From: a virus
Reading direction: 5' to 3' (one strand)
IMG/VR virus record: IMGVR_UViG_2919155634_000002
Span: 4,411 to 68,410 of that record
Length of the DNA stretch: 64,000 bases
In this document: piece by piece, positions 1 through 64,000 of the stretch
How the letters are laid out: each line of letters opens with the position of its first letter
How positions within the stretch are numbered: position 1 is the first letter of the stretch
The notes under the pieces: generated by a model
Told to the model about the DNA's origin: nothing
Seen by the model: the letters and a program-made list of their open reading frames with translations, nothing else
Databases searched by the model: none
Translations under genes and position numbers: made by a program

Positions 1-388
1 CAATCGGCAGTCCAGTCTCACCCGCATCCCTCTCTGCCTCTTCTATGGTCCACCAGAAGGCAGTACCAACCATCCAGGCTATAGGGTCGGGGTGGGGCTG
101 AGGGGCTGGAACCTCGAATTCTTTGGATGCTGCCAACACGTACCGGCTGCCGCAGTCGGGGCAGGCCGCTGCCATGACGTTCTCCCGCTCGCAACCCGGG
201 CACTTGTCTTCGACAGGCTCAGGCCCGCTCCAGTCGCATTCGTGACAAGCGCCAAGAGTTTTGTGCTCGTCGTCGATACCAATGTGATTGCAGCCTTCAC
301 ACTCTCTGACCTCGACATAGATCCGCTGCTTGGGGGCTGGCGCAGGGCTCACCATCTCTGTGTTGCTGGATCGGTTTTCTGTGGGCAT
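1..388 (-). CDS. Cys-rich (multiple CxxC) phage protein, 3' end truncated by window edge
   Basis: ATG at 388 with GGAGG upstream; reads MPTENRSSN...CEGC...CHEC...CPGC...CPDC, open to position 1. Absent from the ORF track because it has no stop. Confidence 0.7.
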   Translation of the reverse strand, partial: MPTENRSSNTEMVSPAPAPKQRIYVEVRECEGCNHIGIDDEHKTLGACHECDWSGPEPVEDKCPGCERENVMAAACPDCGSRYVLAASKEFEVPAPQPHPDPIAWMVGTAFWWTIEEAERDAGETGLPI

Positions 389-402
389 GGGGTACCTCCG
401 CG

Positions 403-2373
403 TCATGCGGCTTCAGCTTGGGATGAGGTGGAGCGCCACGGGTCGTTTGCCCGGGCGAGGGCGGCCATCGGCGGCGGGCTGACGCTGTTGCCGCACATGT
501 GCACCTGCTCGGTCTTGGTGAACGGCTTGCCGTCGGCGCCTTTGTCGATGATGTAGCTGGCAGGGAAGCCCTGGGCCCGGTACAACTCGTGCGGCTGCAG
601 CATGCGCAGGCAGATGTCGACGATCACGTACGGCGTACCCTTCACGAATACCGTGACCAGCCCCAGGCGGTCCTTGGTGGTGACCGTCGGCGCTGGCGCG
701 TCTGCTGCGCTGGTGTTCTCGGTGCCGTAGTAGCTGATCAGGAACGCCGCTACGCGTAGGGCGCCTTCTTCATGCTCGGGTGACAGCTTGTACTCGACCA
801 GGGCGTGATGCTCAGCGCCCGCGGTCATGGTCGGCACTGGCTCATTAACGGCCCTGCCCACGCAGTTGCGGCGGAGAGTGGCCAGGTTGGCCGTCACCAG
901 GCGCTGCTGGCTGCCAGTATTGGTGACCGTGGTCAGTGGCTCATCCGCGCCCTTTGCTGGCGTGGTGTTGAAGCCGCCGTTGGCTTGCTCGATAAATGCT
1001 GTCACCAACGCCCGATGGCTGCGGGTCATCAGCGTGCCCATTGGCTGGTCAGCTGATACCGGGTGACCGGCATACACTGGGCCGCCTGCCCCAACCATCA
1101 CTGGGCTGGCCATCATCAACTCGCCGCGGTTGGCAGCTGTGACCGTGGGCAGCGGCTCGCTAGGGTCATTCACCCTGTCGGCGCCCTGATGGGTGGCAGG
1201 CAAGATCACGGCGCTGGACAGCGCGTGCTTCACGCCGCCGGCTACGACCGTGCCCAGCGGCTGGTCCAGGCCAGGAACTCGCGGCTGCTGTCCAACACGC
1301 TCTCCGTATCCGGTCTGCACCAGGGTTGGGCTGGCCATTGCGAACGAACCGCCCCGCGGCCATGAGGTAACGGTACGCAGCGGCTCGTCGGCAGACTGGG
1401 CCAGCTCGCCCGACCAGTTCGCGATCGGCACGATGAAGGGCTGAGGGTTGTCCAGTACGAACTTCTTCATGCCCTTGGCGACCCGGCGCAGGGTGGCGGC
1501 GGCCAAGTCCTTCTTGCGGCCGAAGATGCTCTTGCTCGGCACGCTCCAGTCGATGCAATCGGCGGCGGTTCTCCACTTCTGCTGGCCCTTTGCGGGGTTC
1601 TTGGAATGGGTAGGCTCTGGCCAGACGATTGGCTGACCGTCGCAGCGGGCGATCATGAATAGGCGCTCGCGGCTCGTCGGCGCGCCGTAGTCGCAGGCCT
1701 TGATGATTCGCCATTCGACTTGGTAGCCCAAGGCTTCGAGCAACTGCACGAACCTGCCCCAGGTGCTGCCGCGGTGCTTGGGATCTGGTACAAGGAACTG
1801 GTTGTGCACCGGCACGCGCTCGCCCGGGTTGGCCACCCGGTTGATCATGGTCTTGTGCTTGCTTGGGTGCGGTACCAGGTCCAGGGTGATCACCCGGCCC
1901 GTGGCCTTGTCGCGCTTGGCGATCAGCCGACCCCACTGCAGGATCTGCTTCACGTTCTCCAGGCTGATGACCCGCGGCCGCTTCTTGCCCGCCCATTTGA
2001 GCCCGATCCAAGACAGGTTACGAATCTCGCGTTTGCGCGGCTGGCCGCCGGCGGCCTGGCTGTGGTGGGTGCAGTCAGGGCTCATGTGGAACCAGCCCAC
2101 CGGCCGGCCCTGACACTCTGCGTCCGGATCGCCCTCGAACACGTCGGTGGTGAAGTGTCGGGCGTGCGGGTGGTTGACGGTGTGCATGCTGATCGCGGCT
2201 GGGCTGTGGTTCTTGGCCACATTGACCGGGCGGCCCAGGCCTATTTCCAGGCCGGTACCGGCGCCACCGCCACCGCAGAAAAAGTCGACGACGATCTCAT
2301 CGTCTTGGGGGCTGAAGCCCAGCCCGTATTGGGTCTTGAAGTCGTTCGGGTCTTGTTTGCGTTTCGCGCGCAT
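403..2373 (-). CDS. Phage C5-cytosine DNA methyltransferase (orphan)
   Basis: Motifs DFFCGGGG (I), SPDC (IV), ENV (VI), RER (VIII), GNSV (X). Start chosen at MRAKRK (GAGG RBS); the track's upstream extension overlaps the next gene. Confidence 0.93.
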   Translation of the reverse strand: MRAKRKQDPNDFKTQYGLGFSPQDDEIVVDFFCGGGGAGTGLEIGLGRPVNVAKNHSPAAISMHTVNHPHARHFTTDVFEGDPDAECQGRPVGWFHMSPDCTHHSQAAGGQPRKREIRNLSWIGLKWAGKKRPRVISLENVKQILQWGRLIAKRDKATGRVITLDLVPHPSKHKTMINRVANPGERVPVHNQFLVPDPKHRGSTWGRFVQLLEALGYQVEWRIIKACDYGAPTSRERLFMIARCDGQPIVWPEPTHSKNPAKGQQKWRTAADCIDWSVPSKSIFGRKKDLAAATLRRVAKGMKKFVLDNPQPFIVPIANWSGELAQSADEPLRTVTSWPRGGSFAMASPTLVQTGYGERVGQQPRVPGLDQPLGTVVAGGVKHALSSAVILPATHQGADRVNDPSEPLPTVTAANRGELMMASPVMVGAGGPVYAGHPVSADQPMGTLMTRSHRALVTAFIEQANGGFNTTPAKGADEPLTTVTNTGSQQRLVTANLATLRRNCVGRAVNEPVPTMTAGAEHHALVEYKLSPEHEEGALRVAAFLISYYGTENTSAADAPAPTVTTKDRLGLVTVFVKGTPYVIVDICLRMLQPHELYRAQGFPASYIIDKGADGKPFTKTEQVHMCGNSVSPPPMAALARANDPWRSTSSQAEAA

Positions 2374-2420
2374 GGGCGTTCCTCGCCGGGGTGGCGTGAC
2401 TGAATGGGAAGGGGGTGGCG

Positions 2421-3506
2421 TTACTCGGCTGGCGTCTGGTCCAGCAGCATGTCCATTTGGGCGGCGCCCTCGATCCAGGCCGTATCGATGCGCTGGCGGG
2501 CGAGTGCGGCATATTCGGGGTTCAGCTCGCAGATGACCGATTGCCGGCCCTCCTGCATGGCGACCAGGGCCGTGGTACCCGCGCCACCGAACGGGTCCAG
2601 CACCAGCCCCCCGCGCGGCGCTCCGGCCAGCACACAAGGCCGGATCAGGTCGGGCGGGAAGGTGGCGAAGTGGGCACCTTTGAAACTGGCGGTGGCCACC
2701 GTCCAAACGCTGCGCTTGTTCCGCGTTTCGTCGTAGTCGATATCGGCGCGGCCGGCGCGGTGCTGTCCGGTCTGGCCGTGCTCGCCACTGGTGTACTTGG
2801 TGTCGCGGGCGAAGCTGTTCCGCCTGCTTCCGCCCAGGGCCTTCATCGGGCCGTTGGTCTTTCCTGGCTGGCGGGTGCTGCCGGCTTGACCGGCTACATC
2901 CTGGCTCCAGCGCGCCACTGAACTGGCCGCCGCAGGTTCGCGAATGGCGGCCTGGTCGAAGTAGTAGCGCGGACCTTTGCTGAGTAGGAACAGATACTCA
3001 TGGGCTTTCGTGCATCGGTCTTTTATGGACTCGGGCATGGGGTTGGGCTTGTGCCAGATGATGTCCTGGCGCAGATACCAGCCATCGTCCTGCAGCGCGA
3101 TCGCCAGGCGCCAGGGCAGGCCCATCAGATCCTTGGGCTTGAACTCGGTGTGGTTGGGTTTCTTGAGCTTTCTGGCGCTTGCCGCCACCTGCCGAGCAGA
3201 TAGCGACTGGCCACCCAGCCCCATATCACCACGGCCGTGCGCGCCCCAACTGCCGGCGTAGCTGTCGCCCAGGTTCACCCACAGTGTGCCGTCATCGCGC
3301 AGCGCACGCCGGACCTCGCGGAACACGGCGACCAGGTTGTCGATAAATTCGCGCGGAGAGGCCTCCAGCCCGATCTGGCCGTCGACGCCGTAGTCGCGCA
3401 GCCCGAAGTAGGGCGGGCTGGTGATGCAGGTGTGCACGGACTGATCCGGCAGTGTCCGCATTATGTCGATGCAGTCGCCCACCAGAATTCGGTGCTGCTG
3501 GGTCAT
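2421..3506 (-). CDS. N4-cytosine/N6-adenine DNA methyltransferase (beta class, orphan)
   Basis: TSPPYF catalytic motif near the N-terminus and DPFGGAGTT SAM-binding motif near the C-terminus. Confidence 0.92.
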   Translation of the reverse strand: MTQQHRILVGDCIDIMRTLPDQSVHTCITSPPYFGLRDYGVDGQIGLEASPREFIDNLVAVFREVRRALRDDGTLWVNLGDSYAGSWGAHGRGDMGLGGQSLSARQVAASARKLKKPNHTEFKPKDLMGLPWRLAIALQDDGWYLRQDIIWHKPNPMPESIKDRCTKAHEYLFLLSKGPRYYFDQAAIREPAAASSVARWSQDVAGQAGSTRQPGKTNGPMKALGGSRRNSFARDTKYTSGEHGQTGQHRAGRADIDYDETRNKRSVWTVATASFKGAHFATFPPDLIRPCVLAGAPRGGLVLDPFGGAGTTALVAMQEGRQSVICELNPEYAALARQRIDTAWIEGAAQMDMLLDQTPAE

Positions 3507-3608
3507 GGTTTGCTCCATGCGTGCAGGCGCCGCCCTCAGGATGGGGGTAGCGAATCTTGTGGGTTTAATGTATTTCTTAGTGCCTTTTTAATTTCAGGAA
3601 ACGTTACG

Positions 3609-4130
3609 GTGAAGGAAATAACCCATATTGCGCTTCCGCCATTGGTTGAAGGATTTGAGAACGGAAAGGCGAAGTGGAAGAGCTTCGATGAAGTTGATTT
3701 TGAGGTTGTTGGGATTTTCCTTAGTTGTCATCTAGTAATTGAACATTATGTGGATGAGTTTATTTGTGCTTACTCTCCCGCACCTTTTGGATGGCGCGAT
3801 GCGAAATTGACTTTTGCTCAGAAGCTTGGATTGATATCGGGGCTTAATAATTTCCCAGAGCCTTTCACTGTTCCTGCTGTTCTCAAGCACTTCAATTCAG
3901 TTAGGAATAGGCTGAGTCATAGAGTTGACTACAGGCTCACCTTGAAGGATCTTGGTCCAGAGATTGAATATCTTCAGAAAACAACTAAAGGTAATCTTCC
4001 GGAAAATGGTGCAGGGGTTAAGCAGGTTCTGGAATGCTTTGCTTCTATGATCTGCGTGTATTTTGCCTCGGCCATCACTCACTGTGCTGAGCAGAAGCAC
4101 AATGGCATGAATGGAGCATGGAAGCTTTGA
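3609..4130 (+). CDS. AT-rich moron, HEPN-like protein
   Basis: GTG start with AGGA RBS, opposite to flanking genes, visibly lower GC; CHLVIE helix and RNRLSH (Rx4H) motif. Confidence 0.55.
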   Translation: MKEITHIALPPLVEGFENGKAKWKSFDEVDFEVVGIFLSCHLVIEHYVDEFICAYSPAPFGWRDAKLTFAQKLGLISGLNNFPEPFTVPAVLKHFNSVRNRLSHRVDYRLTLKDLGPEIEYLQKTTKGNLPENGAGVKQVLECFASMICVYFASAITHCAEQKHNGMNGAWKL

Positions 4131-4229
4131 GTTGATCGAACTGAAACGATTTGATGTTGGATAGTGGAAAATTTTATTAGTATGAGGTATCAAAGGTGAG
4201 CGGCATGGAGCCGGATCAGGGAGAAAAAA

Positions 4230-4424
4230 GTGGAAAATCAAGCACAAGTTGATGCACTAGAGCACCTTCTAATGGCCATTCTACAGTCGAGTCCGATGCT
4301 TACCGAGACCTATAGGGCTTTCGATAGGGCTCATGCGTCCCTCATGGACAGCAATGGTCCCGCTGGGACTGACCAAAAATCGGCTGCTGTTGCATACCTT
4401 AATCATCTGAAGCAGCAGCTTTAA
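4230..4424 (+). CDS. Small hypothetical protein (64 aa)
   Basis: GTG start with GGAG RBS, follows the HEPN-like gene on the same strand. Confidence 0.65.
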   Translation: MENQAQVDALEHLLMAILQSSPMLTETYRAFDRAHASLMDSNGPAGTDQKSAAVAYLNHLKQQL

Positions 4425-4480
4425 TTGCTGTAGCAATGCGCCAGAAACGAAGAGTCCTGCGTTTATGGCGCACCGACAAA

Positions 4481-5296
4481 CTACTTAGAATCAAAGCTGC
4501 CTAGCACCAGCTTGGCCGCGTCGCCAACCTTGCCCTCAAGCACCTGCTTGAACTCCTGAGCGATCGCCTCGCGTTGCGCTTCTTCGCCCAGCCAGCGCAG
4601 TTTCAGCTGGGGCTGCGAACCGCTGGTGATGACCGACACGCGCAGGCGGATGGTCTGCTCGCCCAGGCCTTCGAAGGGGATGACCTTGAAGTCGAGCCAG
4701 GCGGGCAGGGTTTCCTTGCTGCTGGCCTCGATCGAGTCCATGGCGCTGCGGCTGGCGCGGGTCTCGCTGACAGCGTGGTCGCTTTCGGACGAGGCCTTGA
4801 CGGTAATTGTGCGCACGGCGGCGATGGCCTTGGCGATGCTCATCACGGCGCCGTTCTCGTCGGTAGCGGCCAAGTGCTGATTCCAGTCCTCGATCCAGTC
4901 GCTCATGGCTTTTTGCACCAGCGCCTGGCCACAGATGGCCTGTACGGCGGCGAACGCTGCCGAGGGCTTGAGGCGCAGCAATGCACGGTCGTCAGCGTGG
5001 CCGGCGTCGCTCGGCGTGCCCAGGTTGAAGATAACCACGCAACTCATGGCGTCCTGATCGATGAAGCCGCGGGCGTCTAGCGCTGCACGCTCTACGACAT
5101 ACGCGCCGAAGTCGACCAGGGAGTGGGTGGAGTAGGTGCCGCGGAAGCGATTACGGCCTTCTTGGTAACGTTCAAGGTCGACCACATTGAAATGCTGCGG
5201 TACCACAACGACCGGGCCCAGGGCGGGCAGGTCGCGGCCGGCGGCGGCGATGGTGGTTTCTTGGATGAGTTCAAGCGCTTCTTTCGTGAGGGACAT
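4481..5296 (-). CDS. yfdQ: YfdQ / DUF2303 family phage protein
   Basis: Typical sequence (LERYQEGRNRFRGTYSTHS...F..IPFEGL) and position next to a YfdP-like gene. Confidence 0.8.
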   Translation of the reverse strand: MSLTKEALELIQETTIAAAGRDLPALGPVVVVPQHFNVVDLERYQEGRNRFRGTYSTHSLVDFGAYVVERAALDARGFIDQDAMSCVVIFNLGTPSDAGHADDRALLRLKPSAAFAAVQAICGQALVQKAMSDWIEDWNQHLAATDENGAVMSIAKAIAAVRTITVKASSESDHAVSETRASRSAMDSIEASSKETLPAWLDFKVIPFEGLGEQTIRLRVSVITSGSQPQLKLRWLGEEAQREAIAQEFKQVLEGKVGDAAKLVLGSFDSK

Positions 5297-5319
5297 GCGA
5301 AGGTTCCTTGCTGTGGGAA

Positions 5320-5667
5320 TCAGGTGCGGGGATGGACCGGAGCTTCATCACGGTTGAAGAGCTGGTCGTGTTTCTCGGGGAACAGGGAAATGTTGCCCCC
5401 GGTGCCGACATACATCGGCGTGTCCAAGCTGGTGTTTTCGCTGCGATCACCGCGTTTGGTGGGCACCTTGTAGGCCAGCTTGTGCTTGATCTTCACCTGG
5501 TGGGAGTCACCGATCTGGCTGAAATCCAGCGTGATGGTGATCTTGCCGGCCTTGCCGTGATCGACCACGCCGGCGGCTACTTCTGAGAGGGCGTGGCCGA
5601 TCTGGCTGGCGAATGCGCCGCCGTTGAGCTCCTGCAGGAACTCGGTAGTGTCTGTAGGTTTTGGCAT
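5320..5667 (-). CDS. YfdP-like phage protein
   Basis: MPKPTDTTEFLQELNGGAF...KHKLAYKVPTKRG; immediately upstream of yfdQ. Confidence 0.7.
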   Translation of the reverse strand: MPKPTDTTEFLQELNGGAFASQIGHALSEVAAGVVDHGKAGKITITLDFSQIGDSHQVKIKHKLAYKVPTKRGDRSENTSLDTPMYVGTGGNISLFPEKHDQLFNRDEAPVHPRT

Positions 5668-5755
5668 TGCTGATGCTCCGAGAGGACAAGGCCGCTGGGC
5701 GGCAGATTGATGTACTGCTGGCGCCGGCCGTGCCGAACGCGTGCGGTGATGCGCT

Positions 5756-6214
5756 TCATGCTGCTTTCTGCTGACTCCATGCGCCGACAGCGGCAAAGAT
5801 CTTAGCGGCCTCTGCTTCGTCAAGCGTCGTATCGGTTGGGATGGCGATCCAGCCGGCTGCCACCAGGTGATTAGGATTGGCCGTGGCCCGCAGGTCTGTG
5901 TAGGTCGCCTCAATCACGTCGGTCAGGTGCTCGGCGCGGTAGTTGCCCTGTGGCGCGACTTCGATCGACTTGTGATAGCGCTCCCCGAACTCCGTCCGGC
6001 ACAGCACGCTGAGGTAGATGGTCCAGCGGTGGGGGATGTCGCAGACTGCGTCGACGACTTGCCGCACGCAGATCTGTTTTAGGTTTTTCCAGTTGATCAG
6101 CACCTGCTGTCCGCTTGGGTCGATGTTGACCACGGCCGCGTGGTTGGCCGAGACCAGGGCCCGGCACGTCCGTTCAAGGCGGGCCCTCATGTTGTGGGGC
6201 TTGCGCTTGCTCAT
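5756..6214 (-). CDS. Hypothetical early phage protein
   Basis: Start MSKRKPHN overlaps the stop of the upstream gene; ORF track. Confidence 0.7.
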   Translation of the reverse strand: MSKRKPHNMRARLERTCRALVSANHAAVVNIDPSGQQVLINWKNLKQICVRQVVDAVCDIPHRWTIYLSVLCRTEFGERYHKSIEVAPQGNYRAEHLTDVIEATYTDLRATANPNHLVAAGWIAIPTDTTLDEAEAAKIFAAVGAWSQQKAA

Positions 6215-6480
6215 TGCCGCGCGCCTGTTTTGGTGGCCGCCCCTGCTTCGCACGCATCGACAAACCGCATCGCCGCCTTGTAGCTATAGGCGAAGCCTTG
6301 CACCGTACCGGTTGCGATCTCGACCACATCCCAAGCGCCGCTCTTGCCGCTGGCCTGATAGCGCGGAGCGGGCTGGCCGATCTTGTTGTGGGCTTCGGCC
6401 CGTGCCGACTGACTGCGCTCAAGCAGTGCTGCGAGCACGGCAAGTTTCTCCGCGAAAGCGGGATGCATTGCTGTTTGCAT
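6211..6480 (-). CDS. Hypothetical early phage protein
   Basis: GAGG RBS; coupled to the downstream gene by overlap. Confidence 0.65.
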   Translation of the reverse strand: MQTAMHPAFAEKLAVLAALLERSQSARAEAHNKIGQPAPRYQASGKSGAWDVVEIATGTVQGFAYSYKAAMRFVDACEAGAATKTGARQ

Positions 6481-6499
6481 GGGGCGATCCTCGTTGGAA

Positions 6500-6883
6500 T
6501 CAGGCGTGGAGCTCGAAGGCCTCGGCCTTGCGAACGATTCGAACTTGGGCGGTGCGACGCTCAGGTGCGCGGCGATCGCGGCGCATGGGGTCGCTGTCGT
6601 TGATGACGGAGTGCATTGCGATGAGGCCTGCCAGCACGATGCAGAGCGGGCTGATGATCTGCTGGCGCATGGCCTTGGTGACCGCCTCGATGCGCCGCCC
6701 GGCTTCCAGCTTGAACAGCGCAGCCTCGATACGGTTGGCCACGGTGCCGGGGGTGACCGCCATCTGCCGCGCGATCTCTTTGGTGGTCAGGCCCTGGGCA
6801 ACCCAGAGCAGTGCTTCCAGCTCGCGAGGTGCCAGCGTCTTGCCGAGCTGGCCGGTCCATGAGCCGCAGGTGATCGTTTCCAT
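6500..6883 (-). CDS. LuxR-type HTH transcriptional regulator
   Basis: LAPRELEALLWVAQGLTTKEIARQMAVTPGTV HTH; GAGGA RBS before METIT. Confidence 0.85.
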   Translation of the reverse strand: METITCGSWTGQLGKTLAPRELEALLWVAQGLTTKEIARQMAVTPGTVANRIEAALFKLEAGRRIEAVTKAMRQQIISPLCIVLAGLIAMHSVINDSDPMRRDRRAPERRTAQVRIVRKAEAFELHA

Positions 6884-6898
6884 GATTGTCCTCAGCAA

Positions 6899-6970
6899 CC
6901 GCATTGGTCAGGCGCCAGGCGCAGTGACCAAACTGGGCGTGAAAAGCTAGCCTGGCGCCTGCCAATGCGG
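6899..6970. repeat. Inverted repeat (~21-bp stem, one bulge) just upstream of the LuxR gene RBS
   Basis: ccgcattggtcaggcgccaggc (6899-6920) pairs with gcctggcgcctgccaatgcgg (6950-6970). Confidence 0.8.
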
Positions 6971-7196
6971 TCGTATGTGAAGGGAAGGGGATGCGGGATG
7001 CATCGGAGATTGATCGGAACACCAGGGCGCTACTCCTGCTTGGTTCCCGCCGCGTTTCTGGTATTGGCCGTCTCGCATATATCGGCACAGGAGGTTCACG
7101 GGTCTTTGCGATCCTAGCGCTGCAGCTCGCTTGAGCACGCTCCGATCAATCTCCAATGCAGCCTGCGATGGAGAGCAGGGCATCGGGCAGTTAACG

Positions 7197-7448
7197 TCAG
7201 GCTGATGCTGAGAAACGATCGTGGTCGCGCATAAGCTTCACGGCTTCAGCTTTAGTGATGCGGGCGTAGTTGAGCGACCAGGTCCCGCGCAGGCCGTTTG
7301 CCGTTGGGCGGACCATGAGCTCTATCCGTGCGTCTGATATAGGTCCTGTCTTGATCGTGAAAAACTCTTGTGCTGACCTGGCTCTGCCTTTCTCGACCTT
7401 GCGGCACGCGGCGCTGTACATGATTTCGAGTTGAGGATGCGTGTTCAT
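7197..7448 (-). CDS. Hypothetical protein
   Basis: ORF track; ATGA overlap with the upstream gene. Confidence 0.6.
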   Translation of the reverse strand: MNTHPQLEIMYSAACRKVEKGRARSAQEFFTIKTGPISDARIELMVRPTANGLRGTWSLNYARITKAEAVKLMRDHDRFSASA

Positions 7449-7600
7449 GGTTGGCCGACAACCTTGCCGGTAGCCAGCTCGACCACTTGCGCGCCACTAT
7501 GCTGCCCTGCGTAAAACACCGCGTTGCCTAAGAACTCATAGCGCCCGCAGCCTACCCACTCGCCCGAGTAATCTTGTATCTGAACTTCGTACTTAGGCAT
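7445..7600 (-). CDS. Small hypothetical protein (51 aa)
   Basis: GGAGGG RBS, MPKYEVQIQDY... Confidence 0.6.
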   Translation of the reverse strand: MPKYEVQIQDYSGEWVGCGRYEFLGNAVFYAGQHSGAQVVELATGKVVGQP

Positions 7601-7618
7601 CGTCTTGCCCTCCAGGGC

Positions 7619-7663
7619 GGTTGATTTCCCGTCTGGCCCTGTCGCCAAGGCCAGCCAGTAAAA
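7619..7663 (-). repeat. Leader hairpin repeat, copy 1
   Basis: 22-bp identity ggttgatttcccgtctggccct and 13-bp aaggccagccagt with 8679-8723; only the loop differs. Confidence 0.85.
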
Positions 7664-7668
7664 ACAAA

Positions 7669-7848
7669 TCAGGCAGCAACCTCGGCCTGAGCCGCAATTC
7701 GTTCCTGAATCTCTTGGCGGTGCACCGATACGTCCTTCGGTGCCTCGATGCCTATGCGCACCTGGTTGCCCTTAACCTGCAGCACCGTTACTCGAATCGT
7801 GTCGTTGATCACAATGGTTTCGCCCACTTTGCGGGTCAGTATCAGCAT
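7669..7848 (-). CDS. csrA: Carbon storage regulator CsrA/RsmA homolog (59 aa)
   Basis: Translated by hand: [59 protein letters not shown]; AGGAG RBS; below the ORF-track length cutoff. Confidence 0.93.
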
Positions 7849-7875
7849 GGTCCTACTCCTTGGGTGTTGTTTGGG

Positions 7876-8658
7876 TCAGTCGTCGAAGCCGTAACTGAAA
7901 TCGTCTGGATCGCAGTCGATCAGGAGCACGGCGTTTCCGAAGTAGAGCGAAGCCAACATGCGTTCCCACTTGGAGCGAATGCGCATGTTTACGGCTATAC
8001 GTTTGTCATCCAACTTCGCACTTAGGACTTCGGCTACCTGTATGGTCGGGAGGTGCGGCTCATCAGGCTTGCGCGAGCCTACGATGTGAACGTGCAGCGA
8101 GTTCTTCATGCTGTAGATTCCCCGCGAGTCAGTTCGCCAGGAGGACATGGCGCGACTGTCCTCTGGCTCTGGATCAAAGCCTATGTAGAGGAACTCTGAC
8201 CGTCCGCTCATGGTTTCTTCGAAGCGGATCTCTGGGTTCATCCAATGCTCCTCGGCGGCTTTCTCGCGATGCTCGCTAACGAACTCGTCCAGCAACCCTT
8301 TGAGGGAAACTTCACCGCTCAGCAGGCCTTCTCCGTCCATCACCTCTGCGATGGCTTTCTCTGCCTGGTCCAGCACGGTGGACTGCAGCGCAGCTGCCTC
8401 CCACCGCTCGCGAAGTGCGTTTGCCACAAGTGCGTTGTAACGCTGCAGCTCAAACATGTCGGTGACGTTGGCTGGCAGAGCGGCTTTGACGGCTTCTTGC
8501 ACGGCTTTGCCGAAATCGCCATAGGAGCGGAAAGTGTCCTTCACCACGTCCTTGAACATGCTTTCAACGCCTTGATCGATCAGTTCGCGCGCGCGGTCTG
8601 ACTGGGCATAGACGCTGACGCGCTCGACTAATAGTTCCTGCAGAGTTTGTTGAGTCAT
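7876..8658 (-). CDS. Hypothetical early phage protein (260 aa)
   Basis: ORF track; start at MTQQTLQ. Confidence 0.75.
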   Translation of the reverse strand: MTQQTLQELLVERVSVYAQSDRARELIDQGVESMFKDVVKDTFRSYGDFGKAVQEAVKAALPANVTDMFELQRYNALVANALRERWEAAALQSTVLDQAEKAIAEVMDGEGLLSGEVSLKGLLDEFVSEHREKAAEEHWMNPEIRFEETMSGRSEFLYIGFDPEPEDSRAMSSWRTDSRGIYSMKNSLHVHIVGSRKPDEPHLPTIQVAEVLSAKLDDKRIAVNMRIRSKWERMLASLYFGNAVLLIDCDPDDFSYGFDD

Positions 8659-8678
8659 TAGGTGATCCATCCATGTGT

Positions 8679-8723
8679 GGTTGATTTCCCGTCTGGCCCT
8701 CGTGAGAAGGCCAGCCAGTGAAA
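8679..8723 (-). repeat. Leader hairpin repeat, copy 2
   Basis: See 7619-7663. Confidence 0.85.
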
Positions 8724-9149
8724 CCTTGGTCGAGTTCCACCACCGATGGCTTCACCCGTTCTTTTGTCTGGCCTTGAGCTTCCCTGGTCATCTCGCTTTG
8801 ATCGGCCTTGGCGGGATGGTCGTGGGGTTAGGTGTTCGCTACACGACTGCCAGCTGCAGCTCGGCGGCCTACTGTGTAGGGCAGCTGGTCGTGGGTTGCC
8901 GGTCCGTGTTCCGGCTGGGCTAGCTACTTCATTGGCAGGTTCCTCCTATGGTTTTTGATCCGCGCCATGCTCGTCGCCGGGTATCCCCACCACTGCCTGC
9001 TGCAGCTACTGGCTACGCATCAGGTGGCTTGCATGCTTTGGCGTCCTCTCATGGGAGAGGCCGGCAGCTATCCAGAGGCTGCATGGTCGACGACTTAGCT
9101 TGTCCCGACCCAGGTGATGGCCTGGGTGCGTCGAGGTGGTCACGTCTGG

Positions 9150-9163
9150 TTGTGTAAAGAGCA
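9150..9163 (-). promoter_or_regulatory. boxA-like antitermination element of the leftward transcript
   Basis: Minus strand TGCTCTTTACACAA, about 50 nt downstream of the pL candidate; resembles lambdoid boxA (CGCTCTTTAACA). Confidence 0.55.
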
Positions 9164-9212
9164 GTGAGGCTCGATGGCCTCGGCAGTCAGCGGTACTGGC
9201 CGCAATGAGGAA

Positions 9213-9254
9213 AATATGCACCAGTGCAATTTATATGTCAATGCACTGGTGCAT
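9213..9254 (-). promoter_or_regulatory. pL promoter with two repressor operators (OL)
   Basis: Minus-strand TTGACA (9241-9236)-17 bp-CATATT; palindromes ATGCACCAGTGCAA (9216-9229) and ATGCACTGGTGCAT (9241-9254). Confidence 0.75.
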
Positions 9255-9337
9255 AGAATTTATTCCTTCCCCTTTCGCAGACGTTTCATTGGCAGGGGTT
9301 TACCTTTTCCCTTGGGCTTGGTTATGCTTTGCTGATA

Positions 9338-9353
9338 CTGGATATGCGTACAG
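9338..9353 (+). promoter_or_regulatory. LexA (SOS) box
   Basis: taCTGGATATGCGTACAGtt = CTG-N10-CAG, just upstream of the DUF1654 gene RBS. Confidence 0.75.
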
Positions 9354-9370
9354 TTATCAAGGAGAGCGAA

Positions 9371-9697
9371 GTGGCCCGGAACAAAAAACTCACACCGCAA
9401 GCACGCCAAGAAATGACCGGAATAGAGCGCCTCGGCCTTCGAGTCTCATCGATGATTAATCACCCGATTGCGCAGTCGCAGCGCTGGGTGACGATCCATC
9501 GCCTGGACACTGATGGAGATATGGAGTGGGAGGAGGTGATGGGACTGCTGGTCGAAACGCCAGAATTGGACCTGACGTTCAACGACGACGATAGCGTTAC
9601 GGTGCGGTGGGAGGCACAGAGTCCTGGGGATCGCGACGACCTGGTCGTGCCAAAGGACTGGGAAGACGAGAAGCTGGAGGAGGAAGCGCCTTTCTAA
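9371..9697 (+). CDS. DUF1654-like protein
   Basis: ERLGLRVSSMINHPIAQSQRWVTIHRLDTD...W; GTG start with GGAG RBS. Confidence 0.7.
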   Translation: MARNKKLTPQARQEMTGIERLGLRVSSMINHPIAQSQRWVTIHRLDTDGDMEWEEVMGLLVETPELDLTFNDDDSVTVRWEAQSPGDRDDLVVPKDWEDEKLEEEAPF

Positions 9698-9740
9698 AGG
9701 CGTAAAAGAACTGCAGCAGGTGGGTTACTGCGTCTGAAGC

Positions 9741-10271
9741 TCAAGCGTTCGACGTATCCCAATCAAACCACTGGGCCGTCGTTCGCTTGAACCAGCCAAG
9801 GCGGCTGACATGCTTTGCGGCCTCCTCGCGGGGGTAGATTGATCGGATCACATCATCACGTGCTAGCAACTCTAACGCCGGCAGTGTTGGCGGCTCATCG
9901 GCTTCGATCCGACGAATTCTACTTCTCATCTCACGCAGCATTGCTGCATCTGGAGGGGATGCCAGCATCTCCGCCTCGATGTCTAGGTAGCGCTTCCGCA
10001 GATCGTTGTGAAGCCAGGCGCGTTGCCCAGTCCCGACTACTAGATCTACCGAGGAGGCCAAAGTGACCAACAGTGCTGACCCGCCTACAAAAAAAGCTGA
10101 AGAGCCGGCGATCAGCGAAGTCACAGTGGCCGACCCAAATACCACCCCTATGAAGGCGGTGAACCGGCCCCAGCGTAGAAAAAAAGCGCCGCGACGCATG
10201 TGATATCTGACATTGCGCTGGACATAAAACTCCAGCTCATACACCTCAGTGGCAATGTCTACATCAGTCAT
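9741..10271 (-). CDS. Two-TM membrane protein, SLATT-like
   Basis: Two adjacent hydrophobic segments (FTAFIGVVFGSATVTSLIAG; AFFVGGSALLVTLASSVDLVV) followed by a helical RAWLHNDLRKRY tail. Confidence 0.55.
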   Translation of the reverse strand: MTDVDIATEVYELEFYVQRNVRYHMRRGAFFLRWGRFTAFIGVVFGSATVTSLIAGSSAFFVGGSALLVTLASSVDLVVGTGQRAWLHNDLRKRYLDIEAEMLASPPDAAMLREMRSRIRRIEADEPPTLPALELLARDDVIRSIYPREEAAKHVSRLGWFKRTTAQWFDWDTSNA

Positions 10272-10273
10272 AG

Positions 10274-10435
10274 TCAAGGGTCTCTTTTAGGCCTTGGGGG
10301 TACTGGTCTACTTTCGGATATGGTGTTGGGGCCGCCACCGCCGTCTCTTTTGCCCCAGCCGTCCTTTGTAGGAGTTGGGCGTGGAGGGATAGGATTGGGT
10401 CTTGGCTGAGGGGGACGCTGGGGTTTGTCAGTCAC
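10274..10435 (-). CDS. Pro-rich microprotein (53 aa)
   Basis: GTG start with GGAG upstream; VTDKPQRPPQPRPNPIPPRPTPTKDGWGKRDGGGGPNTISESRPVPPRPKRDP; stop is 2 nt before the ATG of the SLATT-like gene. Confidence 0.55.
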   Translation of the reverse strand: MTDKPQRPPQPRPNPIPPRPTPTKDGWGKRDGGGGPNTISESRPVPPRPKRDP

Positions 10436-10517
10436 TTTAGCATAGCTCCATTTGCTTGATAGGTAGACGTATGACTTCGCAGCTTGAGCTCAGTCCTTGA
10501 GACAGAGATAGCCGGTG

Positions 10518-11360
10518 TTACACCAGATGAGCATTCCAGACCAGTAGCACCCGGGCCTGAATATAGGTCTCATCAACCCGAATGTCCTCAGGCGGATGAT
10601 TCGTGTTGTCGGAGATCATTTTGAAATGGTCGCGGCCCTTCTTCTGGAGGCGCTTGATGTACTGGTGGCCCTGATGGGAGAAGTAGTAGATCCCGTCGCC
10701 CACGAACTCGCGGATGCTGATGTCGACGACCAGCGGGTCGCGGCTTTTGATGGTCGGCGCCATGGATTGGCCTACGCCTGTGATGAGCTTCAGATGGAAA
10801 TGCTCTTTGAACTCGACCCCCATCTCTCGCAGGTGAGTAGGGCTGACTCGGATGTCCTGGAGCATCTCAGGGAAATCGTGAGCGACCTCGCCATCGCCCA
10901 TTGCTCCGCGCACGTCGTAGTGGGCGATCCACACTTCGTCGCCCACTAGGCCTGGGCGAGGGAAATCGGCAGTCAACAGCTTAGTCGCTGATTGCTCCGC
11001 AGATTTTTCATCAATAGCTTCCGCGATCTTCTTTCGAGCATCGGCAGACAACCCTTTGCCGTGCTTCACCAGCATTTGGCGGACGATTTCTGAAGTCGAT
11101 AATGAATCATGCGGCTTAGGCTCAGCGTAGCTGTCAGTAAGCGGCTCGTAACCCCTTAACTGATCAGTGCTGATGCCAAAAAAATCGGCAATGGGGCGGA
11201 CCTGCCTGTCTGCGGGCTCTTTGATCCCCTTGGTGCCCAGAGGCTTGAGAATCCTGGAGATGGTCGATTGCCCGACCCCTGTTCGCTCAGATAGCTCTAC
11301 CTGATTGATGCCTTTTTCGGCCATCAGGTGAGCGAGAATTTTATCTATCGATTTATGCAT
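10518..11360 (-). CDS. cI: CI-like repressor (XRE HTH + S24 autopeptidase)
   Basis: N-terminal HTH (INQVELSERTGVGQSTISRI); C-terminal S24 (GQSMAPT, YIKRL); divergent from cro. Confidence 0.92.
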   Translation of the reverse strand: MHKSIDKILAHLMAEKGINQVELSERTGVGQSTISRILKPLGTKGIKEPADRQVRPIADFFGISTDQLRGYEPLTDSYAEPKPHDSLSTSEIVRQMLVKHGKGLSADARKKIAEAIDEKSAEQSATKLLTADFPRPGLVGDEVWIAHYDVRGAMGDGEVAHDFPEMLQDIRVSPTHLREMGVEFKEHFHLKLITGVGQSMAPTIKSRDPLVVDISIREFVGDGIYYFSHQGHQYIKRLQKKGRDHFKMISDNTNHPPEDIRVDETYIQARVLLVWNAHLV

Positions 11361-11437
11361 AGGTGCAATGCTGCCTCCCAGCAGTGCATAGAGCAATATG
11401 GTGGTTCGTTGACATATATGCACCAGTGCATGATCAT
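11355..11437 (+). promoter_or_regulatory. OR/pR region
   Basis: TTGACA at 11409-11414; operator ATGCACCAGTGCAT at 11418-11431 (same as OL); degenerate ATGCATAGGTGCAA at 11355-11368 over the cI start. Confidence 0.75.
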
Positions 11438-11462
11438 GTGCATATCCCCAAAGGAGGCAGCC

Positions 11463-11684
11463 ATGGGCGCTACCGATCTTCCAAACAAGCTGACCGCATT
11501 GCTTGGCTCAGGCCTGACCTACAAGGCCATTGCCGAGCGTGCGAAATGCGACATCTCGACGATTTTCCGCATCCGCAACGGACAGATAAGCAATCCGAGC
11601 TATGTAGCAGGATCTGCGATCGACCAGATGCATGCAGAACTGACGAAGCCGCGCAAAAAAAATGCAAAGACAACAGCCGCGTAG
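11463..11684 (+). CDS. cro: Cro-like repressor
   Basis: 73 aa HTH (LTYKAIAERAKCDISTIFRI), AGGAGG RBS, divergent from cI. Confidence 0.85.
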   Translation: MGATDLPNKLTALLGSGLTYKAIAERAKCDISTIFRIRNGQISNPSYVAGSAIDQMHAELTKPRKKNAKTTAA

Positions 11685-11852
11685 GTCAGGGCGCTCGGGT
11701 TTTCCCGGACGGTTCCTGTATCGAAGTATCTACAACATGGCGCTTCGCCAGTAGATGACCGAAACACCTGCTGATCCATCCAGTACCCGAATCGCAGGCA
11801 CAAAAAAACCGGGTGGCAGCCCGGCTTCTTCAACAAAACATCGAGGTCGATT

Positions 11853-12614
11853 ATGCATAGAGCGATCGATGCAAGCAACACCCACGCTCCCTCGGCAGTT
11901 CCATGCACTGAGCGACTGCGCCGATTGATGTCGACTCGTGAAGTGGCTGAGTTGACCGGCAAGAGTCACGACAACGTTCTGCGTGACGCTCGAGCCTTGG
12001 CAAAAAGGGGTGTCCTCAAATCTGAGGAGACCCCCTACGTGCATCCCCAAAACGGCCAGGCTTACCCTGAATTCCTTCTTGATCAGAGGGATGTCCTGGT
12101 GCTGGTTTCGGGCTACGACGCGTCACTCCGGGCCAGGATCATTGATCGCTGGCAGGAACTGGAGGCCCGAGTGCTGGCGCACCTGCAGGTCCCGACAAAC
12201 TTCGCAGAGGCGCTGCGTCTTGCTGCCGACAAGGCAGAGGAAAACCAGCGCCTCCAAGATACGCTCGCCAGGCAGGCCCCGAAGGTAGCAGCGATTGTGC
12301 GTCTGCCGGGTGCAGGCGGCGCCATATGCGTCACCGATGCTGCGAAGCAGCTTCAGGTGGCGCCATTCAAGCTGTTTGGCTGGCTGGAAGAAAACCGCTG
12401 GATCTACCGTCGTCGCGGCTCCAAGCGATGGATTGCCTATCAGCCCCGGATCAGTGCGGGGCTGCTCAAGCACAAAGTGACCGGCCTCAAGCCTGATCCC
12501 GAAACAGGCAGTGACCGGGCGGCGTTCGATGTTCTGGTCACGCCGAAGGGGTTGGCACGCCTGGCAGAGCTTCTCGCAGTGCCCGTGGCTGGCCTAAGCA
12601 TAGGGCGGAGCTGA
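11853..12614 (+). CDS. Rha-family / KilAC antirepressor
   Basis: MSTREVAELTGKSHDNVLRD (Rha), PTNFAEALRLAAD linker, APKV...VTPKG (KilAC). Confidence 0.85.
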   Translation: MHRAIDASNTHAPSAVPCTERLRRLMSTREVAELTGKSHDNVLRDARALAKRGVLKSEETPYVHPQNGQAYPEFLLDQRDVLVLVSGYDASLRARIIDRWQELEARVLAHLQVPTNFAEALRLAADKAEENQRLQDTLARQAPKVAAIVRLPGAGGAICVTDAAKQLQVAPFKLFGWLEENRWIYRRRGSKRWIAYQPRISAGLLKHKVTGLKPDPETGSDRAAFDVLVTPKGLARLAELLAVPVAGLSIGRS

Positions 12615-12615
12615 C

Positions 12616-13587
12616 ATGCAATTCACTGTAACCATCAACCAGGTCAAGGCCTTGGAGTGGGGACTCAACTCCCAGCAGGCGTTGCTGTTCGCATTCGTTT
12701 ATGGCTGCCCGAGTTGGGCAAAGGCGATGACGACTGAGCAGGGCGTCTTCTTCGTGCTGAGCAAGGCCAAGATCATCGAAGAGCTGCCGCTGCTGACGGA
12801 TAAGCCCGACACGGCGTATCGCATGCTGAAGGCGCTGCAGGACGTTGGCCTGATCGAGCTTTCGAGCACTTCGAGTGTCACGCTTTTCCGGCTGACCGAC
12901 AAGGCAGCGCAGTGGAACAAAAAAGAGGATGGGTCGGAAAAATATCCGACCTTGAAGGCGGGTACAGAGGGTCGGAAAAAAATCCGATCCACCTCGGAAA
13001 AAAATCCGAGCAGGGTCGGAAATAAATCCGAGCCAGGGTCGGAAAAATCTCCGACAAATCAAGATACCAGTAATCAAGATACCAATCAGGGTACCAGTCA
13101 CAGTACGCAGGATGCCCCGGCTCCGCCGTCGCAACCCACGGGGCTGACGCTGGTTCCGGCTGGTGCACCTCGGTGTGAAATCCCCGAGGACATGCCAGGG
13201 CCGAAGGACCAGACCTGCAAGACCTACAAGGCCTGGGCCAACTACGCCATGGCCTATCGCAAGCGCTACGGCGCCTGGCCAGTGTGGAACGCCAAGGTCG
13301 GCGGGCAACTGGGGCAACTGATCGACCGCCTGGGTATCGACGTCGCCCACCAAGTGGCCGCGTACTTCGTGTCGATCAACGACTCCAGACTGATCAACGG
13401 CTGCCACAACCTGGGCGACCTGCTCACCAAGTGTGAGGCCTACCACACCCAGTGGGTCACAAACCGGCAGATGAACGCGACCACTGCGCGCCAGCAGGAG
13501 CAGACCCAAGCAAACATCAATGCGGCCCACGATGCCGCCGATGCCATACGCAACAACCAGGGGGGTAAGCGCAATGCTTTCCTGTGA
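12616..13587 (+). CDS. Replication initiator (lambda O position)
   Basis: N-terminal wHTH, central iteron-encoded low-complexity segment, C-terminal helical domain. Confidence 0.8.
   Translation: MQFTVTINQVKALEWGLNSQQALLFAFVYGCPSWAKAMTTEQGVFFVLSKAKIIEELPLLTDKPDTAYRMLKALQDVGLIELSSTSSVTLFRLTDKAAQWNKKEDGSEKYPTLKAGTEGRKKIRSTSEKNPSRVGNKSEPGSEKSPTNQDTSNQDTNQGTSHSTQDAPAPPSQPTGLTLVPAGAPRCEIPEDMPGPKDQTCKTYKAWANYAMAYRKRYGAWPVWNAKVGGQLGQLIDRLGIDVAHQVAAYFVSINDSRLINGCHNLGDLLTKCEAYHTQWVTNRQMNATTARQQEQTQANINAAHDAADAIRNNQGGKRNAFL
12933..13055. repeat. Helper replication origin: five palindromic iterons TCGGA-N6-TCCGA
   Basis: 18-mers at 12933, 12971, 12993, 13015, 13038 (spacing 38/22/22/23) inside the initiator gene, followed by AATCAAGATACCA repeats. 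Confidence 0.8.
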
Positions 13588-14353
13588 TGACATCGCCGAG
13601 TTGGCTATGGCTATTTGCGCAACGGCTGAAGCCATGGGCCAGACCATCAGTGCCGCTGGGGCCAAGCTGATCGCCGAAGACCTGTCAGCGCACGAACCTG
13701 AGGTGATCGTTGCCGCCCTGCGCGCTTGTCGTCGTGAACCAGCCGGGCGCCTGTCGCTGGGCATGGTCCTGAAGCATATCCACGCTGCCGATGGCCGGCC
13801 CGGTAAGGATGAAGCGTGGTCCATCGCCCTGGCGGCCAATGACGAATACGAGACGGTAGTGCTCACCCACGAGGTTCGCCAGGCCATGGTGGCGTCCCAG
13901 CCGATTCTCGAAGCAGGCGACAAGATTGGCGCCCGAATGGCTTTCATGAGCGCTTATGAGCGCTTGGTCAGCTTCGCTCGCGCTGAAGACAAGCCTGTCA
14001 CCTGGGAGGTTTCTCTGGGCTTCGATTCCGGGCGGCGCGTGACGGCCGTTGAAACCGCTGTGCGGACTCAATTGATCAGCCGTGACATGGGGGACAAGTA
14101 CCTCGCCGACCTTCGCATAGCTCCGGTGACTGCTGACGGCCAGGCCATCGCAGGCCTGCTTACAGGGGCGGTGCGCACTCAGCCCAGCGCCGCGGTGCGG
14201 GAGAAGCTTGCAGAAGTCCGCTCGATATTGACGGCTTCCAAGGCAAAGAAAGATAGCGCCCGTGCGAAAGAGGCGCAGCGGCGCCGTGTAAGCACCTACC
14301 TCCGCAAGCGCCAGGCTCGCGCCGCGTTGGCTGGGTTGGGCGTGCAGCAGTGA
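13574..14353 (+). CDS. Replication accessory protein (P/DnaC position)
   Basis: Overlaps the initiator stop; position and ORF track. Confidence 0.65.
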   Translation: MLSCDDIAELAMAICATAEAMGQTISAAGAKLIAEDLSAHEPEVIVAALRACRREPAGRLSLGMVLKHIHAADGRPGKDEAWSIALAANDEYETVVLTHEVRQAMVASQPILEAGDKIGARMAFMSAYERLVSFARAEDKPVTWEVSLGFDSGRRVTAVETAVRTQLISRDMGDKYLADLRIAPVTADGQAIAGLLTGAVRTQPSAAVREKLAEVRSILTASKAKKDSARAKEAQRRRVSTYLRKRQARAALAGLGVQQ

Positions 14354-14481
14354 AACGAATCTGGACCGTGCACGTACCAGGCTATCAGCCGTTTTCCATG
14401 GTGCTGATGGACGGTCCCTTAGACCAGCCCGGCGCTCTTCGCCAGGCAAGACTGATATGGCTGCATTGCGAGGTTGAATGA
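14350..14481 (+). CDS. 43-aa protein with WxVxVPGxxPFxM motif
   Basis: GTGA and ATGA overlaps on both sides; VKRIWTVHVPGYQPFSMVLMDGPLDQPGALRQARLIWLHCEVE. Confidence 0.7.
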   Translation: MKRIWTVHVPGYQPFSMVLMDGPLDQPGALRQARLIWLHCEVE

Positions 14482-14777
14482 TGAGGCAGACCAAGCTGAC
14501 CAAGGCCGCGCGTGGCCGCGAGTGCCAAGTGCGTATCCCAGGCGTGTGCAACGGTAACCCCGAAACTACTGTGTTGGCGCACTACCGCCTGGCGGGTACC
14601 TGTGGCGTCGGTAAAAAGCCGCACGACATGCAGGGCGCATGGTGCTGCAGCGCTTGCCATGACGCATGCGACGGCCGAAGCCACGTGATTGACCGTATAA
14701 CCGCTCGCCAATACCACGCCGAGGGCGTGATGCGAACCCAGGCGCAGCTCATCAGCGAGGGGGTCTTGGTCGCATGA
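14478..14777 (+). CDS. DUF1364 / YbcO-like Zn-binding nuclease
   Basis: ARGRECQVRIPGVCNGNPETTVLAHYR...CSACHD. Confidence 0.85.
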   Translation: MMRQTKLTKAARGRECQVRIPGVCNGNPETTVLAHYRLAGTCGVGKKPHDMQGAWCCSACHDACDGRSHVIDRITARQYHAEGVMRTQAQLISEGVLVA

Positions 14778-15202
14778 CTGCGTTGGCCATGCGCACGTTC
14801 AAGCCACGCAAGCCACGCGCCAAGCCCGTCGACAGGGAAGGGCAGGAGCAGGCAGCGCTGATGCAGGAGCTGCAGCTGCGTTATCCGCAGGTGTTCAAAC
14901 TGATCTATCACGTTCCGAACGGGGGGCACCGAGTGAAGGCGGTGGCTGGCAAGCTCAAGGCCCAGGGCGTCAAAGCAGGCGTGCCCGATCTTGTCCTCCC
15001 AATGGCCCGCGGTGGCTGGTTCGGCTTGTATATCGAATTCAAAGCTTTGCCGCCGTTCGATGCTGATATCTCACCCAGTCAGCACGCTTATATCGAGGCT
15101 CTAACCCAACAGGGCTACCTGGCGATTGTGTGCCGGGGCCGTATTGATGCCGTTGAAGCGATACGTGCCTACCTCCTGCAGCCTGCGACGGTGGCAGCAT
15201 GA
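14774..15202 (+). CDS. VRR-NUC domain nuclease
   Basis: HVPNGG...GVKAGVPDL...IEFK...Q PD-(D/E)xK pattern. Confidence 0.85.
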   Translation: MTALAMRTFKPRKPRAKPVDREGQEQAALMQELQLRYPQVFKLIYHVPNGGHRVKAVAGKLKAQGVKAGVPDLVLPMARGGWFGLYIEFKALPPFDADISPSQHAYIEALTQQGYLAIVCRGRIDAVEAIRAYLLQPATVAA

Positions 15203-16497
15203 GCGCAACTCGGTCCGTCAAATTTACGGAAACCGAGGTGCGCCGACAGGCCGCCGACCTGGCCGTGCGCGACCTGCGCGATCCGCGTTACCCGGGCCTG
15301 TACCTGCGCTTCTGGTCAGATCGATCTAGGGGCACCTGGCACCTGGTTCGCGGCAAGCAGTGGGTACGGGTAGCACGCTGGCCTGATCTGGGCGCTGCGG
15401 CCGTAATCGCTGAGCTGCCCGCACTGCGCCAGCGTATGCTTCGCGACCCGGCCACCGCACCAGTCGCGTCGTGCATGGCTACAGTGGGTCAGCTGCTCGA
15501 TTGGTATGGTGACCGCATGGGCCGAGACCGGGCGCTGTCTGCTAAGCGCAAGGCGGGTGCACGATCGGCGATTGCGCAGCACCTGAAGCCGCGCTTGGAC
15601 GACTTGTCCATAGCTGATGTGACCGCCGACAGCCTGGACAAGCAGCTGATGTGGCCGTCTCAGGCCGAGGTGTCGCTATCGTACCTGCGCCAGATGTTCG
15701 CGTTGCTGCTGACCGCCTTCAAGCAGGCAAAGCGCCTGGGGCTGGTCGTGGCCGATCCCATGGCCGGCATGCGCTTCAGCGACTTCACCAAGGCCAAGAT
15801 CATGCCTAAAGCCTCCCGACTGCGAGCCGTGCAGTTGCCTGAGGTCATGCAGCAGCTGGTACATGCCTTTGATGACGCGCCCGAGAAAGTGATGCTAGCC
15901 CTGATGATGCTGGCGCATGGCACCCGGATCGGCGAGACCCGTATGGCACGGTGGAGCGAGGTTTCGGTAACGGTCGGTGAATGGTTCATCCCTGCGGCGA
16001 ACGCCAAGACCCGGACCGAACACCGCCTCCCGCTGACCGCCCAGCTATGCGCTCTGCTGACGCGCTACCGGGATATCCAGCAGGCCAGTGGTTACGAAGG
16101 CGTTTACCTGTTCCCGAACCGGCGCGGCGTGTGCTTGAGCGAAGGCCAGGCCAGCGCAGTGTTTACCGAGCTGGGCCGAGGCGAGTGGACCAGCCACGAC
16201 TTGCGCAAGGTATCGCGCAGCACCTGGACCGACCTCGGCATTGATGGACATATCGGCGAGATGCTGCTCAACCATTCACTGGGCAAGATCGCCAGCACCT
16301 ACATCCACACCCAGGCCATGGCGCAGCGCAGGGCAGCCCTTGAGAAGTGGCATGCCTGGTTAGACGGCATCGGCTTTGGGCGCATACACGGCCTTACAGA
16401 GGCCTTATCCGAAATCCCACAGATCCAGGCGCAGGCGGCAGCGGGCAAGGCCTGTAGCCGCCATCCCGAATTTGTTACTAGCGAGGATTTGAAATGA
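15199..16497 (+). CDS. Tyrosine recombinase in the nin region
   Basis: Catalytic R (HGTRIGE), HxxR (HDLR), H and Y (LNHSLGKIASTY) all present. Confidence 0.88.
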   Translation: MSATRSVKFTETEVRRQAADLAVRDLRDPRYPGLYLRFWSDRSRGTWHLVRGKQWVRVARWPDLGAAAVIAELPALRQRMLRDPATAPVASCMATVGQLLDWYGDRMGRDRALSAKRKAGARSAIAQHLKPRLDDLSIADVTADSLDKQLMWPSQAEVSLSYLRQMFALLLTAFKQAKRLGLVVADPMAGMRFSDFTKAKIMPKASRLRAVQLPEVMQQLVHAFDDAPEKVMLALMMLAHGTRIGETRMARWSEVSVTVGEWFIPAANAKTRTEHRLPLTAQLCALLTRYRDIQQASGYEGVYLFPNRRGVCLSEGQASAVFTELGRGEWTSHDLRKVSRSTWTDLGIDGHIGEMLLNHSLGKIASTYIHTQAMAQRRAALEKWHAWLDGIGFGRIHGLTEALSEIPQIQAQAAAGKACSRHPEFVTSEDLK

Positions 16498-16721
16498 GCA
16501 AATGCAGCATGCCTGCCCAGGTCGTCCGCCTCGGTCAGCACTGCGCCACGGGCCCGAAGGAGTTTGCCAGGTCCCAGGTGTTCATGGTCTGCATCCAAAA
16601 TTTCGATGACCACAGGCGTCTGAGCGTGACCATGCTGGGAGGACGCCGATTCGAGATCGACAGCCGCGAGTGCCCCTATGACCTAGACCGCGCTGTCGAT
16701 TGGCTGATGGGGGAAGCGTGA
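16494..16721 (+). CDS. Hypothetical protein
   Basis: ATGA overlap; ORF track. Confidence 0.6.
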   Translation: MSKCSMPAQVVRLGQHCATGPKEFARSQVFMVCIQNFDDHRRLSVTMLGGRRFEIDSRECPYDLDRAVDWLMGEA

Positions 16722-17035
16722 GCAGGAGCCACGGTCCATCACTGCGCAAACAGCGGATCACGCTCAGCAAGTGTCCGGACTGCCTGGGCCGAGCAGTGGT
16801 AAAGGGGGTGTTTTATGAACTGCCCTGCGGCTTGTGCAACGCTTCAGGCTGGGTGTCGGCTATCACGGGCGAGCCTTTACCACTGGAAGAACTGGTAACG
16901 CAGTTGGGCCTGCGTGTGCACGAGCTGGAGCAGCAGGTTGATAGCCAGCGGCCTCTGCGCACTACGGGTCCATCTGATCAATACGAAACGAACAACCGTC
17001 GCGGCGCCGGCGGCACAAACTTCACCGGGGATTGA
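16718..17035 (+). CDS. Zn-finger (CPDC...CGLC) protein
   Basis: DnaJ-like CxxCxG repeats; GTGA overlap. Confidence 0.65.
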   Translation: MSRSHGPSLRKQRITLSKCPDCLGRAVVKGVFYELPCGLCNASGWVSAITGEPLPLEELVTQLGLRVHELEQQVDSQRPLRTTGPSDQYETNNRRGAGGTNFTGD

Positions 17036-17042
17036 TGACCAG

Positions 17043-17432
17043 ATGAAAAAACGAACCTATGTTGATAAGGCCCTGGGCGATACGGCTTACATGCTAGAGC
17101 AGTGGGGCTGGTGGCGGATGGATGGAATGGGGGTGCCCCAGTACGTTTGCCCTCTATATGCACTCATGCGGGACAATGCTCCAGCAGAAGGTGGGGTGAA
17201 GCAGTACGTCATCACCGATGATCTAGCCTTGGCCGTGGACGGCGCCGTCTCAAGACTTTGCAAGCGCAACCCACAAATGGGGGGATTCGTTTGGCTGTAC
17301 TTCGGGGCAAAGTGGCCAGCACTGCGGGTTGGTCGCCATCACCAGATGAGTGAGGCAAAGGCGCGTGAGCTGATCAATACCGGCGTGGCTTGGATAGACT
17401 GCGCGCTCGAACAATTGCGAGAAGTCGCATAA
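17043..17432 (+). CDS. Antiterminator Q family protein
   Basis: LEQWGWW...VDGAVSRL...G.AWID pattern; position before the late operon. Confidence 0.8.
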   Translation: MKKRTYVDKALGDTAYMLEQWGWWRMDGMGVPQYVCPLYALMRDNAPAEGGVKQYVITDDLALAVDGAVSRLCKRNPQMGGFVWLYFGAKWPALRVGRHHQMSEAKARELINTGVAWIDCALEQLREVA

Positions 17433-17503
17433 AAAGCTTTCCGCGCGGATAAACACCTGTTTTCATAGCAGCGTGTCCAGCTTGCAAGCAACGTGACACC
17501 TAC

Positions 17504-17531
17504 AAACCCTGGCTACTTGGCTGGGGTTTTT
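17504..17531 (+). terminator. Intrinsic terminator candidate (tR'-like) after Q
   Basis: aaaccctggc-tactt-ggctggggttttt stem with G-U pairs and a T-run. Confidence 0.5.
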
Positions 17532-17620
17532 ACATTCAGAATTTGCATTACAGCGGAACGAATTGATGGCACTCTGATTCTGATAGCTTGCTAAGAAAAA
17601 CCCATCAGGATTTTTTGATC

Positions 17621-18130
17621 ATGAAAAAAATTATCACCGCTGCGGTGTTAGCTTTTTTGGCTACCGGCACACAGGCTGCTGACCTTTCTGGCGCAATCGG
17701 GGCGACAAGCCAGGGCGGCTTGACTGCTCGTGCAGCTGTAGGTTTTGACTGGGACAAGAGCTGGTTTGAAACCAACACCGGCCGCTTAACCGGCTACTGG
17801 GATGCTGGCTACACCTACTGGGAAGCTGGAGACGCTTCCGGTGGAGCCCATTCGCTGTCCTTCTCCCCTGTGTTCGTTTATGAGTTTGGCAGCGGTAACG
17901 TAAAGCCATTTATTGAAGCGGGTATCGGGTTGGCGGTTTTCTCTGGTACCTCCGCTGGCGATCAGGAATTCGGCTCGGCCTTCAACTTCGAGGACCGCAT
18001 CGGCGCGGGCTTAAAGATTGGCGAGACTCAGAAAATCGGTATTCGAGCAATGCATTACTCCAACGCTGGCATCAAACAGCCAAACGATGGCATTGAGTCG
18101 TACTCGCTTTTCTATAGCCACCGGATTTGA
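17621..18130 (+). CDS. pagL: Lipid A 3-O-deacylase PagL (outer-membrane beta-barrel), moron
   Basis: Signal peptide, amphipathic beta strands, FNFEDRIGAG and catalytic HYSNAG motif. Confidence 0.9.
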   Translation: MKKIITAAVLAFLATGTQAADLSGAIGATSQGGLTARAAVGFDWDKSWFETNTGRLTGYWDAGYTYWEAGDASGGAHSLSFSPVFVYEFGSGNVKPFIEAGIGLAVFSGTSAGDQEFGSAFNFEDRIGAGLKIGETQKIGIRAMHYSNAGIKQPNDGIESYSLFYSHRI

Positions 18131-18174
18131 TTGGTCGATCTCGTTTCGTCCGCCATGCGCGGACGTTACGGGTT

Positions 18175-18402
18175 TTAGGCATAGAGCGTGATGCGCACAT
18201 CGGATATGCCCAAATCGGCGACCGCCCTAGCCAGTTCTTCATGAGCGACAGGGAACGGCACGCGCATTGCCGTCACGGGATCTGTATGAGCATGCAGCCG
18301 CAGAAGCACAGCAAGAGCGTCATTCCGGCGAAATGACGTCGGCGAATCGCAAACCCAAAACCGGGCATGTCCTCTAAGGTTGTAGTCGATTTTGTATTTC
18401 AT
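18175..18402 (-). CDS. Small protein, paralog of the adjacent gene (DUF6555-like)
   Basis: IDYNLRGHARFW...AVADLGISDV; ATGA overlap. Confidence 0.6.
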   Translation of the reverse strand: MKYKIDYNLRGHARFWVCDSPTSFRRNDALAVLLRLHAHTDPVTAMRVPFPVAHEELARAVADLGISDVRITLYA

Positions 18403-18632
18403 GCGATGCTCGATTTTTTCCAATGAACATCGGTAATGCCATAGCGTTCAGCTAACGGCCGCGAGATTTTTTTTAAGTCCGCCGACCTGAACCTTGGGAT
18501 TACACTCACGCCTCCATCACAGGCGGCCCAATGCCAGGCTTCCGCGTTATCCATTTTTTCTGAACGGATGATGAAGCTGCGCGCTTCACCATGAAGCTGA
18601 TACTCAATGAGGAATAGCGATTGGTTGGGCAT
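18399..18632 (-). CDS. Small protein (DUF6555-like)
   Basis: IEYQLHGEARSF...AWHWAACD...AERYGITDV. Confidence 0.65.
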   Translation of the reverse strand: MPNQSLFLIEYQLHGEARSFIIRSEKMDNAEAWHWAACDGGVSVIPRFRSADLKKISRPLAERYGITDVHWKKSSIA

Positions 18633-18756
18633 GTTCCAGATCCGGTAAGAGGCCAGCCTGGCCATCGATTCTTTTAGCGTTTAGGTGAAGGTAAGGCAAG
18701 GGCAATTGCCCGATGCCGACTATCTATGCGCTCTACGTCATAGTTTGGAGAAAAAA

Positions 18757-19128
18757 ATGGACCCGACCGACCTCGGCCCAGGCACAGCCACCTGGCTGGG
18801 CGGTACGGGTACTGTCCTGCTGGGCGGCTTCCTTTGGCTGCGCAAATTCCTATCGAAAGACGCGACTGATCGCGCGATGGACAACGCCGATATCGGCACG
18901 GTGCGCCGCCTGAATGAACTGCTCGACTCAGAACGCGAGGCCCGCAAGCTTGCAGAGGCCCGGGCTGATCAGTTCGCCAAGGAGCGCAACGACCTTGCCG
19001 CCACCGTTGGGCGCATGGAAGGGAAGATCGAGGCTCTGACCAGCCAAGTCGGCCAGCTTACAGAGCGAGTCTCGCTGCAAAGCGAAGAGATTGCCCGCTT
19101 GCGCACCAAGCTCGGAGGTATGTCGTGA
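18757..19128 (+). CDS. Putative holin-like protein (1 TM + coiled coil)
   Basis: N-terminal hydrophobic helix, long coiled coil, first phage-type late gene, GGAG RBS; function inferred from position. Confidence 0.55.
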   Translation: MDPTDLGPGTATWLGGTGTVLLGGFLWLRKFLSKDATDRAMDNADIGTVRRLNELLDSEREARKLAEARADQFAKERNDLAATVGRMEGKIEALTSQVGQLTERVSLQSEEIARLRTKLGGMS

Positions 19129-19466
19129 TGGACAGATGCGCACTTGAATTCATCGCCCGCCGTTGGTGGCGCCGCATCGAGGTCTGGGTAATCGCCCTCT
19201 TGCTTGTGGTGGGCGGCGGGTTCGGTGGCTACCAACTCGCCCAGTGGGCACTTGCCCGCAGCTACCTGGAGCAGGTCGCCGAAATCCGCGCCGCCTACGA
19301 CGAAGCCAGCTTGCAGCGAGACCAGCGCCTGGATGAGCTGGCCAGGCAGACGGGTAGTGCAGCGGCCAAGGCGTCGAAAGCCGCAACGACAGCCACCCAA
19401 GCAGCAGACAAGGCAGACCAGGCTGTAGACAGGGCAGGTGAAGCGCTCAACCGCGTGACGCCCTGA
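19125..19466 (+). CDS. Membrane-anchored lysis-region protein
   Basis: One TM (VWVIALLLVVGGGFGG) and an Ala-rich tail; overlaps upstream stop. Confidence 0.6.
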   Translation: MMDRCALEFIARRWWRRIEVWVIALLLVVGGGFGGYQLAQWALARSYLEQVAEIRAAYDEASLQRDQRLDELARQTGSAAAKASKAATTATQAADKADQAVDRAGEALNRVTP

Positions 19467-19514
19467 TCCACGCCACGACATCGACAAGCGCCGTTTTGTG
19501 GCGCGGAGACACAG

Positions 19515-19745
19515 ATGAACCGACAGCAGATCGCGACCGCGTACAGCCTTTTACATAAGCGCGACCGAGTGCAGCGCCGACTTGAAACGGTGCTGAGCGG
19601 AAAGGGCTTGTCACTGGCCATCACCGGCGACTACCAAGACGAGGGTGTCCTGCAATCGGTTACTGAGCCACTGGCGGCTCACTTCAGGGCTGAGATGGCT
19701 GCAATTGATGACCAGCTCAAGCTGTTGGGCTGGAACGGCGAGTAG
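19515..19745 (+). CDS. Hypothetical protein
   Basis: GGAG RBS; ORF track. Confidence 0.6.
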   Translation: MNRQQIATAYSLLHKRDRVQRRLETVLSGKGLSLAITGDYQDEGVLQSVTEPLAAHFRAEMAAIDDQLKLLGWNGE

Positions 19746-19760
19746 CGCAGGGAGCAGACG

Positions 19761-19991
19761 ATGGCCAGAACGCGAGCGCCTTACACACCCTGCAAGCTCT
19801 ACGTGGACGGAGCCAATGGCATCGCGGTCGGTGACTACATCACAACTGCTGCCGGTTATGCCTACCTAGTGCAGAAGCTCAGGGTAAGTCGCACCTGGCC
19901 CGAGCGTAAGCACATGGAGTGCCTGCGCTGGCCCATTGCTGATGTGCCGCACGATGCGCGGTGCTACCAGCTGACCTGGTACAAGAGATGA
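19761..19991 (+). CDS. Hypothetical protein
   Basis: GGAG RBS; ORF track. Confidence 0.6.
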   Translation: MARTRAPYTPCKLYVDGANGIAVGDYITTAAGYAYLVQKLRVSRTWPERKHMECLRWPIADVPHDARCYQLTWYKR

Positions 19992-20002
19992 GGAGCAAGG
20001 GC

Positions 20003-20161
20003 ATGGCCAAGGTTCATGTAACGATTGTCAGCCGCCAGCGCTGGTGGCTGAAGTACTACCTAGCCGGTGTACTAGTCGTATCCCACCTGACAGGCCGTAA
20101 GCCCGATCCAGCGCGAGTCAGCTTCTGGGTGAAGCGTGGCATCACGCTGAAGGTGCAGTAA
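20003..20161 (+). CDS. Small hypothetical protein
   Basis: AGGAG RBS; TAATG overlap with HNH gene. Confidence 0.55.
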   Translation: MAKVHVTIVSRQRWWLKYYLAGVLVVSHLTGRKPDPARVSFWVKRGITLKVQ

Positions 20162-20499
20162 TGGCCAGGCTTAAGACCGTGGCCACACGGCTACAGGCCA
20201 GCTTACCCGACCGAGTTAAGACGATTGCTTCAGACAGTTGGCGCAGCGGCTTGACCAGTTCCCAGCGTGGCTACGACTACCGCTGGCAGAAGGCACGTGA
20301 GCGCTTCCTGCACGACAACCCGCTTTGCGTGTACTGCGCCAGGGTCGGCCGCACCACTGCGGCCACGGTGGTGGACCATAGCGAGCCTCATCGCGGTAAC
20401 CCCGACATCTTCTGGGACCAGAGTCGATGGGTGTCCCTGTGCACCCACTGTCACTCTTCGGTTAAGCAGAAGGAAGAGAATCAAGCCCGTCATCGATAG
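20161..20499 (+). CDS. Packaging HNH endonuclease (terminase cofactor type)
   Basis: CVYC...VVDHSEPHRG...LCTHCHS; upstream of cos/terS as in HK97-like phages. Confidence 0.85.
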   Translation: MARLKTVATRLQASLPDRVKTIASDSWRSGLTSSQRGYDYRWQKARERFLHDNPLCVYCARVGRTTAATVVDHSEPHRGNPDIFWDQSRWVSLCTHCHSSVKQKEENQARHR

Positions 20500-20507
20500 A
20501 GGTACAT

Positions 20508-21143
20508 ATGCCCAAAGCAACCCAGGCAGCCTTGTGCTGTGTACCTGGCTGTCTCGCTGTGGCTAACCGTAAAGGGGCGAGGATGTGCGAGAAACACTAC
20601 ACTCGACTGCGTCGGACAGGCACGACCGATCAGATGAGCAGAGTAAAGTCAGGCCTGCTGACCAACGCCTACGGTTACAAGCTGGCGCACTCGCCAGATC
20701 ACCCGCTGCGCCGGCAAAGCAACCGCGTCTATGAGCACCGCATCGTGTATCACGCCCGTCATGGTGCTGGCCCATTTGCATGTCACTGGTGCTCATCCCG
20801 GGTGACCTGGGATGACATGCATGTTGATCACCTCAACGACCGAACCGATGACAACCGGCCAGATAATCTGGTAGCCAGCTGCGCACGCTGCAACCAGAAG
20901 CGCGGCCTTCCGAAGATGGCCAGGACGCAGCAGCTCAATTCTGGACGCCGCTACACCGCACACGGTAAGACGATGTGTCTCAGCGAGTGGAGCAGGCACC
21001 TCAACATTTCGCGGGCTGCTATCGAGTACCGGCTCGAGGCCGGGTGGAGGCACGAGGACGTGTTCTCGCCTAGAAAGGGACGGTCAGGCCCTCCTAGTCG
21101 CAGGAGCAAGCAGGCCGAGAAAGCCGCAGGCCTGGACAGATGA
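20508..21143 (+). CDS. Free-standing HNH homing-type endonuclease
   Basis: CHWC...HVDHLND...DNLVASCARCN plus C-terminal GKTMCLSEWSRHLNIS DNA-binding helix. Confidence 0.75.
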   Translation: MPKATQAALCCVPGCLAVANRKGARMCEKHYTRLRRTGTTDQMSRVKSGLLTNAYGYKLAHSPDHPLRRQSNRVYEHRIVYHARHGAGPFACHWCSSRVTWDDMHVDHLNDRTDDNRPDNLVASCARCNQKRGLPKMARTQQLNSGRRYTAHGKTMCLSEWSRHLNISRAAIEYRLEAGWRHEDVFSPRKGRSGPPSRRSKQAEKAAGLDR

Positions 21144-21203
21144 CTTCGAAGCGCCCCGAAACGGTGCAATAGGTTTTAGGCACGCGAGTGACGTGCCACA
21201 TAA

Positions 21204-21308
21204 GGGGTAGGGGGGTCAAAAGCTAGGGATTCTCATCTAGCTAGACCGCTCCCGACCCCACGTACAGATTTTTTTCCCTCACAGGATTTTTGTTAAATGG
21301 CTTTAACA
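21204..21308 (+). other. Putative helper cos (packaging) site
   Basis: Between HNH genes and terS; G-rich GGGGGGTCAAAAG leader; 37-bp block 21241-21277 repeated exactly at 30291-30327. Confidence 0.7.
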
Positions 21309-21842
21309 TCCCGCAAGCGCGCTTTCATCGCCGCGCTGAGGGAAGGTGCGTCCAATCGGGACGCTGCCGTGGCCGCTGGCTACTCCGAGCGCACAGCGTC
21401 TGCGGCGGGCTCTCGGCTGGTCAAGGACAAGGACGTGGCGGCCGAACTGATGAAGCTGCGTGCCCTGGGGCTGATGCCTCCAGATGTTAAAGGCGATGTT
21501 AAAGCGGATGTTAAAGCCAGGCCCGCCGCCAAGGCTGCCAAAGAGGCTGAGCCGGGCCCGGAAGGGGCACCGGAATCCGAGGAGCAAGCAGAGCCGGAAC
21601 CTGCCGGCTTCGACCTGGCCCAGGCGCTGCTCCACCGTGATCCGAAGGATTTCCTCCTCTCTGTGATGAACGACATGGGCACGGAAGCGAAGCTTCGCGT
21701 AGACGCCGCCAAGGCCCTGATGCCATTCGTTCACCCGCGCAAAGGCGAGAGCGGCAAGAAGGACCAGGCCCAAGCCAACGCCGATAAGGCAGCTTCCGGC
21801 AAGTTCGGCACCCGCCGCGGCCCGCTGCAGTCGGTGAAATGA
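21297..21842 (+). CDS. terS: Terminase small subunit
   Basis: N-terminal HTH ([20 protein letters not shown]), [14 protein letters not shown]; directly upstream of terL. Confidence 0.88.
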
Positions 21843-22120
21843 TGGAATGGTCAACCGCCTGCCATGATTGGGAACAGCGCATCGTTGCCCGCCAGAGCCT
21901 GATTCCGTTTGAGCCGCTGTTCCCGACTGAGGCTGAGGAAGCCTTGGATGTGTTCGGGGCGTTGCGCATGGTGGACGCCACTGGCAGTCCGTTGATGTGC
22001 GAGACCGTGCGTGATTGGGTCAATCAGTTCGTGGCCGCGATCTTCGGGGCCTACGACTCAGATTCAGGCCGGCGCCTGGTCAGCGAGTTCATGCTGCTCA
22101 TCAGCAAAAAGAATTCATAA
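21839..22120 (+). pseudogene. terL: Terminase large subunit, 5' fragment (interrupted at Walker A by the satellite)
   Basis: Ends ...[11 protein letters not shown]-stop exactly at attL. Confidence 0.92.
22104..22113 (+). repeat. attL core (GCAAAAAGAA)
   Basis: One mismatch to 36241-36250; tandem GGGGGTAT arm-type repeats at 22253-22272 and inverted ATACCCCC at 22303-22310. Confidence 0.8.
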
Positions 22121-22348
22121 ATTAGTTCTGGAACGTTCCAGATAGAACCTAGAAGAAACCGCAATCGGTTTACAGCGTTGATTATGCTGAATATTTTCGA
22201 TAAATGGCGTTCTGCAAGGTGCTAGAGGGTTCGCGTAAAGCGTTTGATTTTTGGGGGTATAAGCGGGGGTATCAAATTCCCTGATTCGTGTTTGTAAACC
22301 AAATACCCCCAAATTTCCATCAACACCCGAATCTCCAAGGCTGCAGCG

Positions 22349-23536
22349 ATGAAATTGACAGACACGAAGCTACGCCACATTAGGCCCAACGGAAAGCGCC
22401 TCAAGCTCGCCGACGGGAGAGGCCTGTATCTACTCATTACTCCAAACGGGGGGCGCTACTGGCGCTGGAAATACCGCTACGAAGGTCGCGAAAAACTTAT
22501 GGCCCTGGGGGTCTATCCGGAGATCTCCCTCGCTGCAGCTCGTAACCTGCACAGAGACGCCAGACTGGTACTGGCAAATGGTTCAGACCCAGTTGCAGCA
22601 AGGCAAAGGGCACAGGAAAAGGTTAGTGCGTATGTAACGTTCGAGCAGGCAGCCAAGCTCTGGTTTGCTCATTGGGCGCCGCAGAAAAAAGGCGACTCCC
22701 CTAAGGCTGCGTGGGCACGATTGGAAAAGGACGTACTTCCGGAGATCGGACGAAAGCCTGTCGGGAACATCCCGCCATCCGTGTTTCGTGACCTGCTCAA
22801 GCGTATCGAGGATCGGGCTCCCACAATTTCGCGCGCGGTCTTCAGCTACTGTGGTCAGATAATGCGATATGCAGTTGCACACGACCTAGCTGATCGCAAT
22901 CCAGTAGCCGAATTGCAAAGCGGAGATTTTCTCCGGGAGCACAAGTCTCGGAACCATGCTCGCGTTGATGAGAGAAAACTCCCAGCCTTGCTGCATGCAA
23001 TAGAAGGATTTCCTAGCGAGGTGACCAGCCTGGCAATGCGGCTGTTATGTCTCACTTTTGTCAGGGTTGGGGAGCTGCTTGGCGCGACGTGGGAAGAGTT
23101 TGACCTAGTTGCCTGTAGATGGACCATACCCGCTGAACGGATGAAGATGGATTCAGAGCACATCGTGCCTCTGTCCAAACAAGCTATCGAGATTGTAGAA
23201 CGGCTCAAGCAAATCACCTATGGAGGGAATTATCTGTTCCCAGGTAGGGCAGGCCATGATACTACAATGAATAGAGCAACAATCTTGATGGCGTTACGAA
23301 GCATGGGCTATGCAAAAGTTATGACTTCTCACGGTTTTCGAGGCATTGCGTCAACAATACTGCACGAGCAAGGATATAATCACGAGCACATCGAAACTCA
23401 ACTTGCTCATCAGTCTAGAGGGAAGGTTAGTGCAGCTTACAATCATGCCCTGTATCTTACGCCGCGTGCGAAAATGATGCAGGATTGGTCTGATTTTATT
23501 GATGTTAAAAGGGCTAGCTATAAACATCCGATTTAA
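22349..23536 (+). CDS. int: P4-like tyrosine integrase with arm-binding domain
   Basis: KLADGRGLYL...WRWKYRY arm domain; FVRVGE, HGFR, LAH, AAY catalytic motifs intact. Confidence 0.95.
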   Translation: MKLTDTKLRHIRPNGKRLKLADGRGLYLLITPNGGRYWRWKYRYEGREKLMALGVYPEISLAAARNLHRDARLVLANGSDPVAARQRAQEKVSAYVTFEQAAKLWFAHWAPQKKGDSPKAAWARLEKDVLPEIGRKPVGNIPPSVFRDLLKRIEDRAPTISRAVFSYCGQIMRYAVAHDLADRNPVAELQSGDFLREHKSRNHARVDERKLPALLHAIEGFPSEVTSLAMRLLCLTFVRVGELLGATWEEFDLVACRWTIPAERMKMDSEHIVPLSKQAIEIVERLKQITYGGNYLFPGRAGHDTTMNRATILMALRSMGYAKVMTSHGFRGIASTILHEQGYNHEHIETQLAHQSRGKVSAAYNHALYLTPRAKMMQDWSDFIDVKRASYKHPI

Positions 23537-23558
23537 AAAGTTCTTTTGAAAAAATACA

Positions 23559-23582
23559 GCCCCGCACTGCGGGGTTTTTTTT
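23559..23582 (+). terminator. Intrinsic terminator after integrase
   Basis: ccccgc-act-gcgggg followed by T8. Confidence 0.75.
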
Positions 23583-23592
23583 GGAGATAAAT

Positions 23593-23775
23593 ATGGCGAC
23601 GCTTCTGAAATTGGAACAAGTCAAGCAGAAAACTGGATTAAGTAAAACTGCGATTTACACCTGTCCCGACTTCCCTCAGCCAGTCAAAATTGGCGCGCGT
23701 TCGGTGGCCTGGGTGGAGAACGAAGTTTCTGACTGGATAGATAGGAAAATTGCAGAGCGCGGGCGCAGTCAGTGA
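23593..23775 (+). CDS. alpA: AlpA family regulator / excisionase
   Basis: LLKLEQVKQKTGLSKTAIY...FPQPVKIGARSVAWVENEVSDWI. Confidence 0.92.
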   Translation: MATLLKLEQVKQKTGLSKTAIYTCPDFPQPVKIGARSVAWVENEVSDWIDRKIAERGRSQ

Positions 23776-24083
23776 TGCGCCCCCTAGATACCAAGGATGC
23801 TCGCCTGCCCAGTTGTGCCCTTTCTCTTCAGTCGTGCCCATGCCCCAAGGTGGGCATTACTGAGGGCACGAGGGCACGACTGAGGAAAAACAGTTCAGGA
23901 GTGGCATTGCGCCATCACGATAAACTGCTGATAATCGGTCTTGCAAGCAATCGTCTCGAAGGGTATCGTTTGCCCGTCGCTGCAAATTCAGCGACCGGGT
24001 TTGGCGACTCGAAGACTACACGGCGCACAGGCGCCCCCATCACGATTGCTGGCGCTTTTTTTGTGCCCGCACATCCTGTTTAT

Positions 24084-24161
24084 GGTGGCTGTGCGCGGGA
24101 GACCCTAGGGTCTGCCGGGTTCCGTGTGTCCCGGTTCGCCAACCTGCGTACAGCTGCCACC
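24084..24161 (+). ncRNA. c4/CI-type antisense immunity RNA
   Basis: Outer stem ggtggctgtgcgcggg/cctgcgtacagctgccacc, inner hairpins agaccctagggtct and ccggg...cccgg; loop TCGCCAA complementary to flanking TTGGCGA within GTTTGGCGA at 23999-24007 and 24169-24177. Confidence 0.8.
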
Positions 24162-24218
24162 CCTATTCGTTTGGCGACGAACCGTGGCAGCTCCTATCTA
24201 ACACACGGAGCTACACCA

Positions 24219-24377
24219 ATGACCGCCCTCATTCCGTCCAAAATCCGCGCCCTTGCTCATCGCCGTATGGCTCTGAGTGCTCTTCGCGCACAATCCTCGC
24301 TCTCTGTTCGCCTGAAACGCTACAACCACCACATGGACCAAGCCCGCGCCCTGGAAGCCCAAGGGGGTGTGCAATGA
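24219..24377 (+). CDS. Icd/Ash-like small protein
   Basis: GGAG RBS; RRMALSALRAQSSLSVRLKRYNHHM; directly downstream of the c4-like RNA as in P1/P4-type modules. Confidence 0.65.
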   Translation: MTALIPSKIRALAHRRMALSALRAQSSLSVRLKRYNHHMDQARALEAQGGVQ

Positions 24378-24649
24378 ACTGCTTTCCAAGTATTTCGCCC
24401 CTTGAAGGCAAAGTTCTGCCCGAGGCATTGATCGATGCTCGCGACATGTGCTCGATGAACTTCGCTCGGGAAGAGTTCCACAAGCTCTACGCGCTGCTCT
24501 ATCCCATGTGTTCAAACCATGAGGAAGGGCCAATGTGCGACATTGCACGGCACCTGGAGCAGGTCATCTGCTTTAGTGGCAACGTCCTTTGGAAGCACCG
24601 CCACCTGGGCGCCTCGTATGGGGAGATCAAATCCGGAGGTGCCCAATGA
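24374..24649 (+). CDS. Hypothetical satellite protein
   Basis: ATGA overlaps on both sides. Confidence 0.65.
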   Translation: MNCFPSISPLEGKVLPEALIDARDMCSMNFAREEFHKLYALLYPMCSNHEEGPMCDIARHLEQVICFSGNVLWKHRHLGASYGEIKSGGAQ

Positions 24650-24948
24650 GCTTGATAAGTTGGAACGGCCTTCTTCCCAAGCATGAGGCAATCAAAGAAA
24701 TGTCGGTCGATGAGCTTCGTAAAACTGCCGACTCAACGAAGGAATACGCCTGCACACTGGCGCACGGTATATCTGGCATAGGCAATTTGCTTGCGTGTAC
24801 TGCCTCGAATGGCGAAACCGGTTTGAGCGATCAAGCCGTGACTAGCGTCGGCTGGATGCTTGAAAGCATGGGTACGCTCATCAGCAACTTAGTCGATACA
24901 CAAGCAGCTGCCGAGTACCACCTGCAAGTCAAACTCCCGAGGGCTTGA
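24646..24948 (+). CDS. Hypothetical satellite protein
   Basis: GGAGG RBS, ATGA overlap. Confidence 0.65.
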   Translation: MSLISWNGLLPKHEAIKEMSVDELRKTADSTKEYACTLAHGISGIGNLLACTASNGETGLSDQAVTSVGWMLESMGTLISNLVDTQAAAEYHLQVKLPRA

Positions 24949-24950
24949 TT

Positions 24951-25358
24951 ATGAGAATCCAAAACGGTGCATTTGCGCCGACGGGATCGGTTTGCCTGGA
25001 TAAACTGCTCAACCGGTTAGAAAAAGTTAAGTCCGCTGGCGCCGACAAGTGGAAAGCCTGCTGCCCTGCACACGACGACAAACATCCGAGCTTGGCAATT
25101 AGCGAAACTTCGGAGGGCGTCGTCTTACTCAAGTGCTGGGCCGGTTGTACAACTAAAGAGATTGTCTCGGTAATTGGCCTGGAGTTGCGGGACTTATTCC
25201 CCGGCGACAAACAACCTCGGCGCGGCCCAAGTAAGGCTGCAGTTGAACATGAGCGCATGGTTTATCGGATCGGCCAATCACTCCAGCAGCAAGGTAGTTT
25301 GGCCGGTGACGACCTAGTGCGCTTCAACCTCGCCAAGCAGCGCCTGGGGGTCAAATGA
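24951..25358 (+). CDS. Primase-type Zn-binding domain protein
   Basis: CCPAHDDKHPSL...LKCWAGC (CHC2-like). Confidence 0.8.
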   Translation: MRIQNGAFAPTGSVCLDKLLNRLEKVKSAGADKWKACCPAHDDKHPSLAISETSEGVVLLKCWAGCTTKEIVSVIGLELRDLFPGDKQPRRGPSKAAVEHERMVYRIGQSLQQQGSLAGDDLVRFNLAKQRLGVK

Positions 25359-26629
25359 CGACTGACCGATTTGCCGGAGAATGGACCGAACCACTCAGCC
25401 CAATCAATCGAGAAAACGTCACGCCCTTGTGGCGCGTCAATGCAGTTAAGGCGTCGACAATCAGAGCCGTTCCCATCCGTTGGCTGTGGCCTGGCTGGCT
25501 GGCCAAAGGAAAGCTGCACATCCTCGCCGGTGCTGGCGGCACTGGGAAAACCACGCTGCTGATTGGCCTGATCGCCACCATCACTACTGGCGGCCGCTGG
25601 CCTGATGGCAGCCATTGCAGTGAGCCAGGCAATGCACTGATCTGGTCGAGCGAAGATGATCCTGCCGATACCTTGATCCCCCGCTTGACCGCGGCTGGCG
25701 CTGACATGAGCCGGGTGTACATCATCCAAGGGCGGACTAACGCCCAGGGCGACACAGACCCATTCGACCCGGCCAACGACATTGGTCTGCTGCGAAAAAC
25801 AGCCAGCGACATTGGCGGCGTCTCACTGCTGATGCTCGATCCCATCGTCAGCGCTGTGAAGGGTGACATGCACAAGGCCAATGACGTGCGCCGGGCGCTG
25901 CAGGCCGTGGTGGATTTTGCGGAGCAGAACCTTTGCGCAGTAGTGGGAATTTCCCACTTCGCCAAAGGCGGCGCAGGGTCATCACCTGCTGATCGGGTCA
26001 TTGGGTCGCAGGCGTTCTCCGCATTGGCACGCACGGTGATGGTGGCTGCTAAGCAGGAAGACTCGGCCACCCGCGTACTGGCGCGTGCGAAGTCCAACAT
26101 CGGTACTGATGAAGGGGGCGTTTCCTACACCATCGAGCCACTCACCATTGAGGGAGACATTGAGGCTACCCGTGTTCTGTGGGGGGATTTGATTCAGGGT
26201 TCAGCCCGCGAAATCCTGGGTGATTTGGAAGGCCAAGAAGATGGGATGCGGCTGGATGACTCGGATGATCCGGCTGAAGCCTTGCGTAGGATTCTCAGCA
26301 AGGGCCCGCTGCCAGGCAAAGAAGCAAAGTGTCTGATGGTCGGCAATGGCTACACCCAAAAACAGATTCGTACAGCACGAGAGCGTCTTGCGATCACTAC
26401 CGCTCGATCCGGCTTTGGAGGGGACACGGTTGTCACATGGTCCCTCCCTCAGGCCGAAGGTGACTATGCCCCATTCCCCTCAGTCGAGCCCTCTGATCCT
26501 CAGTCGTGCCCACCCTTGGGCATGGGCACGACTGGAGACATAGGGCACGACTGGACGAAATACCTCAGTGGGCCACTGCCAGACGGAACGTCACTCCCAT
26601 CACTGGATGATGATGCGGAGGACCTGTGA
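25355..26629 (+). CDS. AAA (RepA/RecA-like) replicative helicase
   Basis: Walker A GAGGTGKT, SEDD, Walker B LLMLDPI, SHFAK. Confidence 0.88.
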   Translation: MTTDRFAGEWTEPLSPINRENVTPLWRVNAVKASTIRAVPIRWLWPGWLAKGKLHILAGAGGTGKTTLLIGLIATITTGGRWPDGSHCSEPGNALIWSSEDDPADTLIPRLTAAGADMSRVYIIQGRTNAQGDTDPFDPANDIGLLRKTASDIGGVSLLMLDPIVSAVKGDMHKANDVRRALQAVVDFAEQNLCAVVGISHFAKGGAGSSPADRVIGSQAFSALARTVMVAAKQEDSATRVLARAKSNIGTDEGGVSYTIEPLTIEGDIEATRVLWGDLIQGSAREILGDLEGQEDGMRLDDSDDPAEALRRILSKGPLPGKEAKCLMVGNGYTQKQIRTARERLAITTARSGFGGDTVVTWSLPQAEGDYAPFPSVEPSDPQSCPPLGMGTTGDIGHDWTKYLSGPLPDGTSLPSLDDDAEDL

Positions 26630-26922
26630 TGGCCGCGCTCGACTACCTACTGGAACGTGGATTTACCGCCAAGAAGCAAGGTATGCGGGTACGGATTTCG
26701 CCCGCGTCAAAGCTGACCGACGACGTGCGCAAGTATGTCAAAGCGCACCGGCTGGCGCTGCTAGCCGAGCTGGCGGCGAACGACGGCCTGGAGCGCCGCT
26801 GCAACTGGTCGGTGCTGGTGCCCGGGTGCCGGCCATTCACCATGATCAGCGAGCCGATCACCCGCGACGAAGCGCTGGCCGATGTTCGTGTGCGGTGGCC
26901 AGGTGCGGAGGTGGGGCCATAA
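26626..26922 (+). CDS. Small protein: TubC_N-like N-terminus fused to a WxVxVPGxxPFxM domain
   Basis: C-terminal ~40 aa align by eye with helper ORF 14350-14481. Confidence 0.7.
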   Translation: MMAALDYLLERGFTAKKQGMRVRISPASKLTDDVRKYVKAHRLALLAELAANDGLERRCNWSVLVPGCRPFTMISEPITRDEALADVRVRWPGAEVGP

Positions 26923-26981
26923 AGGCCAACCGCGAGCCAAATTACCGTCGGTAAACCGACACAGATAGCAGGCGGTCACGG

Positions 26982-27021
26982 CTCGGATTTGTTTCCGACC
27001 TGGCTCGGATTTATTTCCGAG
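26982..27021. repeat. Two helper-type iterons (TCGGA-N6-TCCGA) in the satellite
   Basis: CTCGGATTTGTTTCCGAC (26982-26999) and CTCGGATTTATTTCCGAG (27004-27021); 26999-27020 is the exact reverse complement of helper 13016-13037. Confidence 0.85.
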
Positions 27022-27157
27022 GGGGTGCTTTCCGGCAGAAAACCACACCTTGGCTTTCACAACGCAGAGGCGCCTTGATCCGAATCGGCTCATTTGGTCC
27101 GAGTCGGCTCATAGGGTCTCGTTCGGTGTAACGACACCCTCACATTGAGGAGCAAGC

Positions 27158-28447
27158 ATGACCACCAAGCACATCATCATCACTGACGCCGAGATCCGTA
27201 AGCAGGCCGGCCAGCCAGTGCGCCAGTTGCGTGACCCGCGTTACCCCGAACTGCGCTTTCGCTATTCGAGCGTGGATCGCACCCGGGGCGCCTGGCACGT
27301 TGTTGTCAGGGGCAAGTGGGGCAAGGCCGGCGATTTCCCCAGCCTGACCACCAAGGCCATGATAACTGCGCTGCCGGCCATCCTGGCCCGCCGTGCCGTA
27401 GACGCCGAGGCTACCTCGCTGACCAGCACCTGGAGTCGTACCGGTGAGCTGCTGGACTGGTACCTGGACCGCATGCTGCGCGACCGCAACTTGTCGGAGA
27501 AGCGCAAGGCCGGCGCGAAGTCGGCCATCACCTGCCACCTGACGCCCCGGCTGCATGACCTGCCGCTGGCTGATGTGAGCAAAGCCACGCTCGATCAACG
27601 CCTAATGTGGCCACTGCAGGAGCGCTACGCCTTATCGTTCGTGCGGCTGGTGTTCAACGTGCTGGCGGTGGCCGTGCGCAAGGCACACCGGCTTGGGATG
27701 ATCGAGCACAACCCCATGGGCTCGCTGCGCTTCGGGGACTTCGTGGCGGTACGGATCAAGCCTAAATCGTCACGGCTACGGGAGCGGGATTTACCCGATC
27801 TGCTGGCCAAGCTGGCGAGCTGGAGCGAGGCGCGGCCCGGTGACGCCCTGTTGGCGCTGATGATGCTTTGCCACGGCACCCGCCTGGGCGAGACGCGCAG
27901 TGCGCTGTGGCGCAATGTCGATCTGCAGGCCGGCCAGTGGTTCATACCCGCCGACGACACCAAGACCAAGCAGAACCACACCCTGCCGCTGACCCGCCAG
28001 GCCTGTGCACTGCTGAGCCGCTATCAGGCCCAGCAGATCGCCCAAGGCTACCAAGGTGCCTACCTGTTCCCATCCAGCCGGCGCGGGCCACTGGGTGCCA
28101 CGGCAGCCAGCCAAGTGTTTGCCGAATTGAGCGACCGGCAGTGGACCAGCCACGACGTGCGCAAGGTCGCCCGCACCTGCTGGATGGATCTGGGTGTTGA
28201 TTACCTGGTGGGCGAGATGCTGGTGAACCACGCCCTGCGCAACATGGACGCGACCTACATCCACACCACCGCCGAAGCCCTCAAGCGCCAAGCCCTGGAA
28301 CGCTGGCACGACCAGTTAGACCGACTCGGGTTGAACGCACTTACAGGCGAGACATACCCAAGACACGAAGTTTCGCAAAAACAGCCACAAGCCACAGACC
28401 ACGCGGCCTCTGGCGAAAACCCGGATGCATCACAGAGGAGCATGTAA
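27158..28447 (+). CDS. Second tyrosine recombinase, paralog of helper 15199-16497
   Basis: Shared LRDPRYP, HGTR(I/L)GETR, WFIPA, WTSHD(L/V)RKV, GEML(L/V)NH, TYIHT motifs. Confidence 0.88.
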   Translation: MTTKHIIITDAEIRKQAGQPVRQLRDPRYPELRFRYSSVDRTRGAWHVVVRGKWGKAGDFPSLTTKAMITALPAILARRAVDAEATSLTSTWSRTGELLDWYLDRMLRDRNLSEKRKAGAKSAITCHLTPRLHDLPLADVSKATLDQRLMWPLQERYALSFVRLVFNVLAVAVRKAHRLGMIEHNPMGSLRFGDFVAVRIKPKSSRLRERDLPDLLAKLASWSEARPGDALLALMMLCHGTRLGETRSALWRNVDLQAGQWFIPADDTKTKQNHTLPLTRQACALLSRYQAQQIAQGYQGAYLFPSSRRGPLGATAASQVFAELSDRQWTSHDVRKVARTCWMDLGVDYLVGEMLVNHALRNMDATYIHTTAEALKRQALERWHDQLDRLGLNALTGETYPRHEVSQKQPQATDHAASGENPDASQRSM

Positions 28448-28450
28448 ATC

Positions 28451-28681
28451 ATGGTCGACGTTGAGCAGGACGTTACCCAGCGCTTGGCCCAGGCCGGCGT
28501 CACACCGCTAATCGGTGGCCTGGTGCCAGAGCCAGCAACGGCGGACCTGCTGGGTTATGCACCCAGCTACTTGCGCCGCCTGGCTGCTGAGGGGCGTTCA
28601 CCCCTGCCGTTCGTGCGCCGGGGCAACCGCAGGTTCTACAAAATAGCCGACATAGTGCGCTTTGCGACGGATACCGACTGA
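28451..28681 (+). CDS. Small winged-HTH (excisionase/MerR-like) DNA-binding protein
   Basis: TADLLGYAPSYLRRL...RRGNRRFYKIADI. Confidence 0.75.
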   Translation: MVDVEQDVTQRLAQAGVTPLIGGLVPEPATADLLGYAPSYLRRLAAEGRSPLPFVRRGNRRFYKIADIVRFATDTD

Positions 28682-28762
28682 GGACGTCGAAGTTAACCGC
28701 TGACCGGGGGGTGCGTGCGCGCATAGGGTAGACGGCATCGTTTACACACCCCGGAGAACCCC

Positions 28763-29929
28763 ATGCCAGATCCCTATCAGCAGGACATGACCCAGCTGAA
28801 TCAAACGCTGCAGAACATCGGTACGCAGATCGCTGACTTCAAATCCTCCTCTGCAGAGAAACAAACCGAGTTCGGCGCCCGCCTTCAAGAAATCGAGCAG
28901 AAGATGGTGAATGTCAGCGCCCGTCGAGGCGCGAATGATGACACCGCCGACTCCAATGTCGTGACCGCCCAGGTAGTGGCCGCTGATGGTATCGCCGGTT
29001 TCCGCAACGGGATGAAGTCCACCGGCCAGATCAGTTGCAAGGTCGGCGTGCGTGCTGCGATCACCAATCCCAATAAAGGCGTCACTGGCTCGACCAGCTA
29101 CCCAACTGCCCCGCAACGTGATGGCGCCGGCATCCGCGGCATTCCGCAGCCACGGCTGAGCTTGCTGGATGTGCTGCCGATCGTGCCGGTCACCAGCGCT
29201 ACTTACGAGTTCGTTCGCCTCGACGGCTACATCAACGGCGCGGCCTACCAGAAAGAAGAAGGTGAGCAGAAGGCCGAAGGGTCGATGCCGACCAAGATGG
29301 AGCGAGCGGAGATTGCCACCATCGCCACCTGGATTCCGGCGAGCCTCCAGGTGTTGCAGGACAGTGACCAGCTTGAGGGGCAGATCAACACGCTGATGAG
29401 CGTGGGGGTTCGCCAGAAGCTGGAGGCCGAGCTCATCAACGGCGAAGGTGGACCAGGTGAGATCCTCGGATTCAAGAAGCAGGCCACCGCCGCCGGCATC
29501 ACCACCGGCAAGCCAGCTGATCGCATCGGCGCTGCCCTCACTGACCTCAAGGCCGAAGGTTGGAACCCGAACGTTATCGTGATGAACCCGCGTGACTGGT
29601 TCGCCATCGAGAGCGAGCGCGCCGAGGGCGGCGACGGTCAGTACGTTATCGGCACACCACGCGATCCAGCACCACCAAGCCTGTGGGGCACACCCGTGGT
29701 GGTCACCAACGGTATGCCACAAGGCGAAGCGTTGATCCTGGACACCTCTGTGGCAGCCCTGCTGGATCGGCAGGAGGTGACCGTGGAAGCAAGCCGTCAC
29801 GATGGCGACAACTTCAAACGCAACCTGGTCACCATTCTGGCGGAGCTGCGTGCCGGCCTGGCCGTCTTCGCGCCAAGCGCTACCCGCCTGGTAACGCTCG
29901 GTACCGTCCAGGCCAAGTCGTCCAAGTAA
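28763..29929 (+). CDS. Satellite-encoded HK97-family major capsid protein
   Basis: N-terminal coiled-coil delta domain; RLSLLDVLP, IATWIPAS, IVMNPRDW, LWGTPVVVT, FKRNLVTILAELR motifs. Confidence 0.92.
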   Translation: MPDPYQQDMTQLNQTLQNIGTQIADFKSSSAEKQTEFGARLQEIEQKMVNVSARRGANDDTADSNVVTAQVVAADGIAGFRNGMKSTGQISCKVGVRAAITNPNKGVTGSTSYPTAPQRDGAGIRGIPQPRLSLLDVLPIVPVTSATYEFVRLDGYINGAAYQKEEGEQKAEGSMPTKMERAEIATIATWIPASLQVLQDSDQLEGQINTLMSVGVRQKLEAELINGEGGPGEILGFKKQATAAGITTGKPADRIGAALTDLKAEGWNPNVIVMNPRDWFAIESERAEGGDGQYVIGTPRDPAPPSLWGTPVVVTNGMPQGEALILDTSVAALLDRQEVTVEASRHDGDNFKRNLVTILAELRAGLAVFAPSATRLVTLGTVQAKSSK

Positions 29930-30059
29930 TGCTTGGCGTGGGTCAGCTGCGAGTGCCACGGACCCAATAACCGCAGCAGTCGGAGCCCCATTTCATCCTT
30001 TCAAGGTGATCCGACACTGGCCCGCCATGCGGGCCTTTCTATTCACTCTGGAGAAGATC

Positions 30060-30257
30060 ATGCGCCATACCCACTTACCCAAGCCTGTTCAACGAGCCCT
30101 CAACCAAATCGCCCACAGTCGCGCCCTGTTGCGCCAGATGGAGGAGCGTGAGCGATTGAGCAAAGAGATCGATCGGCTGCTGGCCAGCGGCCTGAGCGCA
30201 GCAGAAGCGCTCGAGCAGATCCGATCGGCGCCGCCGTACGAAGCCCCGGACTACTGA
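30060..30257 (+). CDS. Small helical protein immediately upstream of the satellite cos
   Basis: GGAG RBS; MRHTHLPKPVQRALNQIAH... Confidence 0.7.
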   Translation: MRHTHLPKPVQRALNQIAHSRALLRQMEERERLSKEIDRLLASGLSAAEALEQIRSAPPYEAPDY

Positions 30258-30480
30258 GGGGCGGGTCGAAAGTCTAGGAGGTCCGCTGCCCTAGACCGCT
30301 CCCGACCCCACGTACAGATTTTTTTCCTTTAACAAAAAAATGTTAAAGCGACTTTAACACCCATGCCGAACGTGCATGAGCCTGGAAGCCAGTGATTCAG
30401 CGGCTTTGAGCCAAATTGAGACAGCCTGGCGGATGTTAAAAGTGTTAACCCTTTAACACCTAAAAGTTAATGCTTTAACA
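30257..30480 (+). other. Putative satellite cos site with TGTTAAA/TTTAACA repeats
   Basis: 37-bp identity to helper (30291-30327); six exact heptamers at 30328, 30341, 30353, 30434, 30452, 30474. Confidence 0.8.
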
Positions 30481-30578
30481 CCCTCTGGTAAGTGCAAAGA
30501 TCGCCAGCAGCCGGGTGTGTCTAGCTCGCCTGCCCTCGCTCTGTAATGACTAACTGCACAAATTTATGAGGTTATCCA

Positions 30579-30668
30579 ATGTTCAGTGCGATCACTTGCA
30601 CCCTCGTCGCCGAGATCTGCAAGGCCGGCTTCTGTTGTGAAACCTCCAATAATCGGAGTTGCCGATGA
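30579..30668 (+). CDS. Possible 29-aa Cys-rich leader peptide
   Basis: GAGG RBS; MFSAITCTLVAEICKAGFCCETSNNRSCR; ATGA overlap with the first gpI-like gene. Confidence 0.35.
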   Translation: MFSAITCTLVAEICKAGFCCETSNNRSCR

Positions 30669-31255
30669 AACGAAAGATCAAGCTCTACGGCGTGCTGCGC
30701 CAGCGTTTCGGCCGCCAATACATCCTCGATGTGCACACCCCGCGGGATGCCATCCAAGCGCTCTGCGAAATGGTTCCAGGCTTCGAGAAGTTCCTGCTCA
30801 CTGGGGAGGAGCGCGGCTTGGTGTTCACCGTCTTTTCCGGTAACCGGAATCTCTGCGCCGACGATCTGGATCTCAAGGGCGACGATGTGGGTGATATCCG
30901 AATAGCGCCGATCATCCAGGGCAGTAAGCAGGCAGGCGTGTTTCAGACGATCCTGGGCGCGGTTTTGATCGTCGTGGGCATCATGTACGACTGGACAGGA
31001 TCGACCTCGACCATGGGCGTGGCGATGATCGCCGGCGGTGCTGCTATGGCCGCCTCGGGCGTTGTACAGATGCTTTCACCTACGCCTAACACGGGCAGCC
31101 TGGACCGCAACGAGGACGGCAACAACCCCAGTTACGGATTCGGCGGTGCGGTGACCACCATCGCTCAGGGCAACCCCTATCCAGTGCTGTACGGCGAGCG
31201 AGAGATCGGTGGCGCCGTCGAATCTGGCGGCATCTACACACAAGATCAGCTGTAG
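30665..31255 (+). CDS. Tail assembly protein I (lambda gpI-like), copy A
   Basis: IKLYGVLRQRFGR ubiquitin-like N-terminus, IRIAPIIQGSK, Gly-rich hydrophobic stretch, SYGFGG...GNPYPVLYGEREIGG. Confidence 0.88.
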   Translation: MKRKIKLYGVLRQRFGRQYILDVHTPRDAIQALCEMVPGFEKFLLTGEERGLVFTVFSGNRNLCADDLDLKGDDVGDIRIAPIIQGSKQAGVFQTILGAVLIVVGIMYDWTGSTSTMGVAMIAGGAAMAASGVVQMLSPTPNTGSLDRNEDGNNPSYGFGGAVTTIAQGNPYPVLYGEREIGGAVESGGIYTQDQL

Positions 31256-31266
31256 AGGAGGCATAC

Positions 31267-31629
31267 ATGACCACCGAAATTTCGAAGTCATCCTTTCAGC
31301 AGCGATTCGCTCAAGCATGCAAATCGGAGCATTTCACTCTGCATGAGGGCGGCCCCTCTTATTCGCTTTGGAACGTCCAGCACGTAAAGGACGGTCGCCA
31401 CGCACTCCTTGACGGCGTTTTTTTCACAGAGGAGGAGGCGCAGATCTCCGCCGATCTTCTCCGAGGCACCATGCGTGGGGCGCGAGCATACAAGGTCATC
31501 TATGCCCCTACATGGAGGCCCGACCCGGCCCGAGAGGCCGTTATACGCCTTGAGGCGTTCCAGTGCCGCGAGATGCTTGCACGGCGCCTGGGCGTACAAC
31601 ATATAACCCGCGAACAGGAGAATTCCTGA
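31267..31629 (+). CDS. Hypothetical protein between the two gpI-like genes
   Basis: GAGGAGG RBS; TGATG coupling to the next gene. Confidence 0.7.
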   Translation: MTTEISKSSFQQRFAQACKSEHFTLHEGGPSYSLWNVQHVKDGRHALLDGVFFTEEEAQISADLLRGTMRGARAYKVIYAPTWRPDPAREAVIRLEAFQCREMLARRLGVQHITREQENS

Positions 31630-32243
31630 TGGCTGCAGTCGTTCGAAGCAATCCGACCCTGACCACCGTCTACCTGTCCGGCCCCCTGATCCGGAAGTTT
31701 TTCCGCAAGAAGGATTACCTGCTGGACAGCCAGAATACCTGGGAGGTGTTTCGAGCCTTGAAGGCAACGCTGGCAGGATTCGAGCAAGAGATTAAGCGCC
31801 TCGAGGCCATGGGCATGAGGTTTGCGATATTCCGCAATCGAAAGAATGTGGGAGAAGACGACTTCGAGCGCGGCGGCGCCACTGAGGTACGTATTGTTCC
31901 TGTGATTGGAGGCAGCAAGCGCGGTGGGGGCTTGCAAACAGTCCTAGGGGTAGTGCTCATCGCTCTCGCGTACTTCAACCCGTTTGGGTACTTCTCAGGG
32001 CCGGCTGTTAGCGCTATGTACGCCGCAGGCGCGGCGAACGTAGCTGGCGGCGTGATGCAGATGCTAAGCCCGCAGGCACGCGGCTTGTCGCAGAGCGGTG
32101 CACCGGAGAACCTGCCGTCCTACGCCTTCGGTAGCGCCAAGAACACCACCGCCAGCGGTAACCCCGTCCCGATCTGCATAGGTGACCGCCGCTGGGGCGG
32201 AGCTATCATCTCGGCATCGATCGAGGCGCAGGACAAGGCTTAA
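31629..32243 (+). CDS. Tail assembly protein I (lambda gpI-like), copy B
   Basis: TVYLSGPLIRKF, VRIVPVIGGSK, SYAFGSAKNT...GNPVPICIGDRRWGG. Confidence 0.88.
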   Translation: MAAVVRSNPTLTTVYLSGPLIRKFFRKKDYLLDSQNTWEVFRALKATLAGFEQEIKRLEAMGMRFAIFRNRKNVGEDDFERGGATEVRIVPVIGGSKRGGGLQTVLGVVLIALAYFNPFGYFSGPAVSAMYAAGAANVAGGVMQMLSPQARGLSQSGAPENLPSYAFGSAKNTTASGNPVPICIGDRRWGGAIISASIEAQDKA

Positions 32244-32669
32244 AGTGAGCCAGGGTCACTTTGAATACTCCAATTCCGGTATGTGGGGGTGTCCTCAGTA
32301 TTGAGGATACCCCGTTTTGCACTCCCGGCCTCATCTTACCAATCCCGGAGCATAGGAGTGTCTAGGAAAAAAAGAGCATGACTTACACAGAAAACATTGG
32401 CCAGAAAATCTCAACGATTGAATGGCGTCGAGTGGAGTTCATTATGAGTAACAAAGTCATCCGCCGGCGTCAGAGCAACAGGGCTGGACCTGCTGGATTG
32501 GCTTTATGGCGCGATAACGGCATCGGTGCCGTAACGGTCATTGGTGTACTCCATTTACGCTTGTCTACTGTAATAGGTGAGTGTCAGCTGAGATTGGATT
32601 GACCTCGTTTGGCCGAGCCGAAATAGAGGAAAGCGCTAGCGTAGGCGGTGATGCCTCACCGCCTTCAAG

Positions 32670-34298
32670 TCAAAGATTATATCGCCATGATTTACTCAAT
32701 CCTTTAATTCCCGGAAGATTTAGAAAAGGTGAGGGCGTACTGTCGTATATTACGTCATGCTTACCTATGCGCTTGGTTGTGTGCACAAGAACGCAGAGAT
32801 TTTTGGCTCTTGTTATGCCAACATAGTGTAGATTTAGATCTTGCTCCCAACTTTTATAGATCTTTTTGCTAGTGATGGGGTCGTTGCTTGGGAAGTTCAT
32901 TACATACTCGATAAGGTCGAGGTGGAGAACAATTTCAAATTCTAAACCCTTGGATTTATGGAGCGTCATGCATTGTACTTCGTTATGGCTTGCAGGCAGA
33001 TACTGCTGTAATTGCTCTTTATCTAGAATAACCTTTTTTAGTGCGGCAATCTCTTCAGGTTTAGCTTCTAAGCCAAGCAGTCTTTGTGAGGCAGTGACCA
33101 AGCTCGATTCTAAAAGGCAATCATCAATGGCTCGAAATTTTTTAATGATAGATCTTCTGTCGATTAATTGTCGTTTTTTCAAGTCACCATGATCGGGAAG
33201 TATTTCTAAGACCTCATCAACGGTGTGTGCAGGACTGTAGCGGTAAGTTAGGATCTGCCCCCAGAGCTCTGTCGTACGTGTCCCTAGTTCCTCAATAGCA
33301 TTATCAGTATGGATTCGCCTTGGGATAGTCAGCTTCTCAGCAAGATGCTTGAGTGTTGCGTTGCCCCTGGCCAGGATAGCGATTTGGGATGGTGGGATCG
33401 TGCTCCATTTTGCTAGCAGAGCTTCTATTAGCCTGTTGAGTTTGAACGCTCCTTCGCGTTGATCGCCTTCCATTTCACAGTGCCATACTCGAATGTCATT
33501 GTTTTCGAGGAGGATAAATCGATCATTGAAAAGTCTGTTTGCATAATTTGAAATGGACGGGTGACATCTATGGTTTCGAGCAATCGTTCGATGCGTGAAT
33601 TTTGGATTTCTAATCAGATCTTTGAGGTGTTCAGGGCTTGATCCTCTCCACCCAAATATCGATTGCTGCAGGTCACCGACTGCTATGCCGGTTATTCCCA
33701 GTGATTCCATGATCAAAAAAAGCGAGTGCTGTTCGTAAGAAGTGTCTTGATATTCATCCATATACACTGAGGTGTATCTGGCTTTGAGGAATTTTGAACA
33801 AGCGGCTGATTGCTTAATGATATAGTTAGCTAGGCTTGCTATTGCTGGAAAGTATAACGTTCCAGCTGCAAGGAGCTCTAAGAGTACATCGAGGTTCTGT
33901 CCCTCAGTGTAGCTCTCTTCTTCTATGAACTGGCAGGCAAGTTTTTTCTCAGCCTCAGTCAGGTCGGCAGGATATTTAGGAGTTAGGTCTACTGCTGAAC
34001 TAGCGAATACATGCCTAATGAACGGATGGATGATTTCACTCAGACAAAATGAATCTATCGTCCCAAAAAAGCTAGACTTTACATCAGTTGAATTTTTTTT
34101 GCATCTGTCAGCTAGTTCTCTGCTTGCCTTTCTGGTGAAGGTTATGGCTATGACACCCTGATGCTTCTTAAGAGTGTCTAGCTCAATTCTGATCTTCTCA
34201 CTCATAACTGCTGTTTTACCACTTCCAGGGCACGCAGTTATGATCAAGGAGCCTTGCGGCTTGATCGCATCTAACTGTTCGTTAGTGAACTCTATCAT
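32670..34298 (-). CDS. gajB: UvrD/Rep-like helicase, Gabija GajB
   Basis: ACPGSGKT, ITFTRKA, DEYQD, VGDLQQSIFGWRG, TLHKSKGLEF, YVGITRAK; coupled to the OLD nuclease. Confidence 0.83.
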   Translation of the reverse strand: MIEFTNEQLDAIKPQGSLIITACPGSGKTAVMSEKIRIELDTLKKHQGVIAITFTRKASRELADRCKKNSTDVKSSFFGTIDSFCLSEIIHPFIRHVFASSAVDLTPKYPADLTEAEKKLACQFIEEESYTEGQNLDVLLELLAAGTLYFPAIASLANYIIKQSAACSKFLKARYTSVYMDEYQDTSYEQHSLFLIMESLGITGIAVGDLQQSIFGWRGSSPEHLKDLIRNPKFTHRTIARNHRCHPSISNYANRLFNDRFILLENNDIRVWHCEMEGDQREGAFKLNRLIEALLAKWSTIPPSQIAILARGNATLKHLAEKLTIPRRIHTDNAIEELGTRTTELWGQILTYRYSPAHTVDEVLEILPDHGDLKKRQLIDRRSIIKKFRAIDDCLLESSLVTASQRLLGLEAKPEEIAALKKVILDKEQLQQYLPASHNEVQCMTLHKSKGLEFEIVLHLDLIEYVMNFPSNDPITSKKIYKSWEQDLNLHYVGITRAKNLCVLVHTTKRIGKHDVIYDSTPSPFLNLPGIKGLSKSWRYNL

Positions 34299-36007
34299 AC
34301 ACTACCCTCGGCTACTTCGCGGCTATGGATCAGCGGTTGAGCCAAGAAGCCGCCACCAATTTTACCTAGAGCCTGACTATGCTTGGCTAAAAAAGAGCGC
34401 ATGCGTATGGCTTTGCTGTTTTGTAGGTAGGTAATCGCTTCAGCTATTGTTGTCTTATTGCTAAAGATTAGGAGCTCAGGACTTAATTCGTCGCCCATAT
34501 CATTTTCGAGATCGATCTTAGATAAATACACGCCCTTAGGATTTAGGATATCACAAGCAGCCTTCCAATAACCGTCTCTATGAACGGTGCTATGATCAGA
34601 GTTTTCAGGAAGATGTGGTACAGGCGGCAAATTAACCAGATTGCGTCCTCTATTTATGCCTGCGAGTTGTTTGTATTTAACATTTTTAAGTTCAATGGAT
34701 GATACGTCGTTGTCTGTCTTGGCGATCCAGGATATTTCCATGGCATCTAAGATTTTTGTGTAAACTGAAAACTGTACACCGTCAACGCTAAGAATTGATA
34801 TGTTGTAATAGTCTAAATCTATTCCAAGTTGTTTGGATAACTCGTTATAGAACAAAACTTCTGATGGTCCTTCAACCAGTAGCACGCATTTGGCAAAGAA
34901 AGCCTCTGCAGGTAGGACGCTCATTCGATAGCCTAAGTTGTCCCAGTGCTCGGAGATACATTCTGAACAGCCTTGGCTTGCCGCGTAACTTCCGTGGTTG
35001 GACTTTTTGATGTGTACCAAGTCAGCGGGAGTAAAACGCGCGGTTATTTGGGGCGAGTGTGTGGTAATGATGGTTTGCCCGCTAAGATCCTCAATTAGAT
35101 AGTTTGCTAATCTACGTTGCTGGTGGGGGTGCAGGTGAGCTTCCGGTTCTTCGATGCAGTAAAAAACAACTTCACTCGCCGGATCGTGCTCGTACTGGCT
35201 ACGAGCCTTCCATAGTGCCATCAAAATCTGATTATTGCGACCATCCCCACCAAGTGAAATCTTGGCCCCTGCCGTGCTTGCGCTGAGCTTCAAGTTGTCA
35301 ATAAATTGCTGTGTTTGTATTGCACCCGAATCTAGGAATACAGAGTACCCGGTTAGGTCGTTGGAAAGCTTGCTGAGCTCTGTGTTTACTGCTGTTGTTG
35401 CATTTGCAACATAGTTTAGCTGGCGGACTTGCTCATTGATGATATTTAGATTGGTTTCGATTTTTTCGAGCTGTTTTTGATCGAATTCACCTTGTTCTGG
35501 TGTCCGCAATTCTTGCGAGAGTTTCAATAGATGTTTTTTTTCAAGTGATACAAATTTTTCTAGATCACGACTCGATTTTACATACTTAAGATTTAAATAC
35601 TTGAGATAGAACCTGCTGGATATTTCATTTAGTTGGTCGGCTTTAGGGCCGCATAAGATCCTATAGCTCAAGTCCTTTCTGAGGGCTTCATATCTAAGTA
35701 TGCATTTGCCATCCCCCGATACGTTGCCGCGGAGGATTGAAAGTACTGCATCCTGGCTTACCTCTCCGAAGTGAATGGTAATGCACAGGGCCTCACTTTG
35801 CTGGCCATCATTTGAAATATGAAAGTCGGACTCTTTTGGTTCGATTTCACTTTCGGATAAAGACTTATCTAGGAGCAACCTTAGCGCATAGATCAAGTTT
35901 GTCTTGCCGCAGTCGTTGCTTCCAATGACTAAGGTTTTTTGGTTGAAATTGACTATGGCATTCTTGTAATTTTTGTATCCGCTGACTTCTAGCTTGTCGA
36001 TTTTCAT
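34295..36007 (-). CDS. gajA: OLD-family ABC-ATPase/TOPRIM nuclease, Gabija GajA
   Basis: IGSNDCGKT, EEPEAHLHPHQQ, VEGPSE, KTDND; AT-rich. Confidence 0.85.
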   Translation of the reverse strand: MKIDKLEVSGYKNYKNAIVNFNQKTLVIGSNDCGKTNLIYALRLLLDKSLSESEIEPKESDFHISNDGQQSEALCITIHFGEVSQDAVLSILRGNVSGDGKCILRYEALRKDLSYRILCGPKADQLNEISSRFYLKYLNLKYVKSSRDLEKFVSLEKKHLLKLSQELRTPEQGEFDQKQLEKIETNLNIINEQVRQLNYVANATTAVNTELSKLSNDLTGYSVFLDSGAIQTQQFIDNLKLSASTAGAKISLGGDGRNNQILMALWKARSQYEHDPASEVVFYCIEEPEAHLHPHQQRRLANYLIEDLSGQTIITTHSPQITARFTPADLVHIKKSNHGSYAASQGCSECISEHWDNLGYRMSVLPAEAFFAKCVLLVEGPSEVLFYNELSKQLGIDLDYYNISILSVDGVQFSVYTKILDAMEISWIAKTDNDVSSIELKNVKYKQLAGINRGRNLVNLPPVPHLPENSDHSTVHRDGYWKAACDILNPKGVYLSKIDLENDMGDELSPELLIFSNKTTIAEAITYLQNSKAIRMRSFLAKHSQALGKIGGGFLAQPLIHSREVAEGSV

Positions 36008-36240
36008 CCGAAATACGTTCCATGTTTGTGTTTGATGCTCAGGGTGTCAGGTAGTCAACCAGGCGCGGAGGCCGGTTGCCTGTGTCCTGCCACGGAATCA
36101 CGCCGCAGCTCGTACACGTAGCATCGCCGTAGTGGCAGTTTGCTGCAAGCTGATCTAAGGGGTATCTCTGGGGGTACGCCGTTGGATACCACTCCCCGTA
36201 GCGTCCATTTCCCTTGCTTCTCTGGGGTCGATTGACATTT

Positions 36241-36250
36241 GCAAGAAGAA
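36241..36250 (+). repeat. attR core (GCAAGAAGAA)
   Basis: Junction to terL codons K-K-N-G-K-S-T; tandem (A/G)GGGGTA arm-type repeats at 36158-36177. Confidence 0.8.
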
Positions 36251-37664
36251 CGGCAAGTCGACCATCGCCGCCGGCATCATGCTTACCGCACTGATCCTTA
36301 ACTGGCGAGCGTCGGGTGAGTTCATCATTCTCGCACCGACCAAGGAAATCGCGGACAACTCCTACCTCCCAATCAGGGACATGGTGGGTGCTGACGAAGA
36401 GCTCAAGGCCTTGCTCAAGGTGCAGGATCACCTGCGCACCGTGACGCACCGTCAGACTAACGCCACCCTCAAGGTGGTTGCAGCGGACAGCGAGACGGTG
36501 TCGGGCAAGAAAGCCATCGGCGTGTTCGTCGACGAGCTGTGGGTGTTCGGCAAGCGGGCCAACGCCGAGGCTATGCTGCGCGAGGCCACTGGTGGCCTGG
36601 CCTCTCGGCCAGAGGGATTCATCATCTGGGCCACCACCCAGTCCGATGCACCGCCGGCCGGCGTCTTCCGGCAGAAGCTGTTGTATGCCCGCAAGGTGCG
36701 CGACGGCGAGATCGTCGACAAGTCGTTCCTGCCGGTGCTGTATGAGTTTCCCAAGGCGATGCTCGACGCCGGTGCACACCGGGACGCCTCGAACGCCTAC
36801 ATCACCAACCCAAATCTCGGGCTGTCGGTCGACGAACCTTTCATCGAGCGTGGTTACGCACAGGCCCAGCTGGACGGCGAGGAGTCGTTTCGCGGCTTCC
36901 TTGCCAAGCACCTAAACGTCGAGATCGGCTTGGCGCTGCTTTCGGATCGCTGGGCGGGTGCTGATTTTTGGGAGACACAGACCTCCGAGCTATGCCGCAC
37001 GCTGGAAGACCTGATCGACCGCTGCGAAGTGATCGACATCGGTGTCGATGGCGGGGGGCTGGATGACCTGCTTGGCTTTGCAGCACTCGGCCGAGAGCAG
37101 GGAACACGGCGCTGGCTGACCTGGACTCATGCCTGGGCCCATCCATCAGTACTGGAGCGGCGTAAAGCCGAAGCGCCGCGCATCCGCGACTTCGCTAAGG
37201 ATGGACACCTGACCTTGGTTGAACGCATCGGCGACGACATTGAGGCGGTGGCACAACTGGTGGCGCAGGTCGAGCAGGCCGGCCTGCTAGATAAGGTCGG
37301 GCTGGACCCGGCCGGCGTCGGCGCGATCCTCGATGCGCTGGAGGCTGTTGGAATTCCGCGCGAAAAGATTGATGGCATTTCCCAAGGCTGGCGCCTGGGC
37401 GGAGCCATCAAGACTGCCGAGCGCAAGCTGGCCGAGGGCACGCTGCTGCACGGGGGGCAGCCGATGATGGCCTGGTGCTGCGGTAACGCCAAGGTCGAGC
37501 CGCGCGGCAACTCGATCCTTATCACCAAGCAAGCCAGCGGCTCGGCCAAGATTGACCCGCTGATGGCGCTGTTCAACGCCGTGACGCTGATGGCCCTCAA
37601 TCCAGAGGGGCAGGGCGGCATGGAAAACTTCATGGCCGGCATTCGGGATCCACTGATCGCATGA
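36243..37664 (+). pseudogene. terL: Terminase large subunit, 3' fragment
   Basis: KKNGKSTIAAGIM..., Walker B VFVDELW, nuclease IGVDGGGLDD, KIDPLMA. Confidence 0.92.
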
Positions 37665-37822
37665 ACGCATTTCACTATTTCATCATCTGCGCCGTGTGCG
37701 GGTTCGGCCTGGCCTGCGCGGGTGTCTGGATGCTGGCAGGCACCGGCTGGGCGATGCTCGCCGGCTCCGGCAGCCTCTTCTGCATCGCAGCCTTCATCCG
37801 CCGAGGGCTGAGCAGTGATTAA
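37661..37822 (+). CDS. Small 2-TM protein between terL and portal
   Basis: Hand-translated MNAFHYFIICAVCGFGLACAGVWMLAG...; ATGA overlap. Confidence 0.6.
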   Translation: MNAFHYFIICAVCGFGLACAGVWMLAGTGWAMLAGSGSLFCIAAFIRRGLSSD

Positions 37823-39116
37823 AACCCTTTCTCAAGCGCTTGGTAGCGCTGCGGCTAAGCCCTCGGCAAGCATGAGCGGCTGGCTGGGCAAGAGCATCCG
37901 GTTGTCGGACGGCGGGTTCTGGAGCGCCTTTTCCGGCGCCCAGTCCAGCAGCGGCAAGTCGGTCACGGTCGACAAAGCCATGCGGCTGTCGGCGGTCTGG
38001 GCCTGCGTGCGCATCATCTCCACTTCGGTGGCCGGCCTGCCGCTCAGTATCTACCGGCGTCTGCCGGACGGTGGACGCGAGACGGCGCGGGACTTCCCGC
38101 TGTACGACGTCGTGCACAACAGCCCGAACGAGGACATGGCCGCGTTCCATTTCTGGCAGTCGGTCGTCGCTTCGATGCTGCTGTGGGGCAATGCCTACTG
38201 CGAGATTCATCGGGCCGCCGGGCGGGTCATCGCACTGGACTTCCTGATGCCGTCACGGGTCACCCCGGAGCCGGATGACGATGGTCGGCTGCGCTATTTT
38301 TTTCAGCCGCGCAAGGGCGCGCGCCGGGAGATCGCCCGGGAAGACATGCTCCACATCCCGGCCTTCACCTTGGATGGCCGGATGGGCCTCTCGGCAATTC
38401 GTTACGGCGCCGATGTATTCGGCTCGGCCATGTCGGCCGACGATGCTGCCAATACCACCTTCAAGAACGGGATGATGCCCACCGTAGCTTTCTCGGTGGA
38501 TAAGACGCTCAACCCCACGCAGCGTGCCGAATTTCGAGACTACGTCAAGACGATTTCTGGCGCGCTCAATGCGGGTAAGAGCCCGGTACTCGAGCAAGGC
38601 GTGAAGCCCGAGATGATCGGCATTAACCCGGCTGACGCCCAGCTGCTCGAGTCACGTGGGCACAGCATCGAGGAGATCTGCCGTTGGTTCGGCGTGCCGC
38701 CCTGGATGGTGATGAAAACTGACAAAGGCAGTAACTGGGGCACCGGCCTTGAGCAACAGCAAATCGCGTTCCTGACCTATTGCATCATGACCTACACGGC
38801 GCCAATCGAGCAGTGCGTGAACAAGCGATGCCTGACAGCGGTTGACCGGATCAAGCACTACGCGGAGTTTTCGCTGGAAGCCTTCCTGCGCGCTGACAGT
38901 GCCGGCCGTGCCGCCTACCTCAGCACCATGGGCCAAAACGGCTACATGACCCGAAACGAGGGTCGACACAAAGAGAACCTGCCCAGCATGCCTGGCGGCG
39001 ACATCCTCACCGTGCAATCGAACCTGGTACCGCTTGACCAGCTGGGCAAACAAAACGACAGCCAAGCCGCGCGCGCGGCGCTGATGAACTGGCTCCAAAG
39101 CAAATCCGGGGAGTAA
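37815..39116 (+). CDS. Portal protein (HK97 family)
   Basis: AVWACVRII, LLWGNAY, G.SAI, EEICRWFGVPP, MTRNEGR. Confidence 0.93.
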   Translation: MIKTLSQALGSAAAKPSASMSGWLGKSIRLSDGGFWSAFSGAQSSSGKSVTVDKAMRLSAVWACVRIISTSVAGLPLSIYRRLPDGGRETARDFPLYDVVHNSPNEDMAAFHFWQSVVASMLLWGNAYCEIHRAAGRVIALDFLMPSRVTPEPDDDGRLRYFFQPRKGARREIAREDMLHIPAFTLDGRMGLSAIRYGADVFGSAMSADDAANTTFKNGMMPTVAFSVDKTLNPTQRAEFRDYVKTISGALNAGKSPVLEQGVKPEMIGINPADAQLLESRGHSIEEICRWFGVPPWMVMKTDKGSNWGTGLEQQQIAFLTYCIMTYTAPIEQCVNKRCLTAVDRIKHYAEFSLEAFLRADSAGRAAYLSTMGQNGYMTRNEGRHKENLPSMPGGDILTVQSNLVPLDQLGKQNDSQAARAALMNWLQSKSGE

Positions 39117-39119
39117 CCC

Positions 39120-39977
39120 ATGAAACACAAGATCCAGTCTCGCGGCCTGCGCAGCGAGATGAGCCCGCGTGCGCTCGATGAATGGAACCCAGCCATTCAG
39201 GCGGCCGTGGAAAACACCTCGGAAACCATCACCATCTACGGTGTGATCGGTGAGGACTGGTACGGGGAGGGCGTGACCCTCAAGCGTATCGACGCAGCGC
39301 TGCGTGCCATCGGCGACCGTGAGGTGACGGTGTACATCAACTCACCAGGTGGCGACATGTTCGAAGGCATCGCTATTTACAACCGCCTGCGCGAGCACAA
39401 GCAGAAGGTCACCACCAAGGTGCTCGGCATGGCTGCCAGCGCAGCGTCCGTCATCTACTTGGCTGGCTCCGAGCGCCAGGTGGCCAGCAGCGCTTTCCTG
39501 ATGATCCACAACTGCTGGACTTTCCTCTCCGGCAACCGCCACTACCTGCGAGACGTATCGGACGACATGGAGGAGTTCGATGCCGCCATGGCCGACCTCT
39601 ACGCCGAGACCAGCGGCCAGCCCGTCGAGGACATGGCCGAGCTGATGGATGACGAGACGTTCATCCGGGGCAAGCGAGCGGTGGAACTGGGTCTGGCCAC
39701 TGGCCTGCTGGCAGCGACCGAAGTCACCGAGCGCGAGACTGAGGAAACTGGCCAGGCCAATGCTCTGAAGGCCATGGACGCCGCCCTAGCTAAGGCCGGC
39801 ATGCCGCGCTCCGAGCGCCGCGAACTCTTCGCCACTTTCAAGTCTGGCATGCCACGCGCTGCCAGCGGGAACACGCCGCGCGCTGTTCCGACCGGCACGC
39901 CAAGCGCTGCCGCGCCAGACCTCTCCGCCTCACTGAGCGCGGCAACCAATCTTCTCAATTCTCTGAAAGGAAAGTGA
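39120..39977 (+). CDS. ClpP-like prohead protease
   Basis: YINSPGGDMFEG, GMAASAAS, LMIHN. Confidence 0.9.
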   Translation: MKHKIQSRGLRSEMSPRALDEWNPAIQAAVENTSETITIYGVIGEDWYGEGVTLKRIDAALRAIGDREVTVYINSPGGDMFEGIAIYNRLREHKQKVTTKVLGMAASAASVIYLAGSERQVASSAFLMIHNCWTFLSGNRHYLRDVSDDMEEFDAAMADLYAETSGQPVEDMAELMDDETFIRGKRAVELGLATGLLAATEVTERETEETGQANALKAMDAALAKAGMPRSERRELFATFKSGMPRAASGNTPRAVPTGTPSAAAPDLSASLSAATNLLNSLKGK

Positions 39978-41167
39978 CCATGGACTACGAAGCCCAAGTC
40001 AAGGAATTCAATGCCACCCTCAAGGGCATTGGCGATCAGATCAAGGCCCAGGCCGAAGCCACCGAAAAGCAGATCAAGGCGTCCGGCGAAATGAACGCCG
40101 AAACCCGCACCAAGGTTGACGAGTTGCTGACCAAGCAAGGCGAAGTGTCGGCACGCTTGCAGGAAGCCGAGCAGAAGCTGGTCAACGCCAGCCGCGCGCC
40201 CGCAGACCGCCAGGAGCAGCAGCTCTCGGTTGGCGCTCTGGTCGTAGGCAGCGAAGAAATGAAGGGTCTGAGCTCGTCCTTCCGTGGTTCTCGTCGTGTG
40301 TCGGTACCGCGTGCCGCCATCACTACAGCCACTGGCGGCGCTCTGACCGCTGCGGATCGCCAGCCTGGCATCATCGCCCCGCCTCAGCGTCGTCTCACCA
40401 TCCGCGACCTGGTGGCGCCAGGTACCACTGAAGCCAACTCCATCGAGTACGTGCGTGAAAGCGGCTTCACGAACAATGCAAAGCCTGTCGCTGAGACCCT
40501 GGCCAAGCCCTATTCGGACATCAAGTTCGAATTGGCCACGGCCAACGTGCGCACCATCGCGCACCTGTTCAAGGCCAGTCGCCAGATGCTCGACGATGCC
40601 CAGGCGCTGCAGAGCTACATCGACGCGCGCGCCCGTTACGGCCTGCTGATGGCCGAGGAGGCCCAACTGCTGTACGGCAACGGTACCGGTGCCAACCTGC
40701 AAGGCCTCATGACGGTTGCCCAGCTTTACGCGGCTCCCACCGGCGTGACTGTAACGGGCGAGCAGCGTATCGATCGCCTGCGCCTGGCACTGCTGCAGGC
40801 CGAGCTGGCCGAGTTCCCCTCGGATGGCATCGTGCTCAATCCCATCGACTGGGCGGCGATCGAGCTCACCAAAGATGGTGAAGGCCGCTACATCATCGGT
40901 GAGCCCCAAGACGGCACCACTCCGCGCCTGTGGAATCGCCCGGTCGTCTCGACTCAGGCCATGACGCAGGATGACTTCCTCGTCGGCGCTTTCAAGCTGG
41001 GCGCACAGATCTTCGATCGTATGGAAATCGAAGTGCTGATCTCGACCGAGAACGCCGATGACTTCGAGAAGAACATGGCGACGATCCGCGCCGAGGAGCG
41101 CCTGGCCTTCGCCATCTACCGTGGCGAGGCGTTCGTGACCGGCCCACTGACCGGCAGCGGCTCGTAA
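39974..41167 (+). CDS. Helper major capsid protein (HK97 family)
   Basis: RRLTIRDLV, IAHLFKASRQML, IVLNPIDW, LWNRPVV, FEKNMATIRAEERL. Confidence 0.95.
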   Translation: MTMDYEAQVKEFNATLKGIGDQIKAQAEATEKQIKASGEMNAETRTKVDELLTKQGEVSARLQEAEQKLVNASRAPADRQEQQLSVGALVVGSEEMKGLSSSFRGSRRVSVPRAAITTATGGALTAADRQPGIIAPPQRRLTIRDLVAPGTTEANSIEYVRESGFTNNAKPVAETLAKPYSDIKFELATANVRTIAHLFKASRQMLDDAQALQSYIDARARYGLLMAEEAQLLYGNGTGANLQGLMTVAQLYAAPTGVTVTGEQRIDRLRLALLQAELAEFPSDGIVLNPIDWAAIELTKDGEGRYIIGEPQDGTTPRLWNRPVVSTQAMTQDDFLVGAFKLGAQIFDRMEIEVLISTENADDFEKNMATIRAEERLAFAIYRGEAFVTGPLTGSGS

Positions 41168-41213
41168 GCCTTCCAATTCAGGCGCCAGCGATGGCGCCGC
41201 ACAGGAGCGATCC

Positions 41214-41684
41214 ATGGCTAGCACAAAGAAGCAGGAGAAACCAAGCGTGGTACTGGAGCAGGCTGTACCAGCACCTGGTGACCAGGCATTGAACTCGCCG
41301 CCCGGCGGCAGCGACTCCAGCGGCGCTGAGCCGGTCGCCAACACCGTGCATGAAGCGGGTGGCCCAGAGGCCGAGCAGCCTGTAGAGCTGGCGCCGGCGG
41401 ACACTTCGGCCGAGGGTGCTGCAGATACCGGCGTTTCGCCGAACCAACCGGGCCAGGCTGGCGACGCGCTGCATGTTGCCGCCGACATGGCAGGGCTGGA
41501 AGAACTAACATCGAGCGCGCCGGCAGAGGTGAACACGGCTCAGGTCGAGGTTTACCCGCTGCGCTCTTTCATGGATGAGGGCGAGCTGCGCCGGCGCGGC
41601 GGTCCGAGCTATCAGGTACCGAGGCTTCACGCCGAGGACCTCGAGCGGCGGAATCTGGTATCGCGCACTCCGCTGGAGGAGTGA
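41214..41684 (+). CDS. Hypothetical head-region protein
   Basis: AGGAG RBS; low-complexity N-terminus. Confidence 0.6.
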   Translation: MASTKKQEKPSVVLEQAVPAPGDQALNSPPGGSDSSGAEPVANTVHEAGGPEAEQPVELAPADTSAEGAADTGVSPNQPGQAGDALHVAADMAGLEELTSSAPAEVNTAQVEVYPLRSFMDEGELRRRGGPSYQVPRLHAEDLERRNLVSRTPLEE

Positions 41685-41687
41685 ACC

Positions 41688-42029
41688 ATGTCAGTGATCA
41701 GCATGGCGCAGGCCCGGGCCCACCTTCGTGATCCAGACGATGACGACGATTATCTGCAGCTGCTGATCGACTCGGCCGAGCTCTCGGCAATGAACTACCT
41801 CAACCGTCAGGTCTACGTCGATGCGCGGTCGATGTCAGAGGCAGTACTGGCAGGCTCGGCTGGGGAAAAGCCTATGCTCAGCAACGCATCGTTCAAGTCG
41901 GCGTGTCTTCTGATCCTGGGGCACCTTTACGCTAACCGGGAAGACGTAGTGACAGGGACAATTGCCACTGAGCTGCCTCGAGGCTCGCAGGCTTTGCTGA
42001 CCCCGTACCGGGTGGGGTGGGGCATATGA
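41688..42029 (+). CDS. Head-tail connector (HK97 gp6-like)
   Basis: ARAHLR...ACLLILGHLYANRE. Confidence 0.85.
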   Translation: MSVISMAQARAHLRDPDDDDDYLQLLIDSAELSAMNYLNRQVYVDARSMSEAVLAGSAGEKPMLSNASFKSACLLILGHLYANREDVVTGTIATELPRGSQALLTPYRVGWGI

Positions 42030-42352
42030 GGGCCGGGCCGCTTCGCCATTTATTCGAAGTCACTTTCCGTCACGAGGAGCGCACCAAGTCCGGTGGGGCT
42101 GTCGTCACCTGGCTTCCTGCAGCTCGTCCAAAGATGTGGGGTGAAGTGCGTACACCCTCTGGCCGGATCATCGCTGTAGCTGAAAAGCTCAAAGCGATAG
42201 TTACAGCCGAGATCATCAGTAGGCCTCGAGCTGACATGGTGGCAGGCGCAAGGCTCACCCGCCGCGGCGTCACGTATCAGGTCGAGGCTGTATTGCCAGA
42301 CAACGAAAACACGCTGATGAGACTTCTTTGCTCGTCGGTACCAAACCCATGA
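42026..42352 (+). CDS. Head closure / head-tail adaptor
   Basis: MRAGPLRH...WGEV; position. Confidence 0.8.
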   Translation: MRAGPLRHLFEVTFRHEERTKSGGAVVTWLPAARPKMWGEVRTPSGRIIAVAEKLKAIVTAEIISRPRADMVAGARLTRRGVTYQVEAVLPDNENTLMRLLCSSVPNP

Positions 42353-42360
42353 GGTGAACC

Positions 42361-42534
42361 ATGAAAATTCAAGCATTGGGCCCGCTGACCGGTGCATCCG
42401 GCGAGCGCGAAAAGGGCGATATCTTCGAAGTGAAGAAGGAATACGGCGAAGGCCTGATCGCCCGCGGCTACGCGATTGAGGTCAAGGAAGACGCGGCCCA
42501 GGAAAAAACCGCCAAGGCCCAGGCCAAGGAGTAG
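42361..42534 (+). CDS. Small hypothetical protein (57 aa)
   Basis: GAGG RBS; MKIQALGPLTGASGEREKGDIFEV... Confidence 0.65.
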   Translation: MKIQALGPLTGASGEREKGDIFEVKKEYGEGLIARGYAIEVKEDAAQEKTAKAQAKE

Positions 42535-42537
42535 GCC

Positions 42538-43038
42538 ATGGCCCGCCGCTCGAAGATGCGCGGCGATATCCGCTTACGGCGAACGCTGCGCAACATCCAC
42601 AAGACCATGGACAACGAACTGGCCCCGGCCATGCGCCAAGCTGCAGAGCGCATCTTGGCCACTCAGCAGCAGCTGATGCCGAGGGACACCGGCGCTGCCG
42701 CAGCCGCGCTGAGAATCTACGTCGCACCCAGCGGCCTTGATGCGCAGATCGGGATCAGGGGCAAGCGCGACAACCGCAAGTTCTTCTACCTGCGCTTCAT
42801 CGAGTACGGCACCAAGGGCTATATCGGGGGCAGGCGTTCAGCCAGCCGCAAGCAGCGCGAAACGAACAAGAGCGATGGTGAGCACTTCTTCGGCAAGCAC
42901 CCAGACATTCCGGCCCGGCCGGCGCACCCATGGCTTCGGCCCTCGATGGACGTCAACCGCGAGTATGTGATGGCCGATATCGAGGCGGCAGTACGCCGCA
43001 CGCTGCGCAAGGCAAGCCAGGGGGTGGGAAATGGCTGA
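42538..43038 (+). CDS. HK97 gp10-like neck protein
   Basis: FYLRFIEYGT...PARPAHPWLRPS. Confidence 0.85.
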   Translation: MARRSKMRGDIRLRRTLRNIHKTMDNELAPAMRQAAERILATQQQLMPRDTGAAAAALRIYVAPSGLDAQIGIRGKRDNRKFFYLRFIEYGTKGYIGGRRSASRKQRETNKSDGEHFFGKHPDIPARPAHPWLRPSMDVNREYVMADIEAAVRRTLRKASQGVGNG

Positions 43039-43417
43039 TCCCTCGGTATCGCTGCAAGAGGCCATTTTTGCCAGGCTGCAGGCCGAGGTGAGCTGCCCAG
43101 TCTATGACGGTGCACCCATGGACGCCGACATGCCCTATGTGTCGATCGACCGCGAGGTCTCAGTCAACGTCAGCCCGATATCGGGCCGTAAGCGCGAACA
43201 GCGCCTGCTGTACCTGTCGGTCTGGTCTGACACGGTTGGCCAGGCAGAGGTTAAGCGCATCAACGGGGAGGTCATTGCCGCGCTGGACGAGCGCCCGCTG
43301 CCGCTGAGCGTCGGCAGGGCTGTCTCTGTCCGCGTTATCCAGTCGGACGCCCAGCGTGACGCTGATGGCGTTACCTACCAGGGATCGATCACCGTCCGCG
43401 TCATTACCACCCACTGA
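43031..43417 (+). CDS. Tail terminator (DUF3168-like)
   Basis: VYDGAP..ADMPYV; position. Confidence 0.8.
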   Translation: MADPSVSLQEAIFARLQAEVSCPVYDGAPMDADMPYVSIDREVSVNVSPISGRKREQRLLYLSVWSDTVGQAEVKRINGEVIAALDERPLPLSVGRAVSVRVIQSDAQRDADGVTYQGSITVRVITTH

Positions 43418-43471
43418 TCCACCTACCGGCCGCACCGCGGCTTTATCCAATGTGCCTTTGGAGGAACCCCC

Positions 43472-43972
43472 ATGGCCGATGACAACCTGAACACCGCTGC
43501 CGGCTGCCGCTTCTGGCTTGGCGGCAAAACCGGCGCTGACACCCAGACCCAATACGAAGCCGACACCTATGTCGAGGTAGGCGAGATCGAGGACCTGGGC
43601 GAGTTCGGCGACACATTCAGCAGCGTGACTTTCACGTCGCTGAAGAACGGCCGCGTGCGTAAGTACAAGGGCACCGCTGATGCTGGTGACCTGACGCTAA
43701 CCGTGGGGCTGGACAACGGCGATGCCGGCCAAAAGGCGGTGAAGGTCGCTCACAAGGACCGTAGCAAGGGCGACTACAACATCAAGATCACTCTCAACGA
43801 TGGTGATCCTACCGCCACCCCAGTGGTCAGGCCGACCACCTTCTACATGCGCGGCAAGGTGATGAACAACACCGTTGCACCAGGTGCCGCCGACAACGTC
43901 GTGCGCCGCAACATCACCATCGGCATCAACTCCGACATTCTCGAGCTGCTGCCAGCACCGGTTACCCCGTAA
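43472..43972 (+). CDS. Major tail (tube) protein
   Basis: VGEIEDLGEFGD...RVRKYKGTADAG. Confidence 0.85.
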   Translation: MADDNLNTAAGCRFWLGGKTGADTQTQYEADTYVEVGEIEDLGEFGDTFSSVTFTSLKNGRVRKYKGTADAGDLTLTVGLDNGDAGQKAVKVAHKDRSKGDYNIKITLNDGDPTATPVVRPTTFYMRGKVMNNTVAPGAADNVVRRNITIGINSDILELLPAPVTP

Positions 43973-44012
43973 TCGCCCGGGGCTTCGGCCCTGGCAACAC
44001 TGGACCTTATCC

Positions 44013-44590
44013 ATGAACAACACCTTGCACGGCACCATGACCGTGAAGCTGGGCGACGAGGAGTTCAACCTGCAGCCAACCCTGAAGGCGGTGCGCGCGA
44101 TCGAGAGCCGCTTTGGCGGCCTGCGCGGGGCATCTGGGGCCTTGCATGCGGTTGGCGTAGATGCGGTGGCTTTCATCATCGCCGCCGGCGCTGGCCTGGA
44201 AGGTAAGGCTGCCGAAGCGCTGCCCGAGAAGGTCTGGCAGGAAGGCGTGGCCGGGCTGACACCGGTAGTCACCAAGTACCTTGGCGCTCTCTACAATCCG
44301 CGAGGCGGTGACCCGGGAAACGACCAAGCCGGGACGGCGTAAGCGCTGTCGAGGACGGCAGCTACGTCGACCGGCTGTATGGAATCGCCACCGGTTGGCT
44401 GGGATGGGCGCCGGATGTGGCCTGGCGCACCCCGCTCCCTGAGTTGTTCATGGCCATGGACGCCAGGATAGAGTGGGCGCAGATGACCAATCCGTTTGGG
44501 GGCGGCTCGAGGTCTGGTGCAGGCGAAAAGCCGAGGCAGGCTACAGTTGCCGACAAGCTTCGCCAGGCTTTGACTGGTCGGAATAAGTAA
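44013..44590 (+). CDS. Tail assembly chaperones G (44013-44342) / GT via -1 frameshift
   Basis: Slippery G GGA AAC at 44315-44321; -1 frame open to TAA 44588-44590. Confidence 0.8.
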
Positions 44591-44675
44591 GGCACTTCAG
44601 AATCATCGGCCTCGGTACCCTTTGTGCGATTTTATCAGGGTGTTAGATTGCCAACCTATTTGAGGGAGGTGAGAT

Positions 44676-45116
44676 ATGCGGAAAGCTGCAGCTGTATGTT
44701 TACTGGCGTTGATGCTCACAGGTTGCGAAACCACGGCAGTGCACCCTGACCACGCTAAGCAGGTACCCCTCACGGACGTCCATGCATTTGGCAAACAGCG
44801 AAGCTTGGATGACGCCAGAATCGTATTCACACAGGACTCAGGAGCTATAAGCTGTTTCGGCGCAGGAATGTCCGTTTACCTTGACGGAATACTGGCAGCG
44901 GAGACTAGCCAGGGTCGCAGCGTTGAACTGTTTCATGCGCCAGGGCCCACGCAACTGAGCATCAAGAACAATGCAAAGTGCGCTGGCGGCGGCCTGGCTG
45001 GACTTTTGTTGGATCTCAAGCCCGGCTATTCCTACCAGGTCAGGGGATACCGCGACATGTGGGACAAACCATCTCCCATGCTTTCAGAACCTACGCCGTA
45101 CAGATACACCAAATGA
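44676..45116 (+). CDS. Lipoprotein moron
   Basis: Lipobox LTGC after a short signal; inserted between chaperone and tape-measure genes. Confidence 0.75.
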   Translation: MRKAAAVCLLALMLTGCETTAVHPDHAKQVPLTDVHAFGKQRSLDDARIVFTQDSGAISCFGAGMSVYLDGILAAETSQGRSVELFHAPGPTQLSIKNNAKCAGGGLAGLLLDLKPGYSYQVRGYRDMWDKPSPMLSEPTPYRYTK

Positions 45117-45188
45117 TCAGGACCTGAGACAGGCTTGATAAAGCTATTTTCAACCCGCTCCGGCGGGTTTTGTTTTTTTGGGGGGGCC

Positions 45189-48100
45189 ATGGCTGATCAA
45201 CAAGTCCAAGGCATGCTCGTTCAGATTGAGGCCACCACTGCGCAATTGCGTCGTGAATTAGCAAGCGCAGATCAATTGGTGGCAAAGACCAGTCAGACAA
45301 TTGATCGCAACTTGGCTACCGTCGATTCGGCGTTTGATAGGGCAGGAGCGGCAGCGCAGTCGGCGGGCGTGTTGATGCGTGGCGCCTTTGCAGCAGTAGC
45401 CGGCGCGGGGCTGATCGGCGGGATCATCAAACAGGTGGATGCCTACGGGCAGATGTCCGACCGGATGAAGGCCGCCGCTGGCAGCGCCGCAGAATATCAG
45501 GTGGTGCAGGATCACCTGCTACGCACTGCGCAGGAGACGTACCGTCCACTGGCAGAAGCGCAGGAGCTGTACATCCGCACGGCAGACGTGATGCGCAGCC
45601 TTGGCTTCAACACCCAGCAGACGCTCGATATCACCGACAGTTTCAGCTTCCAGCTGGTGACCAACGCTGCGACCGCCGACAAAGCATCATCGGCGCTCGA
45701 CGCCTATTCCAAGGCGCTGCAGACCGGCAAAATCGAAGCCGACGGCTGGGTGTCCATCCAGAGCGCAATGCCCACTATCGTGCAGGCGATCGCCACCGGT
45801 ACCGGCAAGAGTGCCGACGCCATCCGCAAGCTGGGCGTTGAAGGCAAACTGTCGCTTGAGGACCTCAACAATGGCTTGCTGCGAACGGTCGAAGCCAACC
45901 GAAAAGCCGCTGCAGAGATGTCCACCAGCGTGCAGGACGCCCTGGTCAACATCAGCAATGCCATCGGCACCTTCCTGGGCAACATGGAAGACCGCACCGG
46001 GGCAGTGGGCGGCCTGTCCAAGGTGCTGCTGGCCCTGGCCGACAACGTCGATCTAGTAGCGGTCGCAATGGGTGGCGCTGGTGCCGCAGCGCTAACCCTT
46101 TACGTGGCCAAGGCCGGGATGGCGGTAAAAGCTGCGCTCGCCCAGCGAATAGCCGAAGTCGACAACGCCCGGGCTGCGATTCGCGGCGCAGAGGCCCAGC
46201 GTATCTACGCGCAGGCCCAACTGCACCAAGCAGAGGCATCCGTCGCCGCGGCTACTGGCCTGCAGCGCCTATCATTGGTGCAAACTCAGCTGCTACCCAA
46301 ACAGGCAGCGCTCACAGCATCGACCGAAGCCTTGGCCATCGCACAAGCCAATCTGACTCGGGCTGCTACTGGCGGTCTGCTGTCGGCTCTGGGCGGGCCC
46401 ATGGGGCTTGCAATTTTAGCCGGCACCGCTGCAGCGAGCTTTCTCCTGTTGCGGGACAACGCCGACAAGGCCGGTGTCAGTCTCGACGACCTGCAAAAAC
46501 CTGTTTCGCAGTTGCGCGAGGAGTTCGCCAAGCTCAACAAGGACCAGCGCGAAGCCTCGCTGGTGAAGTGGCAGCAGGAGCAGATCACCTCAACTGACAA
46601 GGTCAAAGACGCTTATGGCGATCTGGCACAGTCGATCCGCACTGCCACCGTTACCGCACCTGTTCGCGATTCAGGCGGGCAGTACAACAGGCAATTGGCC
46701 GATTACCAGTCGATCATCGATCGACTGAATGAGGCGCGCGCCAGTGGAGAGGGCCTGTCGCCCATCCTTCAGGAAGTCGGCAAGCGCTTGCAACTGCCAG
46801 CTGGAACTGTCCAGCAATGGATCACTCAGGCCGGCGCGGTCAGTGATGCTGATCAGCGATCGGCAATGATCGCCGACACGCTGCGGGTGCTCACTGGCGT
46901 TACCGACCAGAACACCGCCTCGACCCACGAAAACAACGCCGCCAAAGCGGGTATGAGTACTGCCGGGCAAACATACCTTGAGACGCTGCAAAAGCAGCTC
47001 TCAGGCCTCCAGGACAATGGCGATGCGATCAAGATCGTAAACCGGTACCTGGCCGAACATACCGACCTTACTGAAGCTGACCGTCAGGCAGCCATTTCTG
47101 TCGCAAACGCCATAGAATCACAGAAAAAGGCGAATCAAGGCGCCAAGCAAGTTACAAAGGAAGCGACCTCAGCACAGACGAAGCTGAATCAGCAGCTCAA
47201 AGAGGCGGAAACCGCTTTCCAGCAGTTGAAGAAGGTATACGACCCCGTCGGGGCGGCTGCTGATGAATTCAAGAAACAGACCCAGGCGCTCGACCTGCTT
47301 TTGTCGAAGAAAAAAATCACAACTGGCGAGTACGGTAAAGCGCTGGGTGCTCTGGCCGAGCAGTTCAACAACACCGTACGCGCCTCCACCAGCCTGTCCC
47401 AGGCGATGAAGTATCAAGCAGATCTTGACCGTCAGATTGCATTGGCTAGCCAGCAGGGAGATGCCGCCGCCGCGGCGATCGGTATGGGCGATAAGCGCGC
47501 AGGTCGGGCTCAGTCCAGGCTGGCGCTCGAGCAGGAGAACAACAGCAAAATTCTGTCCCTGCGCGATGAGCTTGCCACAGCAACGAACGAGAAACAGCGG
47601 CAGGAGCTCGAAAAACAAATCGAACTGCGTCGGGAATACGGCGCGAAGCTGGTGCAGATACAAGAGCAGACGTTTACCAAGATCGACGCTGCGCAGTCGG
47701 ACTGGGGAAACGGAGCAGCGGCGGCCTTCGAGAATTATCTCGACAGCGCTGCCGACGTCGCTGGCCAGACTCAGGACCTATTCTCCAATGCGTTCAGCAA
47801 CCTTGAGGATGGCATTGTCCAGTTCATCAAGACTGGCAAAGCGTCGTTCAAGGACTTCGCGGACGCGATCATCGAGGACCTGATCCGAATCCAGGTGCGC
47901 CAGGCTGCTGCAGGTTTTCTAAGTAATGCATTTGGTTTCATGAGTGGGGGCAGCCAGGCCCTGGGACAGGGCACGATGAGCGGATACAGCCAGGGTTCGT
48001 TTGTGGCCAATGCAAAGGGCGGGGTTTATGACTCGCCAAGCCTGTCTGCTTTCTCGGGCGGCGTGTATGACAGCCCGCAAATGTTCGCCTTCGCCAAGGG

Positions 48101-48386
48101 AGCGGGGGTTTTCGCAGAGGCCGGGCCAGAAGCAATCTTGCCCCTGCACCGGGGGCCGGACGGTTCGCTTGGTGTGATGGCCGCAGGCGCTGTCGGAGGC
48201 ACAGGCTCACCCTCGATCACCTTTGGGGGCATCACTCAACATATCCAAGTCGGGGGGCAAGCAGACGCCGCCACGCTCGCCGACGTTCGGCGCGCAGCCG
48301 AACAGGGTGCACGGGATGGCTACGATCTGATGCTGCGTGACTTCAAAACGAACGGCGCCGGCCGGCAGATGCTGCGCCGAACCTAA
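45189..48386 (+). CDS. Tape measure protein
   Basis: Long Ala/Gln-rich helical ORF; start MADQQVQG. Confidence 0.93.
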   Translation: MADQQVQGMLVQIEATTAQLRRELASADQLVAKTSQTIDRNLATVDSAFDRAGAAAQSAGVLMRGAFAAVAGAGLIGGIIKQVDAYGQMSDRMKAAAGSAAEYQVVQDHLLRTAQETYRPLAEAQELYIRTADVMRSLGFNTQQTLDITDSFSFQLVTNAATADKASSALDAYSKALQTGKIEADGWVSIQSAMPTIVQAIATGTGKSADAIRKLGVEGKLSLEDLNNGLLRTVEANRKAAAEMSTSVQDALVNISNAIGTFLGNMEDRTGAVGGLSKVLLALADNVDLVAVAMGGAGAAALTLYVAKAGMAVKAALAQRIAEVDNARAAIRGAEAQRIYAQAQLHQAEASVAAATGLQRLSLVQTQLLPKQAALTASTEALAIAQANLTRAATGGLLSALGGPMGLAILAGTAAASFLLLRDNADKAGVSLDDLQKPVSQLREEFAKLNKDQREASLVKWQQEQITSTDKVKDAYGDLAQSIRTATVTAPVRDSGGQYNRQLADYQSIIDRLNEARASGEGLSPILQEVGKRLQLPAGTVQQWITQAGAVSDADQRSAMIADTLRVLTGVTDQNTASTHENNAAKAGMSTAGQTYLETLQKQLSGLQDNGDAIKIVNRYLAEHTDLTEADRQAAISVANAIESQKKANQGAKQVTKEATSAQTKLNQQLKEAETAFQQLKKVYDPVGAAADEFKKQTQALDLLLSKKKITTGEYGKALGALAEQFNNTVRASTSLSQAMKYQADLDRQIALASQQGDAAAAAIGMGDKRAGRAQSRLALEQENNSKILSLRDELATATNEKQRQELEKQIELRREYGAKLVQIQEQTFTKIDAAQSDWGNGAAAAFENYLDSAADVAGQTQDLFSNAFSNLEDGIVQFIKTGKASFKDFADAIIEDLIRIQVRQAAAGFLSNAFGFMSGGSQALGQGTMSGYSQGSFVANAKGGVYDSPSLSAFSGGVYDSPQMFAFAKGAGVFAEAGPEAILPLHRGPDGSLGVMAAGAVGGTGSPSITFGGITQHIQVGGQADAATLADVRRAAEQGARDGYDLMLRDFKTNGAGRQMLRRT

Positions 48387-48427
48387 CAACCCATGCCAGC
48401 TCTGGCAGGCACTTTCGGAGTTATCCA

Positions 48428-49012
48428 ATGGCGGAGGAATGGCCCGAGGACCTTGAGCCCACTGAGGTCACCTGGGGCGTTGTTTACAACAATCGGGCTT
48501 TCACCTCTTCACTCAACAATGCCCAGCAAATCGCCTCGCACCCTGGCGCCTACTGGGTCTGCACCCTGACATTTGGTGTGCTGTATGAGGAAGATGAACG
48601 AGAACTGACATCGCTCCTTGGCCGTCTGCAGGGGATGTTCGGAACCGTCAACGTACCTTCGATCACCAGGGTAAGGACTGACGACATAGGATCGCCAGTC
48701 GTGGCAGCTGCTGTTGCGCAATCCACCAGCTTGCAGTTACGCAACATGCGGCCGGGCATCAGGGTTTTCAGCCGAGGTGATCACATCACCATTCTGGGCG
48801 AGATGTTTGAGGTGGTGGAGCACGCCGCTACGGATGGCAGCGGTTCTGCAGTGGTTCGCGTCAACAAGCGAGTGCGCAGAGGTTTCGCACCCGGCAGCCC
48901 GGTTGAGTATCGAAACCCCTACTGCGAGATGAGGAGAGCGGACGACACCAATCAATGGACTGTTCAGCCGGTGATATCGAATGGCAGCTACCAATTTCGA
49001 GAGGCTTTCTGA
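48428..49012 (+). CDS. Distal tail protein (putative)
   Basis: First gene after the tape measure. Confidence 0.7.
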   Translation: MAEEWPEDLEPTEVTWGVVYNNRAFTSSLNNAQQIASHPGAYWVCTLTFGVLYEEDERELTSLLGRLQGMFGTVNVPSITRVRTDDIGSPVVAAAVAQSTSLQLRNMRPGIRVFSRGDHITILGEMFEVVEHAATDGSGSAVVRVNKRVRRGFAPGSPVEYRNPYCEMRRADDTNQWTVQPVISNGSYQFREAF

Positions 49013-49614
49013 TGCCCACATCATTTCCATTCAGTCAGAGCGTGGTGGACATCATCGCATCTGGACGATTCATGACCGTTTACGCCTGCCAACTCGACTT
49101 CGCTGATGGACCTGTATATGCCCATACCGGCACTGGTGAGTTGGTGATCGACGGGATTACGTATCTCGGTGTTGGTCAATTTGGTCAGGTAGGCCAATCA
49201 CAAGAGAGCGACAACTCAGGCTCACCTATGGCTGTTGACCTAACGCTCAACGGCCTGGATGCCTACATCATCAGCGAAACAAACATTCGGGGCTGTCGCG
49301 GACGTTCTGGGAAACTGTTGTTCGTCGTTTTCGACGAAGACGGCAACTACGCCGTTGACATACTTTTCTCAGGGCGTATGGACGCAGCCACCTTCTCGTA
49401 TGCGGGTAACGGCGAGGACGGCAACAAAATCACTGTGCCGATCGTGGACCGCATGGCCGAATGGAGCCGTACCGGTACCGAGCGCTTCACTGACGAGAAT
49501 CATCGTGCACGCCACCAGGGAGACCGGTTTTTCTACGCCGTCGCCCAGCTGTCCGAGTGGCCCATCTACTGGGGGTCGAGCAAGGACGCCCCGACCTTTG
49601 CCTATGAGAAATAG
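49012..49614 (+). CDS. Tail tip / minor tail protein
   Basis: TGATG coupling; position. Confidence 0.7.
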   Translation: MPTSFPFSQSVVDIIASGRFMTVYACQLDFADGPVYAHTGTGELVIDGITYLGVGQFGQVGQSQESDNSGSPMAVDLTLNGLDAYIISETNIRGCRGRSGKLLFVVFDEDGNYAVDILFSGRMDAATFSYAGNGEDGNKITVPIVDRMAEWSRTGTERFTDENHRARHQGDRFFYAVAQLSEWPIYWGSSKDAPTFAYEK

Positions 49615-49616
49615 CT

Positions 49617-50015
49617 ATGCGCCACAGAGATTGGACGATACGTCTCAGTGAAGTGATCAAGGCCGCCAGAGAGCGGCCTTTTTCATGGGGCGAGTTTGAC
49701 TGCTGCCTGTTTGCAGCGGATTGCGCTGTTGCGGTGTGCGGAACCGACCCCGCTCAAGCATACCGGGGCACCTACAAGACTGAAGCCGGTGCAAAGCGGG
49801 CTTTACGGAAGACTCACGGCAGCCTGGAGGCGGCCTGGGATGCGTGTTTTGTCCGGGTGTCCCCTGCGTTCATCCAGCGCGGAGACATCGCGATGTATGA
49901 GGCGCCAGGTGGCAAGTCCATGGCGGTCTTCTGGGCGAGCGAATTTTGGGCGACGACCGAAGATGGCGTGCACCGCGTGGTGTGTGAGCCGACAGCTGTT
50001 TGGAGGGTGGAATAG
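49617..50015 (+). CDS. NlpC/P60-like tail protein
   Basis: FSWGEFDCCLFAADC, RGDIA. Confidence 0.75.
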   Translation: MRHRDWTIRLSEVIKAARERPFSWGEFDCCLFAADCAVAVCGTDPAQAYRGTYKTEAGAKRALRKTHGSLEAAWDACFVRVSPAFIQRGDIAMYEAPGGKSMAVFWASEFWATTEDGVHRVVCEPTAVWRVE

Positions 50016-53000
50016 ATGAGCGGTGGCGTAAAGAAACTTGCTCAGGTTGTCGTCGGCGCCGTCATTGGCTTCGTTCAGGGTGGACCCGTAGGTGCAGTGA
50101 TCGGAGCGGGTCTAGCATTCTACGCAGCTGAGCAACAGGAAAAGCTCAACACGAAGTCGCCGCTGCGCGACAACGAACCGTCTGCTCAGACCGTTCGTTC
50201 TTCCAAGGCGCCTGTTCGGTTCATCCTCGGGCGCGTCAGCACTGGCGGGGTCCTGGTCTGGGCACAGGAGGAGCGCGGGGCGCAAACGACCGGCGAATGG
50301 CTACACCTGGTATATGTGCTCTGTGAAGGCGCCATTGATGAGCTGGAGTACATCTACCTCGGTGAAGAGCTCATCGGCAGCTATGGTGCAGATGCGTCGT
50401 ATGAGCTGGTCGTCAATCCGACCCAGGTGAACACTTTCCTCAAGGAAAACTGTCCTGATTGGAAAGACACACAAATCGGCCGCGGGCTGTCGTATGTACG
50501 GATCTCCCTGCGTTACAGCGCAGAAAAATTCCCGTCCGGCATTCCCGATGCGCGCTTTGTCGTGCGCGGGCGAAATGACATTTTTGATCCCCGGACGGGC
50601 AGATCTGGCTGGACCGAGAACACGGCTCTGCACCTGCTGTGGTTTCTCCGCACGCGGTGCGGTGTGCCTGATGATGAGATCGTGTTTGAGACATTCGCGA
50701 GCGGTGCCAACGTCTGTAACGAGTCGGTGCAAAACCCGGACGGTAGCTCAAGCCCTCGGTACCGCAGCGGCTGCGTGATCGGCGCCGATGAGCAGCGCAC
50801 TAACGTATTGCAGAAGCTCGAGACGGCCTGTGCGGGCAAGCTGATCAGAGTCGGCGGCCGCTGGATGTTCCAAGCAGGAGCCTATTACGGGCCATATGAC
50901 TTCGAGATCACCGAAGACATGGTAATTGGGACAATCACCGGCAACACCGAAGCGACCAATGACGCCGCCATCAACACGATCCGCGGCACGTTCATTGACC
51001 CCCAGCAGTCCTGGACCGAGACCGACTATCCCGAGGTCGCTGTTGCTCAATGGGTTGAGGAAGACGGGGGCGAGGCAGCGGAAACGCTGTCATTCTCCTA
51101 TGTCAGCGACCCATATCAGGCTCAGCGCTTGGCAAACATCGAGCTCCGTCGGCGTCGGTCGGGTGGCGCGCTGAATATCCCGCTCAACTTGGCTGGCTAC
51201 AACTGCCGGCCTGGTCGGGCTGTGCGCGTTAACTTGCCATCACTGAACATCCTCGGCGAGTTCATGGTTACCAACTGGTCCATGGGTACCAGCGAGGGCT
51301 GTACGGCGTCGGTGCAGGCCTATGAGGGGCAAGCCCTACAACCCTATCGGCTTTATCAAGCTGCCCGCTGGCGGTCTTGGGAGCCCAACGAATCTCCGCT
51401 GGGATGTAGAGGACACAGCAGAGATAAGTCAGGGCGTGTTGAGCTGGGATCGGCCTGCAGGGATCGTTTCGGGCTTCGCTGTAACTGTGCGACAAGCGGG
51501 TGCCGCGGTGCAGGCGCTGCAAGTGCCAGAGACCACGACCCGGATGCCGATCTCTGGCCTGACATCCGGCAGCTATACCATGGGCGTGGCTGCCTTGGGC
51601 CCGCTCGCACGCTCAGGCGAAGCGACCATCACGGTTGATGTGAATGGCCCGCCAATGCCTGAAACCTGCGCTGTGCAGGCGACGATCGATACGATCACTC
51701 TTATCCCCGGCAATACGCTGCACGGCCTCAACGGCGGCACGTATGAATATTTCTGGTCGCCAGATCCAGCCGCCACGCAGGGCGAGTTCCTCGGGCGAGG
51801 GCTGAGCATCACCCACACCGGCCTGTCATTCGCCAAAAGCTATGCCTACTTCGTCCGCTCCAAGAATGCCTACGGCGTGAGCGCCTTCCTCAAGGTTGTC
51901 GCAGCGACCTCTATGGATGTTGGAGCCATCCTGGAAGGCATCAAGGGCAAGATCACCGATAGCGAGCTGGGCAAGGAGCTCACTAGCCGCATCGACCTGA
52001 TCGACAAGAACGGTCCTGGCTCGGTGAACGAGCGGGTGGGGACGGCCAAGACCGAGCTGGCCAAACAGATCAGCGACGTGAACAACGCTCTTGGCACCGT
52101 GAAGGGCAATCTCGAGCAGCAAATCACCGAAGTGGGTTCGGCCGTATCTTCTGCAAAAACAGATCTGGAAAAACAGATTGCAGCCGTTTCGGCTTTGGCC
52201 GGCTCTCTGCCTTATCGCAAGGACAAAGCATACAGCGTAGGTCAGAGCGCCTTGGGCAGCGATGGCAAGCTCTACCAAGCACTTAAAGCGGTACCGCTGA
52301 ACACGCCACCGCCGAATGCTGGCTACTGGACCGACATCGGTCAGGCTGTTGTAACGGCCAATGGATTATCTGCACGCGTGCAGGAAATTGGCCTAAGCGT
52401 CGAAGACCTAGGCGAGTCGTTCTCAGCACAAGCTGATCAGATCACTGGCCTGAAGACGACCTTGGATACCACTGCAGATAACGCTTCGGCGGCGCAGAAA
52501 GCTGCCCAGGACGCGGCAACGCTGGCCGGTGGCAAAGGCAAAGTCATTGTTCAATCAGCAGCGCCCGCAGTCGCGGACCGTCTTGCGCAGAACCTGTGGA
52601 TCGATACTACTGGGAGTGCGAACACGCCCAAGCGTTGGTCCGGTTCGGCTTGGGTTGCGGTTACCGACAAAGTAGCAACAGATGCGGCAGCTGCAGCGAA
52701 GTCAGCGCTTGACCAGGTGGGCAAGAAAGCCGATGCCACTTTAGTGAATAGCTTGAAGACGCGAGTCGACGATGCCGAGGGCGTTCTTTCTTCCCAGGCC
52801 ACAAAGCTGGATGGCATGCAGACCAGCATCGATGGCAAGGCCAGCTCGGAGGCCCTGCAACAGGTCAGCAGCCAGGTCAGTGAAACTGAAAAGAGAAATG
52901 ATGAACAGGACAGGCAGCTCTTCTCACAAAGTCAGGCCCTGACTTCGCTGAATGACAGCTTGATCGGGAAAGCGAATGCCTCGGCGGTGCAAGCCCTGGA

Positions 53001-56000
53001 TAATCGGGTCACCGATACGGAGAACGCCCTTACCAGCCAAAGCAGTGACATCACTCAGCTGAAAAACAGCGTGGGCGCGGCTCAGCCATTCGTGGCGGGT
53101 AGGGCGTGGGAGTTCACCGGCTCTACTCAGGGATGGGCGGCGATGACGGCCGGTTCAACCTTCACGCCTGGGCCGCTGTTTGCGACCGCGTTCAAGTCCA
53201 TCAGCCTGCAATGCAGTTTTTCCCCCTTTGTCGCAGGGGCTGAAAACCCCTATCTGCGTATTCGCTTGCGTCGGCGCAATACCACACGGTCAACGGCCGC
53301 AATGTATTGGGCCAATGAGGATGGGGGGCTTGCCGAGGCTCGACGATTCAACTGGCCTATCAACACGTCGAGCGGCGACTGGCAGGACATTGAGCTCGAC
53401 CTCTCTGGCCACGCTGGCTGGAATGCAAAGAAGATCTCGACCATCCGCCTGGACATGTTGAACTCCAGTGACACCAGTGGAGAAATTGACATCGCCTACA
53501 TCGCGGTCGGCAGACGGTCAGTGTCTGCCTCAGCCCAGGCTGTTTCGAGCTTGAGCAATGTGGTGACTGAGGCTGGAGAGAAATTGACCTCGCAAGGCCA
53601 GTCCATCACCAGCCTGCAGGGTGATCTCCGTACCACAAACGACAACGTCACAGCAGCCCAGCGAGCGGCACAAAACGCCGCGAATACGGCAGGTGCCAAG
53701 GGTGAGGTGATCTATGGCTCGGCCGCTCCAGCGGCTGACAAGCGTCTGCCTCAAAATCTCTGGATTGATACTACAGGAGGTGCGAACTCGCCCAAGCGCT
53801 GGTCTGGCACGGCCTGGCAGGCTGTGACGGACAAGGTTGCAGTCGATGCTGCTGCAGCCGCGGCCAATGCCCTGAACAAGGTAGAAAGCAAGGCAGATGC
53901 GTCGACCGTTGATACCTTGGTCAACAAAGTTGACAAGCAGGGGGAGGCCATTACGGCTAGTGGCGAGGCCATCACAGGCATCAACGCTTCGCTGACCCAG
54001 GTGGGCGGAGAAAACCTGCTGTTCAACCCGTCGTTCGATATTGCTTCGGCCAGCAACCCTGGGCTGGCAGACGGCTGGGGTTGGCGCAAAACAGCAACTG
54101 TGATCGTGATCCCGACGCTTCGAGATGCTGATCTGGGTGCTGAAGGCAAATGTCAACGACTGGACATCTCCGGGCTAACGGCGGGCTCAGGTTCGACCTA
54201 CGTGGATTTCGTACCCTCAGCCGCCAGCCCGGATGTGCGCCCGCCGGTTTACGAAGGGGTAATCAATACCGCTTCGGTCTTCGTGCGAGGCAACACCGGG
54301 CTGATGGCGCAGATTTACCTGCAGTACAAGGATGCAGCTGGCGCAACGCTGAGCACAGATGGACCCGCTAATCTCGTGCTCACTCCGTCCTACCAGCGTC
54401 TGTCTTTGACCTCAAATCCAGCGCCGGCGAATGCCGTCAAGATGGATGTATTGTTCAGGCTTCGTTCATCGCCTGGCTCGAGTCTCACTGGTGGATTCGT
54501 GGACCTGGACAAGGCGCAGCTGGAGCTGGGAAAGATTGCCACTGGGTGGCGCGACAATGGCAAGGCCAACTCTGCGATAGCGGCTGCCAACGCATCGGCT
54601 ACTACCGCTCTAGCTGGGCGGGTGTTGAAGACTGAGGAGGGGCTAACGAGCGCGTCCAACCAGCTGACCCAGTTGGACAACAGCCTTGGGGATGTTGGCG
54701 GAGAAAACCTCTTCTACAACCCTGGGTTTACCAAAGCTGCCAGTTCGAACGGCTCGGCTGAAGGTTGGGAAACCGAAGGTCCAGTGACGACAACTGACAC
54801 CCTGGTCACCTCATGGATGAACTCGGGCGAAAAAGCGCAGAGGATCGTTGCGCCAGGCCTGACCAACAGCGCTCAATACAAGTCACTTCGACCGTCAGCG
54901 GCCAGGCGCATCAAGGTAAGCAGCGGTCAGGCTGTGACAGCCTCGGTCTATGCCCGGAAAAGTGACAGCGATATTGGAATGCGTGTGTTCACCCAATGGA
55001 TCAATACCGCCGGCGCGGTAATCAGCGCACCTGCCTCAGAATTGATTCCGTTGACGATCGCTGGCGCTCGGGTGGCATTTTCGGCTGTCGCCCCATCGGG
55101 GGCTAGCGAGGCCTATGTTTATTTCCGGCTGTATGCCATGACGGCTACCGCTACGAATGGAACGGTGGAGCTTGCCAGGCCACAGGCAGAGTATGGAACA
55201 CGTGCCACAGGGTGGAAGGATAACGGTCAAGTCAATGCCGCCAACAATGCTGCCACTTCATCGGCTGTGAGCGGCTTGTCTTCCGCGGTTGATCAGCATG
55301 GGAAAGACCTGACCAGTGTGTCGGGACGCACCCTTACGTTGGAAAACACTGTCAACAGTACGGCCAACGGATTGGCAACCAAGGCGTCGGCCTCGGCTGT
55401 CGAGACATTGGCCAACCGCGTGACCGATGTGGAGGGTGCGAATACCACGCAGTCTGGGAGCATCACCCAACTCACCAACACCCTTGATTCGATTCAAGGC
55501 GTGCTCGGAGCTTCTGGCCTTGATCCGGCACCGAATTGTCTCTGGCAATTCGATACCAGCACAGAGGGCTGGGTGGCGGCAGGTGCAACACTGGCGCAGG
55601 GCGCGGGGTTCATCAAGATCACTGCGACCGGTTCGGATCCCCAGCTGCAGAGCGGCACGGCTGCGACGTTGGCTATCGCAGGCAGCTTGTACAGCCGCCT
55701 GCGTGCACGCATCACCCGCCGAGCCGGTGCGGTTACCGACTGGGATGGTCAGCTGTTCTATCAGACATCTGGTCACGGATTCGCGAGTAGCTACAGAGCT
55801 GTCGCGGCCAACCCCAATCTGGCAGTAGGCCAGTCGGCAGTGGTTGAGTGGGACATGGCCAACCTTGCGGCAGGTGGCGCCGACTGGCTGAGCAGCACCA
55901 TCACCCGCCTTCGCCTGGACCTGGGGGCTACTAGTGGTGGGGCGTTCGATGTGGACTGGATTGCAGTTGGCAGGGTTGCGCCTGCGGCCTCCAGTCGCGC

Positions 56001-56673
56001 TGTGGAGTCACTGACCTCTGAAGTCACTCAGAACGGAAAAGACCTGAGCGCCCAGGCCAAGCAGCTTCTTGATCTGAACACGTCGGTGGGCGATGCCAAC
56101 GCCGCGATACAGAACGAAGCCAAGACCCGCTCTGATGCTGTCGGTTCATTGAGCCAGCAGATTCAGAACACCCAGTCTTCCGTAGGTGAGACCAAGGCCG
56201 CCGTGCAGCAGGTTAGCAAGGCCCAGGCCGACTTGGACGGGAAGGTCAACGCTACCTGGTCGGTCAAGCTGGGGCTCACCTCGGGAGGCAGCTATTACGC
56301 CACGGGCTTCGGCCTAGGCCTCGAGAACCAAGGCGGGACCTTCCAATCCAGCTTCGTCGTGTTGGCAAACCGGTTCTCGGTGCTGAACCCCGTAGGAGAG
56401 GGGCTCGTCAACATCTTCACGGCGGAAAACGGTCAGGTCGTTATGAACGACGCTCTGATTTCAAAGCTCACCGTGCAGCGGGCAATTGTCGGTAGCTCGA
56501 TCAACTCGTCCGAACTGGCCAACGATGGGACACCAATCATGCGAATGGACTTCGCCTCGGGCACGCTGATCCTGCTCAACAAGGCCGCAACGGCCTACAC
56601 CGTTTACAACAGGAGGGGTATCGACATGGTCATCAACGGTGTCCGTCGTATCCGCATGGGCGAGTGGGATTGA
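50016..56673 (+). pseudogene. Tail tip / central fibre protein (gpJ-like), split by a frameshift near 51327
   Basis: Frame 50016 encodes the hub up to ...VQAYE, then becomes non-protein-like; frame 51322 carries GKPYNPIGFIKLP..., FN3-like, fibre repeats and the C-terminal domain. Confidence 0.75.
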
Positions 56674-56676
56674 ATC

Positions 56677-56979
56677 ATGCCCAGTGGACTGGAGATTTAC
56701 GGCTCTGACGGCCGACTGCTCGTCAACATGACGATGTCGATCAGTCAGCACCAAGGGGATGTTGTCACCAATGCAACGGGCGGGGCGATAACCCTGCCCG
56801 GTATTCCAGCGGGCAAGCGGCGGTTCTATATCGTCGTGCCGCTGGTCGATACGCAGCAATGGAAGGGCAAGAAGCCCGGCGTGACAATCTCAGGCAATAC
56901 GCTGTCCTGGCAATACCAGCATTCAACATGGTTTGGTCAGTTCAGCGCCAATTGCAGAATCTACTACGGCTATTATTAG
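56677..56979 (+). CDS. Tail-associated protein
   Basis: MPSGLEIYGSDGRLL; position after the fibre gene. Confidence 0.7.
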   Translation: MPSGLEIYGSDGRLLVNMTMSISQHQGDVVTNATGGAITLPGIPAGKRRFYIVVPLVDTQQWKGKKPGVTISGNTLSWQYQHSTWFGQFSANCRIYYGYY

Positions 56980-56987
56980 GAGGTGAA

Positions 56988-57839
56988 ATGCCTGTCGGAT
57001 TCCAGGCTTTCAAAGAAGACGGCACGCTCCTTTTTGATATCGACCGAATTTCCTACGGCTTGTTGAAAAGTGGATATTTGGACTTGGTGGACAGGTGGGG
57101 GCGTTATACTTTGCGGTCTCTCAACCTGCCGCCAAATGAAGAAGGTAGTTATTCATACACGCGCCTGATTGATCCCATATGCGGAATCACCGTCACTGGT
57201 GCTGTCTCGCCGATCGTTTTCCTTGTCGGCGATGGCAAGCCCTGTGGTGAATCGGTTAGCGGCAATGTCCGAACGCTGTACTTCAAAGGCTGCAGCCCGA
57301 ATACCAAGGCCTATATCTTCGACCTGATGCGCGACGTGGGCGAGAGGACGGGCATGGAGTGCTATGACGCTGCAGGTCGTATCAGTTTTACAACCGGAAT
57401 GCCGCCGCTAAATATCATCGCGGCTGTGGATCCTCCTCCAATCAACGCACCGGCCTATCCCGGCTCAGACCTGCGATTCACTCCCTATTCGGGCGGGGGT
57501 AACGAAGCGTCAGGTAGGGAATGGGCAAGCACTGACTACCCGCAGCCAAAAGGAGCTGTGTTTGTTCCAGTAGCGTCTGGTGAGCTTGCAGCCTATCTGA
57601 CGGTCTCCAGGATTTGCATGTTGGCTGAAGGTTACACGCTAGGAGAAGGCGCAAGCGTGAGCGCGAATGAAGGGTGTGGTGGCGCCTCTGGTGGCGTCAG
57701 ATTCTTCTTCAGTCCTGCCGTTGCAACTATCTCTCAACACAGCGGTGCACGAGACACAACTTGGTCAGATATTCCGACTGACCGCCAACCTCAAGCGCTT
57801 GTAATTCGAGCGAGCGACTACCCATTTCCATTTAGATAA
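56988..57839 (+). CDS. Tail-associated protein
   Basis: AGGAGG RBS; MPVGFQAFKEDGTLLFD, related N-terminus to the preceding gene. Confidence 0.7.
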   Translation: MPVGFQAFKEDGTLLFDIDRISYGLLKSGYLDLVDRWGRYTLRSLNLPPNEEGSYSYTRLIDPICGITVTGAVSPIVFLVGDGKPCGESVSGNVRTLYFKGCSPNTKAYIFDLMRDVGERTGMECYDAAGRISFTTGMPPLNIIAAVDPPPINAPAYPGSDLRFTPYSGGGNEASGREWASTDYPQPKGAVFVPVASGELAAYLTVSRICMLAEGYTLGEGASVSANEGCGGASGGVRFFFSPAVATISQHSGARDTTWSDIPTDRQPQALVIRASDYPFPFR

Positions 57840-57856
57840 CCAAAGAGGAAACACCC

Positions 57857-58078
57857 ATGCCCTATGTAGCTATCAACCTGGCCAATGACTACGACTCGGC
57901 CAACAAAACCCGCTATGCCACTCAGGAAGAAGCCGACGCCCGCGCTCGCGAGATCCTGAACCAGTTTCCGACCGCGCAGGTTTGCGTGGCCCAGGTACTG
58001 AAGGACTACAGCGCCAAGGTATCGATCACGGCGAAGGAACCCGCAGCGGCGCCGGAGCCGGAAGCCCCGGCCGCCTAA
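57857..58078 (+). CDS. Small hypothetical protein
   Basis: GAGG RBS; followed by a terminator-like gcccgc/gcgggc + T-run. Confidence 0.65.
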   Translation: MPYVAINLANDYDSANKTRYATQEEADARAREILNQFPTAQVCVAQVLKDYSAKVSITAKEPAAAPEPEAPAA

Positions 58079-58135
58079 TCGGCCTCGTTCGACTCCAGCC
58101 CGCCCAGCGCGGGCTTTTTTTCGCCTGGAGAAAAA

Positions 58136-58624
58136 ATGGCCAGACTCACCGAATCCCAGGCCGGAGGTGCAAACGTGCTCCGGTTCCTGGACCTGATCGC
58201 CTTCTCGGAAGGCACATCAACTGTCAAAGCCAGCGACGACGGCTACAACGTCTTGTACGGCGGCGGTTTGTTCCAAGGCTACGCCGACCATCCCCGACGC
58301 AAGCTGACGTTCCCCATCAACGGCAAGAACGTCACCAGCACGGCTGCCGGGCGGTACCAGCTGCTGGAACGCTACTGGGACGCCTACCGGGTCAGCCTCC
58401 GACTGTCTGGTGGATTCACACCGGAGAACCAAGATCGCATAGCCCTGCAGCAGATCCGGGAACGGCGCGCGCTGGATGACATCAAGGCTGGACGCATCCA
58501 GCAAGCAATCGCCAAGTGCTCGAACATCTGGGCCTCGCTGCCAGGAAACAGTTATGGACAAAATCCCCATCGCCTCGAAAAGCTTCTGGGGCGGTGGGTT
58601 GAGCTGGGCGGGGCCCTGGCGTGA
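58136..58624 (+). CDS. Endolysin, lambda-R-like lytic transglycosylase
   Basis: FLDLIAFSEG, STAAGRYQLL, IWASLPG. Confidence 0.92.
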   Translation: MARLTESQAGGANVLRFLDLIAFSEGTSTVKASDDGYNVLYGGGLFQGYADHPRRKLTFPINGKNVTSTAAGRYQLLERYWDAYRVSLRLSGGFTPENQDRIALQQIRERRALDDIKAGRIQQAIAKCSNIWASLPGNSYGQNPHRLEKLLGRWVELGGALA

Positions 58625-59148
58625 GCCCCTGGGTCGGTCTGGCGGCTGGCTTGGTCCTGGTGGCCAGCCACTGGGCAGCCTACGAGCACGGCCGGAGTGT
58701 AGAACAGGCGCAGGCTGGCCAAGTCTCGGCCCAGCGCGATAGCGGCGACCGTCTTGCCGAGGTGCTCGGTGAGCGCGGCGCCCGTCAGCAGGAACATCAA
58801 CGCGCCCAAGCGCAGGAGGAGGCGAGAGCCCATGGTCATGAGGAAAGATCGATTGCGAATGCTGGCGCTGTTGATGCCGATGCTTCTGGTCAGCGGTTGC
58901 GCGACGAAGGCGCCAAGTTCGCCGCCGCCGTCAGTTGCCCCGGCACGGATACCGCCGCTGTCGCCCGAGGCCAGGCAGCCACCCGCGCCGCCATGGTGCT
59001 CTCCGACCTGCTCACACGGTCTGTCGAAACGAATCGAGAGCTGGCGAAAGCTTATGACGAATCCCGAATAGCAGGCGATCAGTGCCGGCGAGAGTATGAT
59101 GGAATGACGCAGGATGGTCGCCGTGAAGGGTCCCTTAGCGCGCGCTAA
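58621..59148 (+). CDS. Rz-like i-spanin (DUF2514-like)
   Basis: N-terminal TM + coiled coil after the endolysin. Confidence 0.8.
   Translation: MSPWVGLAAGLVLVASHWAAYEHGRSVEQAQAGQVSAQRDSGDRLAEVLGERGARQQEHQRAQAQEEARAHGHEERSIANAGAVDADASGQRLRDEGAKFAAAVSCPGTDTAAVARGQAATRAAMVLSDLLTRSVETNRELAKAYDESRIAGDQCRREYDGMTQDGRREGSLSAR
58838..59071 (+). CDS. Rz1-like o-spanin lipoprotein embedded in Rz
   Basis: Out-of-frame ORF with lipobox VSGC and Pro-rich body; start codon uncertain. Confidence 0.7.
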   Translation: MRKDRLRMLALLMPMLLVSGCATKAPSSPPPSVAPARIPPLSPEARQPPAPPWCSPTCSHGLSKRIESWRKLMTNPE

Positions 59149-59587
59149 TCCGGGTAGAACCTGGCGGCGGTTCGTTGAGGAATACCCAAAATGCACCCAA
59201 TTGGGTAACGGCCGCCACGAATTCCTTGAAGTCGACCGGCTTCACGATGAACGAATTTGCTCCTAGCTCATACGCGCGAGTAAGATCGGATCCCATCTTT
59301 GAGCTCGTCAGCATCGCTACAGGGATCGTGCGGAGGTGTTCAATCGCCCGTAGTGTTTCCAAAACTTCAAGCCCATCCATCTTGGGCAGCTTAAGATCCA
59401 GCAGAACTACAGCTGGATTCGCCGCGGGCCTATCTGCGAACCTCTCTCGGCGAAGCAGATAATCAAGCGCTTCCACTCCATCCCGGGCGACTACAACCTC
59501 ATGCGCTAATTGGCTGCGCTCGAGCGCGATGAGAATGAGGTCAAGGTCGCGCTCGTCATCTTCGACGAGCAATATTGGTTTAAGCAT
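59135..59587 (-). CDS. Single-domain response regulator (Rcp1-like receiver)
   Basis: ILLVEDD, LLDLKLP, MLTSS, FIVKP. Confidence 0.88.
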   Translation of the reverse strand: MLKPILLVEDDERDLDLILIALERSQLAHEVVVARDGVEALDYLLRRERFADRPAANPAVVLLDLKLPKMDGLEVLETLRAIEHLRTIPVAMLTSSKMGSDLTRAYELGANSFIVKPVDFKEFVAAVTQLGAFWVFLNEPPPGSTRISAR

Positions 59588-59769
59588 AACGGCGTCTGAT
59601 GTTTATGCGTGCATGCTACCAGTCCTTCGTCTTCGAATGGCAAATACACGATGCTTGATACTCTCACTGAGTGTGGCTAACCCAGGCAGCGGCGCTTGAG
59701 CCAAGCCGCGTTGCGGGCCGGGGCCTGCGAGTCTGTCTATAATGCCCTGACCAATTAAGGGTATCCCCG

Positions 59770-59994
59770 ATGGACAAGGATGAATTCGCCGATGCCATTG
59801 AGGCAGGCGAACCGCTCATCAAGCAGTCGATGGAAGCTCTCAAGCGGTATTGGGAGGCTAGGGACTACGGCGCTCCGGCCGAGGAGGTGGAGTGGCTGAG
59901 GCTCCATTCTGAATCCTTGGCACAGGTCGTGTATGACTATCAGCTCAGTACAGTCTTCAGGCTAATGGGCCATAAAATAACCCCGGGGCACTAA
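59770..59994 (+). CDS. Small hypothetical protein, copy 1
   Basis: Near-duplicate of 61264-61488 including upstream TCTGTCTATAATGCCCTGACCAA. Confidence 0.75.
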   Translation: MDKDEFADAIEAGEPLIKQSMEALKRYWEARDYGAPAEEVEWLRLHSESLAQVVYDYQLSTVFRLMGHKITPGH

Positions 59995-60115
59995 CGTTCA
60001 TCGTTTAATGGCCCCTGATGCAAGAGTCCTTGAAGCTGATTAACCACCTTAGCTCCTGCAGGCGGTGCCCATGGGGAGCCGAACACAATTTCTGTATATA
60101 TCGTTGACCGTTGGG

Positions 60116-60493
60116 TCATTTTGACAAGTGGAAATCAACTAGCGCGTAAAAGTCTTCCAGTGACCATGGTTTAGACATAAAGCTAGCGCCGGGAGGTAAG
60201 GGGTGGCCCATTGCATTGTGATACCCGCTCATCACGATCACCTGAATTTTTGGTTGAAGCTCGATCGCGGCGCTTGCTAATTCAATTCCGTTGCTCCGGC
60301 CAGGTGTCTGGACATCAGTGATGATCAATTCCCAGGCCTGACTCTGCAATGCCAGGAATCCCTCATCGGCTGTGGCTACCATGGTGACCGCCACTGGAAG
60401 ATCTTCCAGCATAGTTTCGAGCATCACTCGGATCGCAGGCTCGTCCTCTACAACGAGTATAGAACGAACTGGGCGGAGAGTTTGGTCATTCAT
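60116..60493 (-). CDS. Single-domain response regulator (receiver)
   Basis: ILVVEDE, IITDVQTPG, VMSG, MSKP. Confidence 0.85.
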   Translation of the reverse strand: MNDQTLRPVRSILVVEDEPAIRVMLETMLEDLPVAVTMVATADEGFLALQSQAWELIITDVQTPGRSNGIELASAAIELQPKIQVIVMSGYHNAMGHPLPPGASFMSKPWSLEDFYALVDFHLSK

Positions 60494-60804
60494 ACAGGGC
60501 TCGCAACGAGCGCGCATCCGAAAATAGCCGATAATGGCGCGCAGTCTACAGGGTAGAGATGATGTGCGACACCCTCTCGGTCGCGCAGCTCTCCAGCCGT
60601 TTCATCCTTATTTACAATTCTGGCTGAGCGGTGTCTGATACGACCACGATTTGAACTCATCCGTCCAAGGCGTCTATAGCGGCCCGTGAGCTGCTGTTCA
60701 GGGCTTTCTTGCCACCTATGGTGCATGGCGCTACTGTGCAAACGACAGACGGAAATTGGGGGCGTGAGGCGGCACTTGACCGCAGTAGTGTAAGGCTAAG
60801 CGAC

Positions 60805-60946
60805 CTGCAAGCGTATGTGCCATGAGCACGGTGTTCTGGTTCTCCGTTCGGAGGGCCCCAAGTACCCATCGCGGTACATCATGGAGGGGGGGACGTTCGA
60901 GGTGTGGGGTGTGGTCCGGTTCAGCGTCCGGGACCACGATCGCTGA
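60805..60946 (+). pseudogene. Degenerate 3' fragment of a umuD-like gene
   Basis: Aligns by eye with 61785-61922, with small indels. Confidence 0.8.
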
Positions 60947-61085
60947 CAGAAGCGTGGGAGTCGTGGGGGAAATTTGGGGGAATGAATCCCCCGGATGGTG
61001 TGGAGTGCTGTTGCGTTAACCTATGTTGAAGCTGCTGATTTTATTGGGTTTTACGATTTTCTCGTAAATTTAATTGCGGCCAAAA

Positions 61086-61106
61086 ACGGATTCGAAATCC
61101 GTTGTA
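61086..61106 (+). other. att-like site matching a tRNA-Ser(CGA) anticodon arm
   Basis: ACGGA-TTCGAAA-TCCGT-TGTA; tandem TGGGGGAA arm-like repeats at 60964-60982. The tRNA match is from recall and unverified. Confidence 0.5.
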
Positions 61107-61263
61107 ATCGTACGAAGATAGCCCAAAACCCCCAGGCGCGGGGATTACTTGCTTGACACTGGCCGGATATGGGTAGATCTAGCAGCGGCGCCTGGGCGAC
61201 GCTGACGATCGGGATTCACCTACGAATCTGTCTATAATGCCCTGACCAAATAAGGGTATCCCG

Positions 61264-61488
61264 ATGGACAAGGATGAATTTGCCGATGCCGTTAAGTCAG
61301 GCGAACCGCTCATCGCGCAGTCGATGGAAGCTCTCAAACGGTACTGGGAAGCCAGGGATTATGGCGCGCCGGCCGAGGAGGTAGAGCGCCTGCGACTCCA
61401 TTCCGAGTCCTTGGCCCAGGCGGTTTCTGACTACCAGCTTCGCACCGTCTCCAAGCTGATGGGCAACAAACTGCCCCCTACGCACTAG
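61264..61488 (+). CDS. Small hypothetical protein, copy 2
   Basis: MDKDEFADAVKSGEPL..., see copy 1. Confidence 0.75.
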   Translation: MDKDEFADAVKSGEPLIAQSMEALKRYWEARDYGAPAEEVERLRLHSESLAQAVSDYQLRTVSKLMGNKLPPTH

Positions 61489-61538
61489 CGCATCCCACTT
61501 GTCGGCAGTTGCCGGCCCCATTGCAGGTCACTACCATA

Positions 61539-61554
61539 CTGTTCATTCATACAG
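61539..61554 (+). promoter_or_regulatory. LexA (SOS) box
   Basis: TACTGTTCATTCATACAGTA, 15 nt upstream of the umuD-like ATG. Confidence 0.85.
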
Positions 61555-61569
61555 TATGGGGCCCCGCCA

Positions 61570-61935
61570 ATGAACACCTCTCTTGACTTCGAAATCGACG
61601 ACATGCCCCAGCTCAGCCTGGACGATCTGATGCAGGTGCGTGCGCCCTGGACCTACCTGGTCAAGATCGAAGGCGAGAGCATGCAGGGTATTGGAATGTA
61701 TTCCGGCGATCTGCTGGTCGTTGATCGAAGCGTCGAGGCCAAGCACGGCGACATCGTGATCGCGGCGGTGAACGGCGAACCGGTCTGCAAGCGCATGTGC
61801 CATGAGCACGGTGTGCTGGTCTTACGGTCGGAGAACCCAAAGTACCCCTCGCGGTACATCATGGAGGCCGATACGTTCGAGGTGTGGGGTGTCGTCCGGT
61901 TCAGCGTCCGGGATCACGACCGTGTATCAGGGTAG
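61570..61935 (+). CDS. umuD: UmuD'-like S24 protein
   Basis: GESM, GDLLVVDRS, CKR; no Ala-Gly cleavage site; no umuC downstream. Confidence 0.8.
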   Translation: MNTSLDFEIDDMPQLSLDDLMQVRAPWTYLVKIEGESMQGIGMYSGDLLVVDRSVEAKHGDIVIAAVNGEPVCKRMCHEHGVLVLRSENPKYPSRYIMEADTFEVWGVVRFSVRDHDRVSG

Positions 61936-62302
61936 GGTAGGATTCGGCAGAACGCCGGAGGAGTGTGGCCAGGCTGTCTAATACTGCCGTGAGGGACCGC
62001 GCTTTTACTAAGCGACCAGGGGCAGCCGCTGTGGGGCAGCGTCCCGCAGCCGAGTGCTCTCTGAAGTATTACGCGATAATGTCCATCAATTGAGAGAAAC
62101 AGGCCAGGGATGAGAACAGCTCAGCGCGGACGCTGGAGTGCACAGCCATTGTGCCGCGACCTCAACCAAGAGATCCCACCGTCCGCCCATTCATGCGATT
62201 TGTGCAATTCGAATCTTCCCCTGCGCTAGCCAATCAGCTAGCTTTGACAATGGCAAGGATTTAGTTTTTTGGGTTCGCGAGAAAAAATTAAAAGGGACAG
62301 GT

Positions 62303-64000
62303 ATGCCGAGTAGAACTACAGTCGAGATCCTTAGGTCGCATCAACAATTAGTTCTCAGCGATGCGAACGAGGCATCTACGAGGCTCAAGCTAATTGACAA
62401 GGTGTTAAGAGACATACTTGGATGGTCCGACGAAGATATCTCGCCTGAAGAGCATGTTACCGAAGATGGCGGGACTACTTACTCCGATTATATCTTGCGT
62501 ACCGCCAACACTGCCATCGTGGTCGAGGCCAAGAAAGTCGGCGCCTCATTCACAGCGGAGCCAGGGCAGCGACGAGTAAAATTATCTAATCAATTCTTGC
62601 AAAGTGCATTGGGCGAGGCAATCATCCAGGCTCGGGATTATGCCAGAAAATTTGGAATAGATTATGCCGTCGCAACTAATGGTTCTATATGGGCTATTTT
62701 CCCCGCGCAACGCCACGATCAAGTAAAATTTAACGATTCTACAGCACAGGTGTTCTGGTCATTACAAGATGCTCTTAATGATAGCTATCAAGAATTTCAT
62801 GACTTGCTGGCTAGAAACTCAGTTATTTCCGGAAGCTTAGAGGCTACCCTGCTCGGCCGAGTGGGTAATCAAATTGAGAACAGAAAGCTGGGAAGTTTTT
62901 TCTCTACAAATGCTAGAGGTGCACGGCACAACCCTATATTCCCTCTAATCGAAGAGGAAGTAGGCACGGCATTTTCAGACTCCATCGTTTTGCTAGACCG
63001 TGATTCATTTGAACGCTGCTATGTTTCCGCCCCGGAAACTTTGAAGTTCGACCATAAGATAAGAATGAATGTTTCGCGACGGTCTCCTGTGGTAGCCGGC
63101 TCTGTGTTGCGGGCGATGAAAGATACTGATGCCCAAGTTTTGATAAAAAAGTTTCAGCGCAGTGGGCGGAGAGAAATAAAAACAGTAGATGCCAAGCCCC
63201 TCGCAATCTTGTTGCTTGGGACTGTTGGCGCAGGGAAAACAACATTTCTTCACTATATGAGGAAGGTCAGAATTAGTGAGTTATTTGAAAATGCAGACGA
63301 GCTAAGTTGCCCTCACTGGCTGCACCTCGACTTCTTAAGTGCATCAGGAAATCTCTCCGCCAGCGATTTTATCTATAGATCACTACTGACATACATAAAT
63401 AAAAATAAACACTTAAAGGGGGCGAGTTTCGTTAAGGCAGCATACCAAGAAGAGATCGATGCTCTCCGGTCAGGGCCACTTTCAATGGCCTCTCCTGGCA
63501 GAGTAGATGACCTTATTGCCGACGTAATTATGGAAGACTATAAAAAAGTAGTTCCTTACGTTGACAAGCTCTTGAAGCATGCGACTGCCAATTCACCATT
63601 TTTCTTGATAATAGACAACGTAGATCAAATTGAAGACGACGACATTCAGTCGAAGCTATTCACCGAGTCATTGGCAATCGCGCGCTTACTCTCCATCAAT
63701 TTAGTGCTCTGTCTAAGGCAGTCGACGTTTGCAAGACACCGAAACTCACCCGCAATTGACGCGTTTGACTTCGAGACAGTTCAAATAGATCCACCACGAA
63801 TTAGTACGGTTCTTTCTAAGCGGTTTGCACTTGTTAAGTACATGACCCACAATAAAAAAGGCGAATTTATTGCAGAAAATGGTGCCAAAGTTCGGCTAGA
63901 GGATTCTTCTCTAATTATTGATTTGCTTCAAGGTTCTGTATTGGGGACGGAGATCGGTAATCGCATAGAAGTTCTTGCGACTGAAGATGTCAGGTTGGCA
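62303..64000 (+). CDS. PD-(D/E)xK (HsdR_N-like) nuclease fused to a P-loop NTPase; 3' truncated by window edge
   Basis: Hand-translated, open for 566 codons: NEASTR..ID..LGW, DY, VEAKK, Q..DYA, TNG..W; Walker A GTVGAGKT, Walker B FLIIDNVD; AT-rich. Confidence 0.8.
   Translation, partial: MPSRTTVEILRSHQQLVLSDANEASTRLKLIDKVLRDILGWSDEDISPEEHVTEDGGTTYSDYILRTANTAIVVEAKKVGASFTAEPGQRRVKLSNQFLQSALGEAIIQARDYARKFGIDYAVATNGSIWAIFPAQRHDQVKFNDSTAQVFWSLQDALNDSYQEFHDLLARNSVISGSLEATLLGRVGNQIENRKLGSFFSTNARGARHNPIFPLIEEEVGTAFSDSIVLLDRDSFERCYVSAPETLKFDHKIRMNVSRRSPVVAGSVLRAMKDTDAQVLIKKFQRSGRREIKTVDAKPLAILLLGTVGAGKTTFLHYMRKVRISELFENADELSCPHWLHLDFLSASGNLSASDFIYRSLLTYINKNKHLKGASFVKAAYQEEIDALRSGPLSMASPGRVDDLIADVIMEDYKKVVPYVDKLLKHATANSPFFLIIDNVDQIEDDDIQSKLFTESLAIARLLSINLVLCLRQSTFARHRNSPAIDAFDFETVQIDPPRISTVLSKRFALVKYMTHNKKGEFIAENGAKVRLEDSSLIIDLLQGSVLGTEIGNRIEVLATEDVRLA

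Follow-up and report, generated by a model that had tools for sequence, protein, structure and literature searches.

A probable PICI-like satellite lies in the Walker A codons of its helper's terL gene and may hold back packaging until it excises

The DNA analyzed here (hereafter the window) is a 64,000-nucleotide stretch of a viral record comprising a 76.3-kb provirus, rated 100% complete by CheckV, in which the phage integrase lies at the far left. It is a complete HK97-like, cos-type lambdoid prophage whose host is probably a plant-associated Pseudomonas. Its packaging context (20508 to 21842, on the plus strand like all features described below unless stated otherwise) includes Pfam-recognized genes for an HNH endonuclease (20508-21143) and the small terminase subunit TerS (21297-21842), with a putative cos region at about 21200-21300, in an order that matches phages Alize and PseuP_224.

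The initial annotation had proposed that the large terminase gene, terL, stops at attL and resumes at attR, and the ORF list and translations bear this out at every coordinate: the frame is open to 22113 and picks up again at 36251. The 5' fragment (21839 to 22113) aligns with the N termini of intact TerL proteins and belongs to an ORF (21839-22120) that ends in LLISKKNS, its 93-aa product being made of 91 helper-derived and two satellite-encoded codons before a stop at 22118-22120. Past the insert, the frame restarts at 36243 with KKNGKST, and the 3' part (36251 to 37664) begins at GKST of the P-loop and includes the nuclease domain, matching Pfam TerL_ATPase from profile position 30 as well as TerL_nuclease; its product is 63 to 69% identical to TerL proteins of Pseudomonas phages. 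When 21839-22113 and 36251-37664 are joined, the 1689-nt ORF with a restored SKKNGKST that had been predicted is indeed obtained (562 codons plus a stop), and its product aligns without gaps across the junction with two uninterrupted TerL proteins, those of Pseudomonas phages Alize (559 aa) and PseuP_224 (565 aa). The presence of a site-specifically integrated satellite whose removal, over exactly 14,137 bp, restores a 562-aa TerL is thereby confirmed. In an alignment with HK97 TerL (PDB 6Z6D), ARKNGKT pairs with SKKNGKS of the restored helper protein, which identifies the interrupted site as the P-loop, or Walker A motif. The TerL ATPase domain is split within its x-x-x-G-K-[ST] loop, at SKKN/GKST. 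From established knowledge of ASCE terminases, we take SKKNGKST to be the catalytic P-loop. Between phages whose TerL residues are 63% identical, this region is nearly identical over about 46 nt. No other stretch of terL DNA is as conserved as the P-loop, which accounts for the choice of target, and a single attB therefore serves many helpers.

The att repeats, originally placed at 22104-22113 and 36241-36250, kept their position and were narrowed to an 8-bp core by comparison with five other attL junctions. This core, AAGAAGAA, is present at attR (36243 to 36250) and in all five of those junctions, and codes for Lys-Lys-Asn of the Walker A loop. At the attL of the window (22106 to 22113) it reads AAAAAGAA, which departs from the common form by a synonymous G-to-A change at 22108, and the attL and attR cores thus differ at this one base (A versus G). 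Position 22108 is G in six sequencing runs (X2, X3, X4, X5, X9, and X11) and A in both the probable source run (X1) and run X6; because the same base occurs in these two, A is at least a shared variant and an assembly error is improbable. The GGGGGTA arm repeats reported for both ends are also present and can now be described more precisely as doubled half-sites with a 12-bp period. The P' arm (22253 to 22272) consists of doubled GGGGGTAT half-sites centered about 153 bp 3' of the core, with an inverted half-site at 22304-22310, and is kept in eight related loci (L086-L091, L214, and L081). The P arm (36158 to 36177), made of doubled AGGGGTAT/GGGGGTAC half-sites, is centered about 79 bp 5' of the attR core, a geometry repeated at the attR of L091 and of an Achromobacter element. 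Matching doubled arm motifs were found only at the two outer ends of the 14.1-kb insert. In a genome motif scan, doubled GGGGGTAY proved common to a broad radiation of P4-like integrases and was dropped as a family marker for being too general.

The leftmost genes of the insert encode Int1 (22349 to 23536), a P4-type tyrosine recombinase co-oriented with terL (Pfam Arm-DNA-bind_3, Phage_int_M, and Phage_integrase), and an AlpA-family regulator or excision factor (23581 to 23775; Phage_AlpA, E = 1.3e-15), both full ORFs, as the initial annotation had stated. A consensus scan predicted a strong hairpin followed by a T-run between the two genes (23558 to 23576); in the interval from the terL stub to int, the same scan returned no terminator of comparable strength, with weak hits only at 22173-22189 and 22264-22283. 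Three small ORFs (23772 to 24948) have no Pfam match and hit only PHROGs families of unknown function; they lie where Gram-negative PICIs have their "Bro/dynamic" zone. They are followed by a replication module (24945 to 26629) composed of a primase-like zinc-ribbon protein (24945-25358; PHROGs DNA primase, E = 1e-17) and an AAA_25 helicase (25355-26629; Pfam, E = 5e-35). A second tyrosine recombinase gene (27158 to 28447), whose product is an about 48% identical paralog of that of helper gene 15199-16497, precedes a gene for a small HTH_17 protein (28451 to 28681; Pfam E = 1e-4, under the curated cut-off) and a lone HK97-fold capsid homolog (28763 to 29929; Phage_capsid, E = 2e-37) that is 31% identical to the helper capsid encoded at 39974-41167 (BLASTP E = 4e-44). 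Two lambda gpI-like tail assembly genes (30659 to 32243) were assigned to PHROGs phrog_32, one at 30659-31255 (E = 5e-68) and one within 31563-32243 (E = 3e-60), with a 120-aa ORF between them; the helper tail-tip ORFs tested gave no phrog_32 match. Pfam and PHROGs searches of the insert ORFs revealed no terS, terL, portal, or protease gene. As expected of a satellite, the insert thus has its own int, alpA, and primase/helicase genes, only capsid and gpI-like structural genes, and a near-copy of the putative helper cos.

The latter lies at 30257 to 30500, as established by blastn and direct reading. Satellite positions 30291-30327 are identical to helper positions 21241-21277 over 37 bp in the same orientation, the flanks are similar, and the satellite region has extra TTTAACAC-type repeats. 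Since the helper counterpart is directly upstream of terS, both regions may act as cos. A second set of helper-like signals consists of two 19-bp iterons, 22 bp apart (26980 to 27020), that match the helper origin iterons. Five matches to this iteron occur in the window versus 0.01 expected, the remaining ones being located at 12972-13034 on the minus strand within the gene for the helper's O-like initiator (12616-13587). Position and homology suggest the roles proposed here for the cos-like region, the iterons, and the capsid homolog.

The right end of the insert, on the minus strand, is a variable cargo slot (32265 to 36230) characterized by PADLOC, GC content, and comparison of runs. It contains adjacent gajB (32670-34298; PADLOC GajB, E = 2.8e-183) and gajA (34295-36007; GajA, E = 2.7e-236) genes that overlap by 4 bp and encode the UvrD-like helicase and the ATPase with an OLD-type TOPRIM domain that constitute a Gabija system. 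The GC content of the slot is 0.41 to 0.47, versus 0.57 to 0.66 over most of the remaining insert, and its Gabija content is missing from every other run compared: in run X3, positions 32264 and 36231 are joined directly, leaving the slot empty, and run X9 has 4381 other letters there. Gabija reads as lysogen-protecting cargo in a swappable slot adjoining attR. A helper-satellite composite of this kind counts as one "complete" provirus (76 kb here), so that prophage catalogues, estimates of genome size, and censuses of defence systems assign its satellite cargo, e.g., Gabija, to the phage.

The same attL junction recurs, in identical form, in at least 10 independent assemblies or sequencing runs, and the arrangement is consequently not due to chance. 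Contigs from Pseudomonas-like and Burkholderia prophages share it, namely, L086/L087 (Int 90% identical), L088-L090 (74%), and Burkholderia ubonensis L214 (58%), as do six further sequencing runs. These close relatives of Int1 came only from a large protein collection and from sequencing runs; a search of one-genome-per-species contigs gave a best match of 54% identity, and terL fragments were near none of its hits. The comparison of empty and occupied attB sites suggested in the initial annotation was carried out and revealed both states at exactly this position. Contigs from metagenomes X2 and X11 skip exactly 14,137 bp, and terL is uninterrupted in cultured phage relatives; as the empty-site contigs are metagenomic, naive phages and excised composites look the same in them.

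Taken together, these features make it likely that the insert is a PICI-like satellite that used its own P4-type integrase to enter the Walker A codons of the helper TerL, and that helper packaging awaits its excision. With terL split into a stub and a remainder devoid of the P-loop, the prophage would make no packaging ATPase and could not cut cos. Because the P-loop is essential and the parts of the record that were read hold no second terL, there would be no TerL, and hence no packaging, before excision. Following induction, the helper would leave the chromosome by means of its own integrase and replicate as a composite. Helper late transcripts would then extend past terS and the terL stub and cover int and alpA, which have the same orientation, and Int and AlpA would precisely excise the satellite, thereby restoring terL. 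The satellite circle would replicate with its own primase and helicase, perhaps aided by the helper O protein at the two borrowed iterons, and would be packaged by the helper TerS, TerL, and HNH proteins at the near-copy of the putative helper cos, while the lone capsid homolog may make capsids fitting 14 kb. In this scheme, the anatomy, the exact junctions, their recurrence, and the empty sites rest on observation, whereas we infer when each step occurs, that transcripts read through, that cos and the iterons are used, and that capsids are resized.

A different outcome would be expected if excision were no longer efficient, in which case terL would be destroyed and the satellite or island would be parked as a Gabija carrier in a domesticated, non-productive prophage. 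We regard this as improbable. In lambda-type systems, heterology between cores could lower excision if the base lies within the overlap region, and the one-base difference between attL and attR is compatible with such a loss. However, a crossover 3' of 22108 would leave no heterology in the overlap, both alleles encode Lys, and the A variant is also found in run X6, in a copy about 97% identical. Assembled contigs of the runs examined contained no attP circle joint, and in the probable source run (X1) depth did not change between helper and satellite, which again would fit a locked insertion. Isolate run X9 has a contig with an uninterrupted P-loop region at 5.5x, versus about 180x, but it was discarded as proof of excision, since its flanks are only about 73 to 80% similar to the window (as counted from 30-letter loose ends) and it may be from another phage. 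Against a decayed element, all satellite and helper genes that were read are intact full-length ORFs and the helper is rated complete. Moreover, the arrangement is kept in Pseudomonas-like and Burkholderia prophages whose Ints are only 58 to 90% identical, which argues for a maintained, transmissible state.

The two tyrosine recombinase genes could also mean that the insert comprises two elements, tandem or nested, one with Int1 and the other with the 27158-28447 recombinase as its integrase, and the halves can occur apart, as in metagenome X11 the depth over the right half (26840-32313) is about 25-fold that over the left. This is very unlikely, given that the empty-site contigs skip the entire insert, arm motifs are confined to its outer ends, and sibling satellites share the gene order. 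The second recombinase was ruled out as the integrase of another element by the absence of an internal att site, the gap at 26922-27158 having neither a terL-type core nor a GGGGGTA arm, and by its paralogy to a helper gene situated after the replication genes and before the late region. It is kept in the sibling satellite L086/L087, and homologs precede Q in PseuP_224, a phage with a canonical integrase as well. Finally, although the record is a predicted provirus and the 37-bp repeat interrupts the contig graph of the probable source run, there is a negligible probability that assembly or binning joined a prophage to an unrelated island in a chimera, because the junction recurs identically in independent assemblies and source-run contigs span both attL (9073 bp) and attR (26,528 bp).

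The preferred reading, a satellite whose excision restores the packaging enzyme of its helper, can be set against several known systems. Cos-type PICIs and SaPIs (e.g., SaPIbov5 with Ccm) are roughly 14 kb in size and carry int, a helper-type cos, no terminase, and a capsid-homolog size determinant. The present element resembles them in size (about 14 kb), int, cos-like site, lack of terminase, and capsid homolog; however, those islands are chromosomal and de-repressed in trans, whereas this one is in the helper terL and its capsid resizing is putative. It carries a capsid homolog only and not the full head module of cfPICIs (capsid, protease, portal, connectors, and terS). With P4 it shares an integrase of the P4 type whose N-terminal domain binds arm sites, reliance on the helper cos (putative here), and a size of at most about one third of the helper, but P4, a satellite of P2, integrates at a tRNA-Leu gene and not in its helper. 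General Pfam and PHROGs searches listed no match of the Psu, Sid, Delta, or alpha primase type among the insert ORFs. In skin (sigK), SPbeta (spsM), and the "active lysogeny" of phi10403S in Listeria comK, timed precise excision restores a gene. There, as here, an element splits a stage-essential gene, yet the gene controlled there belongs to the host and the controlling element is phage-like, whereas here a satellite would control a phage gene.

The closest precedent is the helper-embedded PICIs (HE-PICIs) of Enterobacteriaceae, for which a split late gene restored only by satellite excision has been described, with induction data and including terL sites (Tran et al., NAR Genom Bioinform 2023; PMC10111431). 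The initial annotation was thus correct in placing the element in a known class, and the principle that packaging is conditional on excision is already published (PMC10111431). Similarities include the split of terL at 22113/36251 with int, alpA, and primase read in the terL direction, as well as the order of three of the four zones of such PICIs, in which Int and AlpA are followed by a replication zone and then by captured late genes (capsid and gpI); at the Bro position, which in the four-zone order comes between Int/AlpA and replication, the ORFs have no recognizable domain. Doubled arm motifs flank the core in both, the upstream one about 80 bp away. However, the motif reported for HE-PICIs is a doubled TGTATTGC, found 81 bp (upstream) and 132 bp (downstream) from the attP center (PMC10111431), whereas here it is GGGGGTAY, at about 79 and about 153 bp. 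The terL sites noted in that paper are profile positions 132 and 245/246, the P-loop site not being among them, and the attL/attR sequences of A:Terminase_1:132 read IIDEYHEH (PMC10111431), which we take to be the Walker B region. The satellite described here also differs in having mimics of the helper cos and ori, and in its hosts, which are Pseudomonas, Burkholderia, and Achromobacter; the word "Pseudomonas" is absent from the available text and supplements of the HE-PICI paper (PMC10111431). We found no published Pseudomonas or P-loop case of helper embedding in the literature, and the wheat-phyllosphere Pseudomonas satellite "Kalvehoegda" is described without structural genes and without mention of prophage embedding.

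Int1 is only 25 to 30% identical to the integrases adjoining the HE-PICI arm motif in Erwinia, Rahnella, Kluyvera, Xenorhabdus, and Arsenophonus. In a tree built with FastTree only, these integrases, recognized by arm motif rather than from the paper's integrase list, form a separate group with 100% support, and tRNA-targeting integrases are closer to Int1. Int1 does not belong to the 11capE-related clade but to a separate, well-supported one nested among tRNA-targeting integrases. In all members of this clade whose context was read, the element is beside or inside prophage late genes, the three mapped sites being the terL P-loop, codons 2 to 6 of a gpA-type terL, and the ribosome binding site of a major tail gene. 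The separate integrase clade, the non-enterobacterial hosts, and the insertion site thus appear to be new, and helper embedding would extend beyond Enterobacteriaceae and beyond the integrase clade that defines it. We lean slightly toward a second, independent origin, in which a P4-type Int clade of tRNA-targeting ancestry, carried by satellites of Pseudomonas, Burkholderia, and Achromobacter, moved repeatedly to late-gene spots of prophages that are conserved or control-critical and gave rise to a satellite that licenses packaging and copies the helper cos and iterons. As a licensing switch, the satellite would delay helper packaging until it has itself become an independent replicon able to compete. 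If the source strain becomes available, this system could serve to study in Pseudomonas how timing is controlled when satellite and helper are in conflict. The extension beyond Enterobacteriaceae and beyond one integrase clade suggests convergent evolution, in which a parasite makes the packaging enzyme of its host virus depend on the excision of the parasite.

The terL gene of the helper prophage is interrupted between 22113 and 36251 by a 14,137-bp satellite flanked by attL and attR. According to the ORF list and its translation, the 5′ terL stub corresponds to ORF 21839-22120, which encodes a 93-aa peptide, and the terL reading resumes at 36243 with KKNGKSTIAAGIML and continues to 37664. 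Joining 21839-22113 to 36251-37664 yields 1689 nt, i.e., 562 codons plus a stop, which confirms the joined ORF proposed in the initial annotation, whose terL coordinates and joining arithmetic were correct. The restored TerL aligned without gaps to the intact TerL proteins of two Pseudomonas phages, Alize (559 aa) and PseuP_224 (565 aa), with LLISKKNGKSTIAAGIM versus MVSKKNGKSTIAAGIM at the junction. Given that the aligned counterpart of the junction stretch in HK97 TerL (PDB 6Z6D) is ARKNGKT and that the Pfam TerL_ATPase match on the 3′ part of terL begins at profile position 30, the break lies inside the P-loop (Walker A). The terL-splitting satellite is real and well anchored.

The same junction, with terS, a 91- to 96-aa terL stub, Int, and AlpA, was found in independent contigs. 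Relatives at the P-loop site carry integrases 90% (L086 and L087), 74% (L088 to L090), and 58% (Burkholderia ubonensis L214) identical to Int1, the satellite integrase (22349-23536). The L214 terL stub ends in ...LLISKKN, and the five relative attL sites share AAGAAGAA, after which satellite sequence begins and soon reaches a stop codon. Logan contigs (assembled contigs only) of eight public sequencing runs were compared with positions 21000-38500. Searching terL for empty versus occupied sites, as the initial annotation had suggested, returned both: attL was occupied in seven runs (X2, X3, X4, X5, X6, X9, and X11), and exact 14,137-bp skips were present in metagenome X2, at a depth of 29 similar to that of the occupied form, and in X11, at a depth of 550 versus 12.5 for the occupied form. 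Near-identical helpers therefore occur in both states, empty and occupied, at exactly this site. Since X2 and X11 are metagenomes, their empty form may stem from naive phages and not from excision; among the assembled contigs of the eight runs, no attP joint was detected.

The ends of the insert carry doubled GGGGGTAY half-sites with a 12-bp period, found only there, one pair at 22253-22272 (about 153 bp 3′ of the attL core) and the other at 36158-36177 (about 79 bp 5′ of the attR core), along with an inverted half-site at 22304-22310. The GGGGGTA arm repeats described initially thus take the form of doubled half-sites, and the description of an intact integrase and AlpA was likewise borne out by intact ORFs; the recombination genes of the satellite are intact. 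The main support for a rival explanation, that the insertion is locked, comes from a mismatch between the attL and attR cores: attL has A at 22108, shared by X1 (the probable source run) and X6, versus G in attR and in six other runs. Both variants encode Lys. Either the helper attB had AAA and the crossover occurred 3′ of 22108, or a lone heterology lies close to the margin of the overlap region, where it could reduce excision.

The insert is a single integrase-bounded element. At its left end lie the genes for Int1 (a P4-type integrase) and AlpA, with a strong hairpin terminator between them. Three unknown ORFs come next, ahead of genes for a primase-like zinc-ribbon protein and an AAA_25 helicase and an ORF of 98 aa. 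A pair of iterons separates these from the gene for a second tyrosine recombinase, which is followed by genes for a small HTH protein and an HK97-fold capsid homolog, a cos-like region, and two gpI-like tail assembly genes. GajB and GajA (GC 0.41-0.47) occupy the right end on the opposite strand. No terS, terL, portal, or protease gene was found within the insert. The Gabija identity of GajA and GajB was confirmed by PADLOC. In the contigs of the eight runs, none of the other runs contains the Gabija segment (32265-36230); in X3, position 32264 is joined straight to 36231, and X9 has 4381 different letters in its place. Gabija is therefore swappable cargo adjoining attR. A highly palindromic 77-nt element (half-sites CAGTCGTGCCC and GGGCACGACTG) occurs as two inverted copies, directly 3′ of alpA (23809-23885) and within the 3′ end of the helicase gene (26478-26554), and another copy adjoins attR in place of cargo in X2. 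Its RNA form has a folding energy of -53 kcal/mol (z -4.9), and the element could function as an operator array or an origin, or be MITE-like.

The second recombinase (27158-28447) was also considered as a separate mobile element. It is about 48% identical to a 430-aa helper tyrosine recombinase (15199-16497) whose gene is flanked by the replication genes and the late region, and homologs of which are found in many Pseudomonas and Vibrio phages and directly precede the Q antiterminator in related Pseudomonas phages; PseuP_224 carries such a homolog as well as a canonical integrase at the phage end. This paralogy, the lack of a terL-type core or GGGGGTA arm in the gap 26922-27158, and the conserved position of the gene in sibling satellites with a 90% identical Int1 led us to reject a separate element. 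In the tobacco metagenome X11, depth over the satellite's right half (26840-32313) is about 25 times that over its left half (22168-26839), and the recombinase-capsid-cos-gpI block is therefore also carried by another, more abundant element.

Several features tie the satellite to its helper. Positions 30291-30327 are identical to 21241-21277, in the same orientation and with similar flanks. The helper copy lies downstream of the HNH gene and directly upstream of terS, the region where cos is located in HK97-like HNH-terS-terL phages, which suggests a putative cos function for both copies. The satellite copy is followed by extra TTTAACAC-type repeats; GTTAA/TTTAACAC repeats occur several times in 30340-30485 and, in the helper region 21100-21320, only around the terS start. 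Such repeats may provide TerS with additional binding sites that favor packaging of the satellite. In addition, 19-bp iterons at 26980-27020 match helper iterons at 12972-13034, within a gene called as an O-like replication initiator (PHROGs), with five pattern matches in the window versus 0.01 expected by chance. The satellite capsid is 31% identical to that of the helper. The two divergent, full-length gpI-like genes (30659-32243) appear to have been acquired from helpers whose tip is lambda-type, e.g., PseuP_224, because the helper tail tip (48428-56673) is of the distal-tail-protein type and no gpI match was found among the tip ORFs tested. In X4 and X9, about 1.19 kb including the first gpI-like copy is replaced by about 415 other letters.

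The int gene is co-oriented with terL, and a consensus scan detected a strong terminator-like site after int and only weak hits between the terL stub and int. We infer that, upon induction, the composite of helper and satellite would excise and replicate, and helper late transcription, possibly antiterminated, would read through into int and alpA. Satellite excision would then restore terL, leaving the satellite circle and the helper to compete for the same terminase. The unexcised composite has two co-oriented putative cos sites 9 kb apart, and excision would therefore also be needed for packageable units. A 14.1-kb satellite needs small capsids or multimers, and a role of its capsid homolog in small capsids is possible.

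The source record, of which the window covers bases 4411-68410, is a 76,297-bp IMG/VR provirus (CheckV 100% complete) with a 414-aa integrase-like ORF at its far left. Helper genes encode a CI-like repressor, an antirepressor, an O-like initiator, an HNH endonuclease, terS, portal, a ClpP-type protease, capsid, a tape measure protein, and a J-like fiber. Two overlapping minus-strand ORFs in the early-left region (403-3518) have DNA methyltransferase domains (C-5 cytosine type, 767 aa; N6/N4 type, 365 aa). The host is probably Pseudomonas, since helper TerL is 63 to 69% identical to Pseudomonas phage TerLs, a 61% identical Int1 relative comes from a Pseudomonas MAG, and runs with related sequence include phyllosphere, tobacco, and plant metagenomes.

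In a tree of 119 integrases (FastTree only), Int1 falls in a clade of 22 sequences with 100% support, and every member whose context was read lies beside or inside prophage late genes. Besides the terL P-loop (this window, L086-L090, and L214), its sites are the ribosome-binding site (RBS) of a major tail gene (L091, core GACATTTGGAGAA, where terL is intact and the satellite has captured a tape-measure gene), codons 2 to 6 of a gpA-type terL (Achromobacter provirus, core TCGTAGAAGACAA), and an approximately located spot after a head-closure gene. The nearest outgroups (39 to 54% identity) are found about 200 bp past tRNA genes or elsewhere in the chromosome. The L091 satellite (9700-20320; Pseudomonas MAG, GCA_022869205.1; Int 61% identical) supplies an equivalent RBS and encodes a 1150-aa tape-measure homolog and a capsid homolog. 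The Achromobacter satellite (L081/L212/L237; Int relative 54 to 59%) splits its lambda gpA-type terL after codon 6 and encodes an unknown protein of 1094 aa as well as a protein kinase. A JGI metagenome contig (L213, 6280-6620) has an attP-like stretch, with P arm, core-like stretch, and P′ arm adjoining, between a full head/terminase module and int-alpA; one possibility is that it represents a capsid-forming satellite from this integrase clade that was assembled as a circle.

Helper-embedded PICIs (HE-PICIs) were defined in Enterobacteriaceae, with a single integrase clade and a doubled TGTATTGC motif at -81/+132 (Tran et al. 2023, PMC10111431). Their integrases, recognized here as neighbors of that motif and not from the published list, form a distant separate group in the FastTree tree; those of Erwinia, Rahnella, Kluyvera, Xenorhabdus, and Arsenophonus are 25 to 30% identical to Int1. 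These sequence comparisons support a second, putative late-gene-targeting integrase clade. Induction data for HE-PICIs show that satellite excision comes only after the composite has excised and replicated (PMC10111431), and together with late-gene embedding this makes the excision-conditional packaging proposed initially a published concept. The principle itself has been described before, and the new features are the lineage, its hosts, the P-loop site, and the mimicry of cos and ori.

Follow-up and report, generated by a model that had tools for sequence, protein, structure and literature searches.

A lone HK97-type capsid gene in a Pseudomonas phage satellite embedded in its D3-like helper: a satellite-specific lineage and its possible role in head-size redirection

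What does a head gene do in an element that encodes no other part of a head? Among the late genes of Gram-negative PICIs, the capsid gene is the one most often present; 21 of 29 reference elements have it, it is reported not to be needed for transfer, and SatelliteFinder counts "capsid morphogenesis" among its core markers, as a function "thought to" modify capsids (PMC10085698). Redirection of capsid size by a capsid homolog has been proven in Staphylococcus, for Ccm of SaPIbov5. The 64,000 nucleotides of viral DNA analyzed here (the window) contain a satellite with a capsid gene at 28763-29929, for which an initial annotation had proposed a similar strategy. The best explanation of this gene appears to be that its product is a working head protein of a satellite-specific capsid lineage, from which we infer head size and assembly as discussed below.

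Organization of the satellite

The satellite comprises 14,137 bp between two att cores and is inserted in the terL gene of the helper. The cores are 10 bp long and near-identical, and joining them in silico gives a 562-aa TerL with the Walker A motif whole. The following features were assigned (positions in the window).

~22104 (22104..22113), + strand: attL core GCAAAAAGAA, located within the Walker A codons of the helper terL gene
22349..23536, + strand: satellite integrase of the Arm-DNA-bind_3 type
23593..23775, + strand: AlpA regulator (PF05930, E 1e-15)
23963-24062, + strand: a1/b1 target/isrK of the C4 RNA, above the Rfam gathering score
24078-24164, + strand: C4 antisense immunity RNA (82.9 bits, above the Rfam gathering score)
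24945-25358, + strand: primase Zn-finger gene of the replication module (profile match)
25355-26629, + strand: AAA_25 helicase gene of the replication module, which spans 24945..26629 (profile match)
27158..28447, + strand: second tyrosine recombinase, opening the gene run that ends with the capsid gene
28451..28681, + strand: 76-aa HTH_17 protein directly upstream of the capsid gene, 75-100% conserved beside it
28763..29929, + strand: satellite HK97-type capsid precursor, 388 aa (PF05065, phrog_10, fold match)
29937..29981, + strand: conserved pseudoknot-like RNA just past the capsid stop codon
30019..30045, + strand: intrinsic-terminator-like hairpin at the end of the capsid transcript (consensus match only)
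30060..30257, + strand: 65-aa helical protein of no known family, between the capsid gene and cos
30291..30327, + strand: 37-bp exact copy of the putative cos region of the helper (21241-21277)
30659..32243, + strand: pair of lambda-gpI-like genes for tail assembly, with a 120-aa gene of no assigned function between them
32670..36007, - strand: Gabija defence cargo (GajA 34295-36007, GajB 32670-34298)
~36241 (36241..36250), + strand: attR core GCAAGAAGAA; joining with attL removes 14,137 bp

A standard layout of Gram-negative PICIs has been described (PMC10111431). In the element studied here, integrase and att sites lie within 10-20 kb, alpA follows int, the C4/isrK RNA is present, and a unidirectional core with primase/replicase genes is combined with a helper cos copy without full virion or lysis genes; judged by its sequence, the satellite is a Gram-negative PICI. 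It resembles PICIs with a lone capsid gene, such as EcCICFT073 and PmCI172, in the order int-alpA-C4 RNA-primase/helicase-late zone in one orientation, in the helper cos copy without terS, in its defence cargo and in its size class of 10-20 kb. It differs from these two in its Pseudomonas host, in a crosslinking HK97/D3-type capsid without a decoration gene, and in the extra recombinase, the 65-aa gene and the gpI-like genes. A lone capsid gene is a catalogued trait of Gram-negative PICIs; specific to the present case is a satellite-only capsid lineage.

Like the helper-embedded PICIs (HE-PICIs; Tommasini 2023, PMC10111431), the satellite is inserted co-oriented in the helper late gene terL, which is restored on excision, shows short att identity, and has both its capsid gene and its cos within the late zone. 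However, its site lies in the Walker A codons, at about position 30 of PF03354, whereas the terL sites given in the available part of PMC10111431 are 132 and 245/246. The doubled TGTATTGC attP motif of HE-PICIs is absent near the satellite att sites, where GGGGGTA repeats are located, and Pseudomonas is not found in the accessible portions of the text and supplements of PMC10111431. Since insertion site and attP motif differ from those of the published HE-PICI clade, helper-embedding may have arisen independently of it. The same insertion in the terL Walker A codons is present in Pseudomonas capeferrum WCS358 (locus L003, L003:3395-17172), while most relatives are inserted at tRNA genes and have other integrases.

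The initial annotation had described the capsid gene as the only head gene between the att sites, and this description holds: portal, protease, TerL, TerS and head-tail genes were not found there. The sole portal detected in a profile search of the contig is that of the helper, profile searches gave no match to Peptidase_S78 or Terminase_4 inside the satellite, and helper head genes used as tblastn queries retrieved nothing meaningful from it. The 76-aa HTH protein (28451-28681) shows a weak TerS-like match (phrog_57, E 0.0014) along with excisionase matches, and an excisionase-type HTH accounts for the former equally well. The recombinase at 27158-28447 shares 48% identity with a helper gene at 15199-16497. 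The 37-bp copy is identical in 37 of 37 positions to its helper source, which is located between the HNH and terS genes; it is a putative cos, named from this position, and the relatives have related cos copies past their capsid genes. The 65-aa protein (30060-30257) is a candidate packaging or assembly accessory; most members of the clade retain it, to a limit of about 51% capsid identity.

Some further elements of the region deserve mention. A pair of 77-nt inverted repeats (23809-23885 and 26478-26554, 83% complementary), each arm of which is also hairpin-like, flanks the regulatory and replication genes, and the origin-like iterons of the helper (12916-13058) have an inverted copy in the satellite at 26980-27025. 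The region after cos contains either a terS homolog (L012, L014, L015, L016) or the 120-aa gene with gpI-like gene(s) (L001-L009, L011, and the window at 30659-32243), never both among the loci seen, and a tape-measure-like gene takes this place in L010, L026 and L034. The pseudoknot-like RNA (29937-29981) is present at 18 lone-capsid loci (besides the window, L001-L004, L006-L009, L017-L020, L023-L025, L033 and L035) and at none of the portal-linked loci; compensatory changes occur in both stems, from two distant loci only, and its score against Rfam Proteo-phage-1 (RF03044), 29 bits, is under the gathering score of 42.

The resident helper

Three head genes of the helper are relevant to the comparison.

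37815-39116, + strand: helper portal
39120-39977, + strand: helper ClpP-type maturation protease
39974-41167, + strand: helper major capsid protein, 68% identical to the D3 capsid

The helper genome, previously put at "at least about 47 kb", can be refined to about 55.5 kb, with the contig start as its left end and a probable right end marked by an integrase arm-like motif at C1:69471. The head of D3 has T=9 geometry and its genome 56.4 kb; the helper head is probably isometric T=9 as well. To the right of the window, a low-GC gene for 896 aa with a restriction-endonuclease-like N-terminus and a P-loop is located at the right end of the helper (G000:C1:66548-69238), followed by remnants of related prophage integrase and accessory genes (G000:C1:69600-76297, L114).

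The capsid gene, its fold and its selection

The frame at 28763-29929 is intact and begins with ATG preceded by GGAGA, and its 388-aa product matches PF05065 (E 2e-37, profile search) and phrog_10. An AlphaFold model (89 sequences, pLDDT 69) has the HK97, phiXacJX1 and D3 capsids as its best structural matches. In this model, an N-terminal helix of residues 4-54 is followed by helix-helix-strand elements (66-92) and the HK97 core; the predicted arrangement of helix and helix-helix-strand matches the layout of a delta/scaffold domain, bearing out the earlier description of a complete capsid ORF with a delta domain. A 405-aa ORF on the opposite strand (28742-29959) was interpreted as a shadow ORF of the capsid gene.

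Satellite and helper capsids share 31% identity (BLASTP), so that the divergence from the helper capsid (39974-41167) noted at the outset is confirmed. The dN/dS values of 0.06-0.17 against nine relatives indicate that the gene is under purifying selection; constraint is weakest in the scaffold and strongest in the A-domain and P-loop. As crosslink residues and cleavage motif (see below) are kept, selection is purifying and a cos copy adjoins, the capsid looks functional yet dependent on protease, portal and terminase of the helper.

A satellite-specific capsid lineage

Sixteen genome loci and four viral loci with the satellite capsid were found, and the capsid gene is alone in all of them, in the order recombinase, HTH, capsid, 65-aa gene, cos. 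Every locus examined, with capsids 36-100% identical, is a lone capsid in an integrase element of 8.5-14.3 kb without portal or protease. The distant homologs (36-60% identity) are likewise lone genes in small int-alpA or int-HTH elements, with hosts that include Pseudomonas, Pseudohongiella and Stenotrophomonas. Among 50,697 records searched, no capsid of a cultured phage exceeded about 32% identity to the satellite capsid. In a tree of 70 sequences (quick search, SH-aLRT support, midpoint root, from which donor and direction cannot be read), a branch with 98% support separates lone from portal-linked capsids. Among the loci seen and on these sequence data, the satellite capsid is in a deep clade confined to satellites. 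A literature search retrieved no paper describing a lone-capsid Pseudomonas clade.

A recent capture of the gene from the helper was rejected on the basis of the 31% identity and the separate clade. That it is a decaying, recently captured phage gene without function is scarcely tenable. One pseudogene is known among the 16 genome loci, that of Pseudomonas sp. 2835 (L009, L009:10001-11160), with an internal stop near codon 150, but the dN/dS of 0.06-0.17, crosslink residues that are invariant in 116 homologs, and a deep satellite-only clade for which no close phage donor was found largely refute decay. The element of L009, the only one with a capsid pseudogene, is otherwise of normal size.

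Within the clade, two capsid alleles (78% identity to the capsid of the window in L006-L009 and L020, 95-97% in L001-L004) occur in flanks that are 91-100% identical. The differences between the allele of L006-L009/L020 and that of the window and L001-L004 cluster in scaffold, E-loop and spine, a pattern that suggests allele swapping, possibly by helper type.

Crosslinking, processing and subunit contacts

In an alignment to HK97, the crosslink residues K169 and N356 and the catalytic E363 correspond to K170, N354 and E361 of the satellite capsid, and these are invariant in 116 of 116 homologs. D3 and HK97 crosslink via the same positions (PMC12749128). The motif RAAIT (satellite residues 97-101) is common to the helper capsid and aligns with the end of the 113-residue scaffold of D3; because of this shared motif and its position, processing by the helper protease is plausible. 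The satellite capsid thus resembles those of D3 and HK97 in fold, scaffold layout, crosslink positions and position of scaffold cleavage (PMC12749128). It differs from them in its identity of only about 31%, in an A-domain entry loop that is about 6 residues shorter, in a coil about 20 residues shorter than that of the D3-type helper, and in several charged residues that are replaced by hydrophobic ones.

Among the latter, E153 and R210 of HK97 are replaced by L153 and L211. The pair reportedly forms a salt bridge between neighbours within a capsomer, as Hasek et al. are said to have described in 2017. The equivalents of R135, E219 and E364 are hydrophobic, too. Positions 153/210 are hydrophobic at 35 lone loci and E/R at 58 portal-linked loci, with no crossover, a split that is not independent evidence since the change is a single evolutionary event; E/R is found in 116 of 116 helper-like proteins. 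In the structure of Ccm, the contact of the E-loop on the spine helix is made within the capsomer, and capsomers are unmixed (PMC8569155). The hydrophobic pair, together with this geometry, suggests that satellite subunits pair with one another and not with helper subunits; being one evolutionary event among several clade-specific changes, the exchange is a lead, not a proof.

The P-loop region is identical to HK97 in 14 of 23 positions and to the helper in 10 of 23, and two of the three hinge residues of D3 are missing from it. The P-loop accordingly read leans toward three-fold contacts among satellite subunits. It is also what could speak for a protein that serves only another class of helper, with an HK97-type P-loop and a lambda-like tail tip, and has no part to play with the resident prophage: in this region the satellite capsid is nearer to HK97 than to the resident helper, the satellite bears lambda-gpI-like genes, and most relatives, residing at tRNA genes, meet many helpers. 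Such a restriction is nevertheless very improbable, as the cos copy matches the resident helper in 37 of 37 positions, satellite and helper cos in L003 share their own variant base, and the cleavage motif is that of the resident capsid.

A cleavage motif that is shared, combined with altered subunit contacts and a P-loop unlike that of the helper (10/23, as compared to 14/23 for HK97), would also suit a protein that spoils head assembly of the helper or of invading HK97-like phages, either through co-assembly that yields dead shells or through titration of portal and protease, while satellite particles are not smaller. Lone-capsid elements bear defence cargo (Gabija) as well. We consider an interference role of this kind doubtful: a poison need not retain the invariant crosslink triad, the satellite relies on the same heads, and the capsid gene is not the interference factor in EcCICFT073.

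The satellite scaffold consists of 99 aa with a coil of about 51 residues, as compared to 113-114 aa and about 69 residues in the helper; the satellite coil was read from the satellite model, and the helper coil from the N-terminal helix, the only part used of a helper model that is poor past the coil (pLDDT 38). Head size goes along with coil length across HK97, D3 and T5, and the delta domain of Ccm is shorter than that of the CP (PMC8569155). One subgroup of the lineage has an N-terminus 30 residues longer at unchanged genome size. A general rule that a short scaffold means a small head was rejected, because long-scaffold subclades have the same genome size.

Genome size and head size

The att-to-att length of 17 elements in the close clade is 13.35-14.30 kb, although their integrases and cargo have been exchanged. 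On either side of the capsid gene, arm length differs among the elements by about 0.8 kb, and the two arms are anticorrelated (r = -0.93, n = 14; permutation p ~1e-5, the significance being overstated since the elements are related). Because the arms compensate each other although the cargo is mostly unrelated among the 14 elements analyzed, element length is, to judge from these sequences, constrained.

By geometric estimate, a T=4 head of the HK97 fold holds about 15-16 kb, and the T=4 head of EcCIEDL933 packs 15.5 kb (10.1101/2022.09.08.507074, 10.1101/2025.02.11.637232). Four copies of the satellite amount to 56.5 kb (4 x 14,137), and those of the size range 13.35-14.3 kb to 53-57 kb, compared with about 49-59 kb for complete D3-like genomes. 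The 14.1-kb genome therefore fits a T=4 head, and its tetramer fits a D3-like head equally. The earlier proposal of a small head that excludes the helper is supported in so far as the T=4 fit has its 15.5-kb precedent; the 56.5-kb tetramer would fit the helper head too, and genome size alone was rejected as proof of small heads. In distant subclades (L023, L025, L026, L028, L031, L034), the elements are 8.5-10.3 kb long, roughly two thirds the length of the 13.8-kb class. These sizes are close to a T=3 estimate of 9-10 kb, but a quarter of a T=7 genome would be of similar length; a second head-size class is possible.

Head size may consequently be unchanged, with a satellite tetramer packaged via the cos copy in normal T=9 heads, as for EcCICFT073 in lambda heads, and with a capsid protein that mixes into or replaces full-size shells, or matters with some helpers only. 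The tetramer of 56.5 kb is close to the helper (about 55.5 kb) and to D3 (56.4 kb), EcCICFT073 sets a precedent, PICI capsid genes are reported to be dispensable for transfer, and the narrow size range suits a fixed multimer equally. This arrangement is possible, albeit rather unlikely; it leaves unexplained why a satellite-specific lineage keeps crosslink and cleavage residues under strong selection, and why the scaffold is shorter in most members.

Proposed formation of small heads

We weighed the unchanged head against redirection to a small head by the satellite capsid, which could act as pentons only or form the whole shell. Taking both modes together, the prospects of redirection appear evenly balanced, and no other explanation weighed here ranks higher. 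In its favour we count the satellite-only clade, the dN/dS values, crosslinks, cleavage motif, the 153/210 pair, the shorter scaffold and the constant size, as well as PmCI172, which carries a capsid homolog and makes small heads (PMC6092414). On the other side are the tetramer-compatible size, the long-N-terminus subclades of the same size, the stop codon in L009, and EcCICFT073: this element, the one E. coli PICI tested (capsid gene c1499), formed no small heads (Fillol-Salom 2018, PMC6092414), packages phage-length DNA, and retained interference when the gene was deleted (PMC6092414). The redirection strategy first proposed thus keeps the support of conserved residues, selection and size, and is weakened by the packaging of EcCICFT073 in full-size heads despite its capsid gene.

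The gene, its lineage and selection, the residues, the cos copy and the size constancy are established directly, and from them we infer assembly steps and head size. Upon helper induction, the satellite would excise, restoring terL, and then replicate and express its late genes. The satellite capsid precursor would self-assemble into capsomers that dock on the helper portal; the helper protease would remove the satellite scaffold at the shared RAAIT motif, and the K170-N354 crosslink would form with E361 as catalytic residue. The product would be a small head, probably T=4, into which the helper terminase would load one 14.1-kb genome from the copied cos, the 55-kb helper genome being too large.

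Ccm of SaPIbov5 is reported to occupy the pentons in T=4 heads, being unable to close a shell by itself (Hawkins 2021, PMC8569155), and to convert a prolate head that has T=4 caps to isometric form (Carpena 2016, PMC5052747; PMC8569155). The two proteins have in common that they are lone HK97-fold homologs of low identity to the helper capsid (24% for Ccm, 31% here), with a cleavable delta domain shorter than that of the helper, in cos satellites that rely on the helper terminase. In contrast to the Ccm system, the helper is here probably isometric T=9 and not prolate, the crosslink residues are kept, and satellite and helper share the same cleavage motif, whereas the sites of Ccm and CP differ. 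A PDB sequence search returned only the HK97, D3 and phiXacJX1 capsids, so that kinship with Ccm beyond the fold was not found, and the Ccm chain is absent from the top 50 structure matches of the satellite capsid model. Membership in the Ccm family was rejected, sequence kinship not having been found. The analogy drawn in the initial annotation consequently applies to the lone HK97-fold homolog, the delta domain and the cos satellite, and is loose with respect to head geometry and the satellite's own three-fold contact loop. Because the helper is probably isometric T=9 and this loop is HK97-like, a whole satellite shell is as plausible as pentons of the Ccm type; between the two modes the chances are about equal, with the whole shell slightly favoured.

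With cf-PICIs such as EcCIEDL933, the satellite shares a satellite-specific HK97-like capsid clade and a similar genome size. EcCIEDL933 builds its T=4 head from the satellite capsid protein alone, as the present element may do; the EcCIEDL933 shell is not crosslinked, whereas the present capsid keeps the crosslink residues. The portal, protease, TerS, TerL and head-tail genes of cf-PICIs are absent here, and identity as a cf-PICI was rejected since the packaging module is lacking. A more specific proposal, which we regard as possible but somewhat unlikely, is that a widespread, satellite-only crosslinking lineage has rewired its subunit contact, keeps apart from helper subunits and makes a T=4 shell of its own, for which only portal, protease, terminase and tail are borrowed.

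Significance

The case is well testable, as helper and satellite lie side by side and the helper capsid shares 68% identity with its counterpart in D3, a phage for which prohead and head structures are available and whose heads can be assembled in E. coli from cloned genes. The comparison singles out residues 153/211, the RAAIT site and K170/N354. If small heads are formed, size piracy by capsid homologs would be known from Gram-negative bacteria and from covalently crosslinked shells as well, and insight would be gained into how the T number is set in HK97-fold proteins. If the satellite indeed builds its own shell, the lineage would stand midway from Ccm-type remodelling to capsid-forming PICIs, and this would be the first function assigned to the capsid gene of a Gram-negative PICI.

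Follow-up and report, generated by a model that had tools for sequence, protein, structure and literature searches.

The lack of tail genes is the usual criterion for a phage satellite, and the known targets of satellite piracy are capsid size, packaging and late transcription. In this work we analyzed a 64,000-nt stretch of DNA (hereafter the window) in which a satellite embedded in a helper prophage carries two divergent genes of the lambda gpI family, and this raises the question of what a satellite does with a single subunit of the tail tip. The two genes, gpI-1 and gpI-2, are separated by a third one, X.

The element that carries them occupies positions 22104..36251 (+ strand), from attL GCAAAAAGAAT to attR GCAAGAAGAAC, within the part of the helper terL gene that codes for the Walker A motif. 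The insertion splits terL, whose N-terminal part ends at 22120 and which resumes near 36240, and the 14.1 kb Pseudomonas element is co-oriented with this late gene. The empty site is represented among metatranscriptome contigs over 22000-36500 (four runs, of low depth and from relatives only) by contigs that connect 22108 to 36246, skipping 14137 nt. The element encodes an integrase, an AlpA-type excisionase, a primase and an AAA_25-type helicase, as well as a recombinase of the helper type, paralogous to one of the helper's genes; between the att sites we found neither a terminase or portal gene nor any gene for the tail shaft. The two integrase-like genes prompted us to consider a tandem insertion of two elements, which was discarded given that the att pattern occurs only twice and that the second recombinase is the helper-gene paralogue. 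By its replication genes, its packaging site and its insertion in a late gene, the element is a helper-embedded phage satellite (PICI / P4-like).

The packaging region includes an exact direct repeat of the 37-nt core of the helper cos region (helper copy, 21241-21277; satellite copy, 30291..30327), and between this core and gpI-1 there are TTTAACA/TGTTAAA repeats (30326..30480) that could be terminase-binding sites; two families of heptamer repeats, D2 and D17, are common to the satellite cos region and the helper terS region. An HK97-type major capsid protein is encoded at 28763..29929 (+ strand; PF05065, E 2e-37) in the same conserved late module. The region 26716-32243 shows ~90% nucleotide identity to a Pseudomonas parafulva satellite (L001), and the identity stops exactly at the gpI-2 stop codon. 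Directly downstream of gpI-2, at 32670..36007 on the − strand, lies a Gabija defence cargo formed by GajB, a UvrD-type helicase, and GajA, an OLD-type ATPase/TOPRIM protein (PADLOC E values of 2.8e-183 and 2.7e-236, respectively), with Pfam domains in agreement; in related satellites this position is occupied by other cargo (nSTAND, AAA_15/21, FRG).

A first-pass annotation of the window had described two full-length, divergent gpI-like reading frames that are coupled through a 120-aa unknown, follow directly after the satellite cos and are the only tail genes of the element, and our results agree with it on each of these points. Its start of the locus at 30579 had to be moved, since the sequence there is non-coding or a spurious ORF; the most likely start of gpI-1 is the ATG at 30665, with a GGAG 6 nt upstream, which yields a protein of 196 aa as in its relatives. 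The gpI-1 gene thus extends over 30665..31255 and gpI-2, which encodes 204 aa, over 31629..32243, both on the + strand; their products share 37% identity. Both proteins match phrog_32 over practically the whole profile (positions 3-200 of 203; gpI-1 residues 3-197, E 5.4e-68; gpI-2 residues 32-225, E 3.4e-60), and both align with the lambda chain 8IYK_I (gpI-1 residues 4-195, E 1.2e-20; gpI-2 residues 10-204, E 1e-12) and with 25vf_9 (E 7e-51 and 2e-45, respectively), the matches to these solved chains including the J-binding C-terminus. The Pfam model of the N-terminal ubiquitin-like domain, PF06805, gave 22.6 bits for gpI-1, below the cut-off of 23.8 (E 1.5e-4), and no match for gpI-2; we attribute this to the limited sensitivity of the model and not to the absence of the domain, because the domain aligns with lambda gpI and with the phage relatives. 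All the gpI motifs are retained in the two copies, including both hydrophobic helices, and the part that is most conserved is the J-binding C-terminus and not the helices. In gpI we found neither a signal peptide nor another signal for export. No homologue of K, L, M, J or the tape measure protein was found near the two genes, and no further tail gene among the satellite ORFs scanned.

Gene X (31267..31629, + strand) has a GAGGAGG ribosome-binding site in front of it and encodes a conserved partner of gpI that is specific to satellites; the stop codon of X overlaps the ATG of gpI-2 (TGATG, gpI-2 start at 31629). The protein has no match in Pfam, PHROG, NCBIfam or PADLOC. Its AF2 model (pLDDT 83) has no significant match in the PDB and, in AFDB, retrieves only the unnamed family to which it belongs and, weakly, DUF2188; in the atlas feature search the scores were <0.85. 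X stands where phages have K, although in profile-profile alignments it is unrelated to K or I, and an X HMM found no match in phage K-I-J loci. Look-ups of the genomic context with inexact X sequences also gave no match. The family is small: a set of 1.84 billion representatives contains only 23 clusters of it, and in none of these clusters is X fused to another domain.

The association of X with gpI extends well beyond this element. Of 301 species genomes sampled in the genus, 31 (~10%) contain X, and 30 of these also carry gpI; gpI lies directly downstream of X in 39 of 40 X loci; the linkage is also seen in distant relatives of X. Within 6 kb of X, no homologue of J, K, L, M or the tape measure protein was found in the 40 loci; in contrast, 38 of 40 randomly chosen gpIs that are not linked to X are adjacent to J. 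The module occurs in three satellite backbones, never within a tail operon; an element has from one to three copies of gpI, and some satellites show the arrangement X-gpI-gpI. In the other backbones, the upstream late-region gene, X and gpI follow one another with start and stop codons that touch or overlap. In at least 16 satellite loci, the gene after gpI encodes a lipoprotein. The linkage has exceptions: X without gpI in one case (L050), X before a gene other than gpI in another (L172), and some satellites that have gpI but lack X (L110, L120). X-gpI is therefore a widespread satellite module, so far undescribed. It is frequently carried where no matching tail is encoded, because gpI is absent outside the satellite in at least 19 of the 31 X-bearing genomes, and the host prophages or genomes of the two helper-embedded satellites that were checked (this window, and Pseudomonas capeferrum, L013/L055) lack gpI.

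The three genes of the window are under purifying selection, with dN/dS values of 0.06-0.13 for gpI-1, 0.11-0.18 for X and 0.05 for gpI-2 (dS 0.2-0.56), comparable to those of the satellite capsid and recombinase genes; the decay by which passively captured genes would be recognized, a possibility left standing by the first-pass annotation, was not observed. Within backbones that are 92-96% identical the module is highly variable (65% identity for X, 47-56% for gpI), and in the tree the satellite gpIs are split into at least six groups, with phage gpIs between them; phages have supplied the gpI slot anew on at least six occasions. The gpI-1 protein is nested among phage gpIs (support 98), as sister to the gpI of phage locus L003, to which it is 91% identical and which lies in an M-L-K-I-J module; it is a recent capture from a phage of the helper family. 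In gpI-2, every relative at 90-100% identity is found in related satellites.

The relation between these captures and the helper was examined at the level of the tail tip. The tail-tip cassette of the helper (48428..56673, + strand) encodes a phrog_1302 distal tail protein, a phrog_2048 protein, a DUF6950 protein and J as two ORFs, and a six-frame scan of the whole 76-kb provirus record with phrog_32 recovered only the two satellite copies. The earlier statement that the helper has no gpI is thus correct for this prophage; it does not extend to its family, given that sibling phages carry gpI. For instance, L003 has tail tube and terminator proteins 99-100% identical to those of the helper, but its tip is of the M-L-K-I-J type. 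A Gly-rich stretch followed by KAPVRFILGRVSTGG, previously noticed in the N-terminus of the helper tip, is indeed present at residues 8-81 of helper J (product of 50016-51638) and has the same order as the C-terminal half of gpI; the likeness is weak (hhalign E 0.003, probability 10%), and neither the HMM comparison of gpI with the helper J N-terminus nor BLASTP with gpI-1 was significant.

The helper pool considered here is defined solely by identity of the 37-nt cos core, which is present in 21 IMG/VR contigs. Among ten proviruses with the exact core, four encode a gpI similar to gpI-1 (83-85% identity), three a gpI similar to gpI-2 (64-65% identity), and three have no gpI; the helper J N-terminal protein had no match in these last three. 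The two gpI copies of the satellite therefore correspond to the two gpI tip types of the cos-sharing phages, which supports the proposal that two variants would widen the range. The agreement is closest in the J-binding C-terminus: for gpI-1, this part is 96-98% identical to its counterpart in L003 and in the cos-sharing proviruses, and for gpI-2 it is 87-89% identical to that of its tree neighbours (L126, L136).

In solved tails, gpI is a trimeric plug in the distal lumen of the tail tip, bound to J and far from the head-tail joint (PMC10721106, PMC11101478). Given this position, a role of gpI as head-tail adaptor was rejected, and with it the proposal that the genes join satellite capsids to the tails of other phages. 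The first-pass annotation had also regarded them as dominant-negative decoys directed against invading lambda-type phages. In that form the proposal is at odds with the intact motifs; because its J-binding C-terminus is nearly identical to that of helper-family gpI, gpI-1 should fit the tails of this family and not poison them, and the likelier targets are the phages of the satellite's own helper pool and not unrelated invaders. From their sequences, gpI-1 and gpI-2 fit better with working plug subunits than with defective decoys.

The reading that we tentatively prefer, with a likelihood somewhat short of even, is that the satellite gpIs are working copies of the plug, that together with X they form a module, and that the two copies cover two tip types of the helpers. 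The module lies at the 3' end of the satellite late region, and its gpI slot has been filled repeatedly from the tail-tip cassettes of helper-type phages; gpI-1 and gpI-2 would most likely be made together with the satellite late proteins. They would then join the tail-tip complex of helper-built tails through the conserved C-terminal J-binding strands, so that the satellite would supply or replace the plug subunit of the tails that it steals, with gpI-1 serving one gpI-bearing tip type and gpI-2 the other; with the present helper, which lacks gpI, both copies would be idle. The benefit may be a secure supply of plug, an altered release of DNA, or the bypass of entry blocks in helper lysogens. 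Two observations weigh against plug supply: a helper with its own gpI has no obvious need of a second source, and the prophages or genomes of both checked helper-embedded satellites, like at least 19 of the 31 X-bearing genomes, have no gpI outside the satellite. The position of the module beside variable defence cargo and its high variability in near-identical backbones also fit a role in conflict or defence.

With a lower probability, X-gpI could serve as a satellite device specialised for the tail tip, in a so far undescribed layer of the conflict between satellites and phages, either as a weaponised mimic of the plug or by re-equipping tails. As a weapon, the mimic of a structural subunit would be exchanged as a cassette, following the tip types of the phages, and would cripple the tails of competitor or helper phages; in the case of re-equipment, stolen tails would receive the satellite plug and the particles could enter cells that exclude the helper, e.g. 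helper lysogens. Somewhat less probable again is an interference with phages, the helper included, in which the satellite gpIs enter lambda-type tip complexes and give non-functional tails or prevent tail initiation; tips without gpI, as in this helper, would be immune and cassette swaps would follow the diversity of phage tips. Prophages, PICIs and P4-like satellites are known to carry defences directed against tail assembly, partly at a hotspot near cos (Tab, PMC10884400; Tai, PMC11364771), and the defence cargo next to the module, the repeated replacement of gpI, the one to three paralogues per element and the presence of the module where helper or genome lacks gpI are consistent with such a role. 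However, the copies bear no defective signature, the C-terminus of gpI-1 predicts complementation, and poisoning the tails of the cos-sharing phages would cost the satellite its own. Moreover, tandem divergent genes I-I' are found in working M-L-K-I-I'-J modules, which indicates that a mixture of gpI types is not necessarily harmful; PADLOC 2.0 (2023, older than Tai and Tab) gave no match for X or gpI; and translational coupling ties the genes to those of the late region, whereas morons expressed in lysogeny would stand apart.

The remaining explanations are improbable. One is superinfection exclusion at DNA entry, in which gpI made by the lysogen would insert into the envelope by its two hydrophobic helices and disturb the channel built by the incoming gpI and the tape measure protein, the downstream lipoprotein being part of the block. 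An insertion of the helices H1 and H2 into the outer membrane has been proposed (PMC11101478), both helices are conserved in the satellite copies, and lipoprotein morons adjoin gene I in phages, as the lipoprotein gene does in the satellite loci; nonetheless, gpI has no export signal, a promoter suggestive of expression in the lysogen was looked for and not found, conservation peaks at the J-binding strands, and a block on helper-type phages would deprive the satellite of its helpers. It is equally doubtful that the genes are neutral passengers, a by-product of late-gene capture without a function of their own. Such capture, with extra helper-derived integrases in the late zones, is documented in Gram-negative satellites (PMC10111431), and the helper-type recombinase of this satellite and the recent arrival of gpI-1 agree with it; against it are the low dN/dS values, the maintenance of the module in three backbones and in about a tenth of the sampled genomes, and the fact that gene I alone has been taken, repeatedly, beside X except in some satellites (L110, L120). 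The least probable proposal, an abortive two-gene module in which X keeps gpI inactive until phage K (a JAB/NlpC peptidase) or tail-tip assembly frees a membrane-damaging hydrophobic part, draws on the tight linkage and translational coupling of X and gpI, on the position of X in place of K and on the succession of a ubiquitin-like domain and a hydrophobic segment in gpI, but it is purely inferential, X has no known fold or relation to K or I, and each gene occurs without the other.

A single component of the tail tip is thus a regular part of three satellite backbones, namely the plug, through which DNA release is gated and to which the host-recognition protein J is bound. Its gene lies beside X, is renewed again and again from phages and corresponds to the tip types found among the candidate helpers. 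These features point to an intervention of satellites at the tail tip as well, and the window provides a concrete three-gene system that can be tested in laboratory strains.

When compared with known systems, the satellite copies are homologous over their full length to lambda gpI (PF06805, phrog_32; PDB 8IYK/8IYL/8K35/8XCG/9E7M), sharing the N-terminal ubiquitin-like domain, the GSK-x-G linker, the two hydrophobic helices and the C-terminal J-binding strands; in contrast to lambda gpI, they have no K, L, M, J or tape measure neighbours, X and not K is upstream, and there are two divergent copies. The capture of late genes has been described for Gram-negative PICIs and helper-embedded PICIs (Tommasini, Mageeney & Williams 2023, PMC10111431), whose dynamic late zone with helper-prophage genes, including an extra helper-type integrase, resembles that of the present satellite. 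That work covers Enterobacterales and relatives, with no mention of Pseudomonas, and its satellites were characterized by absent tail genes (Phage_tail_L, Phage_min_tail); here, one tail gene has been taken repeatedly, beside a conserved satellite gene, and kept under selection. Tai and Tab act at the tail tip or the tape measure step, and mutations that escape Tai map to J, the partner of gpI; neither is described as a gpI homologue and gpI is mentioned in neither paper (PMC11364771, PMC10884400). They are single proteins expressed in lysogeny with paired counter-defences. In the literature searched we found no satellite-encoded tail-tip subunit. The tandem I-I' of Pseudomonas tail modules also places two divergent gpI paralogues side by side, as in the X-gpI-gpI satellites, but there K and J flank the pair and the tail-tip operon is complete; the two copies of the window have X between them and derive from two different phage gpI lineages. 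Finally, Ccm of SaPIbov5 affects capsid size. Ccm and similar proteins illustrate a satellite that retains the homologue of a helper virion protein for helper-driven assembly, a likeness that extends to the lone HK97-type capsid gene of the present satellite; in Ccm this concerns the size of the capsid, whereas in the satellite studied here it would concern a subunit of the tail tip.

The window carries a Pseudomonas siphophage prophage with an HK97-type head, whose terS gene lies at 21297-21842 and whose genes from portal to tail fibre span positions 37815-57839. The terL gene of this prophage, the helper, is interrupted: its N-terminal 93 codons stop at 22120 (...LISKKN) and the frame resumes near 36240 with KKNGKST. 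The att pattern GCAARAAGAAY occurs only twice, at 22104 and 36241, and contigs from three metatranscriptome runs of two studies join 22108 exactly to 36246, skipping 14137 nt; therefore, the uninterrupted terL site occurs in nature, either in a phage relative that lacks the satellite or as the site after excision. The 14.1-kb insert is a satellite that opens with an integrase of P4 type and an excisionase of AlpA type. A primase and a helicase (AAA_25) follow, then a second recombinase of the tyrosine family that has a paralogue in the helper, an isolated HK97-type capsid gene, and a gene for an 83-aa protein. Next comes an exact 37-nt copy (30291-30327) of the core of the helper cos region (21241-21277), then TTTAACA repeats, and then the genes gpI-1, X and gpI-2, a position after the satellite cos that agrees with the first-pass annotation. 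The satellite ends with the Gabija defence pair, of low GC and on the opposite strand to these three genes; the 430 nt between gpI-2 and gajB hold a putative 74-aa ORF (32378-32602) without a match in a family search. The second recombinase (27158-28447; helper paralogue in the early region, 15199-16497) is 91-97% conserved among type A satellites and under purifying selection, which fits the published remark that the extra integrases of PICI late zones come from helpers. A satellite of the same family in P. capeferrum WCS358 (L013:11476-12351 with L055) likewise adjoins a prophage terL C-terminal fragment; the head and tail shaft of that prophage are 84-97% identical to those of the helper, and no gpI was found in that genome outside the satellite.

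The gpI-1 gene runs from an ATG at 30665 to 31255 (196 aa) and gpI-2 from an ATG at 31629 to 32243 (204 aa). Between gpI-1 and X (31267-31629) are 11 nt that include the ribosome-binding site GAGGAGG, and the stop codon TGA of X overlaps the start codon ATG of gpI-2. Both gpI products match the whole phrog_32 profile of the gpI tail assembly protein (E 5e-68 and 3e-60 for gpI-1 and gpI-2, respectively) and, near full length, the solved gpI chains 8IYK_I of lambda (1e-20 and 1e-12) and 25vf_9 (7e-51 and 2e-45). The two are 37% identical to each other and, as had been claimed, are different, full-length gpI proteins. An alignment with gpIs of lambda and Pseudomonas phages revealed that both copies retain all the gpI features, i.e. 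the ubiquitin-like domain at the N-terminus, the GSK-x-G linker, the hydrophobic helices, the GGVxQMLSP motif, and the PSYxFG...GNPVP...GG strands at the C-terminus. The family of X is small and narrow, with 23 clusters out of 1.84 billion representatives, none showing a fusion to another domain; the predicted fold of X is confident and without structural match, and no relation to the tail-tip proteins K or I was found.

All eight examined tandem gpI pairs without X lie in M-L-K-I-I'-J tail modules, so two divergent gpIs are not unusual per se. Such pairs (L096-L103) were present in at least 12 of 301 sampled genomes and may belong to prophages or to F-type tailocin clusters. The K-I interval of Pseudomonas phages often holds 1-2 kb of additional genes (L088:2013-2405, L089:972-1454 and many of the loci L104-L143), including lipoproteins with lipobox signal peptides, and looks like a moron hotspot immediately upstream of gene I.

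The X-gpI module is conserved and proper to satellites. A search with an X alignment recovered 40 loci, 39 from Pseudomonas species and one from Janthinobacterium, and in 39 of them gpI is directly downstream of X; six are arranged as X-gpI-gpI, and gpI-X-gpI characterizes the lineage of the window. The loci belong to three backbones, with (a) AAA_25 helicase, recombinase and capsid, (b) Toprim and DUF927, or (c) DUF5681 and a 280-aa protein, and near X no K, L, M, J or tape measure gene was found in any of them. Among 301 species genomes sampled evenly across the genus, 31 contain X and 117 contain gpI; of the 31 with X, 30 also have gpI, which adjoins X wherever coordinates are listed, while 38 of 40 random gpIs from genomes without X adjoin J and the other two are in satellites without X. 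Distant relatives of X likewise precede gpI. The P. parafulva satellite shares ~90% nucleotide identity with the window across 26716-32243, a block that stops exactly at the gpI-2 stop codon, beyond which the cargo differs.

Variants of the arrangement were also observed. In the P. parafulva satellite there is a third full-length gpI (L012:6920-7561, equivalent to G001:C29:53607-54185; phrog_32 E 8e-44), very divergent and missing the GSK linker motif. Satellites L110 and L120 carry gpI without X, one directly after a 277-aa late-region protein and the other beside an integrase gene. In one locus (L002/L050:6001-6300) genes for 488-aa and 810-aa proteins come after X and gpI is absent; in another (L172:4017-5017) X precedes a 218-aa protein other than gpI. 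A lipoprotein gene is frequently found 3' of gpI in satellites; in at least 16 loci (L044:7017-7448, L172:6666-7097, L173:6057-6482 and others) it encodes a conserved ~143-aa protein, without a match in Pfam, that may be an entry-exclusion protein.

Comparison of the window with two related satellites (L001, from P. parafulva, and L008; dS 0.1-0.56) gave dN/dS values of 0.06-0.12 for gpI-1, 0.11-0.18 for X and 0.05 for gpI-2, similar to those of the capsid gene (at most 0.09) and the recombinase (0.08-0.16) of the same satellites, which excludes passive decay of the three genes. Within backbones that are 92-96% identical in their core proteins, identity falls to 65% for X and to 47-56% for gpI; the module is constantly present, yet acts like an exchangeable cassette. 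When the satellite gpIs were placed on a tree together with phage gpIs from an unbiased sample, they fell into at least six groups interleaved with those of phages. Parsimony gives nine changes of context, at least six of them forced by well-supported branches, and one clade of 24 gpIs consists of satellite copies alone. The gpI-1 gene is a recent capture, sister (support 98, 91-94% identity) to the gpI of L003, a phage locus with an M-L-K-I-J tip.

Scanning the full 76-kb provirus record in six frames with phrog_32 detected only the two satellite copies; therefore, this helper lacks a gpI gene of its own, as the first-pass annotation stated. Its tip cassette comprises genes for a distal tail protein (phrog_1302), for phrog_2048 and DUF6950 proteins, and for a J homologue that is divided between two ORFs. 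The hydrophobic Gly-rich segment and KAPVRFILGRVSTGG that had been noticed at the J N-terminus are present, but their same-order alignment with the C-terminal half of gpI is weak (hhalign E 0.003, probability 10%), and this J N-terminus may contain a built-in plug. The two J ORFs (50016-51638 and 51322-56673) overlap by 316 nt in different frames. They may be separate natural genes or reflect a programmed frameshift or a break; a break would leave the helper with a defective tail. L003 is a close sibling of the helper (identity of 100% in the tail tube protein, 99% in the terminator, 100% in a 100-aa protein encoded downstream, and 62-69% over the C-terminal two thirds of J) that differs by its lambda-type tip: M-L-K-I and the J N-terminus stand where the helper has the distal tail protein, phrog_2048, DUF6950 and a different J N-terminus. 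Given these near-identical tube and terminator proteins with another tip, the helper family exchanges whole tail-tip cassettes; the swapped region is 48428-51638 in the window and L003:6130-8646.

The exact 37-nt cos core was found in 21 IMG/VR contigs. Among the 10 proviruses of at least 39 kb that carry it, four carry an L003-type tip whose gpI shares 83-85% identity with gpI-1, three share a second type of tip whose gpI has 64-65% identity to gpI-2, and three, one of them only 58% complete, have no gpI. Because these tips split into gpI-1-like and gpI-2-like, the two satellite copies mirror both gpI types of the candidate helper pool defined by this core, in partial agreement with the proposal that two variants widen the target range. 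The J-binding C-terminal part is 96-98% identical between gpI-1 and the gpIs of L003 and the cos-sharing proviruses, and 87-89% between gpI-2 and its nearest phage relatives; the ubiquitin-like domain is more divergent.

In solved tails gpI is more than an assembly factor: three copies plug the tail-tip lumen, bind J (HDII, HDII-insertion and FNIII) by beta-sheet augmentation and support the C-terminus of the tape measure protein, and two hydrophobic helices may penetrate the outer membrane upon tail opening (PMC10721106, PMC11101478). This location excludes a role at the head-tail joint, and with it the earlier proposal of adaptors between satellite capsids and foreign tails. We tentatively rank first that the satellite gpIs act as functional plug subunits that match the tail tips of helpers. 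The dominant-negative decoys proposed initially fit the data less well in their crippled form; interference with phage tails is retained as a rather unlikely alternative, since the two embedded satellites examined reside in genomes or prophages without gpI, the module adjoins defence cargo, and tail-assembly-blocking defences (Tab, Tai) are established in satellites and prophages, all of which counter the plug reading. Also against the plug reading, at least 19 of the 31 X genomes have no further gpI, and phage gpI is about equally frequent (32%) with or without the module. Entry exclusion by the satellite gpIs is improbable, as is neutral capture, and an abortive module under the control of X is the least probable.

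Gram-negative PICIs are known to capture helper late genes and helper-type integrases, and satellites embedded in terminase genes have also been described (PMC10111431). These published cases are from enterobacteria and relatives, and cover neither Pseudomonas nor gene I; in the literature searched, no paper connects satellites with gpI. Capture itself is thus already known, and what is new here is that a capture in the satellite late zone has been turned into a conserved two-part module.
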